Assembly (NCBI GenBank): GCA_011371305.1
Contig: DRQW01000165.1
Span: 1 to 37,764, forward strand
Length of the DNA: 37,764 nucleotides
Direction of reading: 5' to 3'
DNA from: Anaerolineae bacterium
Lineage (GTDB): Bacteria; Chloroflexota; Anaerolineae; J102
Part shown: piece after piece, positions 1-37,764 of the stretch
Position numbering within the stretch: position 1 is the first letter of the stretch
Layout of the letters: every line of letters starts with the position of its first letter
Made by a program: the position numbers and the translations under genes
Notes under the pieces: model-generated
Database searches by the model: none
What the model was told of the DNA's origin: nothing
Seen by the model: only the letters and a program-made list of their open reading frames with translations

Positions 1-244
1 CGGGAAACCGGTAGACCGGTAGACCGGGGTGAGCGAATCGGCCCGGTTTCCCTGGTTTCCTGGTTTCCAGGTGTACCGGGTTACCGCCCACGATTTTCGT
101 CCGTATCGGCGCTGGCAAGCCAGCCGTTGGACTGCTTTGAAAATACATGTCTCACGCCAAGGCGCCAAGGGCGCAAAGGAAATTAGGTGGCGATTTTCAT
201 CGGTATCGGCGCGCGGCCGCGCGTGGTGCCTGTTCTCAAAATCG
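1..244. repeat. Mosaic palindromic repeat, truncated by window start: octamer palindrome (1-80), hairpin module M (93-144), nonamer array (153-179), module M variant (191-244)
   Basis: GGGAAACC/GGTAGACC octamers are followed by GGTTTCCC/GGTTTCCT octamers, and 1-144 aligns with 22696-22850. 191-244 is bounded by CGATTTT...AAAATCG. Confidence 0.85.
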
Positions 245-253
245 CGATTGGAT

Positions 254-1942
254 TTATGATTTCACCCGGATGCCACCCTCCTCATAAGTGAAAATCCATC
301 CTGTCAGATCGCCCGGCACGATGTGATCTTTCACGTTTCCGGTGGCTGGGTCCACAAAAACACGGTAGAATCGCGAGGAGTATAAACCGCCATCGGCCTG
401 CAGTTGCGCCTCGGTGACCTCGCGAATTCGTCGGATGCGTTCCTGCCAATGGGCCATATTCGCGGGTGTGAGGTCCACCCAGCCATCCTCCGCGTTGTCC
501 GCTTTGATCTCCGGCCCGCGCAGCAGTTTCTCGCCATCCGGCGTGAGGATGGGGATGCCGATGGAGATGATGTGGGAGCGGAGTCGGGCGTCGGAAGCAA
601 TACGTTCGAACGCGGCCTGAGCCAAATCTTCAGGAGACATAGCCAGGGCCCGGGTCATGCTGTCGCCCGTGATCAGCTTCAGAAGGTAGGCTTCGTACAA
701 GAGCTTGGAAAGCCGGGGCGGTCCTAAAATCTCAAAAGCAATGCTCTCCACATCGTGCTCCTGTTCCAGATGCCGCATGCGGGCTAACGCGCCTTCTCGT
801 AGCACGCCTGCGCGGTACGTGGGCCCCAACACCGATTGATCCAGCGCACTGATGATGTCGAAGCCTGTGTTCCCGCCCTGAATTTCCATGATGATATAGT
901 GTGCGATCTCTTCGGGCGTTACAAATTCCATCTGGTTGAGGGAAGTAATGGTGGAAAATTCCTGCAAGGCAAAGAGCCCGTTTTCGCCGGTATCGACATA
1001 AACATTTTTCAGTACTTCGCCCGTGGGTTGCCCAAAAACACCGTTGTCGGCCAGGGCTTCTTCCAGCGGCACAGCATCGTCGGGCGGGCAGTCGTAGAGC
1101 TCGATGGCACGGCCTCTGCGCTTGATGGGGCCATAGCCGATCTCTGCCCAGCCAATGGCCGCGGTGGGCTTGATCTCTTTGATGACCTTACGGGTGGGTG
1201 GCGTGCGGGCCAGTAGGAACATGAGCATGCTATGGCCACCCGCCAGCGCGGATTTGGAAAGCAGCATGGCCGAGGGTTTCTCTTCGCCGTGGGTATAGGG
1301 GATGTTCAATCCCATGCCGCCCGTGCCGCTGGTGCCCACCTTAATGTAAACGCGTACGCCGTTCCAATGCGCGCTCTCGAACTTCATGACTTCATTCAAA
1401 ATCTGGATATGGCGCACCAGGTGGGGAATGTAGGTGCGTAGCACGTGCTTTTCGGCCATCTCCAAATGTTTCGCCGGGTCAGGGTCCTGCATCGTCTCCA
1501 GCAATTCATAGCTGCTGGCGTAGATGTTCTGGTAAGCGAACGCGGTGGCCGTGTTGATGCAATCGATGATGCCGTCGGGTTCATATTGGCGCACGAAGCG
1601 GGCCAGGGTGTTGTTTTCCAGGATGGCTTGTTTACGTTCTCCAACCATGGGGTCCAACAGATCCGCCAGTAGGCGTTTGCGAATTTCCCCATCCGCCAAC
1701 ATCTCCTCCCACCGCATATCCTTATATTCCCAGGGCACAAAGATATTTCCCCAACAGGCGTGCACGCGGGTGCCTTCGGGCGCTTCTCGGGCCAGCATAG
1801 CCGCGGTCTCTTCTGCGCTGACCTGATCAATCGAAGCAATGATGAGATGGGCCGGACGATATCGTAAAAGCTGACGGGAAATCGCCTTACCGACCTGTCC
1901 GGCCCCTCCGAGGATTAGAAAATTTCTCCCTTGTATCTCCAT
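254..1942 (-). CDS. Uncharacterised NAD(P)-binding Rossmann-fold (SDR/KR-like) protein, 562 aa
   Basis: N-terminal ILGGAGQVG dinucleotide-binding motif; GGAGG SD upstream on the - strand; long ORF. Substrate not recognisable. Confidence 0.8.
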   Translation of the reverse strand: MEIQGRNFLILGGAGQVGKAISRQLLRYRPAHLIIASIDQVSAEETAAMLAREAPEGTRVHACWGNIFVPWEYKDMRWEEMLADGEIRKRLLADLLDPMVGERKQAILENNTLARFVRQYEPDGIIDCINTATAFAYQNIYASSYELLETMQDPDPAKHLEMAEKHVLRTYIPHLVRHIQILNEVMKFESAHWNGVRVYIKVGTSGTGGMGLNIPYTHGEEKPSAMLLSKSALAGGHSMLMFLLARTPPTRKVIKEIKPTAAIGWAEIGYGPIKRRGRAIELYDCPPDDAVPLEEALADNGVFGQPTGEVLKNVYVDTGENGLFALQEFSTITSLNQMEFVTPEEIAHYIIMEIQGGNTGFDIISALDQSVLGPTYRAGVLREGALARMRHLEQEHDVESIAFEILGPPRLSKLLYEAYLLKLITGDSMTRALAMSPEDLAQAAFERIASDARLRSHIISIGIPILTPDGEKLLRGPEIKADNAEDGWVDLTPANMAHWQERIRRIREVTEAQLQADGGLYSSRFYRVFVDPATGNVKDHIVPGDLTGWIFTYEEGGIRVKS

Positions 1943-2295
1943 GTGTCAGTCCTCCATTGGACGAGTTAGGTGGGTGGGGATACGTGTGGACATATGATAT
2001 CATGAGCGATGGAACCAGGGCTATTTTTCGCCTTTCCTGTCCCATGCTTTCGTAGCATAGTTCAAAAGAAATCAGGCGCCACGCGCTTTGGGGCGGTTTT
2101 ACAGGAGTGATGACCGAGCTGTTGCTCCTTTTCACCAATTCCCTTTTCGAGAACATTCAATACCCTGCTACTTTCCCTCTTGTTTGCCTGGTTGTTGGAT
2201 TCTTCAGTGGGAAAACTGGCGATTTTTCTTTTTCTCTGCTTAAACGTTCAGCAGAAGGGTTACGACGGTGATTTTTGTGGCACGGGGGTAAGCCC

Positions 2296-2324
2296 TTGAC
2301 AAGGTACGTGGCATGGCTTACATT
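2296..2324 (+). promoter_or_regulatory. Sigma70-type promoter for the ABC exporter operon
   Basis: TTGACA (2296-2301), 17 bp, TACATT (2319-2324). Confidence 0.7.
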
Positions 2325-2368
2325 GTGAACAACGACATCATTTGCGTTTCCCCAGAAGGAGTTTATCC

Positions 2369-3241
2369 ATGCCCGTCATCGAAACCCGGCAACTCACCAA
2401 ATACTACGGCAAGGCCCGAGGCATCGTTGACGTCTCCTTGCAGGTGGAGGAGGGGGAGATCTTCGGTTTCATCGGGCCTAACGGCGCGGGCAAAACTACC
2501 ACCATCCGTTTGCTGCTGGGACTCATCTTTCCTACCCGGGGCGAGGCTCGCATCTTCGGCAAGGACGCGATCAAGGACGGGCCTGAAATCCGGCGCCACA
2601 TCGGCTATCTTCCCTCGGAGGTCTTCTACTACGAGGGCATGAAGGTCATCGACCTGCTCAAATACGCGGCTAGCTTCTACCCGGGCGACCACACCAAGCG
2701 CCTGCACGAGCTGGCCGAGTACATGGAACTGGACCTGCACCGCAAGATCGAAGACCTTTCGTATGGGAACCGGAAGAAGGTAGGGATTGTGCAAGGGCTG
2801 CTCCATCGCCCCAAGCTGGTGTTCCTGGACGAACCCACCCTGGGCCTGGATCCACTGATGCAGCGCAAATTCTTTGACCTGATCCGCGAGGAGAACGCTC
2901 GCGGGGTCACGGTCTTCTTCTCCTCCCACATCTTGGGCGAGGTGCAGCGGTTGTGCCAGCGGGTGGGCATCATCAAAGAAGGGCAGCTCATCGAGGTGTC
3001 GGACATCCGCACCCTGCAACAGAACAACTACAAGCGTATCTATGTCGCGGCCCGCGAGATACCGTCCGGCTATTTCGATCGTCCTGGCGTGACCAATCTG
3101 GAGGCGGTCAATGGCGGCGTGCGTTTCTTCTACAAAGGGGATATCGACGCCATCGTCGCCCGCATCAGCGCCCTGGACCTCATCGACGTCACTATCGAAG
3201 AGCCCACCCTGGAAGAAATTTTCATGCACTACTACGAATAG
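2369..3241 (+). CDS. ABC-2 type exporter ATP-binding subunit
   Basis: Walker A GPNGAGKTT, signature-like LSYGN, Walker B VFLDEPT, H-loop SSH. AAGGAG SD precedes ATG 2369, which is preferred over the TTG at 2342. Confidence 0.95.
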   Translation: MPVIETRQLTKYYGKARGIVDVSLQVEEGEIFGFIGPNGAGKTTTIRLLLGLIFPTRGEARIFGKDAIKDGPEIRRHIGYLPSEVFYYEGMKVIDLLKYAASFYPGDHTKRLHELAEYMELDLHRKIEDLSYGNRKKVGIVQGLLHRPKLVFLDEPTLGLDPLMQRKFFDLIREENARGVTVFFSSHILGEVQRLCQRVGIIKEGQLIEVSDIRTLQQNNYKRIYVAAREIPSGYFDRPGVTNLEAVNGGVRFFYKGDIDAIVARISALDLIDVTIEEPTLEEIFMHYYE

Positions 3242-3290
3242 CCGTTAGCAGCGGCGGCCCCGCACGGCAGCATAGCGCAGGGTGTCAAAT

Positions 3291-3380
3291 GCGTAATCCG
3301 TATTCCGTATTGCGTGGCGATCGAACGGAATACGAAATACGCAATGCGAACTTTGTCACCTCGCCCCACATTGGCTTGGA
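3291..3380. repeat. Heptamer palindrome (CGTATTC/CGTATTG ... GAATACG/AAATACG) with conserved right flank
   Basis: Tandem heptamers on both arms in inverted orientation; flank CTCGCCCCACATTGGCTT resembles 30694-30711. Confidence 0.8.
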
Positions 3381-3410
3381 GTCGCTCTCACGAACTAGCC
3401 CAACGACATC

Positions 3411-4220
3411 ATGAACACAAACATCTTCCAATTCGAACTACGGATGAAGCTGAAGTCCGCGCTGACTTGGTCCATCGCTGTGGTGGCGGTGAGTCTCATC
3501 TACCTGGGGCTGTATCCCTCCCTGGCGCAGGAGGCCGACCTGTTGGAACAGGCGATCCGCCAATTCCCGCCCCAATTCCTGCAGGCCTTTGGGATGCAGC
3601 ATTTTCATCTTGACACCATCATGGGCTTTTACAGCTTTGTGTTCCTGTTCATCCAGGTATTGTTAGCGGTGCAGGCTTCCATGTACGGAGTTGGGTTGGT
3701 GTCGGTGGATGAGGCGGAATTTACCGCGGATTTCCTGCTTACCCGACCCGTGACCCGCGGCCAAATCCTCACCAGCAAATTCCTGGCCTCGTTCGTCGTT
3801 CTCACCCTTACCAACGCGGTGGTGTGGGTCAGCTCCCTGGCCTTTCTGGAACTGTTCGACGCGGGCCGGGGCTACGACCAGCACGCAGTCATCCTGCTAC
3901 TCAGCAGCATTGTTCTCTTTCAGCTCTTCTTCCTCACCGCGGGCGCGGCCATCTCTCTGCTGGTGAAGCGGGTCCGTAGCGTCACGCCCTACGCCCTGGC
4001 TCTGGCTTTCGGCATGTATCTGCTGGGCGCGTTCAGCGGCATGTTGGGTGACGTCAAACTGGAGCTAATCACGCCCTTCAAGCACTTTGATCCCAACGCT
4101 ATTATCGAGAACGACGCCTGGGATCCCTCCCTGGTCGCCATTAGCATCGCCGTCATCCTGATCTCCATAGCCATCACCTACTGGCGATACCTCCATCGCG
4201 ACATCCCCGCGGTGGCGTGA
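3411..4220 (+). CDS. ABC-2 family permease subunit
   Basis: About 6 hydrophobic segments; DEAEFTADFLLTRPVTRGQILTSKF loop; ITPFKHFD motif. Confidence 0.92.
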   Translation: MNTNIFQFELRMKLKSALTWSIAVVAVSLIYLGLYPSLAQEADLLEQAIRQFPPQFLQAFGMQHFHLDTIMGFYSFVFLFIQVLLAVQASMYGVGLVSVDEAEFTADFLLTRPVTRGQILTSKFLASFVVLTLTNAVVWVSSLAFLELFDAGRGYDQHAVILLLSSIVLFQLFFLTAGAAISLLVKRVRSVTPYALALAFGMYLLGAFSGMLGDVKLELITPFKHFDPNAIIENDAWDPSLVAISIAVILISIAITYWRYLHRDIPAVA

Positions 4221-4227
4221 GAGGGAT

Positions 4228-4346
4228 CTCACGCAGAGACGCTAAGTCGCCAAGGGACTAGGGTTTGCTGGTGGCAGGTGAACGACTTCCTGCCAGAAGC
4301 CCTTGCCACTTGCGACTTGCAAACCTGCTTAGCGGCTTGGCGTGAG
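4228..4346. repeat. Nested palindrome: outer nonamer arms around inner GCAGGTG/CACTTGC-type heptamer arms
   Basis: Ends CTCACGC...GCGTGAG; the inner part is an inverted homologue of 34167-34245. Confidence 0.8.
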
Positions 4347-4363
4347 CCAAAAGGAGCCGTCGT

Positions 4364-5158
4364 ATGAACATCTACCTGCGAGAACTGCGAGCGAATCTCA
4401 AATCCCTCATCATCTGGAGCGTGATCATCATCCTGCTGGTGGTGATCGCGGTCACGAAATTCGCGGCCTACGCGGATAATCCGGAAATGCTCGCTATCCT
4501 GGATGCCTATCCCAAGGCCCTGCTGGACGCATTGAACATGCACGCGTTCAATCTCACCACCCTTAACGGCTTCCTGGGCGTCATGTTTCTCTACTACGCG
4601 TTGATGGGGGCCATAGCCGCGGGGCTGTGGGGCAGCGGTGCCCTCGCCCGGGAAGAACGCAACAAGACCATCGAATTCGCCCTGGCCTTACCCATTACCC
4701 GCACCCGGTTTCTCACGGCCAAGGCCCTGGCCGCTCTCACCCTCAGCGCCCTCTTCGTCCTAATCACCTGGATGACAACCCTGGTTGCCATCCAGTCATA
4801 CCAACCGGATGAATCCGTGTACGCGTTCCTCGCCCGGGAGATGATGGCCATGTTCGCCATCGAGGTGATCTTCCTCGCCATTGGCCTCCTGGTTGCATCC
4901 GTATCGAAGCGGCCCAAGCGTACAGGAGCCATGGTCACCGGCGTCATTCTCACGCTCTACTATGTTTCTATGATTGCGGGCCTGCACGAAAAGCTGGACT
5001 TTCTCAAATACCTGTCGCCCTTCAAGTACTTCGATGCGGCGAAACTGTTGCACGAGGGCCGGGTGGACCCGGTGTATTGGGCGCTGACCGCGGGGATTGT
5101 GGTTTGCAGTCTGGTGGGGGCTTATTGGGCCTTTCATCGGCGGGATATTTTTGTGTAA
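4364..5158 (+). CDS. ABC-2 family permease subunit (paralogue of the preceding gene)
   Basis: AAGGAG SD; about 6 TM segments; REERNKTIEFALALPITR loop; LSPFKYFD motif. Confidence 0.92.
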   Translation: MNIYLRELRANLKSLIIWSVIIILLVVIAVTKFAAYADNPEMLAILDAYPKALLDALNMHAFNLTTLNGFLGVMFLYYALMGAIAAGLWGSGALAREERNKTIEFALALPITRTRFLTAKALAALTLSALFVLITWMTTLVAIQSYQPDESVYAFLAREMMAMFAIEVIFLAIGLLVASVSKRPKRTGAMVTGVILTLYYVSMIAGLHEKLDFLKYLSPFKYFDAAKLLHEGRVDPVYWALTAGIVVCSLVGAYWAFHRRDIFV

Positions 5159-5177
5159 AGTTTGGGTAACGCGGCCC

Positions 5178-5206
5178 TTGACAAGTCATCAATTGTCTTC
5201 TATACT
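5178..5206 (+). promoter_or_regulatory. Sigma70-type promoter of the GntR/amino-sugar operon
   Basis: TTGACA (5178-5183), 17 bp, TATACT (5201-5206). Confidence 0.85.
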
Positions 5207-5219
5207 GGTATAGACCACT
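5204..5219. promoter_or_regulatory. dre-like operator (NagR/DasR-type)
   Basis: ACTGGTATAGACCACT is close to the DasR/NagR dre consensus A(G/C)TGGTCTAGACCA(G/C)T and overlaps the -10 box and start site. Confidence 0.8.
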
Positions 5220-5258
5220 GAACCACTAGACCGATTTTTCCCATTTCCGGTGGCCGCG

Positions 5259-5987
5259 ATGCTTGACAAAAATCACCCTCTCCCCATCTATTTTCAGCTA
5301 AAGGAATTGCTCCGGGAAAAGATTGCGTCCGGTGAATGGAAGCCGGGAGACATGGTACCATCGGAACGGGAGCTGAGTGAGCAGTTCCATATCAGCCGCA
5401 TGACCGCGCGCCAGGCCCTGAGTGAGTTGGCCACGGAGGGGTTGTTGCGACGGGAGCAGGGTCGGGGGACGTTTGTGGCCGAACCGAAGATCGAACATGG
5501 CCTCACGCGGCTCACCGGTTTTACCGAGGACATGAAGGCGCGAGGGTTGAGGCCGGGCGCCCGGGTCATCCGCTTGGAGCTCATCACGCCGCCTTTGTTG
5601 GCGATGCAGGCGTTGCAGATCAGTCCAGAGACGAAGATCGTCTTGCTGGAGCGCTTGCGCCTAGCCGAGGGGGAGCCCATCGCCCTGGAAACCAGTCATC
5701 TGCATTTTCCGGGCGTAGAAGCTTTGTTGAATGAGGACTTTGAAAATCACTCCCTGTACAGCATCCTTTCTGAGAAGTATCAGATTACACCGGCTCGAGC
5801 CGTGCAGAAAATCGGGGCCGATCTTTGCAGCCAACGGGAACAAGCCCTACTGAACATTGGGGAGGGGGCGCCCGTGTTGCGAAACAAGCGTATCACCTAC
5901 GACCAGTGGGGTCGTCCTTTCGAATACACCGAATCCGCTTATCGTGCGGATCGCTACGTCTTCCAGGCTGAACTCAATGCATCGTGA
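5259..5987 (+). CDS. GntR/HutC-family regulator with UTRA domain (NagR/DasR-like)
   Basis: PIYFQL...PSERELSEQFHISRMTARQAL...GRGTFV wHTH and a C-terminal UTRA domain. The start may instead be GTG 5250. Confidence 0.92.
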   Translation: MLDKNHPLPIYFQLKELLREKIASGEWKPGDMVPSERELSEQFHISRMTARQALSELATEGLLRREQGRGTFVAEPKIEHGLTRLTGFTEDMKARGLRPGARVIRLELITPPLLAMQALQISPETKIVLLERLRLAEGEPIALETSHLHFPGVEALLNEDFENHSLYSILSEKYQITPARAVQKIGADLCSQREQALLNIGEGAPVLRNKRITYDQWGRPFEYTESAYRADRYVFQAELNAS

Positions 5988-6078
5988 ATTTGGAGGAGGT
6001 TGCCATGTGAAACTGCCTATATCTCGTTCATTCCACTTTCGCCATCTCACCCCCACTTCATCAGGAGAAAACGTGATC

Positions 6079-7449
6079 ATGAAATCTACGCTATTCAAAC
6101 TCACCCTCTTCCTTTTGCTTATCGTCATGCTGGCGGGATGTGCGCAAAAGCCTGCAGATACGCAAGCGCCCGCCCAAAAACCCGCGGCCACCCAGGCACC
6201 TGCCCAAGAGAAGCCCACCGAGGCCCCCAAAGAGATGGCCACCGAGGCTCCTAAGGCCGAGGAAATGGCCCCTGTTACCCTGACCGTGTGGTCGTGGCGC
6301 ACTGAGGACGAGGATGCTTACAACGAGATCTTCGATGTGTATGAACAAGCGCATCCCAACGTCACCGTGGAATTCGTGCCTTTCGTCGCGACCGATTACA
6401 ATAACATTCTGGCTACGGGCCTCACGGGTGAAGGTGGGCCCGATGTGGTTCAGCTTCGCGCCTATGGCGGCTTGCAGCCCCTGGTGGAAGCGGGCCAGCT
6501 TTTGCCTCTGGACGGAAAAGTGAAAACCCTGTCCAACTTCTCGCCCGATCTGCTCAAGGGTGCCATGGGCGTCAAAGATGGGCATATCTACGGTGTGCCT
6601 TTTGGCATCCAAACCCTGGCCGCCTATTACAACAAGGGCATCTTCGAGAAGCTGGGCCTGAGTGAGCCCACCACCTGGGATGAATTCATCAATGTTCTGG
6701 AGACGCTGAAGAAAGAAGGTTACATCCCCATCGCGGCCCCGGCCAAAGACACCTGGATGCTGCCCATCATCCACGACACCGTAGGCGCGCCTCGCTATGG
6801 CGGGCCGGAATTCGAAAAGAAAATCCTGGCTGGCGAGACCGACTTCACCGATCCTAACTACGTCGCTTCCATCCAACTGGTGAAGGACCTGCAGCCCTAC
6901 ATGCCCGATAACGTGGTCGGCGTGAGCTATCAGGATGCTCGCACCCTCTTCCTCACCGAGCGAGCCGGCCTCTTCCTCGGCGGCTCCTTCGAGGTAGGCT
7001 ATTGGCGTAACGAGGGGCCTGAGCTGGACATCGGCATCTTCCGGGTGCCCCCGGCCCCCGATTCCGTCCTCGACCATCCGCTGACCCCTGGCTGGATGGA
7101 TGGATCCTACGGCGTCAATGCCAACAGCGACGCCAAGGAAGAAGCCATCAAGCTAGTGGAATGGATGGGCACCAAGGAATTCGGGCAAATGTTCACCGAG
7201 AAGATCAAGCAGCTTTCGCCCGTGCCAGGCACCGAACCCAAGGACCCGGTTCTGGCTCAGTTCGCCAAGTTCTATGAAGAAACGCCCGCGTCCTACATGC
7301 TGTTGGTGGATTTCCGCTATGGTGATCCTTCCGGCACAACCTTGATGGGCAATGGCATCCAGAAGATGCTGCTTGGCGAAATGACCGCGGAAGAGGTTGC
7401 CCAAAGCCTGCAAGAGGGCATCTCCCAGTGGTTCAAACCCAAACAATAA
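6079..7449 (+). CDS. Carbohydrate ABC transporter substrate-binding lipoprotein (CUT1)
   Basis: AGGAG SD; lipobox MLAGC; Pro/Ala/Glu/Thr-rich linker; GPDVV, YGVP, YYNK and PTTWDEF motifs. Confidence 0.93.
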   Translation: MKSTLFKLTLFLLLIVMLAGCAQKPADTQAPAQKPAATQAPAQEKPTEAPKEMATEAPKAEEMAPVTLTVWSWRTEDEDAYNEIFDVYEQAHPNVTVEFVPFVATDYNNILATGLTGEGGPDVVQLRAYGGLQPLVEAGQLLPLDGKVKTLSNFSPDLLKGAMGVKDGHIYGVPFGIQTLAAYYNKGIFEKLGLSEPTTWDEFINVLETLKKEGYIPIAAPAKDTWMLPIIHDTVGAPRYGGPEFEKKILAGETDFTDPNYVASIQLVKDLQPYMPDNVVGVSYQDARTLFLTERAGLFLGGSFEVGYWRNEGPELDIGIFRVPPAPDSVLDHPLTPGWMDGSYGVNANSDAKEEAIKLVEWMGTKEFGQMFTEKIKQLSPVPGTEPKDPVLAQFAKFYEETPASYMLLVDFRYGDPSGTTLMGNGIQKMLLGEMTAEEVAQSLQEGISQWFKPKQ

Positions 7450-7476
7450 ACCATCACCCCATCTCTTCTTCTCCTA

Positions 7477-7518
7477 GATGGCTGGCGGGTATCCCCCGCC
7501 CGCCAGCCATCATCTTTT
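7477..7518 (+). terminator. GC-rich hairpin after the binding-protein gene (partial terminator or mRNA stabiliser)
   Basis: GATGGCTGGCGGG / CCCGCCAGCCATC 13-bp stem followed by ATCTTTT. Confidence 0.6.
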
Positions 7519-7687
7519 CGCTTCGTAAAACCGGGCAACCGAGAGGCCAGGAAGTTAGCCGACTCCCCTGATTTCCTGGTCCACTGTTCATTTGTATCGA
7601 TGGCATCGACGCTGGCTTGCCTGACGTTGCCTTCCAAAACCTGCGACGTGTTATCAGCATGGTCCACCCCCTACGAGGTTCGCCGAG

Positions 7688-8653
7688 ATGACCGTTTCTA
7701 CCGCCAAACCAACCAGGGGCAAAAAACGCAAACGCGCCAAGGGTGTGGGGACGGGCGCACCACCTTGGGAGATCATCGCGCTGTTCATCCTGCCAGCCTT
7801 TTTGCTTTACACCATCTTCATGATCTGGCCCTTGTTCCAGTCCTTGTATTTTAGTTTCTTCGAGTTCAAGGGCCTGGCGCGTGGTGGGTTCGTAGGATTG
7901 CGCAATTTTCATGAATTATTTACCCGGTACCCCTTGAATGAGCAGCTTCCCAGGGCGTTTTGGCACAATGTGTATTTCTTTATTGGGACCATGCTCATTC
8001 AGAATACCATGGGGCTGCTATTTGCCAAGCTGCTCTATGCCTCTCGCTTTGGCAAACGCTTCTTCCAGACGGTGTTTACCCTCCCATATCTCATCAGCGC
8101 CCTGGTGGTGGGCTATCTGTGGAGCTTGATGTTGAATCCGTTGTTTGGCCCGGTGAACCAAATTCTGCGGGCCATCGGGTTGGAATCGCTGGCCAGGCCC
8201 TGGTTGGGTGATCCGGCCACCGCTTTGCCCGCGATCATTTTGGTCAACGCTTGGCAATGGGTCGGTTTCCCTATGCTGCTTTTCTCGGCCGGGCTGGCCA
8301 ATATCAGTAATGAGCTGCGCGAAGCAGCCCATATCGACGGCGCTACCAGTTGGAAACTGTTTCGACACATCGAACTGCCCTTGCTTCTGCCCGTCATCGG
8401 CATCGTCACCGTGCTTACTTTCATCGGCAATTTCAACGTCTTCGGCATTGTGTGGGCCATGGGTGGGGTCAATGGTGAACCAGCCGGGGCCACGGACGTG
8501 CTGGGATTGGTGTTTTATCGGACAGCCTTTCGCGGGGGCGTGGATGCGTTCGGTCTGGCCTCCGCCCTGGCTGTGCTCATGTTCATTTTCATCTTCGGCG
8601 TCTCCATGTTGATGCTGCGTTACTTCCGCCACATGGAGGAAAACCTGACATGA
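7688..8653 (+). CDS. Carbohydrate ABC transporter permease
   Basis: About 6 TM segments; EAA loop ELREAAHIDGAT. Confidence 0.93.
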   Translation: MTVSTAKPTRGKKRKRAKGVGTGAPPWEIIALFILPAFLLYTIFMIWPLFQSLYFSFFEFKGLARGGFVGLRNFHELFTRYPLNEQLPRAFWHNVYFFIGTMLIQNTMGLLFAKLLYASRFGKRFFQTVFTLPYLISALVVGYLWSLMLNPLFGPVNQILRAIGLESLARPWLGDPATALPAIILVNAWQWVGFPMLLFSAGLANISNELREAAHIDGATSWKLFRHIELPLLLPVIGIVTVLTFIGNFNVFGIVWAMGGVNGEPAGATDVLGLVFYRTAFRGGVDAFGLASALAVLMFIFIFGVSMLMLRYFRHMEENLT

Positions 8654-9498
8654 GCCAACACATCCACCCTTCCTCCCGCCGTATCAATCTGGCCTCGATT
8701 GGAGCCAACGTACTCTTATGGGGCTATGCGGCCATTGTCATCTTACCCTTGTTATTGGTGGTGAGCAACGCCCTACGGCCCACGCGCGAAATCTTCAAGA
8801 ACCCCGTAGGGCTGCCCACGTCGCCCAGCTTCGAAAGTTTCGTCAAAGCGTGGGAAGAAGCCAGCTTCAACATTTATTTCTTCAACTCCTTGCTGATCAC
8901 CGTTGCTTCCGTGCTCTTGGCCACCGCGGTCTCGGCCCTGGCGGGCTACATGCTCGGGCGTTATAAATTCCGAGGAAGCATGTTACTGACCGCCTATTTT
9001 TTGGCTGGGCTCATGCTTCCCTTTCGACTGGCCATCGTGCCCCTGTTCCTTTTGCTCAACGATATGGGGCTCATCGACAATCGTCTGGGCCTGATCCTGG
9101 TCTATGCGGCCACAGGCATTCCCTTTTCCATCTTCATCCTCTCCTCTTTCTTCCGGCAACTGCCCAAAGAATTGAGTGAGGCCGCGCGTATCGATGGCGC
9201 GGGCGAATTCACCATCTTTGGTCGTATCATGCTGCCACTGGTGCGCCCCGCCCTGGCCACCGTTATTGTCTTTCAGTTTGTCCCTTTGTGGAACGACTTC
9301 TTCTTCCCCTTGGTTCTGCTTCGTTCCACCGACAAGTGGACGCTGCCTGTGGGCATGACCCGTTTCTTTGGTGAATTTCAGGCCGATTGGTCCACCCTCT
9401 TCGCTGGGCTTATCATCACCACCCTGCCCTTGATTATCATTTTCCTCCTGGCCACCAAACAAATCATTGCTGGGTTAACCGCAGGCATCGGCAAATAA
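8650..9498 (+). CDS. Carbohydrate ABC transporter permease
   Basis: EAA loop ELSEAARIDGAG; WNDFFFPLV; ATGA overlap with the previous gene. Confidence 0.93.
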   Translation: MSQHIHPSSRRINLASIGANVLLWGYAAIVILPLLLVVSNALRPTREIFKNPVGLPTSPSFESFVKAWEEASFNIYFFNSLLITVASVLLATAVSALAGYMLGRYKFRGSMLLTAYFLAGLMLPFRLAIVPLFLLLNDMGLIDNRLGLILVYAATGIPFSIFILSSFFRQLPKELSEAARIDGAGEFTIFGRIMLPLVRPALATVIVFQFVPLWNDFFFPLVLLRSTDKWTLPVGMTRFFGEFQADWSTLFAGLIITTLPLIIIFLLATKQIIAGLTAGIGK

Positions 9499-9503
9499 TT
9501 AGG

Positions 9504-10724
9504 ATGCGTTCGCTGACCGACCCTTCCCTCGCGCCGCCGACCTGGCGCGCCATCGACGCCATCATGAAACAAGGGTTGGCGTCTGTGTTTCCGGCTGGCG
9601 TGTTGCTCATCCAGCAACACGGGCAAACTCGTTTCCATCAAAGCTATGGCTGGATCGAGCCGGAAGAAAAGCGCTGGCCTGTTCGCCTCGATACCCTCTT
9701 CGACCTGGCTTCTCTGACCAAACTCTTCACCGCCACCGCGTTGCTTACCCTGGTGAATGCGGGGAAAATCGGCCTGGACACACCCGTCTCCCAGGTCATC
9801 CCCGAATTCCGCGGCGTGCATCCCCTGCGCTCGGGGATCGACCCCCATACCAAACGGGTGCTTCCTCCCGATCCTCGCTGGAAGGGGAAGGCCACTCGTC
9901 TGGAACACATCACCTTTCGCCATTTGCTCACCCACACCTCGGGCCTCGCGGCCTGGGATGACATGTGTATTTCTGTGAACCAAACCGGGGTGATCTATCC
10001 GCACCAAGTGGATGCTGCCACGCGCCAGCGACGCTTGAACGTGTTGCTATACACACCCCGCGTGGTCACCCCGCCCGGAACACAGTGCCTTTACAGCGAC
10101 TTGGGTTTCATCCTGTTGGGCGAGGCCTTGGAACGACTCACGGCGGAACCTTTGCAAAAATACCTGCTGCGCCATGTGCTGACCCCCTTGGGGATGACCC
10201 ATGTCACCTTTAATCCTTTGGCGCATGGCGTTCCTCGCGAAACCATTGCTCCAACCGAACGCTGTCCCTGGCGTCAACGTCGGCTTTGGGGCGAAGTCCA
10301 TGATGAAAACGCGGCGTGTTTGGGGGGCGTGGCAGGCCATGCCGGGCTTTTTGGCACGGCCAGCGACGTGGCGAAGCTAGGAGAATGCTATCGCACAGGA
10401 GGTGGTGGCTTACTTTCACCCGCCTTGGCGCAAGAAGCGATTTCAGAGCAGGTAGCCACTTCGGGCGTGCGGCGGGGCCTGGGCTGGCAACTGATGACGA
10501 ATGATGGGAGTCCGGTGGGAAGAGGGTTTGGCCCGGACAGTTTTGGGCATACGGGCTTTACTGGCGTCTCCCTCTGGGTCGATCCGGCGCGCGCACTCAC
10601 GGTCGTGTTGTTAACAAACCGTGTCTATCACGGTCGTGCGCCTGAACCTATCGCTCAATTCCGCCTCCGCCTGCATCAGGCTATCCTCCAGGCGGTGGAC
10701 ACGCAATTGGAGCCTGTGCCATGA
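9504..10724 (+). CDS. Beta-lactamase class C-family serine hydrolase (AmiE-like muropeptide amidase candidate)
   Basis: FDLASLTK (SxxK), LLTHTSGL, YSDLG, VHDENA, GHAGLF and FGHTGFTG motifs; operonic with murQ. Confidence 0.85.
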   Translation: MRSLTDPSLAPPTWRAIDAIMKQGLASVFPAGVLLIQQHGQTRFHQSYGWIEPEEKRWPVRLDTLFDLASLTKLFTATALLTLVNAGKIGLDTPVSQVIPEFRGVHPLRSGIDPHTKRVLPPDPRWKGKATRLEHITFRHLLTHTSGLAAWDDMCISVNQTGVIYPHQVDAATRQRRLNVLLYTPRVVTPPGTQCLYSDLGFILLGEALERLTAEPLQKYLLRHVLTPLGMTHVTFNPLAHGVPRETIAPTERCPWRQRRLWGEVHDENAACLGGVAGHAGLFGTASDVAKLGECYRTGGGGLLSPALAQEAISEQVATSGVRRGLGWQLMTNDGSPVGRGFGPDSFGHTGFTGVSLWVDPARALTVVLLTNRVYHGRAPEPIAQFRLRLHQAILQAVDTQLEPVP

Positions 10725-12580
10725 GTGGATTTGTCATCGGCGTGGATGGTGGCGGCAGCAAAACTGAAGCCGTGCTTCTGGATTGGGAGGGCCGAGAGCT
10801 GGGCCGGGGCCGGGGTGGGTCATCCAATTGGCATCTGGTGGGACGGGACGCAGCGCGAGACGTGTTGGCAGCGGTGATGGCCGAGGCCGCGACCGCGGCT
10901 GGGGTGGATTTGGCCCGGGTGCAGGCTGTCACTTGGGCGCTGGCTGGTGCAGGCCGGCCCGCCGAAGCGGATGCGTTGCGTTCTGTGCAGGCTGAATTGT
11001 TGCCCCATGCAGTCGGTCAGGTAGTGACCGACGCCCTGGCCGCGTTGGTGGGAGGTGTGGGGGCCCGCTTCGGTGTCGTCGCTATCTCGGGGACGGGGAT
11101 GATGGTGTATGGTGAAAATGGCCCGGACATCCAAGCTCGTGCGGGCGGCTGGGGTCACTTACTGGATGAAGGTAGTGGTTATGCCATCGCGATGCACGCG
11201 CTGCGGGCTATTGCACGCGTCCACGACCACGTCGACGCCCTGCCAACCCAACTGACTCAATCGCTTTTGGCGGCCCTTGGCCTTCATGCACCCCAACAGC
11301 TTATCCCCTGGTTGTATGCGCCTGAGCGTCGGCCCGCGCACGTGGCGGCCCTGGCACCGCTGGTATTGGATGCTGCGGAAGCAGGTGATCTTTTGGCCAT
11401 GGAGGGAATGTTGCGCGCGGCAGACGCCTTGGCCGCGGGCGTCGATGCTGTGGCCCGGCAATTGGCCTTGAAAACCCCCTTCCCCCTGGTGTTATCAGGC
11501 GGCCTGCTGACCGGGAATGCTTTTTATCGCGCGGTGGTCGCACAATCCATCCGTACACGCGTACCCGCGGCTCGCCCCATGCTTCCGCAGGCAGATGCGG
11601 CCACAGGCGCAGCGCTGTTGGCCCTGGCGATGTTGGGACGCACCTTACCTCCTCGTGTGTTACCATCGTCGGACGGGGATGGTGTATGGGCTTCGGAACA
11701 GCCGAATGTTTTGACCCACGAGCTGGATAGGCGTTCCGCGTTGGAACTGGCGGGGTTGATGCATCTGGAGGATGGTCGGGCCGTGGCTTCGATGCGTCCC
11801 GTTTTGCCTCAAATCGCCACGGCTATCGATGCCATCGCCGCGCGCATGAAGCAGGGCGGACGGTTGATCTACGTGGGGGCGGGGACGTCGGGCCGATTGG
11901 GTGTGTTAGACGCATCGGAATGCCCGCCCACCTTCAACACGGCCCCTGGCCAGGTGGTGGGCATCATCGCCGGAGGACCGAAGGCCCTGACTGAGGCAGT
12001 CGAAGAAGCCGAGGATGATCCCAACGCAGGGGCCCAGGACATCCAGGCATTGGATGTGGGGCCGTTGGATAGTGTGGTGGGCATTGCTGCCAGCGGACGT
12101 ACGCCCTATGTGGTCGGAGCATTGACTGAGGCCCGGCGGCGAGGCGCGTTGACCCTCGCGCTCATCTGCAACCTACCCGCACCCCTGGCCCAGATCGCGG
12201 AACACGTCATCGCTCCCTTGGTTGGCCCCGAAGTGATCGCCGGTTCGACCCGGCTCAAAGCGGGCACCGTGCAGAAACTTGCACTAAATATGCTCAGCAC
12301 GGGCGTCATGGTGCAGCTGGGGAAGACGTATGGGAATTTGATGGTGGACCTGCGGCAGCAAAACGTGAAATTACAACGCCGGGCGCGGCGCATCGTGGCT
12401 CAGGCATGCCAGATCACTGAGGAAGAAGCCGCACAGGTTTTGGCCCAAAGCCGGGGGGATGTGAAAGTGGCTATCGTCAGCTATCTGCTGGGGATCGATC
12501 CTGAAGCCGCGCGTCGCCGCTTGCAGCAGGCTGAAGGGTATGTGCGCAAGGCATTGTTGTCCCGAGATGCAAGCGAATGA
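10721..12580 (+). CDS. murQ: Fusion of BadF/BadG/BcrA/BcrD-type amino-sugar kinase (MurK-like) and N-acetylmuramic acid 6-phosphate etherase
   Basis: N-terminal GVDGGGSKT, ISGTG and GGWGHLLDEGSGY; C-terminal GAGTSGRLGVLDASECPPTF, GPEVIAGSTRLKAGT and GKTYGNLMVD. Confidence 0.92.
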   Translation: MSGFVIGVDGGGSKTEAVLLDWEGRELGRGRGGSSNWHLVGRDAARDVLAAVMAEAATAAGVDLARVQAVTWALAGAGRPAEADALRSVQAELLPHAVGQVVTDALAALVGGVGARFGVVAISGTGMMVYGENGPDIQARAGGWGHLLDEGSGYAIAMHALRAIARVHDHVDALPTQLTQSLLAALGLHAPQQLIPWLYAPERRPAHVAALAPLVLDAAEAGDLLAMEGMLRAADALAAGVDAVARQLALKTPFPLVLSGGLLTGNAFYRAVVAQSIRTRVPAARPMLPQADAATGAALLALAMLGRTLPPRVLPSSDGDGVWASEQPNVLTHELDRRSALELAGLMHLEDGRAVASMRPVLPQIATAIDAIAARMKQGGRLIYVGAGTSGRLGVLDASECPPTFNTAPGQVVGIIAGGPKALTEAVEEAEDDPNAGAQDIQALDVGPLDSVVGIAASGRTPYVVGALTEARRRGALTLALICNLPAPLAQIAEHVIAPLVGPEVIAGSTRLKAGTVQKLALNMLSTGVMVQLGKTYGNLMVDLRQQNVKLQRRARRIVAQACQITEEEAAQVLAQSRGDVKVAIVSYLLGIDPEAARRRLQQAEGYVRKALLSRDASE

Positions 12581-12631
12581 CTTTTTGTCTTAATGAATGA
12601 TGAGCACACGCATACTGTCAGAATCTGGAAT

Positions 12632-12660
12632 TTGACCATTTCCTGGGATGCTTTTATACT
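12632..12660 (+). promoter_or_regulatory. Sigma70-type promoter upstream of the cobalamin riboswitch
   Basis: TTGACC (12632-12637), 17 bp, TATACT (12655-12660). Confidence 0.8.
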
Positions 12661-12667
12661 TCCACCA

Positions 12668-12808
12668 CAATTGCAGATATCTTCGCCCCGTTGTGGGCGA
12701 CCGGGGGAAGTCCGGTGAAAATCCGGCGCTGTCCCGCAACTGTGAGAGCTTCGGCTCAAGCCAGATCGCCCGGCACAGGCGCAGCTTTCTGCGAGGCACA
12801 GAGGCTGC
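12668..12808 (+). ncRNA. Cobalamin riboswitch (short form)
   Basis: GGGAAGTCCGGTGAAAATCCGGCGCTGTCCCGCAACTGTGA core and AGCCAGA B12-box half, directly upstream of cob genes. Boundaries approximate. Confidence 0.92.
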
Positions 12809-12830
12809 GAACGTTTCCTTTGCCCGACAT

Positions 12831-12859
12831 CCCCCCTGAAAACCAGGGGGGTTCTTTTT
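12831..12859 (+). terminator. Intrinsic terminator of the riboswitch expression platform
   Basis: CCCCCCTG-AAAAC-CAGGGGGG stem-loop followed by TTCTTTTT, before the cobT start. Confidence 0.85.
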
Positions 12860-12916
12860 GTCTCAAAACCGCGTTGGCATTCATCATGACATAAATCGTT
12901 CCATAAGGAAGTTCCC

Positions 12917-13972
12917 ATGACACTGACAGAAATCATCGCGCAAATTCAACCGCTGGATGAATCGGCCATGCATCAGGCCCGCGCCCGCCAGGACCAACTC
13001 ACGAAACCCCAAGGCAGCTTGGGCCGTTTGGAAGCGCTGTCCATTCAGATCGCGGGCATAACAGCCAATCCGCGTCCTGTCATCCGCCACAAGGTGATCA
13101 TGGTCATGGCCGGGGATCACGGCGTGGTGGCCGAGGGCGTCAGTGCATTTCCCCAGGAAGTCACCCCGCAAATGGTGCTTAATTTCCTCCATGGCGGCGC
13201 GGCCATCAACGTGCTGGCCCGCCATGTAGGCGCGCGGGTTGTGGTCGTCGATATGGGCGTGGCCACGGACCTGCCCGCGCATCCCGGGTTGGTGAACAAG
13301 AAGATCGCCCATGGCACAGCCAACATGGTCCAGGGCCCGGCCATGCGCCGTGAACAGGCGGAGCAGGCCATCCTGGCCGGGGCCGAGGTGGTGGTTGAAG
13401 AAATAGCCAAAGGTCTGGACATACTGGCGACAGGTGACATGGGTATCGGTAATACGACGCCTTCGGCGGCCATTGCCGCCGCGCTGACGGGTCGCGATCC
13501 GGCCGAGATCGTAGGCCGGGGCACGGGCCTGGATGATGTTGGGGTGCAGCGTAAGATTCAGGTTGTGCGTCAGGCCCTGGCCGTGAATAAGCCTGATCCC
13601 AACGATGCACTGGACGTGCTGGCCAAGGTAGGCGGATTTGAGATCGCGGGTCTGGCCGGCGCGATGCTGGTCGCAGCCGCGCACCGCCGTCCCGTCATGG
13701 TGGATGGCTTCATCTCCACGGCCGCGGCCATGATTGCGGTAGGGCTCGCACCCGCGGTGCGGTCCTATCTCATTGCCAGCCATCATTCGCAAGAACAAGG
13801 CCACGGGATCATGTTGGACTGGTTGGGCCTGCACCCCCTCTTGGATCTGGATTTGCGTCTGGGTGAGGGCACGGGCGCAGCCCTGGGCATGTCCCTGGCC
13901 GAAGCTGCGTGCAAAATCCTGAATGAGATGGCCACTTTCGCCGAAGCCGCCGTGGCAGGAAAGCTGCTTTGA
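12917..13972 (+). CDS. cobT: Nicotinate-nucleotide--dimethylbenzimidazole phosphoribosyltransferase
   Basis: LTKPQGSLGRLE, AGDHGV, GDMGIGNTT, VGGFEI and LRLGEGTGA motifs. Confidence 0.97.
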   Translation: MTLTEIIAQIQPLDESAMHQARARQDQLTKPQGSLGRLEALSIQIAGITANPRPVIRHKVIMVMAGDHGVVAEGVSAFPQEVTPQMVLNFLHGGAAINVLARHVGARVVVVDMGVATDLPAHPGLVNKKIAHGTANMVQGPAMRREQAEQAILAGAEVVVEEIAKGLDILATGDMGIGNTTPSAAIAAALTGRDPAEIVGRGTGLDDVGVQRKIQVVRQALAVNKPDPNDALDVLAKVGGFEIAGLAGAMLVAAAHRRPVMVDGFISTAAAMIAVGLAPAVRSYLIASHHSQEQGHGIMLDWLGLHPLLDLDLRLGEGTGAALGMSLAEAACKILNEMATFAEAAVAGKLL

Positions 13973-14001
13973 CAATTGTACCTCGACGCTGATTACGAAA
14001 C

Positions 14002-14170
14002 GGTCATCAGCGTCCACGTTAGGCGAAGCGCTAACGGGCGTAAAACGTGATGCGTGAGACGTGAGGGGCTCATGCATCACCCATTGCGCATCACGAAATC
14101 GGCTGATGACCATATAGCCGCAAGTCATTCTCATCGGTAACGGCGAGTCAGCGCTCGTGTCGCCTGCCGA
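14002..14170. repeat. Heptamer palindrome element with 10-bp terminal inverted repeats (14002-14111) plus a module M copy (14127-14170)
   Basis: GGTCATCAGC...GCTGATGACC ends; the interior aligns with 22879-22969; 14127-14170 aligns with 193-232. Confidence 0.8.
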
Positions 14171-14194
14171 CTATCTGAACACGGAAGACGCCTC

Positions 14195-14923
14195 ATGCTC
14201 ACTTCCCTCCTCGCGGCCTTCCAGTTCCTCACCATTTTCCCCTTGCCCGCCCGATGGCAGCCTTCCTTGGCCGAGCTGGGCCGGGCCGTGGGATGGTTTC
14301 CCCTGGTGGGGCTTGTAGTGGGTGCGTTGCTGGCCGGAGCCAACTGGCTGTTGGGATTCTTCCTGCCGTCCGGGCTCAGTGCCGTCCTCATCCTGGCTCT
14401 CTGGATGCTCGCACATGGGGCCATCCATTTCGACGGTTTTCTTGATACCTGCGACGGCTTGTTCGGCGGAAAAACCCCCGACCAGCGGTTGACCATCATG
14501 CGCGACCACCGGGTGGGCGCGTTTGCTGTGGCCGGGGGAGGTCTGCTGTTATTGTTCAAATACAGCGCCCTTACCACATCGGCGGATCGCACCCTGGCTT
14601 TGTTTCTGGCTCCAATCCTGGGACGTTGGGGCATGGCCCTGGCCATCGTCCTCTTTCCCTACGCCCGGGAACAGGGCCTGGGGCGGGTCATGAAGGACCA
14701 CGCCCACTGGCCTCAGGCGGTTCTGAGTACCGCTATCACCCTTTTGGCGGTAGGGAGCCTGGGCGGGTGGTCAGGGGCAGTGGCGATGGTGGTTACATTG
14801 GTCATCCTCTCCCTGACAGCGGGCTTCATCCAAACGCGCATTCCCGGCCTGACCGGCGACAGCTACGGTGCCATCTGCGAAGTGATCGAAGCAGCCGCGT
14901 TGGCAACCTTTGTTTCGATTTGA
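14195..14923 (+). CDS. cobS: Adenosylcobinamide-GDP ribazoletransferase (cobalamin synthase)
   Basis: FLTIFP, GAIHFDGFLDTCDG, IMRDHRVGAF and GLTGDSYGA motifs. Confidence 0.96.
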   Translation: MLTSLLAAFQFLTIFPLPARWQPSLAELGRAVGWFPLVGLVVGALLAGANWLLGFFLPSGLSAVLILALWMLAHGAIHFDGFLDTCDGLFGGKTPDQRLTIMRDHRVGAFAVAGGGLLLLFKYSALTTSADRTLALFLAPILGRWGMALAIVLFPYAREQGLGRVMKDHAHWPQAVLSTAITLLAVGSLGGWSGAVAMVVTLVILSLTAGFIQTRIPGLTGDSYGAICEVIEAAALATFVSI

Positions 14924-14959
14924 TCCCACCTCCTCTCCTCCCGTGAAGTTTAGCCGCCC

Positions 14960-15616
14960 ATGTCCGACCTGCTCCCTGGCCTCATGTTGACCCGCGATGA
15001 CCAGGCATTGATCGTACACAGCGATACGCCGATGTATATCCTTTCCTCCGCAGTTGTCGGAGGCGGATTCATCCACGCCCGGTTCATCCTCAATCGGCAC
15101 GTCTCCAAACACTACGATCATCCCGACCCCGCGAGGGACCTGCGCGCATTTGCCCATACCCGAGGCATCCGGGAACCTTTTGTGGGGCTGATGACCGCGG
15201 TTTATCTCCACCGAGCGCAGGTGATCACCCTGGCTGAGGATGATGTCCGCTTGAGTTTGGTCATGACAGCCGGTTTCAGCAACGTGACCGCCGCGGGCTT
15301 GAGCCCTCCCGTTCGAGAGCATGGCCCAACTCCTCCGGGGACCATCAACCTTATTTTGCTTATTCATGGCGAACTCACACCCGCGGCCATGGTCAATGCG
15401 GTCATCACCGCCACCGAAGCTAAGACGCATACGCTGCTCCAATGGCAGCTGCCATCGCCTGGCGGCCATCTCGCCACTGGCACGTCCACGGATGCGGTGG
15501 TGGTGGCCTGTACGGGGCAAGGGCCCCGGATGCCTTATGCGGGCCCGGCTACGCCCATCGGCCATCTGATCGCGCGGGCGGTGCGTCAAGCCCTTGTCAC
15601 CTCAGGACCATCTTAG
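14960..15616 (+). CDS. cbiZ: Adenosylcobinamide amidohydrolase
   Basis: [34 protein letters not shown] and ATGTSTDA motifs. Confidence 0.9.
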
Positions 15617-15647
15617 TTGTCAGGGATCGGCTTATCATGCTTTCCTC

Positions 15648-16544
15648 ATGCTAAAGCGTATCACGGTCATTCTCCTCGCCCTTTTATTAGATCAGTTCCT
15701 TGGCGATCCCCCGAACCGCTGGCATCCAGTCGCCTGGATGGGGCGCGGCATTGCCTGGAGTCAACGGCACGCGCCGGGGGGAGGGGAAGCCCCTGCCCGG
15801 CAGCTAGCCTATGGCGGGGCCATCGTTCTGGTGGGGGTTTCCCTGGCCGCGACCGCGGGGGTGCTCCTGGCCAGGCTCGCCCGTTCCCTGGCCTGGCCGG
15901 GCATCGTAGTGGAAGCCCTGGCTTTGAAAGCCACGTTTTCCCTGCGTGGCCTGATTCGGGCTGCGCGTCAGGTGGAAACCGCGCTTCTGGCTCATGATCT
16001 ACCCTCGGCCCGGCGCTGGCTGAGCTGGCATCTGGTTAGCCGAAGCACCGAGGAGTTGGATGCATCCCAAGTCGCCGCGGCTACCATCGAATCCGTGGCC
16101 GAAAACCTTTCCGATGGCGTGCTTGCGCCCCTGACCTGGTATACTATCGGGGGATTGCCCGCGGCCTGGGCTTACCGATTCCTCAACACCGCCGATGCCA
16201 TGCTTGGATACCGAGATCCCGCCCGGGAGTGGCTAGGCAAAATCCCTGCCCGTGCTGATGATCTGGCTAACCTCTTGCCCGCGCGCCTGACGGCACTGTT
16301 CATCATCCTGGCCGCACCCCTGGCCGGGGGCAACGTGTGTCGGGCATGGCGGATATGGCGGCGAGACGCGAGGAAGACCACAAGCCCCAATGCAGGCCAT
16401 CCCATGAGCGCGATGGCGGGCGCCCTGGGCGTGCGGCTGGAAAAGTCAGGCCATTATGTGCTGGGCGATGAGTTGGCGGCGCCCATCCCTAGCGACATCG
16501 AACGAGCCATTCATCTTGTCCACCTCGGTCTTCCTTACCCCTGA
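15648..16544 (+). CDS. cbiB: Adenosylcobinamide-phosphate synthase
   Basis: [46 protein letters not shown] and [16 protein letters not shown] motifs. Start taken at ATG 15648. Confidence 0.95.
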
Positions 16545-17700
16545 ACGCATTCACTGGTTGGTTTCGGCAGAGGCCCGGCCCTGGCTGGATGCCCTCACTG
16601 CCGCGCCACCCGACGATAGACAGTTGCTGGAGGTGTTGACGCGGCTGCGGCAACAGTTTTCACCTGAACACGCGGCCGCGTTGGTGGAGCAGGCCCGGTT
16701 GCGGAAGCGGGCTGAGAAGAAGTTTCCCGGCCGGGCGAAGGAGATGTTCTTCGAGCGTACCGCGTTGGAACAGGCCAGCCCCATGCCCGTGTCAGCATGG
16801 ACCGCGCGACGCTACGGTCGTTACGGGTGGGTGGCGGACCTGGGTTGCGGGCTGGGGGGTGATAGCCTGGCTTTGGCCGAGGCAGGCTGTCGTGTGGTGG
16901 CCGTGGACTGGCAGGAGTTGGCCCTGGCCTTGACTCGCGCCAATGCCCGGGCCTGGGGACTGGCTCTGCGCGTCCATCCCCTTCGGGCGAATGTCACGCG
17001 GCCCGCCTGGGATGTGGACGTGGCCTGGGCGGATCCGGGGCGACGGGAGGGGGCTCAGCGCGTCTTCCACCCCGACCGGTTGCAACCCCCCCTTGCCGCG
17101 CTGCTGGCCTTGCAGCGGACGCATATCCCACACCTGGGCGTGAAACTGATGCCCGGCCTGGATCATACGTTCATCCCACCTGAAGCTGAGGCCGAGTGGA
17201 TCAGCCTGAACGGGGAGTTGAAGGAGGCCGTGTTGTGGTTTGGCAGTTTGGTGGAGCGGCCAGGCAGGCGGGCCACGGTTTTGCCTGCGGGGGTTAGTTT
17301 GTGGCACGAAGGTGCCGAAGCTCGCGTGGCCAGGCCGGGGGCGTTTCTCTACGAACCGGATCCCGCGGTGATCCGCGCTGGCGCGGTGGGCGATCTTGCA
17401 GTTCAATTGGGTTTGTGGCAGATTGATAGGGAGATCGCTTATCTCTCGGGCGATGAACTCATTATCACGCCTTTCGCCCGAGCCTGGGCCATACTCGAAC
17501 ATCACCCCTTCCACCTCAAAACCCTCAACCAACGGCTGCGCGCGCTGCAGGCGGACGTAGTTGCGGTGAAAAAGCGAGGCTCGCCCATCGCCCCCGAGTC
17601 CTTTCGCCGCAAACTCCGCAGCACGCCGGGCGGTCGCCCCGTCATCGTCGTGCTCACGCGTGTCATCAACCGCCCCTGGATGATCCTGTTAGCGAAATGA
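16516..17700 (+). CDS. Class I SAM-dependent methyltransferase with THUMP-like C-terminal domain
   Basis: [30 protein letters not shown] and [12 protein letters not shown] motifs. Start uncertain (TTG 16516 assumed, overlapping the cbiB end). Confidence 0.85.
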
Positions 17701-18482
17701 AGATAAACCATGCGCCTACCCTTTCTCAACTGCGCGAGCTCAGTGCCGAACTGGGCCGCCTGCTCGATGAACAGCATCTCACCATTGCACTGGCCGAAAG
17801 CTGTACAGGCGGCCTGCTGGCCAGCATCCTGACCGATATCCCGGGTAGCTCCCACTATGTCATGGGCGGTGTCGTTTCCTATAGCAATGAAGCCAAGATG
17901 AAGGTGCTGGGCGTTCGGCCTGAGACTCTGGAAGCCCATGGCGCGGTGAGTCCTGAGACCGCGTTGGAAATGGCCCAAGGGGTACGTGCCCTGTTACAGA
18001 CCGATCTTGCCATCGCCATCACGGGCATTGCCGGGCCTGGCGGGGGCACGCCCGAGAAGCCGGTGGGGCTGGTGTATCTGCACCTGGCCGCGGAGGATGT
18101 GGATTGGGGTGAGATGCATGTCTGGCCTTATGATCGCATTGGGAACAAACGCGCGAGTGTGGCCGCGGCCATGCGTCTGGCGCGACGGTATGTCAAGGGT
18201 CGCACGATGCAAGTGGACCCCAAACCTACGCGGCCTCCCCAAGAGCCTCCTGCGGTGCTGGTTGAAGCGTCGTGGCGGCAGGGGGCATGGGAACCCCACG
18301 CGGTTTGGTTAGGAGAACAGCGAAAGCTTGTGGTAGGGCGCGGGCGACAGGAGCGCACACCCGAAGGTGTTTGGATTATGACGGTCGAGTTTGCGGATGG
18401 CGGGCGGGCGGAGTTGATGGTGGACCCTGCCGCGGGCGTATGGCGCTTGCGACGCCATTGGCCCCCGCGACGATATGCCTGA
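17697..18482 (+). CDS. pncC: NMN deamidase (CinA C-terminal/PncC domain) with an ~90-aa C-terminal extension
   Basis: [24 protein letters not shown] and [19 protein letters not shown] motifs; ATGA overlap with the methyltransferase stop. Confidence 0.88.
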
Positions 18483-18667
18483 TTTGGGATGGGTTTTCCC
18501 TTTCCCCTATAATTGGAGCGAGTATGAGGCAAGGGGAGACAGTCAAACGTCTGTTAGCCAGCATGCTGTTCGGGCGTTTGATGTACACCCCAGCCTGGTG
18601 AGTTTGAACACGTGATTTGCAGCAAACTTCAATTCTATATCCCTTTCGTTTCCCAAAGGAGGGAACA

Positions 18668-19810
18668 TTGAAACTCCACGAATATCAAGCAAAACGGATC
18701 TTCGCCAAGTATGGCGTGCCCATTCCTGAAGGGGATGTGGCAACGACGCCGGAGGAGGCCCGGGCGATTGCGGAACGCATCGGTGGGCCGGTGGTTGTGA
18801 AGGCGCAAGTTTTGGTCGGCGGTCGTGGTAAAGCAGGCGGCGTGAAGTTGGCCAGGACGCCCGCAGAGGCCGAGGAAAAAGCCCGGGCGATCCTGGGGAT
18901 GACCATCAAAGGGTTGACGGTAAAAAAGGTGTTGGTGGATCCCGCCGCGGATATCCAGGATGAAATCTACCTGGGCATGATCATCGACCGGGCCCGGCAA
19001 CGAGTCGTGATGATGGCCTCCAGCGAGGGTGGGGTGGACATCGAAGAGGTGGCCGCGACCAAGCCCGAGGCCATCAAAAAGGTATTGATCGATCCCTTCC
19101 TGGGGATGCGATCCTATCAGGCCGTGGAGATCGCGTCGGGTATTGGGTTGGAGAAGAGCCAATTCCGCCAGTTCATCAAGATCGCCACAGGTCTTTACCA
19201 GGCGTTCGTGGATTCGGATGCGGAGTTGGCCGAGATCAATCCCCTGGTCGTGCAGGGGGATGGGAGTTTGTTGGCCGTGGATGGCAAGATGGTGTTGGAT
19301 GACAATGGCCTGATGCGGCATCCCGACTTGGCCGCGATGCGCGATCTGGATGAAGAGGATCCGGCTGAGACCGCGGCCCGAGAAGCGGGCCTCAGTTACA
19401 TCAAATTGGATGGTGAGATCGGCTGCATGGTGAACGGCGCGGGCCTGGCCATGGCCACCATGGATATCGTCAAACACTATGGCGGCGAGCCAGCGAATTT
19501 CCTGGACATTGGCGGTGGGGCCAACGCGGCCAAGGTTGCTGCAGCCTTGCGCATTATCCTGGGCGACCCCAACGTCAAGGCGGTGCTGGTGAATATTTTT
19601 GGCGGCATCACCCGATGCGACGAAGTAGCCAAGGGGCTGCTCCAGGCCATCGAGGAAGTGAAGCCGGACGTACCTTTTGTTATCCGATTGGTCGGCACCA
19701 ACGAAGAAGAAGGCCGGGCCTTGCTGGCTGAAGCCAATTTCCCGACCGCGCGCACCCTGGCGGAAGCCGCTCAAATGGCCGTGGCTGCCGCCCGCGGCGA
19801 ACTCAAGTGA
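18668..19810 (+). CDS. sucC: Succinyl-CoA synthetase beta subunit
   Basis: TTG start after GGAGG gives MKLHEYQAK; [31 protein letters not shown] and [10 protein letters not shown] motifs. Confidence 0.97.
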
Positions 19811-19818
19811 GGTGAATT

Positions 19819-20685
<867 letters not shown>

Positions 20686-20749
20686 TCCACCAGGCTGTTG
20701 CCGAAATGAATGAGGAACGTCCCAGCCAGTTTGGCTCGGGGCAGCAAGG

Positions 20750-20812
20750 GGCGTGAGACGTGATGCGTGAAACGTAAGGACTTTACCGCATCACGCATCA
20801 CGTTTCACGTCG
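20750..20812. repeat. Heptamer palindrome (CGTGAGA/CGTGATG/CGTGAAA ... CATCACG/TTTCACG)
   Basis: Same units as 22912-22969; lies between convergent genes. Confidence 0.85.
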
Positions 20813-20865
20813 AAAGGTTTTTCACCCACGATTGACTCGTCTGATCTTTGCAAATCAACGCCCCG

Positions 20866-21573
20866 TTATTGGGGTATGGGCGGCCGCCAGGGGCGACGCG
20901 CGGGCCCGCCTTGGTCCAGAAGTAGGTCGGACTGCACCCGAGCCCGGTCCTCGTCGGTTTCGAAGTGCAGATAAAAAACGTCCTCCAGGGGTTTGCCCTT
21001 TTCGTTGAACCGACGATAGCGCAGGCGTAGGGCCGGTTCCTCTTTCCCCCCGAAGTAAATCCGTCCTGGTGTCACATCCAGCAGGTTTTCTGGTGTGACG
21101 AACTGATACCACATGCCCAAATGGTGGGGCGGGAACTCGCCGATCCGGAGGAAGCGGATGGGGGTTAGGCGGGCCATGATCGCATGCTCCCGGGTTTCGA
21201 AAGTGCGGTAGTAAGCGATGAGCCGGGTCCAGTTCCCTTCCTTGCCCTCAACCTCGAAATGGCCGGTCGCGTGGTGCAGGAGCTTGTCGTGGGGCCAGAG
21301 GGGAGGGGGCGGGTCTTCGGGCGGTTCGGGGGTCTCGGGAACGAAATGGACATAATATCGGCGGCGGGCGTAACGGGAAAGCAGGCTGAGCAGGAGCATG
21401 AGCGCCAGCAACGAGAGCGCCACATGGAATCGGCCCGGAACATGGATGAGCAACCCCAGCAGGGCGCAAGTCACCAGCACCCAGTTCAACCAGCTGCGCA
21501 TCCGCACCTCGAAAAAGAAGGTGTTGTCCAGCAGGTACAGGAGGCGATAGAGATGCCCGATGAACCGATGCAT
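20866..21573 (-). CDS. Hypothetical membrane protein (two N-terminal TM helices and a soluble beta-rich domain)
   Basis: Starts 3 bp after the stop of the upstream SDR gene on the same strand; hydrophobic hairpin then a Pro-rich linker. Confidence 0.75.
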   Translation of the reverse strand: MHRFIGHLYRLLYLLDNTFFFEVRMRSWLNWVLVTCALLGLLIHVPGRFHVALSLLALMLLLSLLSRYARRRYYVHFVPETPEPPEDPPPPLWPHDKLLHHATGHFEVEGKEGNWTRLIAYYRTFETREHAIMARLTPIRFLRIGEFPPHHLGMWYQFVTPENLLDVTPGRIYFGGKEEPALRLRYRRFNEKGKPLEDVFYLHFETDEDRARVQSDLLLDQGGPARRPWRPPIPQ

Positions 21574-21576
21574 GGG

Positions 21577-22485
21577 TTACTTTCTTCTCCCCAATTCACT
21601 GGCATAGGCCCGGCCCAGATCGTGGGCGTGTGTCCGGGCCCAGTCGGTGAGCCGCGTTGTCCCCGCGGGCGGGGCATCGGCATAGAGCAGGTCATCCATC
21701 AATGCCTGCACCTCTTCCCAGGTGAGGAACACATCCCGCTGCCATTTCCCAATGGCCCAGGCTACCATATAGCCCAAACGCGGGGGAACGGAGATGATGG
21801 GACGAGGTTTGCCGATGATCTCGCCGAGGGTGCGGACCAGTTCCCGGTAGGTGAAGGTCTCAGGCCCGATTGCGTCGATAATCACGTTTTCGCGGGCTTC
21901 GCCCTGGGCTACGGCCAGGTCCGCGAAGTCCTCAACATAGATGGGTTGTAGGCGATAGTGGCCATCACCGAAGACGCCGATGATGGGAAAACGGCGTAGG
22001 GCCCAAGCGATGTTGTTGATGAGGATGTCCTCTGGGCCGAAGATGACGCCCGGGCGCAGGATGGCGTAGGAAATGCCTGTGGATTTGAGTGCTTCCTCCA
22101 CCTGGGCTTTGCCCCGATAATAGCCGTAGGGGGAGTCGAGGGAGGGGTTGAGGATGCTGGTGTGGACGATGCGCTCGACTCCTGCGGCGCGGGCGGCCTC
22201 GAATAACGTTCGGGAGTTGCGCACGGCCTGGTCGAAGGTGAAGGTTTTGTAGTTGAAGCGCACCCAGTAGGTGTTGTACAAGACAGTCACCCCGCGCAGG
22301 GTCGCGACCAGGCGGTCGGGCTGGTCCCAGTGGAAAGGATAGGCCCGCACCTGGCCGTGGAAGGGATCCGGTTTGTGGGTGGAATTCGTGAGGGTGATGA
22401 CGTGATGGCCGCGGGCAAGCAGGCGTTGGGCGATGTATTTTCCGGTGTAGCCAAACGCACCGGTGACAGCATGGAGTTCGGACAT
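21577..22485 (-). CDS. NAD-dependent epimerase/dehydratase family (atypical SDR, NDUFA9-like)
   Basis: VTGAFGYTG, YYRGK (YxxxK), ILRPGVIFG and QPIYVED motifs. Confidence 0.9.
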   Translation of the reverse strand: MSELHAVTGAFGYTGKYIAQRLLARGHHVITLTNSTHKPDPFHGQVRAYPFHWDQPDRLVATLRGVTVLYNTYWVRFNYKTFTFDQAVRNSRTLFEAARAAGVERIVHTSILNPSLDSPYGYYRGKAQVEEALKSTGISYAILRPGVIFGPEDILINNIAWALRRFPIIGVFGDGHYRLQPIYVEDFADLAVAQGEARENVIIDAIGPETFTYRELVRTLGEIIGKPRPIISVPPRLGYMVAWAIGKWQRDVFLTWEEVQALMDDLLYADAPPAGTTRLTDWARTHAHDLGRAYASELGRRK

Positions 22486-22665
22486 GGGGAAGTCAGTGAG
22501 TTTGCGCCTAAGGCTGCACCTTCGGGCTTTGGATTATCAAGCCTCTTCGGATCTATTTCAATAGCTTATTGTATCACATCCTGGCGACGGTTTTTATTCC
22601 AAATTTTTTCCCAAATATCCCAAATTTTATCCCAAATCATGGAACGGGTGCTTGGTCCGGTTGAG

Positions 22666-23002
22666 GCCTGCTTTGAAAATAGATTTCGGTAGACCGGGAA
22701 ACCGGGTAGACCAGTAGACCGGGTGGAGGAGCGAATCGGCCCGGTTTCCCTGGTTTCCGGGTTTCCTGGTTTACCGGTTACGGGGCTGCACAGCCCGCCA
22801 TTTTCATCCGTATCGGCGCAGGCGAGCCTGCCATCGGACTGCTATGAAAACAGGATTCGGATCAGGATTAGGATTGAAGTCGTCAGGATAACGTTGAGCG
22901 AGGCGCCAACGGGCGTGAAACGTGATGCGTGAAACGTGAGGACTTACGCATCACGCATGACGCATTACGGCGTCGGCTTCCTCCGCCACCTTGGCCGCAA
23001 GG
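22666..23002 (+). repeat. Mosaic repeat copy A (~335 bp): octamer palindrome, small hairpin, module M, AGGATT hexamers, heptamer palindrome
   Basis: Colinear and highly similar to the reverse complement of 37381-37708; the 5' part also matches 1-144. Confidence 0.92.
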
Positions 23003-23095
23003 TGGGCAGGTGGCAGGTCAAATGGCGCAATCCACCTGCCACCTGCCACTTGCAAACTTGCAAACCTGACTTGGCACCTTGACGCCTTGGCGTGC
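22994..23095. repeat. GCAGGTG/CACCTGC/CACTTGC heptamer palindrome followed by a nonamer arm
   Basis: Same architecture as 4228-4346. The nonamer arm 23070-23094 is the near reverse complement of 153-179. Confidence 0.8.
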
Positions 23096-23123
23096 GATTT
23101 CGGTACGTATCGTCGCGAGGGGA

Positions 23124-24761
23124 TTACACCTTGCGGAAGGTGACTGTGCGCCCGCGCAAGCGGGTGGAAGGCACCCGCTGCAAGATGCGGTCCACGTACT
23201 CTTCCTGTACCTCGATATAGGTGAATCGATCGCGGATATCGATGTTGCCCACCGCGCGACCGGGCACATTGGCCTCGTTGGCGATGGCCCCCACGATATC
23301 CTTGGGCCGCACGCCGATGTCATATCCGGCATCCATCACCAGCCGCACATACCCCTCCTCGACCTCGCGATCTTCGTAGATGCGCTCACGGGGCTGCGGG
23401 CGGGGTGAACTGGGCCGGTAGCCACCGGGCGTATAACGGCGCTGGTCATACTGCTGAGGCCGCTGCCGCTCGAAGACGCGCTCCGTTTCCTGAGGCTTTT
23501 GGCTGAGGATAACCGCGGCCGCGGCGATCTCGGACCAATCGATGCCTTCTCGGGCCAGATCGTTGAGCAGAAGCATGTACGGCTCCAGATGCTCGCGATG
23601 CACGATGGCCTTGATGCGTTTCTTGTAGGATTCCGCCTTCTGGGCGACGATGCTGGCCCGGGTGGGGGAAAGCACCGCGCGGATGCGCTGGCCCAAATGG
23701 GTTTCGATCTCATTGAGCAGGGCCCGATGTCGCCCCAAAACCAGGCTGAAATGCACGCCGTTCTCTTCCACAAGCCGAGAACGAGCCACATAGGTCTGGA
23801 TATCGGGGGCCACATCATAGCTGATAACGTAGGGGGATTCCAGCATCAGTTCTTCCCCGGCCGCGTCGGTGAGCACCAGGAAGGAGAGAACACCCTCTTG
23901 CCAGCGCCTCACCGCGGCCTCACGTTCATCCGGCCCCATGCCCATGTGGATGGCGGCGCTGTTGTAGCCGCGCGTGTTCAAGTCGAAAGCGATATTCTCG
24001 ACCCGCGGGCGCAGGCTGGCGAAAATCAGCGCGCGAGAAATGTTCTCACCATCGAGGAGGCGGATCAACGCATCCTCTTTATCGCCCGATGGAATGGCCT
24101 GATAGCGGTGGTTGATCAAGGGCACGGTAATGGCCACCGGCTCCCGCTGGACCATGACCGGCTCGAAGAGATGCTCATCCGCGAAATCCTGAAGGGTCTC
24201 TTCCACCTTGGCCGCGAAGAGGGTCGTTTGCCGGCCCGCGGGCATCATGTCGAAAAGTTCTTCGATAACCGCCTGCTGACGGCGGGAGAGCAGGTAATCG
24301 ATATCCTCGATAACCACGTATTGGATGTGTTCCAGGCTGAGGGCTTCGCGATTGACATGCTCGCGAATGCGCGGAGGGGTGCCGATGATGATGGCCGCGG
24401 TCTCGTCCAGTTGCTCCGCTTCGCGCGCGAGGGAACGTCCCGCGTAAAGCGAGACCACCCGCAGTTCCTTGTGGGGATTGAGCTTCTGGAACAAGGCCCC
24501 TGCCCGAATCGCATTGTCGCTACCCCCAACCAATACCAGCACTTGCGCTCCTGATGTTTCCACATCCAGGGTCTGCAAAATGGGGAGAGCATAGGCGGTG
24601 GTACGCCCACTGCCCGAAGGCGCTTCGGCCAGGATATCACGTCCGGCGAGAATGTGGGGGATGATCTCGGTCTGGAGGGCAGTCGGTTTTTCCAGACCCA
24701 TCGCTTCCAACCCCGCGATCAACTCTGGGGTTAAACCTAAATCCATGAATGTTTGAGTCAT
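23124..24761 (-). CDS. DeaD/CsdA-like DEAD-box protein with degenerate catalytic motifs and a C-terminal DbpA RNA-binding domain
   Basis: Q motif (F..LGL...PTALQ), GTPPRI, two RecA-like domains and VRPKDIVGAIANEA...VGNIDIRDRFTYIEV; motifs II, III, V and VI altered. Confidence 0.88.
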   Translation of the reverse strand: MTQTFMDLGLTPELIAGLEAMGLEKPTALQTEIIPHILAGRDILAEAPSGSGRTTAYALPILQTLDVETSGAQVLVLVGGSDNAIRAGALFQKLNPHKELRVVSLYAGRSLAREAEQLDETAAIIIGTPPRIREHVNREALSLEHIQYVVIEDIDYLLSRRQQAVIEELFDMMPAGRQTTLFAAKVEETLQDFADEHLFEPVMVQREPVAITVPLINHRYQAIPSGDKEDALIRLLDGENISRALIFASLRPRVENIAFDLNTRGYNSAAIHMGMGPDEREAAVRRWQEGVLSFLVLTDAAGEELMLESPYVISYDVAPDIQTYVARSRLVEENGVHFSLVLGRHRALLNEIETHLGQRIRAVLSPTRASIVAQKAESYKKRIKAIVHREHLEPYMLLLNDLAREGIDWSEIAAAAVILSQKPQETERVFERQRPQQYDQRRYTPGGYRPSSPRPQPRERIYEDREVEEGYVRLVMDAGYDIGVRPKDIVGAIANEANVPGRAVGNIDIRDRFTYIEVQEEYVDRILQRVPSTRLRGRTVTFRKV

Positions 24762-24861
24762 GTTGTTACCTCACAATGTTCACAGGTGTCACAGATGGGG
24801 AGAGGGGCGAGAGAATGGATGGCTTCCCAAGGGTCATGGGTTACCCCACGCCAACATGTGA

Positions 24862-24890
24862 ACTATAACACAATTCATCAGGGAATGCAA
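24862..24890 (-). promoter_or_regulatory. Sigma70-type promoter for the DEAD-box-like gene
   Basis: On the - strand TTGCAT, 17 bp, TATAGT, with an extended TG. Confidence 0.65.
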
Positions 24891-24940
24891 CCCATCCTGA
24901 ATTTTGAAATACACTTTTGATAGAAACATTCGACAAGCAC

Positions 24941-24971
24941 ATAAAAACGATCTCTCTTTTGAGAGATCGTT
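24941..24971 (-). terminator. Intrinsic terminator downstream of the FmdB-family gene
   Basis: AACGATCTCTC-TTTT-GAGAGATCGTT 11-bp stem; T-tract follows on the - strand. Confidence 0.85.
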
Positions 24972-25000
24972 GCCACGAAGTGAAAAAACTCGAAAGAAAT

Positions 25001-25300
25001 TCAATCCGTGCTTGCTTTCGTGGCCTCAGCCGTGGAACTGGATGAGGTTTCCTTCTTGGATCCCGAATCGTTGCCATTGGAGGATGCCCGTTTTGCCGGT
25101 GCGCCCGCGGCATTTTTCCCACGCGAATCGGTCACGTAGAAGCCAGAGCCCTTGAAAACAATGGCAGGCGCGGAGAAACGCCGGGTCACATGCGCGCTGT
25201 CATGGCAAACAGGGCATGGAGGCGTGCCCGTATCGGAAAAAGAGCGCCTTACTTCAAAATCGACGTGACACTGATTGCAGTGGAACTCATACAAGGGCAT
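25001..25300 (-). CDS. FmdB-family zinc-ribbon protein
   Basis: MPLYEFHCNQC...CPVC...FKGSGFYVTD followed by a low-complexity tail. Confidence 0.92.
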   Translation of the reverse strand: MPLYEFHCNQCHVDFEVRRSFSDTGTPPCPVCHDSAHVTRRFSAPAIVFKGSGFYVTDSRGKNAAGAPAKRASSNGNDSGSKKETSSSSTAEATKASTD

Positions 25301-25445
25301 GATGATCTCTCCCAATGGTGCTTGGATTCAGGACTTCTAATCATAAGCCAGAAGGCATGGTTTCGTCAACCCGAAGGCACCTGCGGGCCGATGACTTCTT
25401 AGATGCACCTTAATGGGAAAAAGTTAGATACAGGTATGAAAAACA

Positions 25446-27806
25446 TTAGCGTTGGGTTAGAGCCATGTCGGGCGGATAGGGTTGCTGGCGGAGCTCAACA
25501 CGCTGACCATCGGTGATGATCTCCACCATGGCGTCGTTGGGAATGCGGACCAGGCCCGGATAGGTCTCGAACCGCCGCTGCACACCGGGTGGGTAGGTGG
25601 TCCCTTGGGGCTGGAGGATGGTTTGCGGTTGGAGCGCCACCAGCAGGTCGGGATGAGGCCACGCGCCAGTGCCGGGCCAGGGCGTCACCAGCAGGGTGAC
25701 CGGGGTCAGAAGGCCGCGGGCCAGCCAGCGGGCCTGGGTGGCCTGGCTGTTGGTCAGGGGCAGCAGCGTGGTGAATTGGCCAAAACGCAGGCGGTAGAGG
25801 CGGGGTTCGGCCGGAGGCGCGTCCAAAAGCACCAGCGACACATCCTTTTCCAAACGGATGACCGTGCCCGGTCCGAGGGGAGTTTCGGGCGTGAACACGG
25901 CCCGCGCCCTCACTTCAGGCATCTCGGCGCGGTTTTCCAGGATGAGCAGATCGACAGAGCCACCGCCTGGCAGGGTTCGTAGGATCGCAGCCAGCGGCGC
26001 TTCCCCGACCGCGTCATCCACCAACAGGACACGTCTTCCCGATGGTGTGGTCAGGTGCCAGACGGCTCTCTCACCCAGCCCCAGCAGGCGCACATGCAAT
26101 CGCCCATCGGGCCGGGCGGCCCAGGCAGTCGCCCCCACCCACAGGAAACCCAGGATCACGCCCGCGGCCATGGCCGCACGCACCAGGGCCGGACGGTACC
26201 GAGGCGGTATCAACGCCCGCGCGCCCTGCTCCTGCCGAAACAGCCACCACAAAAACCCGACCAGGAACAGGATGTAATACCACGCGGCCAGCAAGCGCCC
26301 GAACGCACCCACCTCCACCGACCCCCAGGGGATCGCGGCCATCCGTTCCACCACGAACACCGTCCACCACAGGCTGGCCCAGGGGATGAGCGCGATGAGT
26401 TGGCCCAGGGGAAAGAACACCGCGGCCAGAGGAATAGCCAGCCCGCCCGCGATGAGAATGGGAGGCTGGACTGGGATGATGAGCAGGTTGGCCAGGAACG
26501 AGATGATGGATAGTCGTCCGAAATAATGCACCACCAGGGGCATGGTCGTGATCTGTGCGGCCAAGGTAATGAGCAGCCCTTCGGCCAGCAGGTTGTTGGC
26601 CAGACGGGGCAGACGTTGGCCCGCCCAGCGGTCCCATCGGGCCTGCAGGGGCTGGCTGAACAGGATCAACCCCAACGTAGCCATGAAGCTGAGCTGAAAG
26701 CCCACATCCCACAGCGTCAGAGGGTTGATGAGCAGCATGGCCAGCCCCGCGATGAACAGGGAAATGATGGCCGCGCTCTGGCGGTTCAACGCCGTGGCGA
26801 TGACATACAGCCCACCCATGATCCCCGCCCGCATCACCGCGGCATCCGCGCCCACCAGCAGCACATACAGCCCGATACCTGCCAGGGTGAAGATAGCCGC
26901 GAGGGGCTTGCGCCCACGGGCGATGGCGGAAAACAGCAGAAGCAGGATGGCCGAGACCAACGCAATGTTTGAGCCACTGATGACGATGACGTGGGAGGTT
27001 CCCGTCAGGTTGAATTGTTCATAGAGATCGCGGGGGATGCCGCTTTCGATGCCCAGGATCATGCCGTTGGCCAGGGCCGCGTAGGGTTGGGGCATGAGCT
27101 GATCCAGCAGGGCGCTGGCCCGGGCCCGCACGGCATACAGGGCCGCCAGCAGGGGGTTGCCCTGATCCCTGGCCAGCAAATGCAGTTCTGCCCGCCGCAC
27201 GAGGGTATGAACCCCCCTGCGGGCCAGATAGCGGCGATAGTCGAAGCCTGGAAAGGTCGGTGGCGCCATGGGAACACCCCGCACCTTCACCCGGTCGCCG
27301 TACTGAAACCCCACTTGGTCGGTGCGCACCAACGCCCGGCCCGAGACTGGCAGCTTCTCCTCCCCATCCCAGATGGCATCCATCCGCACCACATACTGCG
27401 CGCCGCTCTCCCGCACCACGGGATAGCTGACGATGACGCCCTCCATGACCCGCGGGCGGCCGTAGGGGTCGGCCGCGTGGTGATGCACCAGGGCATCGGG
27501 CGGGAAACAGGGCTCGAACGGGTGGGAGAGATAACGCCACGCGCCCAGCAGGAGGAAGAGGACAACCACCGTAGGAATCAGCACCCGACGGCGGTGGCGT
27601 CCCCACCACAGCATGGGCGCCAGAACCAGGACCGGGAGCAGCAGCCAGCGGGGATCGGGCGACAGCCGCTCGCCCGCACAGCCGAACCCGCCCCGGGCCA
27701 CCCACTCATACCCTGCGACCACCCCTGCAGCCAGCCCCAGCGCCGCATACACAGGCAAGTAGGGCGTGGGCGGACGATAGGTTTGCCTGAAAGAAGACAT
27801 CGACAT
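25446..27806 (-). CDS. comEC: ComEC/Rec2 DNA-uptake channel with a degenerate metallo-beta-lactamase domain
   Basis: OB-like region FDYRRYLARRG, GTSHVIVISGSNI, AVMRAGIMG, NPLTLWDVGFQLSF and ANLLIIP; GGAGGTG SD. Confidence 0.92.
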   Translation of the reverse strand: MSMSSFRQTYRPPTPYLPVYAALGLAAGVVAGYEWVARGGFGCAGERLSPDPRWLLLPVLVLAPMLWWGRHRRRVLIPTVVVLFLLLGAWRYLSHPFEPCFPPDALVHHHAADPYGRPRVMEGVIVSYPVVRESGAQYVVRMDAIWDGEEKLPVSGRALVRTDQVGFQYGDRVKVRGVPMAPPTFPGFDYRRYLARRGVHTLVRRAELHLLARDQGNPLLAALYAVRARASALLDQLMPQPYAALANGMILGIESGIPRDLYEQFNLTGTSHVIVISGSNIALVSAILLLLFSAIARGRKPLAAIFTLAGIGLYVLLVGADAAVMRAGIMGGLYVIATALNRQSAAIISLFIAGLAMLLINPLTLWDVGFQLSFMATLGLILFSQPLQARWDRWAGQRLPRLANNLLAEGLLITLAAQITTMPLVVHYFGRLSIISFLANLLIIPVQPPILIAGGLAIPLAAVFFPLGQLIALIPWASLWWTVFVVERMAAIPWGSVEVGAFGRLLAAWYYILFLVGFLWWLFRQEQGARALIPPRYRPALVRAAMAAGVILGFLWVGATAWAARPDGRLHVRLLGLGERAVWHLTTPSGRRVLLVDDAVGEAPLAAILRTLPGGGSVDLLILENRAEMPEVRARAVFTPETPLGPGTVIRLEKDVSLVLLDAPPAEPRLYRLRFGQFTTLLPLTNSQATQARWLARGLLTPVTLLVTPWPGTGAWPHPDLLVALQPQTILQPQGTTYPPGVQRRFETYPGLVRIPNDAMVEIITDGQRVELRQQPYPPDMALTQR

Positions 27807-27936
27807 AGCTCACCTCCTCCAGACAAACTTTGTTGCGTTCGTAGTCACCAACCTTTATTGGGAGATCTCCTGGAATGCCAGTTTATGTATTTTCCCCCAC
27901 TGTTGCAAGCACAAAAAAGGCCTGTGCTTCCCCGCC

Positions 27937-27965
27937 TTGACCATTCTCGCCCGAAACGCTATGAT
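27937..27965 (+). promoter_or_regulatory. Sigma70-type promoter, probably giving a leaderless mRNA
   Basis: TTGACC (27937-27942), 17 bp, TATGAT (27960-27965); ATG follows after 6 nt. Confidence 0.7.
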
Positions 27966-27971
27966 ACCCTC

Positions 27972-29138
27972 ATGCCCCGCATCCTCGTCATCGGCGGCGG
28001 TATCATCGGCGTCGCTTCCGCCTACTTCCTGGGCAAAGCCGGATTCGAAGTCCACCTGCTGGAGCGGGAAATCACCCTCGGCGCGCTGACCACCGCGGCC
28101 TCGCTCCAGGCCGTGCGCGCCCAGTTCGCCGATCCCGTGAACATCGCGTTCATGAAGGAAAGCCTGAGCTTCTATGAGACCTTCGCCCAGCAGCTCGACC
28201 TGCCCGACCACGACATCGGCTTCCACCAGCAAGGCTACCTTTTCGTCACCACGGACGAGGCCATCGCCGCCCGTCAACGGGATCGCGTCGCCTTCCAGCA
28301 CGCCCACGGCCTGGAGGACGTCGAGTATCTGGAAGGCGAGGCGCTGCATCGCCGCTTTCCCTACCTGGCCGGGGAAGCCCTCGCCGCTACCTTCCGCCAG
28401 CGGGATGGCTGGATCTCGGCGCATGAGGCCCTGCTGGGCTTCCGCCAGGCCGCCCGCCGCCACAACGTCCGCTTCCATCTCCAAACCGAGGCTCTGAGCC
28501 TGATCGTCCGGGGCGGGCGGGTGGTCGGGGTCCGCACCCCGGCCGGGGATTGGGAGGCGGACGCGGTGGTCCTGGCCGCGGGCCCCTTCACCGCCCAACT
28601 GGCCCGCACCGCGGATGTCGAACTCCCCCTGCAGCCTGTGCGTCGCCACCGCGTCGTCATCGGCGAGCACGACGCCATCCCCCATTGGGCACCCATGACC
28701 ATCGACGAGGACACGGGCGCGCACTGGCGGCCCGAAGGCCCGGGCGCGGCCCTGGCCTGGGCCGAACCGGAAGCGCCATCCCCACCCCAGCGCCACGTCA
28801 GCCCCGATCCCAACTTCACCTTCCGGGTGATGGAAGGCGTCTATCGGCTGTGTCCCTTCTGGTTGGAGGTGGCGGAAACCCTGAAACGGGATAACGTCTT
28901 CCTCCACGCGGGCCAATACACCGTCTCGCCCGACCACAACCCCCTCATCGGCCCCGTGCCCGACCGTCCGGGGTTGTGGGTCATCAGCGGCTTCAGTGGG
29001 CATGGCGTCATGGCCGCGCCCGCCAGCGCCCGCCTCCTGGCCGACCTCCTCGCCGGTCGTGTTCCTGAGGATGACAACCCCTACGCGGTCGATCGTCCGG
29101 GCCTGGAAGCTGCTGAGGGAGAGAAGATGGTGCTGTAA
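27972..29138 (+). CDS. FAD-dependent oxidoreductase, DAO/sarcosine oxidase beta family
   Basis: VIGGGIIG, GYLF, VVLAAG, SPDHNPLIG and GFSGHGVMAAP motifs. The upstream part of the 715-aa ORF is antisense to comEC and was not used. Confidence 0.92.
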   Translation: MPRILVIGGGIIGVASAYFLGKAGFEVHLLEREITLGALTTAASLQAVRAQFADPVNIAFMKESLSFYETFAQQLDLPDHDIGFHQQGYLFVTTDEAIAARQRDRVAFQHAHGLEDVEYLEGEALHRRFPYLAGEALAATFRQRDGWISAHEALLGFRQAARRHNVRFHLQTEALSLIVRGGRVVGVRTPAGDWEADAVVLAAGPFTAQLARTADVELPLQPVRRHRVVIGEHDAIPHWAPMTIDEDTGAHWRPEGPGAALAWAEPEAPSPPQRHVSPDPNFTFRVMEGVYRLCPFWLEVAETLKRDNVFLHAGQYTVSPDHNPLIGPVPDRPGLWVISGFSGHGVMAAPASARLLADLLAGRVPEDDNPYAVDRPGLEAAEGEKMVL

Positions 29139-29197
29139 GTCAGGATAGCCTGTTCGCAACAACTCCTTTCAGCCTTGCTGGTGCATTGATTCCAGCT

Positions 29198-29280
29198 TGT
29201 GAAACGTGATGCGTAATGCGTAAGGTTTTCACGTTTCACGTTTTCACGCATCACGTGGCTTGCCGCCACCCCCAAGGTTG
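29198..29280. repeat. Heptamer palindrome (CGTGATG/CGTAATG ... TTTCACG/CATCACG) with GGCTTGCCGCCACC flank
   Basis: Same units as copies A and B; the flank resembles 22975-22990. Confidence 0.82.
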
Positions 29281-29325
29281 CGTCCGGCGCACATCTCGCA
29301 AACAACGATACTTTTCTATATCCCC

Positions 29326-29847
29326 ATGCACCGCTTTGCCAACGACCATCCCAACATCACCGGCGTGGTCCTCGCCCTCGTCCTGTTCGGCGCCTTGATC
29401 CTGACCGGGGTCACTTTCTTCCTGCCCGAAATCGCCAGCGCCCTGAATATCGGCCCTGCGCCCGACCGCTCCTGGACGCCGGCCGTGACGCCCACGCCCA
29501 CCTTCACCCCCACCCCCTCACTCCCGCCCGTCACCCCCACTCCCACCATCAACCTGCCACCTGACTTGCCCACGCCCCCGCCCGGTCAGTGGACCTTCCA
29601 GCCGGGGGACGTGGCGGTGAACGTGAACAACGGGCCCGTCAATCTGCGCAAAACCCCGGGCTACAAAGGCAAACCGCCCAGCGACCGCATCGCCCTGGTG
29701 CCCGCGGGCGCAAGGGTGCGCATCCTCCACGGCCCCGCCCTGGCCGATGACCTGGTGTGGTGGTATGTGGACTGGAACGGGCGTCGAGGCTGGATGGCCG
29801 AAACCCGGGCCAGTGGCGTGCCCATGTTAAAAAAGACTCAAGATTAA
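29326..29847 (+). CDS. Membrane-anchored protein with a Pro/Thr linker and a bacterial SH3 domain
   Basis: N-terminal TM helix, TPTPT linker and VNLRKTPG...ILHGP...WWYV...GWMAE. Confidence 0.85.
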   Translation: MHRFANDHPNITGVVLALVLFGALILTGVTFFLPEIASALNIGPAPDRSWTPAVTPTPTFTPTPSLPPVTPTPTINLPPDLPTPPPGQWTFQPGDVAVNVNNGPVNLRKTPGYKGKPPSDRIALVPAGARVRILHGPALADDLVWWYVDWNGRRGWMAETRASGVPMLKKTQD

Positions 29848-29897
29848 AGACTAAAGACCGTCGATTACTGCTCACTGATTACTGACGAGGAGCCCTT

Positions 29898-30572
29898 ATG
29901 CCCGTCGAAACCCTTTCTCCATCCCTCACCCTCACCGAATCGGGCCTGTTGCTTTTGCCAGGCCATGCCCCCTTGCAAACCATCGTCGAGGCAGAAAACG
30001 CCCCCGCCCTGCTGAAACAGGTCCTGAAACGCAGCTATACCTGGCAGGAGCGCAACGACGTCAGCATTCGACAGGCCGCGCTCTCGCCCGACCGCGGGCC
30101 CCTTTGGGCCGCGGCGCTCATGGCCTGGGACGCCCAGGCCCTGTTCGAAGGGGGTGACACCGTTCCCTATGTGGCTTATTTCCGTCGCACGGCCCGCGGC
30201 CAGGGCCGCATGACCGGGTTACTCATCCCGCCCGAGGCCGACAACCGGCGCTGGGGCGTGGCCGAAGTCGCGCGCACCAAGCGCGACACGCCCATCGTGG
30301 CCGCGGTAGCCGTGGTCGATTTCGATGGCCATCGGGTGACCGCGGCCCGGGTGGCCCTGACGGGCGCCTGGAAACGCACCGCGGACCTGGCCCAGGCCCC
30401 CGCCCGGCTGGCGGGCCAGCCCCTCACGCCCGAAGCCATCGACGCGGTGGCCCAAGCCATCGCCGCCGAAGCCGATCCCCGGCCCAACTTCCTGGGCTCG
30501 GTCGCATACCGCCGGGCCATGGCCGAGGTGTTGAGCCGGGACGCGCTGCTGAAGTGTTTGAAATCAAACTAG
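29898..30572 (+). CDS. Truncated/divergent FAD-subunit homologue of xanthine dehydrogenase-family enzymes (YgfM/CoxM-like)
   Basis: C-terminal ARVALTG and NFLGSVAYRRAMAEVL motifs; GAGGAG SD; directly upstream of the Mo subunit. Confidence 0.75.
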   Translation: MPVETLSPSLTLTESGLLLLPGHAPLQTIVEAENAPALLKQVLKRSYTWQERNDVSIRQAALSPDRGPLWAAALMAWDAQALFEGGDTVPYVAYFRRTARGQGRMTGLLIPPEADNRRWGVAEVARTKRDTPIVAAVAVVDFDGHRVTAARVALTGAWKRTADLAQAPARLAGQPLTPEAIDAVAQAIAAEADPRPNFLGSVAYRRAMAEVLSRDALLKCLKSN

Positions 30573-30592
30573 TGATTGCCAAAATCGAAGCT

Positions 30593-30719
30593 GGCGCGGG
30601 AAGCCGATCTCATATTCCGTATTGCGTATTGCGTATTCCGTATTGCGTGACGGCTGGACGGAATACGCAATACGAAGTACGCATCATTGCAGACTCGCCC
30701 AACCTTGGCTTTGATGACC
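30593..30719. repeat. Heptamer palindrome (CGTATTG/CGTATTC ... GAATACG/CAATACG) inside the shared scaffold
   Basis: Left flank GGCGCGGGAAGCCGA is identical to 37396-37410; the right flank resembles 37481-37505. Confidence 0.85.
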
Positions 30720-30760
30720 TTCTGCGACCAGCGATCATTTTTCATAACAGGAGATCATCC

Positions 30761-33679
30761 ATGCGTGGCACTCCCACCCAAATCACCCTCACCGTCAACG
30801 GCCAGCAGCAGACCTGGACCGTAGGACAACGCGATTCCCTGGCTCAGGCCCTGCGCGACCATCAACTTTACAGCGTCAAACTCGGTTGCGATACCGGCGA
30901 CTGCGGCATCTGCACCGTGTTGGTGGATGGGAACCCTGTGCGCAGTTGCATGGTGCGGGCCGTCGAGGTGGATGGCAAGGAGGTATTCACCACCGAAGGC
31001 CTGGCCCAGGGCGGCGAACTTCATCCTATCCAGCAGGCGTTCATCGAAGTAGGCGCGGCCCAATGCGGCTTCTGCACCCCGGGCATTCTCATGGCCACCA
31101 AAGCCCTCCTCGACCGCAATCCCAATCCCACCGCGGAGGAGGTGCGCGAGGCCACGGCCGGGGTTTACTGCCGCTGCACGGGCTATGTGCGCACCACCCA
31201 CGGCGTGCTGCAGGCCGCGAAGAAACTGCGCGGGGAGGAGACCGGGCCGCTGCAACCCATCCGCTTCAAACTCACCGACGAAGACAGCATCGACGACATC
31301 GAGCTGCCCGAGCCCTTCCATCGTCGGGATAACGACGTGCACCCCCTGCCGCCGGTGGTCATCACCCCGCCCGACATGCCGGAGACCACGGTCGTGGGCG
31401 CGCCCGAGATCAAGGTGGACGCGCGCAAGCTCATCCTCGGGCGGCCTGTGTACGCCTTCGACAAATACGTGGAAGGCATGCTCTACGGCGCCATCCTCAC
31501 CAGCCCCCACGCCCACGCCCGCATCCTCGATATCGACACCAGCGAGGCCGAAGCGTTGCCCGGCGTCCATGCCGTTCTCACCTACAAAAACGTGCCCCGG
31601 GTCAAACACGCCACCGGCGGCCAGAGCCCGCCCCAGCCACCGCCCTACGACCAGGTCATGTTCGACAACAAGGTGCGGCATGTAGGCGATCGGGTGGCTG
31701 CCGTGGCCGCAGAAACACCCGAACTGGCCAAAAAAGCCCTGCGCCTGATCAAGGTCCAATACGAAGTGCTGCCCCACGTCATCGACCCGATGGAGGCCAT
31801 GCAGCCGGGCGCGCCCGTCATCCACGATGAAGATGACACCGTGGGCATCTACGATCCCCAGCGCAACATCGTCCATCACATCGAAGCCGAGGTGGGCGAT
31901 GTGGACGCGGCCTTCGCCGAGGCCGACTTTATCTACGAAGGCGAATACTACACGCCCAAACAACAGCACGCCCACCTGGAACCCCACGTCACCATCACCT
32001 GGTGGGACGAGAACGACCGCCTGGTCATCTATACCTCCACCCAGGTGCCCTTCCACCTGCGCCGCATCGTCGCACCCCTCATCGGCATCGATCCCAAGCG
32101 AATTCGCGTGATCAAACCGCGCACGGGCGGCGGCTTTGGCAACAAGCAGGAAATGATCCTGGAGGATGTGTGCGCCATGCTCACCGTGCGCACCGGTCGT
32201 CCCGTGCGTCTCGAATTCACCCGCACCGACGAGTTTTATTCCACCCGCAGCGCCCATCCCAACATCGTGCGCTACAAAGTGGGCGTGAAGGGCGACATCG
32301 TCACCGCGGCCGAACTCTACCTGGTGGGCGACACGGGCGCGTACGGCACCCACGGCCTCACCGTGCAGATGGTGGGCGGCCTCAAGGGCCTGTCGCTTTA
32401 CAATCCCCCCAACGCCCGCTTCATCTCCGACGTGGTCTATACCAACCAGCCGCCCACAGGCGCATTCCGCGGCTACGGCGCCACCCAGGCCCAGTTCGGC
32501 TTCGAGGTGATCATGGAGGAGATCGCGGAAAAGCTGGGCCTGGATGTGGTCGAATTCAAGGGCAAGAACGTGCTCAAAGTCGGGGAGCCCATGCATCTGG
32601 CCGAGAAGCTGGGCGAGGGCCGGGAAGGCTATCCCCAGGATCTGACCACCAGCGCCCTGGCCGAATGCACCCGCATCGGGCTGGAGGCCACCGATTTCTA
32701 TGCCAAGCGCAAAGCCTACGCCAAACAGACGGGCCGCTACCGCAAGGGCATCGGCTTCGCCAACACCATGCACGGGTCCGGCATCGCGGGCCTGGACATG
32801 GCCGCGGCCACCATCAAGATGTGGGATGACGGCACCTTCTTCCTCACCGTAGGCGCCACCGACATCGGCACCGGCTCCGACACCATCCTCGCCCAGATCG
32901 CGGCCGAAGTCCTGGGCGTCCCCCTGGCAGATATCGTCATCTATTCCTCTGACACCGACTTCACGCCCTACGACACGGGCGCGTACGCCAGCTCCACCAC
33001 CTACATCAGCGGCGGCGCGGTGCGCAAGGCCGCGCTCAAGGTGCGCCAGCAGATTTTGGAGTTCGCCGCGCTCATGTGGGAGCTGGATTCCACCGAGGGC
33101 CTGGAGCTGCGGGACCGCAAGGTCATCGCGCCCGATGGCCGCGAGCTCACCCTGTGGGACATCGGCATGACCAGCACCCACCAGATGGAGCAGCGCCAGA
33201 TCATGGCCACGGCCTCCCACATGAGCTACGTCAGCCCGCCCCCCGCGGCCGCGTCCTTCGCCGAGGTCACGGTGGATACCTGGACCGGCCAGGTGACGGT
33301 GGACCGCTTCTTCGTGGCCGCGGACATCGGCCGGGTGATCAATCCGGTGACGGCCGCGGGCCAGATCGAAGGGGGTGTGCTCCAGGCCATGGGTTTTGTC
33401 ATGGCCGAAGAAATGGTATTCGACGAGAAGGGAAGGCTGGTCAACGCCAACCTCAAGGACTATCATCCCTATCTGGCGGATGAAGCGCCTCCCATCGATG
33501 TGGTGTTCGTGGAGACCAACGAGGGCACCGGTCCCTTCGGCGCCAAATCGGTGGCCGAGCTGGCCATGGACGGCGCCGCGCCCGCGATCGTCAGCGCGGT
33601 GCACAACGCCACGGGCGTGTGGGTGCGCAAGCTGCCCCTCTATCCCGAGCGGGTGTGGAGGGCGATTCAGGGCGAATAA
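30761..33679 (+). CDS. Xanthine dehydrogenase-family molybdoenzyme with fused 2x[2Fe-2S] and Mo-binding subunit (XdhD-like)
   Basis: GCDTGDCGIC, QCGFCTPG, CRCTGY, GGGFGNK, AFRGYG, GQIEGG and GAKSVAE motifs; AGGAG SD before ATG 30761. Confidence 0.93.
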   Translation: MRGTPTQITLTVNGQQQTWTVGQRDSLAQALRDHQLYSVKLGCDTGDCGICTVLVDGNPVRSCMVRAVEVDGKEVFTTEGLAQGGELHPIQQAFIEVGAAQCGFCTPGILMATKALLDRNPNPTAEEVREATAGVYCRCTGYVRTTHGVLQAAKKLRGEETGPLQPIRFKLTDEDSIDDIELPEPFHRRDNDVHPLPPVVITPPDMPETTVVGAPEIKVDARKLILGRPVYAFDKYVEGMLYGAILTSPHAHARILDIDTSEAEALPGVHAVLTYKNVPRVKHATGGQSPPQPPPYDQVMFDNKVRHVGDRVAAVAAETPELAKKALRLIKVQYEVLPHVIDPMEAMQPGAPVIHDEDDTVGIYDPQRNIVHHIEAEVGDVDAAFAEADFIYEGEYYTPKQQHAHLEPHVTITWWDENDRLVIYTSTQVPFHLRRIVAPLIGIDPKRIRVIKPRTGGGFGNKQEMILEDVCAMLTVRTGRPVRLEFTRTDEFYSTRSAHPNIVRYKVGVKGDIVTAAELYLVGDTGAYGTHGLTVQMVGGLKGLSLYNPPNARFISDVVYTNQPPTGAFRGYGATQAQFGFEVIMEEIAEKLGLDVVEFKGKNVLKVGEPMHLAEKLGEGREGYPQDLTTSALAECTRIGLEATDFYAKRKAYAKQTGRYRKGIGFANTMHGSGIAGLDMAAATIKMWDDGTFFLTVGATDIGTGSDTILAQIAAEVLGVPLADIVIYSSDTDFTPYDTGAYASSTTYISGGAVRKAALKVRQQILEFAALMWELDSTEGLELRDRKVIAPDGRELTLWDIGMTSTHQMEQRQIMATASHMSYVSPPPAAASFAEVTVDTWTGQVTVDRFFVAADIGRVINPVTAAGQIEGGVLQAMGFVMAEEMVFDEKGRLVNANLKDYHPYLADEAPPIDVVFVETNEGTGPFGAKSVAELAMDGAAPAIVSAVHNATGVWVRKLPLYPERVWRAIQGE

Positions 33680-33730
33680 GCCCTCTGATTCTTCCCACAA
33701 ACCGAAAAACGATCTTGTATCCTCTCTCGC

Positions 33731-33850
33731 TTGACCGACTTTACGCCCGAATACCGCCTGCGTGTGGGCGATTACCGCATCCTCTTCGAAGTTGAGGAAG
33801 ACCAAATCGTGATTTATCGTGTTCGCCATCGCAAGGATGTATACCGGTAG
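33731..33850 (+). pseudogene. C-terminal fragment of a RelE/StbE-family toxin
   Basis: Manual translation [39 protein letters not shown]; the N-terminal half is missing. Confidence 0.85.
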
Positions 33851-33898
33851 CAACTATCGGGCGATCATGCTTTTCTCAACATAGTGAAGTTTACGCTT

Positions 33899-34095
33899 GT
33901 GATCGATATCAAACCTCAATAAAAAAGAAGGGCGCAAGGAATTTGTGATTTTGACCTACGAAGATTTTTTGAAGGTCCAACAGGCACTGGAAGATTACGA
34001 AGACCTGAAAGCTTTGCGCGAAGCAAAAAGAAGCAGAAAAAGACGCCCCTACCACCTCCCATGAAGAACTGAAGGCCTTGTTTGGCATGGAGTAA
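33899..34095 (+). pseudogene. Frameshifted type II antitoxin
   Basis: Reconstructs as MIDIKPQ / KKEGRKEFVILTYEDFLKVQQALEDYEDLKALREAK / EAEKDAPTTSHEELKALFGME*, with frame breaks near 33920 and 34029. Confidence 0.75.
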
Positions 34096-34136
34096 ACTGC
34101 GGTTACGAATTCACAACTGCCTCCAACACATCATCT

Positions 34137-34277
34137 GCCACGAAGGCTCAAAGGAACGAAGCCAATGCAGGTTTGCAAGTCGCAAGTGACAAGGCAAGTT
34201 CTTCTGACGGCGACGTTTTTCCCCTGCCACTTGCCACCTGCCACTTCTCTCCTTCGTGTCGTCCTGTCTTCGTGGTT
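34137..34277. repeat. Nested palindrome: nonamer outer arms (CCACGAAG...CTTCGTGG) and GCAAGT/ACTTGC-type heptamer inner arms
   Basis: The inner part is an inverted homologue of 4263-4328; the outer arms differ in sequence from the 4228-4346 copy but still pair. Confidence 0.82.
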
Positions 34278-34379
34278 TTTGCCTTGCTATGAGAAGGGAC
34301 GTGGATAGTTACACGTTTTTTACGTTATAATCTGGTTGACAGCAACGCAAGCAAACTGTGAGAAATAAGGAGAAACATC

Positions 34380-34649
34380 ATGACGATTGAAAAAATCCTT
34401 GCAGATATCCATGCTTTGGAAGAAGAGCTCTTGGCCTTCGAACGAAAATACGGTATTCGTTCGGAAACTTTCTATGCCGCTTACATGAGTGGTGAAGAGC
34501 CTGAAGACGAAAGTTGGGTGCTGGATTTTGGTGAATGGGCCAGCGTCTACCGCACTTGGCTGGCGCGCCAGGCGGATTATCGCAATGAAATCCAGCGGTT
34601 ACAGCGGAACTCAACCAGCATCAAAGGATTGATTCGGGTTGCAGCATGA
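34380..34649 (+). CDS. Small acidic protein, probable antitoxin (TumA-like partner of DUF6516)
   Basis: AAGGAG SD; L..FERKYG..SETFY....SG.....DFGEW pattern; ATGA overlap with the next gene; TATAAT at 34326-34331. Confidence 0.75.
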   Translation: MTIEKILADIHALEEELLAFERKYGIRSETFYAAYMSGEEPEDESWVLDFGEWASVYRTWLARQADYRNEIQRLQRNSTSIKGLIRVAA

Positions 34650-35083
34650 ATCCGTTAGCTAGGCCCGAAGATTATGAACTGTTTTTATATACGTTGACGG
34701 AGCGATATCCCTCGATTCAGCGCTCGACTGTGATTTTTGTTCGCAGGGGCGCAACGTTGGCGCGAGTGTCAGGCGAACTGGTATTTGACCACGGCTTTCG
34801 ATTAGTGATTCGTGAACGTCTGGTATTCCATCGATTACCCGGTGTGATAGACTGGTATGGTTATGAGATCTGGCGCGGAAACGAAAAACTATGCTGGTAC
34901 GACCCACAACCTCATCCCGACGATCCACACTTGCAAGCCACACATCCCCATCATAAACATATTCGGCCAAATATCAAACATAATCGCATTCCCGCGCCAG
35001 AAATGAGTTTTCATCGACCGAACATCCCTTTTCTTATCGAGGAAATCGAACAGCTGATAGCTTCCCCCTCAATGCTGAAATAA
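34646..35083 (+). CDS. DUF6516-like (TumE-type) putative toxin
   Basis: YGYE...WYDPQPH...THPHHKH motif; two-gene TA-like layout. Family recognised from memory, not by search. Confidence 0.78.
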   Translation: MNPLARPEDYELFLYTLTERYPSIQRSTVIFVRRGATLARVSGELVFDHGFRLVIRERLVFHRLPGVIDWYGYEIWRGNEKLCWYDPQPHPDDPHLQATHPHHKHIRPNIKHNRIPAPEMSFHRPNIPFLIEEIEQLIASPSMLK

Positions 35084-35110
35084 CAACCAGCCCCCTCCCC
35101 TATCCTCCAT

Positions 35111-35179
35111 GCGTCAAACGTCGGATGACGCTTTCCAGAAATAACCATTCTGGGCGCGCTTTGACGTTTGACGCTTGAC
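35111..35179. repeat. Heptamer palindrome (GCGTCAAACGTC ... GACGTTTGACGC) with internal CCAGAA/TTCTGG stem
   Basis: 12-bp perfectly complementary arms built from CGTCAAA-type units. Confidence 0.78.
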
Positions 35180-35190
35180 TTTTTACCCCC

Positions 35191-37308
35191 ATGAATCTCG
35201 CCATCATCTGGCACATGCACCAGCCCCTCTACCGCCAGCCGGGCAGCGATGTGGCCATCCTGCCCTGGGTGCGGCTGCACGCGGTCAAGGATTACCTGCA
35301 CATGGCCCAAGTCCTGGCCGCGCACCCGGACATGCGCGCCACCTTCACCCTGACGCCCTCGCTGGCCGAGCAACTGGAGGATTACGCGGCCGGGCGGCTG
35401 GTGGATCGGCTCATGCAGCTCGCGGATCGGGCCTGGTTTAGTCCGGATGAGAAGCGCTATCTGCTGGACATGTGCTTCAGCATCAACCCCGCCATCATCG
35501 CCCAATACCCGCCCTACCAGGCCATCCTCGACCGCCGTCACCTGGCCCGCCTCAATCCCGACTACTTCTCCGCCCAGACCTACCGCGACCTGCTGGTGTG
35601 GTTCAACCTGGCCTGGACCGACCCCAACCTGCTGGAGCGGGATGATTTCCTGGCCGGGCTGGTGCAAAAAGGCCGGGACTTCACCCCGTCCGAGGCCCGG
35701 GGGCTCATGGAAAAACATCGGGAGATCATGGGCCAGGTCCTGCCCACGTATCGGGCATTGGCGGAAAAAGGGCAGTTGGAGCTCATCACCGTGCCCTTCT
35801 ACCATCCCATCCTGCCCCTGCTGGTGGATAGCCGCATCGCCCAACGCCCCAGCCCCGGCCTGCCCATCCCCGATCCCCCTTTCCGTGCGCCCGAGGATGC
35901 CGAGGCGCAGATCCGCTGGGCGGTGGAGAAACACACACGGCTGATGGGCGAGAAGCCCGTGGGCATGTGGCCCAGCGAGGGCGCGGTCGCGCCCGAGATC
36001 CTGCCCCTGGCCGCGGCCGCGGGCCTGACCTGGCTGGCCACGGACGAAGCCATCCTGGGCGAAAGCCTGGGCATCTATTTCGAGCGGGATGAGACGGGCC
36101 TGGTCCGCCGCGGAGACCTGCTCTACCATCCCTGGCGGGTCGCCACACCCCAGGGCGACCTGGCCATCCTCTTCCGCGACCATGACCTCTCCGACCGCAT
36201 CGGGTTCGTCTATCAGCACCTGCCCGCGGCCCAGGCCGCGGAGGACATGATCGTTCGGCTGGAGCGCATCGCCCGGGCCTTTGGCAACCGCGAGGACGGG
36301 CTGATCACCATCATCCTCGATGGCGAAAACGCCTGGGAATACTACGAGCACAACGGCGATCCCTTCCTGCACGAGCTTTACACCCGTCTCACCGCCCACC
36401 CCCACCTGACGCCCGTCCTCCCCAGCCAGCATCTGGCCCAGCATCCCCCCACCGACACCCTGGAGCGCCTGGCCTCAGGAAGTTGGATCCTGGGCGACTT
36501 TACCACCTGGATGGGCGACCCGGAGCATCTGGTCGCCTGGTCCCGGCTGCGCGACCTGCGGGACGCTTACGCCGCCTGGGTGGAGGAAACCCGGCCCGAG
36601 CCCGCGCAGTTGCACCTCGTTCAGCATCACCTCTTCGCGGCCGAGGGATCCGACTGGTTCTGGTGGTATTCCCACCGCAACAGCAGCGCCCAGGACGCGC
36701 TCTTCGACCAGCTCTTCCGCGACTACCTGGCCGCGGCCTACCGGGCCATGGATATCCTCCCGCCCGAAGCACTGGCCCAGCCCATCACCGGCATGGCCCA
36801 GCAGCCCCCGCCGCCCCGCCATTTCCTCACCCCCCGCCTCACCGCCTCCCCCGATCCCTCCCGATATTGGGCCGACGCCCAAGTCATCCGCCCGGACATC
36901 TCCACCGGTGCCATGCAGCAGGCGGGGAGCCTGGTGCAGGCCGTGCGCTATGCCAACGATGCGGACCATCTGTACCTGCGGCTGGAATTGAGCGTGCCAC
37001 TAGCTCGCTTCGCCCTGGAGATGCACCTGCGTACAGCGGGAGGAGCCTATCTGCTGCGGTTGGGCCGGGATCAAACCACCGCGTTCCTGATGCGTCTGGA
37101 AAATGGCTCCGAGGTGAATGTGGGGCCTGTACGATGCGCGTTGGGGGAAAAGCTGGCGGAATTTGCCATCCCGCTGGGGACGTTGGCTATCGATCTGGGG
37201 CAGATGACCACGGTCTTTCTTCATCTCACCCTGACCGGTACGGCAGGCGACGTGGTCCGCTTTCCGCATACGGGCGAAGTCGCGTTGGAATTAGCCCAAG
37301 GAACATAA
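35191..37308 (+). CDS. Glycoside hydrolase family 57 (amylopullulanase-like)
   Basis: WHMHQP, PFYHPILPL, GMWPSEG (nucleophile), LDGENAWE (acid/base) and AEGSDWFWW conserved regions. Confidence 0.94.
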   Translation: MNLAIIWHMHQPLYRQPGSDVAILPWVRLHAVKDYLHMAQVLAAHPDMRATFTLTPSLAEQLEDYAAGRLVDRLMQLADRAWFSPDEKRYLLDMCFSINPAIIAQYPPYQAILDRRHLARLNPDYFSAQTYRDLLVWFNLAWTDPNLLERDDFLAGLVQKGRDFTPSEARGLMEKHREIMGQVLPTYRALAEKGQLELITVPFYHPILPLLVDSRIAQRPSPGLPIPDPPFRAPEDAEAQIRWAVEKHTRLMGEKPVGMWPSEGAVAPEILPLAAAAGLTWLATDEAILGESLGIYFERDETGLVRRGDLLYHPWRVATPQGDLAILFRDHDLSDRIGFVYQHLPAAQAAEDMIVRLERIARAFGNREDGLITIILDGENAWEYYEHNGDPFLHELYTRLTAHPHLTPVLPSQHLAQHPPTDTLERLASGSWILGDFTTWMGDPEHLVAWSRLRDLRDAYAAWVEETRPEPAQLHLVQHHLFAAEGSDWFWWYSHRNSSAQDALFDQLFRDYLAAAYRAMDILPPEALAQPITGMAQQPPPPRHFLTPRLTASPDPSRYWADAQVIRPDISTGAMQQAGSLVQAVRYANDADHLYLRLELSVPLARFALEMHLRTAGGAYLLRLGRDQTTAFLMRLENGSEVNVGPVRCALGEKLAEFAIPLGTLAIDLGQMTTVFLHLTLTGTAGDVVRFPHTGEVALELAQGT

Positions 37309-37311
37309 CGT

Positions 37312-37340
37312 TTGTCAGGCCACGCGGGGACAGGTATAAT
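37312..37340 (+). promoter_or_regulatory. Sigma70-type promoter firing into mosaic repeat copy B
   Basis: TTGTCA (37312-37317), 17 bp, TATAAT (37335-37340). Confidence 0.75.
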
Positions 37341-37380
37341 GGCAAGGGATACGAGACGGCTCGCTGATGCCGATGACCAC

Positions 37381-37708
37381 GCCTCGCGCCACGTGGGCGC
37401 GGGAAGCCGACGCCGTAATGCGTCATGCGTGATGCGTAAGTCCTCACGTTTCACGCATCACGTGTCACGCCCGTTGGCGCCTCGCTCAACGTTGTCCTGA
37501 CGACCTCCATCCTAATCCTGATCCGAATCCTATTTTCATAGCAGTCCAACGGCGGGCCACCCCGTGCCGATACGGATAAAAATGGCGGGCTGTGCAGCCC
37601 CGTAACCGGTAAACCAGGAAACCCGGAAACCAGGGAAACCGGGCCAATCTGCTCCCCCTCCCGGTCTACCGGCCTACTGGTTTCCCGGTCTACCAATTTC
37701 AAAGCAGG
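37381..37708 (-). repeat. Mosaic repeat copy B (inverted relative to copy A)
   Basis: Reverse complement aligns with 22666-23002 across all modules. Confidence 0.92.
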
Positions 37709-37717
37709 AGCACATCC

Positions 37718-37764
37718 ATGTCCCCCAAACCCCTCTCCGACTATCCCCGTCCCCCAGAGGATAA
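37718..37764 (+). CDS. 5' end of a CDS running off the window (MSPKPLSDYPRPPED...)
   Basis: AGGAG SD at 37706-37710 and an open frame to the window end; only 15 codons visible. Confidence 0.6.
   Translation, partial: MSPKPLSDYPRPPED

Follow-up and report, generated by a model that had tools for sequence, protein, structure and literature searches.

Tandem-arm palindromes in the window and its genome

The window, by which we mean the whole 37,764-nucleotide stretch analyzed (contig DRQW01000165.1 of an Anaerolineae assembly), raises the question of what kind of DNA fills its intergenic spacers. The original prediction, made from the letters alone, was that twelve of them hold mostly hairpins whose arms are short tandem arrays, and that these form an undescribed, non-autonomous family served by an enzyme encoded elsewhere. 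Reading all 12 spacers, we found an array, a spacer, and an inverted array in 11 (Table 1). The exception had been listed as a weak case (29840-29886); the segment 29832-29885 consists of direct, non-complementary arrays and forms no palindrome. Tandem Repeats Finder (TRF) returned 55 rows for the window, nearly all of period 6-9 and within the flagged spacers. The sole Rfam match in the window was an AdoCbl riboswitch, and no repeat module reached the gathering score; between 22560 and 23130, only sub-threshold look-alikes of miRNA hairpins appeared. As far as Rfam is concerned, then, the modules match no described family, as predicted.

The genome holding the window is a Caldilineales MAG of 2.17 Mb, 72% complete. 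Genes were called with a home-made program based on codon usage, which overlooks some real genes, so the share counted as outside genes (379,973 bases, 18% of the genome) is somewhat inflated. These bases hold 453 period-7 and 350 period-8 rows, compared with 5, 8, and 6 and with 4, 6, and 6, respectively, in three first-order Markov simulations, an excess of about 60-fold. Genome-wide, 472 of 593 period-7 rows and 353 of 421 period-8 rows are non-genic, compared with 37 of 218 for period 6 and 58 of 309 for period 9. Octamers are about as common as heptamers, of which there are 103 distinct units. Heptamer arrays no more than 60 nt apart are inverted in 128 pairs, direct in 3, and unrelated in 33. 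The recurring architecture that had been claimed is thus real and more frequent than chance. The repeats also break assemblies, and both ends of the contig fall within them.

Table 1. Repeat features of the window, with the class of palindrome found in each spacer
Feature	Position	Strand	Palindrome	Details
A-type octamer-arm unit, truncated by contig start	1..107	-	clear (1-107)	arms GGTAGACC-type 7-27, GGTTTCC-type 45-72
Left terminus of this unit	94-107	-
24-nt junction with h1 (GCTGGC/GCCAGC variant)	108..131	-		separates left terminus from next unit's right terminus
Short unit	132..242	-		right-terminus-like end 132-146, one CGCCAAGG octamer array 155-179, left terminus 194-207
Second h1, CGCGCG variant	208-230	-		then right-terminus-like stretch 231-242
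Decayed E-type (CGTATTG-type) hairpin	3291..3380	+	clear (3291-3380)	right-hand module kept; no recognisable termini
Nested hairpin without termini	4228..4346	.	nested (4228-4346)	outer CGCNAAGN/CTTNGCG octamer arms, inner GCAGGTG/CTTGCCA heptamer arms
CGTGATG-type hairpin, cobT-cobS spacer	14020..14110	.	degenerate (14002-14170)	arms by eye, no TRF row of score >=30
CGTGATG-type hairpin 3' of sucD, then TTTTT	20765..20812	.	clear (20750-20812)
Complete A-type unit	22668..22814	-	clear (22666-23095)	left terminus 22801-22814, octamer-arm hairpin 22688-22779, right terminus 22668-22682
24-nt junction with h1 (GCAGGC/GCCTGC variant)	22815..22838	-		between two head-to-tail units
C-type unit	22839..22995	-		right terminus 22839-22853, AGGATT hexamer run 22852-22875, linker, CGTGATG heptamer hairpin 22913-22969; inner left-module part kept, outer left terminus missing
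Nested D-type hairpin remnant	22996..23095	-		GCAGGTG heptamers, CTTGCAAA and CCTTGGCG octamers
CGTGATG/CGTAATG-type hairpin without termini	29198..29280	.	clear (29198-29280)	between divergent genes
Two direct unpaired heptamer arrays (AAAGACT, GATTACT)	29832..29885	+	none	end 12 nt before ATG at 29898
Direct array nearest ATG	29863-29885	+		12 nt upstream of start codon
E-type unit	30593..30750	+	clear (30593-30719)	CGTATTG arms 30613-30648 and 30658-30683; right terminus 30736-30750; left terminus not recognisable
Nested hairpin	34137..34277	.	nested (34137-34277)	outer CACGAAGG-type octamers, inner GCAAGTG/TGCCACT heptamers
CGTCAAA/TTTGACG hairpin with inner small hairpin, then TTTTT	35111..35183	.	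degenerate (35111-35179), left arm two units	between TumE-like gene and GH57 gene
Inverted copy (89% identical) of 22668-22995 chain	37381..37707	+	clear (37381-37708)	next gene ATG at 37718
C-type right terminus and h1 junction of this copy	37530-37544, 37545-37568	+
A-type left terminus and right end of this copy	37569-37583, 37694-37707	+

A superfamily of small units with shared termini

One superfamily, with units of 125-200 bp, accounts for most of the high-copy modules. Each reads, in order, as a GC hairpin of 22-24 nt (h1), a left end of ~40 nt beginning GATACSGAYGAAAAT, a cargo, and a right end of ~20 nt finishing TTTTCAWARCAG; both ends are those of an insertion sequence (IS). The cargo is a foldback hairpin of 60-130 nt with three to four (up to ~11) tandem 7- or 8-mers in its arms, and the stems are 21-28 nt long or more. 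Unit edges can be placed by BLAST: for one 179-bp unit, cover rises at the first base from 15 hits to 78 and, immediately beyond the last base, drops from 62 hits to 28 and then lower. Regular expressions for the termini match the genome 219 times (left) and 215 times (right), with 131 exact matches to the 15-nt left terminus. Left-to-right distances are 125-149 nt in 58 pairs and 150-199 nt in 29, or 87 of the 103 pairs tabulated. The individual modules have 141 (A-type), 99, 97, 57, and 19 BLAST copies, and 7 of 413 lie within called genes.

The units are chained directionally. Adjacent termini stand head to tail in 63 of 65 cases, with a 24-nt gap in 51 of these 63, and a two-unit chain recurs ~10 times in the genome. 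Among 139 left termini that appear isolated, 56 have TTTTCAWARCAG 21-25 nt upstream, and a 12-nt direct match to the right end stands before units. Within families, the number of tandem units differs among copies. Each arm pairs no better with its own partner than with partners from other copies; thus, neither selection nor correction of pairing is evident at the level of the copy.

The termini also bound an IS110-family element

The same termini bound a 1.6 kb IS110-family IS in a genome of the same genus (G007, locus L180, one complete copy), in a metagenome contig (L173, two copies in tandem, one complete and one cut by the contig end) and, in part, in a sister genus (G432, locus L195, a partial copy that retains h1 and the left terminus). 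These copies share with the units the left terminus plus ~40 nt, and ~20 nt of the right terminus, although only three have readable left ends and one of those is truncated. The 444-aa open reading frame of L173 matches PF01548 (DEDD_Tnp_IS110; 2.6e-28) and PF02371 (Transposase_20; 7.4e-27). Immediately after its stop codon comes the right terminus; h1 (24 nt), the left terminus, a leader of ~250 nt, and the ATG of the next copy then follow in that order. The G007 homologue (contig C548; 79% amino acid identity) has the same layout, with its right terminus adjoining unique DNA. The cargo of the full element is thus a non-coding leader of ~250 nt and a DEDD/Transposase_20 recombinase of 440-444 aa. 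In 55 of 57 chained units, as in the IS copies of G007 and L173, the sequence ..CAG stands before h1 and ..CAG also closes the right terminus.

The leader is a candidate guide RNA. In all three IS copies, an internal leader segment mirrors the element's own junction of right end and h1 start, with differences that match between copies. The leaders have 84% column identity, their predicted fold comprises a closing stem and two domains, and the three-sequence alignment contains one compensatory pair; Rfam gave no match to the leader. With tblastn, no matching IS was found in the genome holding the window, which is 72% complete and whose assembly breaks at repeats; the search returned a distant fragment on contig C168 (35% identity) and an unrelated IS110 element on C51 (27% identity).

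Because their termini are those of an IS110-family IS, the units read as MITE-like derivatives rather than as REP elements of the RAYT type. They share their ends with a transposase-coding element, they are small, non-coding, and dispersed, and they are present or absent at orthologous sites, as MITEs are. The inverted match between the unit ends is imperfect and only ~9 nt long (GAAAAT.. / ..ATTTTC). IS110 elements typically lack both terminal inverted repeats and target-site duplications (PMC12288879), so these features do not discriminate here.

Distribution among relatives and in metagenomes

A 441-base composite of the modules matches 10 of 11 genomes of the same genus and 16 of 18 of the same family, so the repeats are not confined to the window. 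They are restricted to this lineage: the left-terminus pattern occurs 131 times here vs 1-2 times in 13 of 400 other Chloroflexota genomes, where a reversed control pattern behaves similarly. Exact left-terminus matches in five congeners number 0, 36, 45, 126, and 140. The terminus was also found in 68 metagenome stretches, and in four vent metagenomes, covered as assembled contigs of DNA runs, the contig depth at repeats is 100-1000 times that of unique DNA.

Both empty and filled orthologous spacers, which the original prediction had proposed to compare, were found among congeners, and sites are empty at many loci. The spacer with the E-type hairpin at 3291 is 169 nt long in the window vs 5-10 nt in four congeners. 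At 4228..4346, two congeners carry another heptamer hairpin (GTCCAAC/GTTGGAC). The site of 22996..23095 has the outer octamer hairpin alone in G008 and G004 and nothing in G011. The direct arrays at 29832..29885 have one extra unit in one contig of a related population (depth <5). Contigs of high depth from X2 and X3 join across 34160-34251, although their sides are short and possibly derive from other loci. A clean pre-insertion target, sought to fix the crossover point, was not recovered because synteny is lost downstream of GH57.

Origin and spread of the units

We consider it fairly probable that the high-copy modules are MITE-like IS110 derivatives mobilised in trans, and that their tandem-arm cargo hairpins vary by slippage. 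In the mechanism that IS621 and ISPpu9 suggest by analogy, an RNA from the leader would guide the recombinase, which would excise units as circles and re-insert them at an AG following a sequence like the unit's own right end. Insertion would thus favor resident right ends, and chains of head-to-tail units with a constant 24-nt joint would accumulate. The tandem arms may arise and vary by replication slippage inside hairpin-forming sequence, with arm complementarity probably inherited from the founder of each family rather than maintained copy by copy. The proposal of a non-autonomous family served by an enzyme encoded elsewhere is supported: the units are dispersed, non-coding, and present or absent at orthologous sites, and the matching IS was found elsewhere but not in this 72% complete genome. 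Of the inverted array pairs, 65 of 167 (~39%) have neither terminus within 200 nt.

Those pairs, and octamer arrays in a genome with no left termini, mean that the IS110 link leaves the tandem-arm architecture unexplained. Stand-alone hairpins of a similar kind may be older in this lineage than their IS110-derived carriers. One possibility, which we hold tentatively, is that hairpins without termini arise in place, by slippage beside a seed hairpin and template switching into the other arm, and were then captured by IS110-derived units. In agreement with this, hairpins of the ACTGAAC type occur at several loci with unrelated loops and flanks; G005, which has no left termini, has 35 period-7/8 rows in 176 kb, mostly of one octamer family; and a helicase site shows a graded series among relatives from empty through a simple octamer hairpin to a nested one. 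Heptamer repeats are also over-represented in many bacteria, with slippage proposed as the cause (PMC4692102). However, independent local events would not be expected to yield one unit at many unlinked loci, and the template switching is itself conjectural. Some of the pairs counted as lacking a terminus are probably decayed units, since the regular expressions are strict and degenerate right ends that they miss were seen.

We regard as unlikely a broader version that sets the tandem-arm palindromes apart as a separate class of repeat, "palindromic microsatellites" with units of 7-8 nt that a lineage-specific process generates or maintains and that the IS110-derived units only picked up and amplified. 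That process could be the copying of slipped arrays templated by the hairpin, or selection for RNA or DNA hairpins that can be melted by a protein binding one unit at a time. If true, the architecture, found even in a congener lacking the IS110 termini and repeated with one unit at loci whose loops and flanks are unrelated, would point to a mechanism not yet described that also gave rise to the unexplained heptamer arrays of cyanobacteria and Beggiatoaceae.

It is also unlikely that the hairpins are RNA or DNA structures selected by the host, as terminators, mRNA 3'-end stabilisers, operon punctuation, or sites for unit-wise protein binding, with their spread secondary. The sucD 3' end has an ordinary GC hairpin and T-run in 9 related loci, where the window and loci L009 and L012 have tandem-arm hairpins, and the tandem-arm hairpins of two intra-operon spacers differ from one congener to another. 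Divergent spacers contain 9 of 102 placed hairpins vs 20% of spacer length, the octamer hairpin is ~23 kcal/mol more stable on one strand through G-U pairs, and a cold-shock protein is reported on heptamer repeats, one protein per unit (PMC4679880). Against such a role, the orientation to flanking genes is near random (24 sense and 21 antisense for E-type, 16 and 30 for A-type), pairing is not compensated at the level of the copy, and the unit sequences are too diverse for a single binding protein. The units are moreover dispensable, because left termini are wholly absent from one congener and many orthologous sites lack a unit. Intrinsic terminators as a general class were rejected: a T-run (at least 4 T within 14 nt) was seen at 12 of the 107 hairpin ends examined, with individual cases at 20812 and 35183.

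It is very improbable that the units are REP/REPIN-type elements spread by a RAYT (Y1/HUH) transposase, with h1 and GTATC as the REP and the remainder a BIME-like mosaic: h1 does form a GC hairpin, with compensating changes among its stem variants (a fold of -6 kcal/mol or below in 139 of 208 copies vs 34 of 170 control 24-mers), Y1_Tnp genes occur in 9 of 11 congeners, and REPs are described as forming mosaics, with a GTAG family in a Chloroflexi species (PMC3733652), but Pfam Y1_Tnp has no match in this 72% complete genome, the 10 Y1 loci that were fetched from relatives (of 66 matches listed) all lack the termini, the Y1 genes of G006 are flanked by their own, different GTAG-type repeats, the flank of h1 is ..CGCC followed by GATAC (GTATC on the other strand) with neither a GTAG nor a CGTC tag, the head-to-tail order differs from that of REP dimers, described as mostly head-to-head or tail-to-tail (PMC3733652), and the termini are carried by an IS110 element instead. 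RAYT/HUH transposases, named beforehand as a gene family to test, therefore give way to an IS110 (DEDD) recombinase as the source of the ends.

The MITE-like IS110 reading is of interest beyond this locus. To our knowledge, non-autonomous natural passengers of IS110 recombinases are barely documented, and in this lineage the apparent passengers reach hundreds of copies per genome, with directional fixed-joint chains and several variants of end and hairpin. We know of no described bacterial repeat with foldback hairpins that have tandem-repeat arms, sometimes nested with two periods, and a literature search for such bacterial hairpins found none. They may connect with the long-unexplained intergenic heptamer arrays of other phyla. 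IS110 recombinases are described as RNA-guided "bridge" recombinases under development for genome editing (PMC12288879). The units could thus serve as a natural data set on the minimal donor ends of a bridge recombinase, on guide-donor covariation, and on the shaping of spacers in hydrothermal-vent Chloroflexota.

Comparison with known systems

Several kinds of repeat resemble these units in part. ERIC and Correia/NEMIS are imperfect palindromes of 100-200 bp that lie in transcribed spacers and are present or absent at orthologous sites, as our units are; they have unique-sequence stems and are without tandem-repeat arms, IS110 ends, or head-to-tail chains. Cyanobacterial STRRs are tandem heptamer direct repeats, and Drosophila FB belongs among the Foldback-like transposons. 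ERIC and Correia/NEMIS are named among the long imperfect-palindrome intergenic repeats of bacteria (PMC3116915). Galileo, a eukaryotic Foldback-like element, is described as having long inverted arms that partly consist of, and are lengthened by, direct tandem repeats, and many copies with no transposase gene (PMC4168063). It is, however, of kilobase scale, with a P-superfamily transposase and target-site duplications (PMC4168063). The likeness is of form only and implies no kinship.

Direct repeats of the heptamer TAACTGA are reported from Beggiatoaceae, cyanobacteria, and Bacteroidetes, with 169 direct sets vs 1 inverted in a Beggiatoa genome (PMC4679880), and heptamer repeats are reported from Xanthomonas and Nostoc (PMC4692102). 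Like ours, such arrays are described as intergenic, as occurring at many loci with unrelated flanks, and as differing in length or sequence at one site between relatives (PMC4679880, PMC4692102). ACTGATT and ACTGAAC units here share the ACTGA core, and one array lies 12 nt before an ATG. In contrast to those direct arrays, inversion is the rule here (128 vs 3), octamers are common, and most copies ride in IS110-derived units. We rejected this class, defined by direct arrays of a single heptamer lying mostly a short way 5' of start codons, on the preponderance of inverted pairs and the 103 different heptamer units.

REP, BIME, and REPIN elements are, like our units, described as abundant, nearly all extragenic, lineage-specific in sequence, arranged as small GC hairpins in mosaic clusters, and possible IS targets (PMC3733652, PMC3116915). 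Units here are longer, at 125-200 bp, with IS110 ends, head-to-tail order, no GTAG/CGTC tag, and no RAYT association, and their stems are at least 21-28 nt of tandem repeats vs the 5-13 bp given for REPs (PMC3733652, PMC3116915).

The closest parallel is ISPpu9 of Pseudomonas putida KT2440, an IS110-family element whose leader is long and non-coding; it is reported to have AG at either side, modular circles, and a derivative resembling a MITE (PMC12288879). Its derivative, MITEPpu9, has 8 copies, carries an sRNA gene as cargo, and is found directly 3' of the transposase gene or alone (PMC12288879). As here, a non-coding derivative, whether adjacent to the transposase gene or alone, is flanked by IS-like left and right regions. 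Also alike are the AG at either side, sites beside or within small palindromic repeats, and modules that can move in combinations, to which the two-unit chain recurring ~10 times in this genome may correspond. In contrast to the 8 copies of MITEPpu9, the left-terminus expression matches 219 times here (131 exact), with 126-140 exact matches in two congeners; the cargo is a tandem-arm foldback hairpin in several unit "dialects" rather than an sRNA gene, and units are as a rule chained head to tail across a constant 24-nt joint. The system, which had been proposed as undescribed, thus belongs to a described class, IS110 elements with MITE-like derivatives such as ISPpu9/MITEPpu9 (PMC12288879), and its tandem-repeat hairpin arms give it an architecture unusual among bacterial mobile elements of this known kind.

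Tandem-repeat palindromes are abundant outside genes

The metagenome-assembled genome (MAG) comprises 2.17 Mb in 213 contigs, with 72% completeness and a G+C content of 60%; the window is one entire contig of 37.8 kb. In a SucD comparison its neighbors were Caldilineales/Anaerolineae MAGs (Chloroflexota), the top match being 97% identical, and the window sequence was found in DNA runs labelled hydrothermal vent metagenomes. Its gene content is ordinary, including ABC transporters, cobalamin salvage genes, sucCD, a DEAD-box helicase, ComEC and a GH57 enzyme.

The original prediction held that about a dozen spacers of the window are dense in short tandem arrays laid out as array, spacer and inverted array, with modules nested in one another. 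Tandem Repeats Finder (TRF) reported 55 arrays in the window, nearly all of period 6-9 and inside those spacers. The palindromic layout was found in 11 of the 12 spacers and fails at one, where two direct, unrelated arrays form no palindrome; nesting was borne out at three sites (see table). Genome-wide, TRF gave 593 rows of period 7 and 421 of period 8, versus 218 of period 6 and 309 of period 9. Regions outside gene calls (18% of the genome) hold 80% of the period-7 rows and 84% of the period-8 rows. Consistent with the predicted excess over chance, period-7/8 rows were about 60 times commoner outside called genes than in Markov-simulated spacers, the gene calls that define spacers being crude. 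Adjacent heptamer arrays were inverted in 128 cases and direct in three. Arms mostly have 3-4 units (maximum about 8-11), with a median loop of 9-18 nt, and the dominant units are of the CGTATTG/C, CGTGATG/CGTAATG, GCAGGTG/GCAAGTG, ACTGAAC, GGTAGACC, GGAAACC and CTTGCAAA types, together with AGGATT hexamers. Searches of Rfam with the repeats and with the insertion sequence leader described below gave no match, in keeping with the expectation that the modules belong to no described Rfam family.

Features of the window and of spacers compared between relatives
Position (strand)	Feature	Observation
1-107; 37381-37764	Contig ends	Both fall in repeat units
3241-3411	Spacer	169 nt in the window vs 5-10 nt in four congeners
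4228-4346; 22976-23095; 34137-34277	Nested hairpins	Heptamer hairpin inside octamer arms
12688-12812 (+)	AdoCbl riboswitch (Rfam RF01482, 59.6 bits)	cobT-cobS-cbiZ-cobD salvage genes start ~100 nt downstream
14002-14170	Spacer	Hairpin degenerate (spacer sequence read)
22592-22637	12-mer TTTTATCCCAAA, ~4 repeats	Between an A-type (octamer-arm) unit and an epimerase-family gene start at 22485 (-); possible array of operator or promoter-region elements
22668-22995 (-); 37381-37707 (+)	Two-unit chain	One chain in opposite orientations, 89% identical; that of 22668-22995 has ~10 copies in the genome
29832-29885 (+)	AAAGACT x3.9 and GATTACT x3.3	Direct arrays, stopping 12 nt 5' of the ATG at 29898; the GATTACT unit has the ACTGA core of TAACTGA repeats known 5' of start codons in Beggiatoaceae
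30554-33679 (+); 30755-33853 (-)	Two ORFs of >1000 aa	Overlap on opposite strands; the (-) ORF has no Pfam match and a codon-usage caller favours the (+) ORF
34380-35083 (+)	ORF of 89 aa that overlaps the 5' end of one of 145 aa	No Pfam match in the former, TumE toxin domain in the latter; likely a toxin-antitoxin pair, flanked on both sides by tandem-arm hairpins
	Helicase 3' spacer	G011 (congener), 14 nt; G008 and G004 (congeners), simple octamer hairpin; window's genome, nested hairpin and two-unit chain
	sucD 3' spacer	Plain terminator in nine relatives; three different tandem-arm hairpins in three genomes

Different hairpins share one pair of ends and form chains

BLAST coverage along a 179-bp CGTATTG-type copy has sharp boundaries, and when about 100 copies were laid out, hairpins with quite different units were seen to share one pair of ends. 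The left end begins GATACSGAYGAAAAT and runs about 40 nt further, and the right end terminates in TTTTCAWARCAG; regular expressions matched 219 left and 215 right ends in the genome. Distances from left to right end peak at 125-149 nt, corresponding to octamer cargo, and at 150-199 nt, corresponding to heptamer cargo. Immediately 5' of the left end lies h1, a stretch of 22-24 nt with a small GC hairpin whose stem varies by compensating changes (GCTGGC/GCCAGC, GCGGG/CCCGC, CGCGCG/CGCGCG, CGAGC/GCTCG). A fold of -6 kcal/mol or lower is predicted for 139 of 208 h1 copies versus 34 of 170 control 24-mers.

These units are frequently chained. Among 65 cases of termini no more than 60 nt apart, 63 are head-to-tail (a right end followed by a left end on the same strand), with a gap of exactly 24 nt in 51 of the 63. 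Even among seemingly isolated left ends, 56 of 139 are preceded, at a distance of 21-25 nt, by the final 12 nt of a right end. BLAST with five modules (at least 60% cover) gave 141, 97, 57, 19 and 99 copies, just 7 of these 413 inside called genes; true copy numbers are higher, because many copies sit at contig edges. Among the A-type matches, 66 of 141 are at such edges genome-wide. The repeats rank among the main causes of assembly breaks in the MAG and probably of its 72% completeness.

The ends are those of an IS110-family element

Scanning metagenome contigs for the left end returned 68 stretches. The stretch L173 contains a left end and, 1603 nt away, a right end; between the two lie a non-coding leader of ~250 nt and an ORF of 444 aa carrying DEDD_Tnp_IS110 and Transposase_20 domains. 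The stop codon of this ORF directly abuts the right end; 24 nt of h1 come next, then a left end and another copy of the insertion sequence (IS). G007, a genome of the window's genus, encodes a gene 79% identical to that of L173 in equivalent surroundings: the right end of a mini-unit, a 22-nt h1, left end, leader, ORF, and a right end adjoining unique DNA. A truncated copy with h1 and left end is present in G432, from another genus of the same family. The IS copies of L173 and G007 have both ends in common with the mini-units, and that of G432 the left end; we therefore read the mini-units as derived from an IS110-family element by internal deletion or replacement.

The enzyme had been expected to be encoded elsewhere, and the assembled part of the window's 72%-complete genome indeed holds no copy of the end-sharing IS. 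No left/right end pairs 350-4000 nt apart were found in this genome by regular expression, and so no autonomous copy by spacing. Its sole DEDD_Tnp_IS110 match (G000:C51:3499-4500) is an unrelated member with 27% identity to the L173 protein, and inspection of its flanks by eye revealed neither end. A second metagenome stretch, L178, was rejected as an autonomous copy: its ends are 1619 nt apart but come from two separate units around an ordinary membrane-protein gene. Regular expressions found no termini at two other IS110 homologs, in G430 (a fragment, 66% identity) and G437 (37%), and viral contigs gave no matches to a 21-nt left-terminus pattern.

A RAYT/HUH transposase, among the gene families suggested for testing, is dismissed: Y1_Tnp has no match in the window's genome, the ends are absent from all 10 of the relatives' Y1 loci examined, and the unit ends are not those of a RAYT. 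OrfB_IS605 (TnpB), DDE_Tnp_1 and rve likewise had no matches in the window's genome.

Y1_Tnp is common in relatives. One of these, G006 (L097, C199), has two tandem Y1 genes, each with its own GTAG-type REPs on both sides. The Y1 genes of G027 (L096, C30) and G025 (L093, C111) are flanked by tandem 13-14-mers in inverted arrays, a second, unrelated instance of palindromes built from tandem units.

A model for insertion and chaining

IS110-family elements excise in circular form and insert at specific sites; a structured RNA from a non-coding end guides the insertion, and both joints carry a conserved dinucleotide. ISPpu9 has AG on either side and REPs as its insertion sites; its MITE-like derivative, MITEPpu9, is present in eight copies, either downstream of the transposase gene or by itself, and its movement is modular (PMC12288879). 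In the elements studied here, similarly, ..CAG precedes h1 and ..CAG is found at the right-end terminus. The sequence upstream of a unit also resembles a unit's own right end. By analogy, the ..CAG at the joints, the right-end-like sequence before units and the conserved leaders probably fit the IS110/ISPpu9 pattern.

We propose that resident right ends would be favoured targets, with TTTTCAWAGCAG and its flank as the putative target for mini-unit insertion, and that the chains would be directional and head-to-tail because of this preference. Identity among the leaders of the three IS copies is 84%; an internal segment in each repeats that copy's own right end/h1-start junction, and copies differ in this segment at the positions where their junctions differ. 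RNAalifold of the three sequences predicts a closing 8-bp stem around two domains, with one compensatory pair. From these three sequences and that one pair we infer that the leader is a candidate guide RNA. The h1 variants of the mini-units, among them those starting TCCGA.., GCACC.. and GTCAA.., may then represent IS subfamilies with different donor guides.

Sites differ between close relatives

Copies of the left end number 131 in the window's genome and 0, 36, 45, 126 and 140 in five congeners; across 400 other Chloroflexota genomes it is at chance level only. Comparison of orthologous spacers revealed the anticipated filled and empty sites; spacers differ between relatives at 3241-3411 and at the helicase and sucD sites. 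For the 37381-37707 chain no clean empty site was found in the five congeners searched, in which synteny 3' of the GH57 gene is not conserved. At that position L208 (G008:C323) carries octamer arrays of the TCTGRCCC type and hexamer runs of the GGGAAT type, and the window's genome a chain of a C-type unit (AGGATT run and CGTGATG hairpin) and an A-type unit.

In four vent metagenomes, contig depth at the repeats was 100-1000 times that of flanking genes. These contigs are short and break at repeats, and only this depth contrast and a single 7-nt insertion were used. Contigs that span 34160-34251 or link one hairpin to a different one were set aside; their joints have short sides and high depth and may stem from other loci or organisms.

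Origin of the tandem arms

The IS110 link accounts for the ends and for how units chain and spread, but not for the tandem 7/8-mer arms. Of the 167 inverted pairs that TRF detected, both ends lie within 200 nt in 36, a single end in 66 (23 of these pairs being at contig edges) and neither end in 65. ACTGAAC-type hairpins without ends have a common unit in unrelated loops and flanks. The congener G005, with 0 left ends, yet has a CACRAAGR-type octamer family (176-kb sample), with one inverted pair by TRF.

Our working view is that slippage would change the number of arm units and that founders would pass on arm complementarity. Unit number varies between copies, and a single-unit (7-nt) insertion was seen at 29839 in a related population (run X4; one contig, depth <5). 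A distinct mechanism generating or selecting the arms could also be at work. Arm pairing was -1.17 to -1.22 kcal/mol per nt for native and -1.27 to -1.34 for swapped arms, a normalisation that favours the swapped ones; this comparison gives no support for copy-level co-evolution, yet is not evidence against pairing. T-runs were found at 12 of 107 hairpin ends, hairpins are oriented almost randomly with respect to genes, the strand bias being weak, and divergent spacers are about two-fold under-used.

Comparison with known elements

As to kind, the claim of an undescribed system is not borne out. The literature search found no account of these elements in Chloroflexota, nor of bacterial repeats with tandem-repeat arms, ISfinder and paper supplements being outside its range. 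Small dispersed repeats in Nostoc are reportedly the subject of work by Elhai and colleagues from 2008. The nearest analogues of form are heptamer direct repeats and Foldback-like transposons. The former are intergenic repeats of other phyla, and some of them share an ACTGA core with units here (PMC4679880, PMC4692102). The latter are eukaryotic and have inverted arms extended by tandem repeats (PMC4168063), a likeness of form with the present elements. The kind of system, an IS110 element with MITE-like passengers, is already known; it is new in its scale, in the chaining of its units and in a foldback cargo with tandem arms.

What the first reader, a model, noticed from the sequence alone, without database searches (positions are those of the whole stretch)
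23124..24761. Full-length but apparently catalytically dead DEAD-box pseudo-helicase
Seen versus established consensus: Walker A is GSGRT (normally GxGKT), motif II is EDID (DEAD), motif III is FAA (SAT), motif V is TDAAGEEL (TDVAARGLD) and motif VI is YVARSRLV (HRIGRTGR). The ORF is nevertheless uninterrupted, has a promoter and SD, and keeps a well-conserved DbpA RNA-binding domain. Inference: an ATPase-inactive RNA clamp, scaffold or regulatory partner of an active DeaD, rather than a decaying pseudogene.
Basis: partly seen in the sequence, partly recalled or inferred. Interest (0 to 1): 0.7.

Follow-up and report, generated by a model that had tools for sequence, protein, structure and literature searches.

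The report
Conserved catalytically dead DeaD-type RNA helicase
This gene encodes a full-length relative of the bacterial RNA helicase DeaD that has lost its ATP-burning residues yet is kept intact, with its own conserved leader, across a whole order of Chloroflexota, so it probably works as an RNA-binding protein without helicase chemistry.

Summary
Window 23124-24761 (-) is an intact 545-aa ORF with DeaD/CshA architecture: two RecA domains, a DeaD dimerisation domain, a disordered linker and a DbpA-type RBD. Motifs I, Ia, II, III, V and VI are degenerate.

It is not a decaying pseudogene. Orthologues sit in all 28 of 28 genomes of the window's order (9 genera) and in none of the other families of the class that were sampled. 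Within-genus dN/dS has a median of 0.064. The motif II Glu is absent in 0 of 60 family clusters, against 60 of 60 canonical relatives.

Constraint is inverted relative to canonical DeaD. The RBD is nearly invariant (84% identity between genera), while the RecA domains have drifted to about 49%.

A canonical DeaD paralogue was found in only 13 of 28 genomes, so the gene cannot be an obligate partner of DeaD.

New here: the gene carries a private, conserved extended -10 promoter and a leader of about 95 nt. The leader occurs once per genome, always upstream of this gene, and matches no Rfam family.

Best reading: an ATPase-dead, RBD-driven RNA-binding protein, probably acting on ribosomal RNA and possibly autoregulated. 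In six literature searches I found no bacterial DEAD-box pseudohelicase described. Biochemistry is untested.

The parts
23124..24761 (-). Coding sequence of the dead DeaD-type protein (545 aa plus TAA stop)
   Evidence: ORF list and translation. Orthologues in 28 of 28 genomes of the order with open frames and an ATG at the aligned position.
24147..24761 (-). RecA-like domain 1 (aa 1-205). Q motif intact. Motif I GSGRT, motif Ia lost, motif Ib GTPPR, motif II EDID, motif III AAK.
   Evidence: Pfam DEAD 5.1e-29. Motif tables. AF2 pLDDT above 90.
23682..24146 (-). RecA-like domain 2 (aa 206-360). Motif V TDAAGEEL. Motif VI replaced by the family-specific Y-x-x-R-x-x-L-V-x-E-N-G with a 3-residue deletion.
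   Evidence: Pfam Helicase_C 2e-11. Alignments. AF2 pLDDT about 85-97.
23487..23681 (-). DeaD/CshA-type dimerisation domain (aa 361-425, three helices)
   Evidence: Pfam DeaD_dimer 4.4e-08. Genome hit at 23490-23666. AF2 helices with pLDDT about 58-65. 17 family-specific invariant positions.
23376..23486 (-). Disordered R/Q/P/Y-rich linker (aa 426-462)
   Evidence: AF2 pLDDT below 50 over residues 419-464. Lowest conservation of any domain: 29% identity between genera, omega 0.18.
23127..23375 (-). DbpA/DeaD-type RNA-binding domain (aa 463-545), almost invariant across the family
   Evidence: Pfam DbpA 6.9e-21. Best solved relative is the E. coli DeaD RBD, 5b88, E 6.5e-07. 95% identity within the genus, 84% between genera, omega 0.031. 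40 gained, 12 kept and 0 lost invariant positions.
24776..24853 (-). Core of a conserved 5' leader private to this gene: GGCGUGGGGU...ACCCUUGGGAAGCC hairpin region, CUCUCGCC box and CUGUGAAC box (the last at 24785-24778)
   Evidence: Alignments. Covariance model R1 hits once per genome in 27 of 28 genomes, always directly upstream of the orthologue. 0 true hits in 146 other genomes of the class. No Rfam match. The structure is only tentative.
24862..24870 (-). Extended -10 promoter box TGTTATAGT, with a weak -35-like TTGCAT at 24890-24885
   Evidence: Read. TGnTATAnT is conserved in the aligned orthologous loci. It falls below the threshold of the consensus scan. The transcription start has not been mapped.
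24769..24773 (-). Shine-Dalgarno TGAGG, 7 nt upstream of the ATG
   Evidence: Sequence. GAGG is invariant in the 12 genus-level loci and near-invariant across the order.
24946..24971 (-). Intrinsic-terminator-like hairpin ending the upstream Zn-ribbon gene; it marks the dead-helicase gene as its own transcription unit
   Evidence: Terminator scan: 11-bp stem followed by TTTTAT. The upstream gene is a Zn_ribbon_8 protein.

Best explanation
The gene encodes a pseudo-helicase derived from a DeaD/CshA-type DEAD-box protein. The two-RecA core still folds but can no longer hydrolyse ATP. It has also lost most of the residues that clamp RNA in the closed state. Selection now acts mainly on the C-terminal DeaD-type RBD and on the dimerisation domain.

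The most likely mode of action is ATP-hydrolysis-independent binding of a highly conserved structured RNA through the RBD, probably as a homodimer. The target is most plausibly ribosomal RNA or a pre-ribosomal particle, by analogy with DbpA, DeaD and Utp25. The dead core would serve as a structural or docking module.

The core may still bind an adenine nucleotide. The Q motif, the P-loop glycines, a basic residue at the Walker Lys position and an acidic residue at motif II position 1 are kept throughout the family.

The gene is a stand-alone unit with its own conserved promoter and a private 5' leader. That leader is a candidate site for post-transcriptional control, possibly autoregulatory.

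Shown: gene integrity, family-wide motif loss, purifying selection, lineage distribution, independence from canonical DeaD, and leader conservation and uniqueness.

Inferred: loss of ATPase activity, the RNA target, dimerisation, nucleotide binding and autoregulation.
For: 1. Fold and architecture. Four Pfam domains. Confident AF2 model, pLDDT 82.3 overall and above 90 for the RecA domains. Foldseek top hits are CshA, DbpA and Hera.

2. Family-wide catalytic loss against 60 canonical relatives.
- Motif II Glu 0 of 60, motif III Ser 0 of 60, motif Ia Arg 0 of 59, motif V Arg 3 of 61.
- Motif VI is shortened by 3 residues and its last Arg is Leu.
- Walker Lys is K in 28 clusters and R in 31. K to R is also seen outside the window's genus, in G203 and G205. 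The Walker Thr is Ala in G021 and G204.

3. Selection.
- Present in 28 of 28 genomes, with the frame open in every copy. Two copies are cut by contig ends. One has a linker frameshift, with the RBD intact in the next frame.
- NG86 omega has a median of 0.064 (range 0.029-0.124) over 55 of 55 pairs within the genus, including pairs with dS below 1: for example dN 0.037, dS 0.755.
- Every domain has omega of 0.18 or less.
- The replaced motifs are themselves conserved within the genus: EDID in 11 of 12, GTPPR in 12 of 12.

4. Inverted constraint. Between genera the RBD is 84% identical against 71% for canonical DeaD. RecA1 and RecA2 are 49% and 48% against 73% and 80%. Gained, kept and lost invariant positions: RBD 40, 12, 0; dimerisation domain 17, 5, 1; RecA1 15, 24, 29; RecA2 15, 12, 17.

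5. Burst of change, then constraint. The clade is monophyletic (SH-aLRT 100) on a stem of 1.76 substitutions per site, with short internal branches.

6. Independence from DeaD. It is the only gene with a DbpA or DeaD_dimer domain in 15 of 28 genomes, 9 of them at least 90% complete. Within the genus it is better conserved than the canonical paralogue in 18 of 21 matched genome pairs.

7. Private leader. It is conserved in all 27 loci that have upstream sequence. It occurs once per genome in 27 of 28 genomes and gives 0 true hits in 146 other genomes of the class.
Against: - No biochemical data exist. ATPase loss is inferred from motif identity alone.
- Motif II carries Asp at the Glu position in 33 of 60 clusters, and the Q motif and P-loop are retained. 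Residual or unconventional nucleotide turnover therefore cannot be excluded.
- The RNA target is unknown. Nothing here ties the protein to ribosomes except its homology to DeaD, DbpA and CshA.
- Gene neighbourhood gives no functional hint. Synteny with the window is shared only by the closest relative, and the one recurrent neighbour is polA, in 19 of 28 loci.
- Leader structure is weakly supported. The RNAalifold energy is -3.0 kcal/mol. The compensatory changes trace mostly to one split. The window's own leader is no more stable than shuffles, z = +1.21.
- The phylogenetic origin is unresolved. The AU test rejects a sister relationship with the family's own canonical DeaD (p = 0.0014). However, the group was defined after seeing the tree and a very long branch is involved.
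- 15 of the 28 genomes are below 90% complete or above 5% contaminated. Not finding a canonical DeaD in those genomes is weak evidence.
Confidence: 0.7

Rival explanations
1. Regulatory or targeting subunit that heterodimerises with an active DeaD through the shared dimerisation domain.
For: The dimerisation domain is retained and carries 17 family-specific invariant positions. A canonical paralogue with the same architecture co-occurs in 13 of 28 genomes.
Against: In 15 of 28 genomes no second gene with a DeaD_dimer or DbpA domain was found. These include all 7 genomes of genus g4, of which G200, G218, G219, G220 and G174 are 98-100% complete, and G143 and G212 of the window's own genus at 97-98%. 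Motif state does not track presence of the canonical copy. The only other DEAD-box protein in the window's genome (C177, 472 aa) has no Pfam dimerisation domain.
Confidence: 0.1
2. ATP-bound, non-hydrolysing RNA clamp that holds RNA through the helicase core, like eIF4AIII locked in the exon-junction complex.
For: The Q motif (F5 57 of 57, Q30 59 of 59) and the P-loop glycines (59 of 59) are invariant. The Walker position is always K or R. Motif II position 1 is always D or E. Motif Ib Arg is kept in 60 of 60 and motif V Thr in 61 of 61.
Against: Residues needed for the closed RNA-bound state are gone: motif Ia Arg 0 of 59, the first Gly of the GG doublet 10 of 59, motif V Arg 3 of 61, and the motif VI arginines deleted or replaced. 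The core is the least conserved folded part, at about 49% identity between genera.
Confidence: 0.1
3. Still an active RNA-dependent ATPase or helicase with an unconventional active site.
For: An acidic residue (Asp) sits at the Glu position of motif II in 33 of 60 clusters. One Arg of motif VI (R327) is at least 90% conserved. Purifying selection is strong over the core as well, with omega 0.045-0.095.
Against: Motifs II, III, V and VI are lost together in every member. The Walker Lys and Thr positions drift repeatedly (K/R and T/S/A), whereas 60 of 60 canonical relatives keep both.
Confidence: 0.08
4. Decaying pseudogene or relaxed duplicate on its way to loss.
For: Many catalytic motifs are degenerate.
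Against: It is retained in 28 of 28 genomes across 9 genera with open frames. Omega has a median of 0.064. The promoter, leader and SD are conserved. Within the genus it is more conserved than the canonical paralogue in 18 of 21 pairs.
Confidence: 0.01

Closest known systems
CshA (Geobacillus, PDB 5ivl) and E. coli DeaD/CsdA: dimeric DEAD-box helicases with a C-terminal dimerisation domain and, in DeaD, a DbpA-type RBD
   Same: Same domain order. CshA is the best solved match (E 1.2e-59, about 30% identity). The RBD is closest to the E. coli DeaD RBD, 5b88. DeaD_dimer and DbpA Pfam domains are present.
   Different: All catalytic motifs are degenerate. It scores far below the NCBIfam equivalog cut-offs: CshA 243 against 646 bits, DeaD 239 against 989 bits. 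Domain conservation is inverted. It forms a separate clade on a stem of 1.76 substitutions per site.
DbpA / YxiN (PDB 7pli, 7pmq, 2g0c, 3moj): 23S rRNA hairpin-92-specific DEAD-box helicases
   Same: Same RBD fold family (Pfam PF03880; E 1.7e-04 to 3.7e-03 against the solved RBDs). RBD-directed targeting of a helicase core is the known logic of this group; that statement is recalled knowledge.
   Different: DbpA is monomeric, lacks the dimerisation domain and is an active ATPase. Whether the RBD here recognises hairpin 92 is untested.
Utp25/Def: eukaryotic SSU-processome DEAD-box pseudohelicase
   Same: A DEAD-box fold with dispensable or degenerate motifs that is nevertheless essential, acting in ribosome assembly (PMC9539457, abstract and figure legend read). 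It is the conceptual precedent for a selected, inactive DEAD-box protein.
   Different: Utp25 is eukaryotic, has N-terminal accessory sequences and lacks the DbpA RBD and DeaD dimerisation domain. Direct homology beyond the shared superfamily was not tested here. The present family arose independently within bacterial DeaD-like proteins.
eIF4AIII in the exon-junction complex (PDB 2hyi, 2j0s)
   Same: A DEAD-box protein used as a static RNA-binding platform rather than as an unwinder. It appears among the structural hits.
   Different: eIF4AIII has intact motifs and is locked by partner proteins. Here the RNA-clamping and ATP-closing residues themselves are lost.

Membership tests
DEAD-box proteins (SF2; Pfam DEAD plus Helicase_C) | Two RecA-like domains with the DEAD-box fold | tested here: met
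   Pfam 5.1e-29 and 2e-11. AF2 pLDDT above 90 in both domains. Foldseek E about 1e-33 to CshA and DbpA.
DEAD-box proteins (SF2; Pfam DEAD plus Helicase_C) | Q motif (upstream aromatic residue plus GxxxPTxIQ) | tested here: met
   F5, G22, P26 and Q30 are invariant in the family.
DEAD-box proteins (SF2; Pfam DEAD plus Helicase_C) | Motif I Walker A, GxGKT | tested here: not met
   The window has GSGRT. In the family, 31 clusters have R and 28 have K. The Thr is Ala in 4 and Ser in 2 of 59. Canonical relatives keep K and T in 60 of 60.
DEAD-box proteins (SF2; Pfam DEAD plus Helicase_C) | Motif II, D-E-A-D | tested here: not met
   The window has EDID. Glu is present in 0 of 60 family clusters and 60 of 60 canonical relatives.
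DEAD-box proteins (SF2; Pfam DEAD plus Helicase_C) | Motif III, SAT | tested here: not met
   The window has AAK. Ser is present in 0 of 60 and Thr in 1 of 60.
DEAD-box proteins (SF2; Pfam DEAD plus Helicase_C) | Motif V (TDVAARGxD) and motif VI (HRxGRxGR) arginines | tested here: not met
   Motif V Arg is kept in 3 of 61. Motif VI has a 3-residue deletion and its terminal Arg is Leu.
DEAD-box proteins (SF2; Pfam DEAD plus Helicase_C) | RNA-stimulated ATPase activity | not testable with these tools
   Requires purified protein.
DeaD/CsdA-CshA subfamily | C-terminal dimerisation domain followed, in DeaD, by a DbpA-type RBD | tested here: met
   PF25399 4.4e-08 and PF03880 6.9e-21.
DeaD/CsdA-CshA subfamily | Scores above the NCBIfam equivalog cut-off | tested here: not met
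   CshA 243.4 against 646 bits. DeaD PRK11634 238.6 against 989. DbpA 233.8 against 524.
DeaD/CsdA-CshA subfamily | Dimer formation through the dimerisation domain | not testable with these tools
   Complex prediction was full and then unavailable, so no test was run.
Pseudoenzyme / pseudohelicase (functional class, e.g. Utp25) | Enzyme fold retained with catalytic residues lost across the whole family | tested here: met
Pseudoenzyme / pseudohelicase (functional class, e.g. Utp25) | Maintained by purifying selection | tested here: met
   Omega median 0.064 over 55 pairs. Retained in 28 of 28 genomes.
Pseudoenzyme / pseudohelicase (functional class, e.g. Utp25) | Experimentally shown lack of activity together with a retained biological role | not testable with these tools
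   No cultured or assayed member was identified here.

The most novel reading that the evidence does not exclude
This would be the first bacterial DEAD-box pseudohelicase. An order of Chloroflexota has converted a DeaD-type helicase into an ATP-hydrolysis-independent RNA or ribosome-assembly factor. Its hyper-conserved RBD also binds the gene's own private 5' leader to autoregulate its synthesis. In about half of the lineages this factor has outlived, and functionally replaced, the canonical DeaD.
Probability: 0.25. Interest if true: 0.75.

Novelty: new variant of a known kind. Interest (0 to 1): 0.62.

Why it matters
DEAD-box proteins are the textbook ATP-driven RNA remodellers of bacteria. 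Every member of this family that carries a source name in the search output is labelled a DEAD/DEAH box helicase or 'ATP-dependent RNA helicase DeaD'.

This family shows that the DeaD scaffold (RBD, dimerisation domain and a folded but dead core) can be kept under strong selection without the chemistry. It can even persist where the active paralogue is not found.

That gives a natural separation-of-function system for a long-debated question: which roles of DeaD- and CshA-type proteins need ATP hydrolysis, and which need only RNA binding or scaffolding.

It also supplies an undescribed conserved 5' leader to test for autoregulation. And it warns that these entries are probably mis-annotated as enzymes.

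Tried and rejected
- Expression data: no RNA holder was listed for the gene, so no reads were laid.
- Dimer prediction: complex prediction was full twice and then declared unavailable. No job ran, and dimerisation is untested.
- Earlier findings of this scan: nothing found by sequence.
- Operon logic: the window's neighbours (Zn-ribbon protein, ComEC, NAD-epimerase) are shared only with the closest relative, G143. The only recurrent neighbour is polA, downstream in 19 of 28 loci, and it is absent from the window. No functional inference was drawn.
- Known RNA families in the leader: no match at gathering threshold. Only chance-level lncRNA and CRISPR-repeat hits with E of 0.68 or more at permissive threshold.
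- A regulon defined by the leader motif: rejected, since there is exactly one copy per genome. The single hit outside the family (G110, 27.5 bits) lies inside a coding sequence.
- More distant dead relatives or intermediate forms: the profile search of 1.84 billion representatives returned only one full-length family representative (931 bits) and one fragment (573 bits) before dropping to 414 bits or less. Of the other 148 listed hits, 143 have all four canonical motif patterns. The 5 that do not are long multi-stretch or partial proteins unrelated to this clade. They were not pursued.
- Apparent decay of the canonical paralogue in G067 and G206: on inspection the G206 copy is simply cut by a contig end. 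The G067 copy has intact motifs with one frameshift in the low-complexity linker. This is not evidence of decay.
- Simple family-level duplication as the origin: the constrained tree is rejected (AU p = 0.0014). I do not trust this against long-branch effects, so the origin is left open.
- (MAFFT --auto) timed out and was rerun with faster settings.
- One search failed on a wrong reference and was rerun without it.
Full report
**1. Observation**

Window 23124-24761 on the minus strand is one uninterrupted ORF of 545 aa, ATG to TAA.

Pfam finds DEAD (5.1e-29), Helicase_C (2e-11), DeaD_dimer (4.4e-08) and the DbpA RNA-binding domain (6.9e-21). All NCBIfam equivalog models are matched far below their cut-offs: CshA 243 against 646 bits, DeaD 239 against 989, DbpA 234 against 524. 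The best solved relative is CshA, 5ivl, at E 1.2e-59.

Aligned to CshA and to 60 canonical DeaD-like proteins, the motifs read as follows:
- Q motif: intact.
- Motif I: GSGRT.
- Motif Ia: GGSDNA, for PTRELA.
- Motif Ib: GTPPR.
- Motif II: EDID.
- Motif III: AAK, for SAT.
- Motif V: TDAAGEEL.
- Motif VI: YVARSRLVEENG, with a 3-residue deletion relative to YVHRIGRTGRAG.

The motif names and roles are textbook knowledge that I recall. The canonical residues are shown by the 60 canonical rows.

**2. A conserved family, not a one-off**

The word-indexed search returned two tiers of orthologues: 27 clusters at 77-93% identity and 33 clusters at 51-57%. Identity then drops sharply to 35% or less, where all rows have canonical motifs. 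Where a source names these proteins, it calls them DEAD/DEAH box helicase or ATP-dependent RNA helicase DeaD, from Caldilineales, Caldilineae or Chloroflexi metagenome bins.

In whole genomes, orthologue-grade matches (E of 1e-139 or better) occur in 28 of 28 genomes of the window's order. In this collection the order is a single family with 9 genera. No such match occurs in any of the other families sampled in a 201-genome draw from the class, where only canonical DeaD at 33% identity or less appears.

A profile search of 1.84 billion 50%-identity representatives found one full-length representative (931 bits) and one fragment (573 bits). The scores then fall to the canonical background at 414 bits or less. 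The family is thus discrete and confined to one lineage.

**3. The motif loss is ancestral and still progressing**

Across the family clusters:
- Motif II Glu: present in 0 of 60 (Asp 33, Gly 15, Ser 10, Ala 2).
- Motif III Ser: 0 of 60.
- Motif Ia Arg: 0 of 59.
- Motif V Arg: 3 of 61.
- Motif VI: a family-specific, conserved Y-[AV]-x-R-x-x-L-V-x-E-N-G.

The 60 canonical relatives are invariant at all of these positions.

The Walker Lys is K in 28 clusters and R in 31. In the 28 genome-derived orthologues:
- R is fixed in the window's genus and also appears in G203 and G205.
- The Walker Thr is Ala in G021 and G204.
- Genus g4 is the least degenerate (GSGKT, GTPGR, D..D).
- The window's genus is the most degenerate (GSGRT, GTPPR, EDID).

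By contrast, several positions are kept in every member: the Q-motif Phe and Gln, the P-loop glycines, a basic residue at the Walker position, an acidic residue at motif II position 1, the motif Ib Arg and the motif V Thr.

I infer that hydrolysis and the ATP-closed, RNA-clamped state were lost at the base of the clade. Adenine-nucleotide binding to RecA1 may persist.

**4. Selection**

All 28 orthologues have open frames with an ATG at the aligned start. Two are cut by contig ends. The G202 copy has a frameshift in the low-complexity linker, with the RBD intact in the next frame.

Nei-Gojobori dN/dS for the 11 full-length copies of the window's genus has a median of 0.064 (range 0.029-0.124) over 55 of 55 pairs. 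This includes unsaturated pairs such as the window against G143: dN 0.037, dS 0.755, omega 0.049.

By domain, omega is 0.045 (RecA1), 0.095 (RecA2), 0.047 (dimerisation domain), 0.178 (linker) and 0.031 (RBD).

In matched genome pairs within the genus, the dead copy is more conserved than the canonical DeaD paralogue in 18 of 21 pairs. Between genera it is less conserved, at about 0.5 against 0.7 identity.

The pattern of constraint is inverted:
- Between genera the RBD is 84% identical, against 71% for the canonical RBD.
- RecA1 and RecA2 are 49% and 48%, against 73% and 80% for the canonical copies.

Counting positions that are at least 90% conserved in both tiers gives these gained, kept and lost counts relative to canonical DeaD:

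| Domain | Gained | Kept | Lost |
|---|---|---|---|
| RBD | 40 | 12 | 0 |
| Dimerisation domain | 17 | 5 | 1 |
| RecA1 | 15 | 24 | 29 |
| RecA2 | 15 | 12 | 17 |

About a dozen of the gained RBD positions are Arg or Lys.

**5. Structure**

AlphaFold2, with a 32-sequence family alignment, gives mean pLDDT 82.3:
- Both RecA domains score above 90.
- The three dimerisation helices score about 58-65.
- Residues 419-464 form a disordered linker.
- The RBD is an RRM-like fold at about 76-86.

Foldseek's best matches are CshA, DbpA and Hera. The isolated RBD is closest to the E. coli DeaD RBD, 5b88 (E 6.5e-07), then to DbpA and YxiN.

**6. Relation to canonical helicases**

The window's genome is 72% complete, in 213 contigs. 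It contains one fully canonical DEAD-box gene on contig C177: 472 aa, all motifs intact, with no DeaD_dimer or DbpA domain. It has no second gene with a DbpA domain.

Across the order:
- A canonical, full-length DeaD with the same architecture is found in 13 of 28 genomes.
- In the other 15 genomes the dead gene is the only carrier of either domain.
- Nine of those 15 are at least 90% complete. They include G200, G218, G219, G220 and G174 of genus g4, and G143 and G212 of the window's own genus.

Two apparent cases of canonical-copy decay turned out to be a contig end (G206) and a single linker frameshift (G067).

The dead protein therefore cannot be an obligate partner of DeaD. Where it dimerises, in those 15 genomes it must be a homodimer.

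**7. Phylogeny**

The tree had 53 rows:
- 16 of the 28 dead orthologues
- 8 of the 10 canonical copies from the order
- 22 canonical copies from the class
- 6 other DeaD-like proteins
- the C177 protein as outgroup

The remaining rows were left out for speed.

The dead clade is monophyletic (SH-aLRT 100). It sits on a stem of 1.76 substitutions per site and has short internal branches. It branches outside the whole class's canonical DeaD clade (supports 84 and 93).

Forcing it to join the order's own canonical DeaD costs 37.6 log-likelihood units (AU p = 0.0014). However, that group was named after the tree was seen, and the long stem invites attraction artefacts. I leave the origin open between an old duplication, a transfer, and a recent duplication with a burst of change.

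**8. The gene has its own conserved expression signals**

Upstream, a Zn-ribbon gene ends with a terminator-like hairpin at 24971-24946.

The consensus promoter scan found nothing between that hairpin and the ATG. Alignment of orthologous upstream regions, however, shows several conserved elements:
- An extended -10 box, TGnTATAnT. In the window this is TGTTATAGT at 24870-24862.
- A leader of about 95 nt containing an invariant GG.G.GGG ... C..GGG.A.C hairpin region.
- A second box: GUGACCGG in most genera, CUCUCGCC in the window's genus.
- A (C)UGUGAA box.
- A GAGG Shine-Dalgarno.

This holds in all 27 loci with enough upstream sequence, even though the flanking genes differ.

A covariance model of the core (R1: 67 positions, 9 pairs) gave these results:
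- It hits exactly once per genome in 27 of 28 genomes, always directly upstream of the dead gene. In the 28th genome the contig ends 37 nt upstream of the ATG. The window hit is 24776-24853.
- It never hits upstream of the canonical DeaD.
- In a 151-genome draw from the class it finds 5 of 5 members of the order. Among the 146 others it finds one 27.5-bit match, which lies inside a coding sequence.

Rfam has no match.

Structural support is modest:
- RNAalifold energy is -3.0 kcal/mol.
- 94.9% of cells pair, against 53% or less for slid controls. However, the three pairs with changes on both sides mostly reflect the single split between the window's genus and the rest.
- The window's leader is no more stable than shuffled sequence, z = +1.21.

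I therefore describe it as a sequence-conserved, gene-private leader. It is a candidate site for post-transcriptional or autoregulatory control, and neither role has been demonstrated.

**9. What it most likely is and does**

Shown:
- The gene is a folded, order-wide, strongly selected DeaD-derived protein.
- It lacks the catalytic and RNA-clamping residues.
- Its RBD is hyper-conserved.
- It does not depend on a canonical DeaD.
- It has private expression signals.

Inferred:
- It binds a conserved structured RNA through the RBD without ATP hydrolysis.
- It probably acts as a homodimer.
- The dead core serves as a structural or docking module that may still bind nucleotide.

Ribosomal RNA or pre-ribosomes are the most plausible target, by analogy with three proteins:
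- DbpA/YxiN, whose targeting to 23S hairpin 92 is recalled and is also mentioned in PMC3093544 (passages seen).
- DeaD/CsdA.
- The eukaryotic pseudohelicase Utp25 (PMC9539457; abstract and figure legend read).

I put 0.7 on the core statement (dead, selected, RBD-driven, independent of DeaD). I put about 0.4-0.45 on a ribosome-related target and about 0.3 on autoregulation through the leader.

**10. Novelty**

Six full-text searches found DEAD-box pseudohelicases only in eukaryotes:
- Utp25, for which the abstract was read.
- A C. elegans preprint, seen in the search listing only.

They found no bacterial case and nothing on Chloroflexota DEAD-box proteins of this kind. The 2011 survey of bacterial DEAD-box proteins has no occurrence of 'inactive', 'degenerate' or 'pseudogene' (term search only).

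Absence from these searches is not proof of absence from the literature, because subscription journals are largely not held.

I rate this a new variant of a known kind: a DeaD/CshA-architecture protein turned pseudoenzyme, with an undescribed private leader.

Noticed in passing
window 22486-23123: A 640-bp non-coding gap downstream of the gene, made of a chain of different short direct repeats. Units include caagtttg, ggcaggtg, atgcgtNa, cacgtttcacgc, aatcctN, ggaaaccNgg, ggtctacNNg and atttggga, each repeated 2-4 times. An inverted repeat (about 23047-23004) lies about 80 nt downstream of the stop codon. In 19 of 28 relatives polA sits directly downstream instead.
   Followed up: partly
window 12688-12812 (+): AdoCbl (cobalamin) riboswitch, Rfam RF01482, 59.6 bits against a gathering score of 50.
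   Followed up: no
window 25001-25315 (-) and 25446-27806 (-): Upstream neighbours are a Zn_ribbon_8 (FmdB-like) small protein and a ComEC/Rec2 competence channel protein. This arrangement is shared only with the closest relative, G143.
   Followed up: partly
G202:C26:1090165-1091807 (L058) and G067:C34 (L084): Both the dead copy (G202) and a canonical DeaD (G067) carry a single frameshift inside the low-complexity linker between the dimerisation domain and the RBD, leaving the RBD in a different frame. These could be sequencing errors in repetitive linkers or real split genes.
   Followed up: partly
G000:C177:1459-4950 (L001), ORF 1402-2820 (+): The window's genome has a canonical 472-aa DEAD-box helicase (all motifs intact, basic C-terminal tail, no DbpA or dimerisation domain) next to a carboxyl-transferase-like gene. 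Orthologues appear in relatives G143 and G108.
   Followed up: partly
P0123, P0130, P0181, P0187, P0255 (one search hits): Five DeaD-like database proteins, 666-1859 aa, lack one or more canonical motifs by pattern matching. Several have multiple matched stretches, so they may be fusions, gene-model concatenations or other degenerate helicases.
   Followed up: no

Follow-up and report, generated by a model that had tools for sequence, protein, structure and literature searches.

The window, by which we mean the whole stretch of 37,764 nt analysed here, has a G+C content of 60% and an ordinary chromosomal gene content, including ABC transporters, a cobalamin salvage cluster, sucCD, a DEAD-box helicase, ComEC, CoxM, a fused CoxS/L and a GH57 enzyme. 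An AdoCbl riboswitch (12688-12812; 59.6 bits, E=1.2e-8) stands ahead of the salvage cluster, cobT-cobS-cbiZ-cobD. Between the stop codon of the CoxM-like gene (30570-30572) and the ATG of CoxS/L (30761-30763) lies a palindromic repeat, element A (30590-30720). Self-BLAST and Tandem Repeats Finder, the latter calling period 7 at every copy, located seven such copies (A to G) built from heptads that start with CGT. All seven copies in the 37.8 kb are intergenic, five are flanked by co-directional gene pairs, and most are housed in apparent operons such as cobT-cobS and the ABC transporter genes. The heptamers showed no enrichment in coding DNA, and an uptake-sequence-like role was rejected on this ground. 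Elsewhere in the window, a 24-nt repeat lies within a solute-binding protein gene (6203-6255). By our reading of the translations, the stretches 33689-33850, 33903-34064 and 34380-35083 together hold what looks like a remnant (the C-terminal part) of a RelE/ParE-like toxin, a fragment resembling an antitoxin, and after these a small ORF and a TumE-domain ORF. The copies and the composites that contain two of them are as follows.

30590-30607, forward strand: left module of element A, GCTGGCGCGGGAAGCCGA, which includes the shared 15-mer
30618-30681, forward strand: type II hairpin of element A, with five left units (30618-30652), a central G and four right units (30654-30681)
30682-30720, forward strand: right flank of element A in its type II version, TTGCAGACTCGCCCAACCTTGGCTTTGATGACC
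37396-37505, forward strand: element B, with the 15-mer at 37396-37410, eight contiguous type I heptads at 37414-37469 and the right flank at 37470-37505
3292-3385, forward strand: element C, type II and lacking the 15-mer, with its hairpin at 3292-3341 and right flank at 3345-3385
14001-14104, reverse strand: element D, type I, with its hairpin at 14039-14095 and right flank at 14001-14043, inverted relative to the flanking genes
Within 22667-22995, reverse strand: element E, type I, with a variant 15-mer at 22973-22987, core at 22914-22969 and right flank at 22878-22913
20752-20809, no strand assigned: element F, type I and frameless, between the convergent sucD and an unnamed ORF (fold z=-6.1)
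29199-29257, no strand assigned: element G, type I and frameless, a hairpin only
37388-37708, forward strand: composite containing element B, with the type I hairpin, a hexamer run, the hairpin module H3 (37527-37594), a small GC hairpin, an octamer-array hairpin (37604-37700) and TTTCAAAGCAGG
22667-22995, reverse strand: inverted duplicate of this composite, holding element E (89% identity over 329 bp)

Each element is an imperfect hairpin of ~55-65 nt whose arms are made of 3-5 tandem CGT-R-W-W-R heptads, followed by a right flank of ~35 nt; a separate left module precedes the hairpin in some copies only. Fold z-scores range from -1.7 to -6.1 over the copies, with -4.46 for a 141-nt fold of element A. 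The left arm of A reads CGTATTG twice, CGTATTC and CGTATTG, and its right arm GAATACG, CAATACG and AAGTACG. Element B carries CGTAATG, CGTCATG, CGTGATG and CGTAAGT on the left and CCTCACG, TTTCACG, CATCACG and TGTCACG on the right. The observation from which this work started, a sequence-only reading in which one copy has CGTATTG/CGTATTC arrays, the other has CGTAATG/CGTCATG/CGTGATG arrays and the heptad changes on both arms together, is thus confirmed.

Copies in other genomes were sought with a core-anchored pattern (G, three CGT-N4 units, a gap of 5-35 and three ACG-N4 units), which recovers five of the seven window copies vs. three by a flank-anchored pattern. Over the genome collection it returned at least 127 loci, and the source genome is not among the matches listed. 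One of them, L023, is a contig from a related Anaerolineae MAG and carries two further hairpins, L23a and L23b, so that the subfamily analysis below rests on nine copies, seven from the window and two from L023. The spacing of CGT/ACG every 7 nt, which the sequence-only reading had also pointed out, is present in all nine and in every unit of the framed copies.

The exact 15-mer GGCGCGGGAAGCCGA is indeed found at both 30593-30607 and 37396-37410, as had been claimed. When the left flanks (60 nt each) of the four independent framed copies were dinucleotide-shuffled 500 times, their longest common exact word had a mean of 7.2 and a maximum of 12, against the 15 observed, and short-word BLAST in 5.7 kb of intergenic DNA gave the 15-mer E=7.9e-4. 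The 14-mer at 30590-30603 also occurs exactly in L023 (281-294), and element E holds a copy with two mismatches (22973-22987, reverse strand). Overall, the 15-mer is exact in 2/7 window copies; E and L23b carry variants of it with two mismatches or an indel, and C, D, F, G and L23a lack it. On this distribution the left 15-mer appears to behave as a separate, optional mosaic module.

The right flank has a wider distribution. The strings compared in A and B (30694-30719 and 37481-37505) align with a Smith-Waterman score of 22 relative to a shuffle null of 12.2±2.1 with a maximum of 23. The related right flanks proposed at ~3345-3385 (forward) and 14001-14043 (reverse) proved real, with scores of 27 for A-C, 32 for B-D and 20 for A-D; B-C and C-D scored 17 and 11. 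In a MAFFT alignment of the six framed copies the right flank aligns in 6/6, with a conserved block TTG-N4-CTCGC-N3-AC-N-T-N-G. Folds had suggested that the two flanks form a lower stem, an idea that was dropped: left-right duplex energies were no better than those of shuffles (z -1.1 to +1.1). Since the flanks lack mutual pairing, the frame is not a structural scaffold.

Unit by unit, the nine copies separate into two types, with A, C and L23a forming type II and B, E, D, F, G and L23b forming type I. Type II units are CGTATTG and CGTATTC, the apical region is CGT-RRCG ... ACGGAATACG, and the right flank contains CTCGCCC-M-AC-M-TTGGCTT. Type I units are CGTGATG, CGTAATG and CGTGAAA, with the apex CGTAAG...TCACG and a right flank ACGCCCGTT-RK-CGC-Y-TCGC-YY-AACGT that is missing in F and G. 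The heptads of the two types are only 1-2 substitutions apart (CGTATTG, CGTAATG, CGTGATG). Right-flank similarity tracks the core type, with scores of 27 and 32 within types vs. 22, 20, 17 and 11 between them. Because the apical loop and the version of the right flank are both type-specific, right flank, loop and arms diverged together and the core was not swapped. The phrase "same scaffold, different heptamer" therefore stands in part. There is a homologous frame around two heptad cores, but that frame varies with the core type. It is not fixed, as its right flank follows the core, the 15-mer is exact in only two window copies and F and G are frameless. Nor is the core exchangeable, since each type has its own loop and flank version, which makes these two diverged subfamilies. 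The phrase is descriptively true and probably reflects shared descent and module shuffling rather than an exchangeable core.

The arms are coupled, as predicted: in the six-sequence alignment 90.8% of cells pair vs. 81.6±1.7 in shuffles, and nine cells have a change on both sides, a number reached by 0/500 shuffles. Compensatory columns appear in A and C (63/92, GC to AU; 64/91, AU to UA). In essence, a single event, the split between the types, accounts for this covariation. The arms of type I are imperfect, and most copies share the same imperfection, with ATG at the end of the left units and GA at the start of the reverse-complemented right units, which fits descent from a master copy and not a continual perfecting of the arms. 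Unit numbers are equal in B, E and L23b, where the single indel is of 1 nt and lies in the loop. On the left arm A exceeds L23a by one unit, and both arms of C have a smaller number of units, these being comparisons among copies.

Elements of this kind also form part of larger mosaics. The composite with B and the one with E (22667-22995 vs. 37708-37388) stand in unrelated gene contexts at 89% identity. A mosaic upstream of glnA in L023 is 82-89% identical to the composite with its modules reordered, and contains both flanks, a hairpin of type I, H3 in two copies and a hairpin of type II that is truncated by the contig end. The order of left module, hairpin, right flank, hexamer run, H3 and octamer hairpin differs between B/E, L023 and window positions 1-145. 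The ends of the composite are not mutual inverted repeats, and a search of a plasmid collection with 37380-37720 gave no match. The modules in our list cover 1,812 of the 5,199 nt of intergenic DNA in the window, and H3 together with other palindromic arrays of period 7/8 without CGT fills much of the remaining spacer DNA.

H3 is itself a hairpin of ~60 nt (ATTTTC-R-TCCGTATCGGCGC, an inner GC hairpin, then CCGTTGGACTGCT-W-TGAAAATA) found at 83-147, 182-245, 22789-22856 and 37527-37594 (reverse strand), and at 89-155 and 298-361 of L023. It alternates with heptad hairpins in the mosaics, its inner stem shows a few compensatory changes, and a weak H3-like module adjoins element D (14116-14167, forward strand). 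Palindromic arrays with a period of ~8 and units of the GGTAGACC and GGTTTCC type, without CGT, occur in three copies (1-86, 22688-22780 and 37604-37700).

Outside L023, the heptads were found without the frame. A right-flank profile matched five window copies and L023 and none of the other 126 loci listed at E<1, and short-word BLAST of all flanks had the same outcome, leaving those 126 loci unmatched. The frame is lineage-specific because both searches match only the window copies and L023 among the loci listed. The heptads are nevertheless there at these 126 loci, and what persists from one genome to the next is the heptad family rather than the frame. The 127 matches listed include 59 from Chloroflexota, 16 from Nitrospirota and seven from Acidobacteriota, assigned by title with five genera checked; as they describe the matches listed, these shares are only indicative. 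The CGT-R-W-W-R heptad is common to the Chloroflexota loci listed, with A/G at position 4 (89%), A/T at position 5 (83%), T/A at position 6 (86%) and G/A at position 7 (83%); in the other phyla among the matches listed, positions 4-7 are near uniform. Among the matches listed, the commonest Chloroflexota four-base tails are ATTG, GATG, GAAA, GTTG, AAAA and AATG, and the two core types of the window are the two commonest Chloroflexota heptads.

In 61 Chloroflexota elements, arms resemble their own partner far more closely than arms swapped in from other elements (520 vs. 362±18). Nitrospirota arms do not (own 96 vs. swapped 106±7.6), and arrays such as L025, L110, L112 and L117 keep CGT at intervals of 7 nt while the 4-nt fillers differ widely (GAAG, ATCT, CGTT). 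Outside the anchors their two sides lack complementarity, so the Nitrospirota arrays are not simple hairpins. The order of unit variants is not mirrored between the arms above the null over all 88 elements (717 vs. 704±9 with order permuted) and only marginally so in Chloroflexota (520 vs. 505±6.7). In the outward unit of the 126 loci listed, CGT of the left arm is kept at 0.57-0.67 vs. 0.48-0.57 at other positions, and ACG of the right arm at 0.71-0.81 vs. 0.51-0.67; support for CGT as a specially conserved anchor is weak, and the estimate is biased because the search pattern forced CGT. Of 52 period-7/14 arrays lying in the flanks outside the pattern, 22 contain CGT/ACG and several others are inverted pairs of other heptads.

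Gene context at these loci was taken from Pfam-supported ORFs. Raw ORFs, which placed 37/68 loci seemingly inside a long ORF, were discarded as unreliable because the DNA is GC-rich. A Pfam scan of 130 flanking ORFs at 34 Chloroflexota loci supported genes on both sides at 18, and 16 of these are co-directional (two weakly supported), one is convergent and one divergent. Of the 31 gene 3′ ends that face Chloroflexota arrays, 18 lie within 15 nt of the array, and in 15 the stop codon T-R-R occupies positions 3-5 of the first heptad (p=6.4e-6; Pfam-supported upstream genes). Loci with this register include L004, L030, L041, L045, L046, L050 and L074; at L041 the hairpin takes up all of the spacer between the stop codon of dnaX and the ribosome-binding site of ybaB. 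Elements A, C and F of the window are outside the register. In a Thermoflexia MAG, a sucD-like gene has a heptad hairpin behind it (L046, 1001-1063), just as F (20752-20809) follows sucD with different heptads; the shared position is probably a coincidence because the elements are so dense.

The element is best read as resembling REP/BIME, with arms like cyanobacterial STRR arrays and a putative function. REP/BIME of Proteobacteria are dense intergenic imperfect palindromes, often in operons and in both orientations, with a REP hairpin of 20-40 nt. The repeat described here likewise consists of non-coding imperfect palindromes, as do REPINs, that are dense in intergenic DNA, often lie in operons and occur in both orientations. 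As in BIMEs, palindromes combine with other short motifs in varying mosaics, and there are several subfamilies in one genome. It differs from REP in its longer hairpin (~55-65 nt), its arms of tandem heptads and its Chloroflexota-like host. REPs carry GTAG or CGTC tags according to PMC3733652. Here, in contrast, a GTAG/CTAC tag is found in 0/7 copies and CGTC/GACG only at inconsistent positions, and no transposase or RAYT-like gene was seen among the 29 window ORFs or the 130 flanking ORFs of the listed Chloroflexota loci. MITEs are also small, non-autonomous dispersed elements that fold as hairpins, but the present elements show no separate terminal inverted repeats, no known parent insertion sequence and no target-site duplication, with flank direct repeats not above shuffles in 5/6 copies and B as the sole exception (9 of 500 shuffles). 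Integron attC sites and CRISPR were rejected on reading the sequence, which has ordinary operon genes and no spacers, and Rfam returned no family (best mir-2574, at 26.8-30.7 bits vs. a gathering score of 90).

Cyanobacterial STRR are intergenic heptanucleotide simple repeats, and reports of heptamer repeats in bacterial intergenic DNA go back to 1990. The present arrays share with STRR-like repeats the tandem 7-nt units confined to intergenic DNA and the unassigned function. They differ in being only 3-5 units long, in always having an inverted partner array, in their heptad, and in lying inside a conserved, dispersed, flanked element with a unit number that is stable between copies. Published examples include the intergenic TAACTGA heptanucleotide repeats of Beggiatoaceae (PMC4679880), the GGGAATC repeats of Xanthomonas, which occasionally form inverted pairs able to make stem-loops (PMC4692102), and the GATAGRA satellites of Chloroflexus (PMC6749651); general repeat surveys are also available (PMC4060949). 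According to a paper of 2015, intergenic heptamer repeats had not been covered in any detail in the literature (PMC4692102). Our literature search found no published description of this element, and within the accessible text of the sources doubled heptads were not encountered and Chloroflexota were linked to palindromic arrays nowhere beyond the satellite note in PMC6749651. The window offers a clear case of heptad arrays that are not loose simple repeats but build the arms of a mosaic hairpin, conserved and dispersed, with recognisable subfamilies. Several of the matches listed sit at contig ends, and such repeats may break or confuse MAG assemblies.

The data show that the frame is homologous between copies, that there are two subfamilies, that the elements are dispersed and mosaic, that they can fold as hairpins and that they are located between co-directional genes. 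We consider it probable that A (30590-30720) and B (37396-37505) represent two sister subfamilies of one dispersed palindromic repeat, a non-coding mosaic element specific to the lineage. Both subfamilies would derive from one ancestral element in which one unit changed by 1-2 bases and the change spread to all units on both arms, possibly when a master copy re-amplified its units in tandem and copied them in inverted orientation. New intergenic sites would then have received copies of entire elements, either alone or in mosaics of ~300 bp with other palindromic modules. Against this account stand the small number of copies (nine), the negative results given above for a transposase gene, a target-site duplication and a GTAG tag, and the exact 15-mer, which crosses the subfamily boundary and is unexpected under simple co-divergence; we would attribute this last point to mosaic recombination. 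With respect to function, a tentative suggestion by analogy with REP is that the repeat is co-transcribed with its neighbours and that its RNA hairpin could act as a barrier to 3′ exonucleases or as a processing or pause point between cistrons. Selection at the RNA level, sought through strand asymmetry of folding, was not seen: window copies have no consistent preference, and in 30 Chloroflexota loci the sense strand relative to gene direction folds better in 16 and worse in 14 (Wilcoxon p=0.61).

The heptad family spans Chloroflexota classes, often in the stop-codon register, which hints at constraint beyond purely selfish spread. It is conceivable, if unlikely, that the CGT-R-W-W-R palindrome is a Chloroflexota-wide cis-element read in its 7-nt register by a conserved factor. 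A protein that binds heptads or an enzyme specific for hairpins could be the reader; the element, often built onto the upstream stop codon, would set cistron separation through termination, mRNA end formation or re-initiation, and the frames of the window would be lineage-specific additions to an old functional core. The recurrence of the heptad, the co-directional placement and the stop codon in the first heptad raise questions about operon punctuation in a poorly studied phylum. The model proposed in the sequence-only reading has a fixed frame recognised by a cellular machine that reads structure and 7-nt periodicity while the core is exchanged or kept uniform. An identical 15-mer beside two different cores, CGT/ACG in every unit of the framed copies and co-varying arms would all be expected from such a machine, but the right flank that diverges with the core type, the separate loop of each type, the two frameless copies of seven, the exact 15-mer in 2/7, the unpaired flanks and the absence of a detectable frame at the other 126 listed loci with the same heptads leave this model quite improbable.

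The arrays could also be double-stranded DNA platforms for a protein that polymerises with one dimer per heptad, serving as operators or as nucleoid or segregation sites. The analogy is Omega/ParB of pSM19035, a ribbon-helix-helix protein on WATCACW heptads; it binds 7-10 contiguous 7-bp repeats, direct or inverted, and at least 4 are needed (PMC9499535). Element B, with eight contiguous in-phase heptads, four each way, would suit such a protein, type I units such as CATCACG contain its ATCAC core, the Nitrospirota arrays are symmetric only at the CGT anchors and not in the four bases between, and the heptad consensus is Chloroflexota-wide among the matches listed. We nevertheless give this analogy little credence. 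Unlike Omega operators, the elements have many chromosomal copies, no identified cognate protein or candidate binding gene, and no fixed relation to promoters (promoter-like sites lie upstream at A and B, downstream at E and nowhere at C and D); moreover, the extra central base in A breaks the phase, and the anchor triplet is barely better kept than the rest of the unit (the left-arm values above, from the 126 loci listed). Growth in place, in which 7-nt replication slippage seeded at a stop codon fills the spacer to the ribosome-binding site and flank likeness is merely local sequence, would agree with the stop-codon register, with L041 and with reports that, in many bacteria, heptanucleotides lead the over-representation among long simple repeats, for which polymerase slippage has been proposed (PMC4679880; PMC4692102). 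It is hard to reconcile, though, with a composite duplicated at 89% in unrelated contexts and present again in another genome, with the equal heptad number of B, E and L23b, or with A, C and F lying off the register, and it seems improbable to us. The same low standing applies to transcription terminators or attenuators: the hairpins are long, stable and at gene ends, and F, between convergent genes, is followed by GGTTTTTC, with a T-run 8 nt after its stem, but a scan of A, B, C, D and E found no stem followed by a T-run, and most copies lie inside apparent operons, where full termination would silence the downstream genes.

Several further repeats share the intergenic DNA of the window with the dispersed palindromic element. 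A partly palindromic heptad family of CCACCTG and CTTGCAA/CTTGCCA units is present at 23000-23095, 34160-34250 and 4271-4328. AAAGACT and GATTACT arrays lie at 29832-29885, the latter related to a GTGATCA-type array in L023 (360-397). A 12-nt AT-rich repeat of the TTTTATCCCAAA type is located upstream of an epimerase gene (22592-22637). The ribosome-binding regions of two unrelated genes are similar (TTTCATAACAGGAGATCATCCATG at 30737-30763 and TTTCAAAGCAGGAGCACATCCATG at 37696-37721), and both resemble the start of H3 on the opposite strand. Just after the GH57 gene there is a strong sigma-70-like site (37312-37340; TTGTCA, 17 nt, TATAAT; 11/12), and if it is used as a promoter, the whole ~320-nt composite with B would lie inside a ~370-nt 5′ leader of the next gene.
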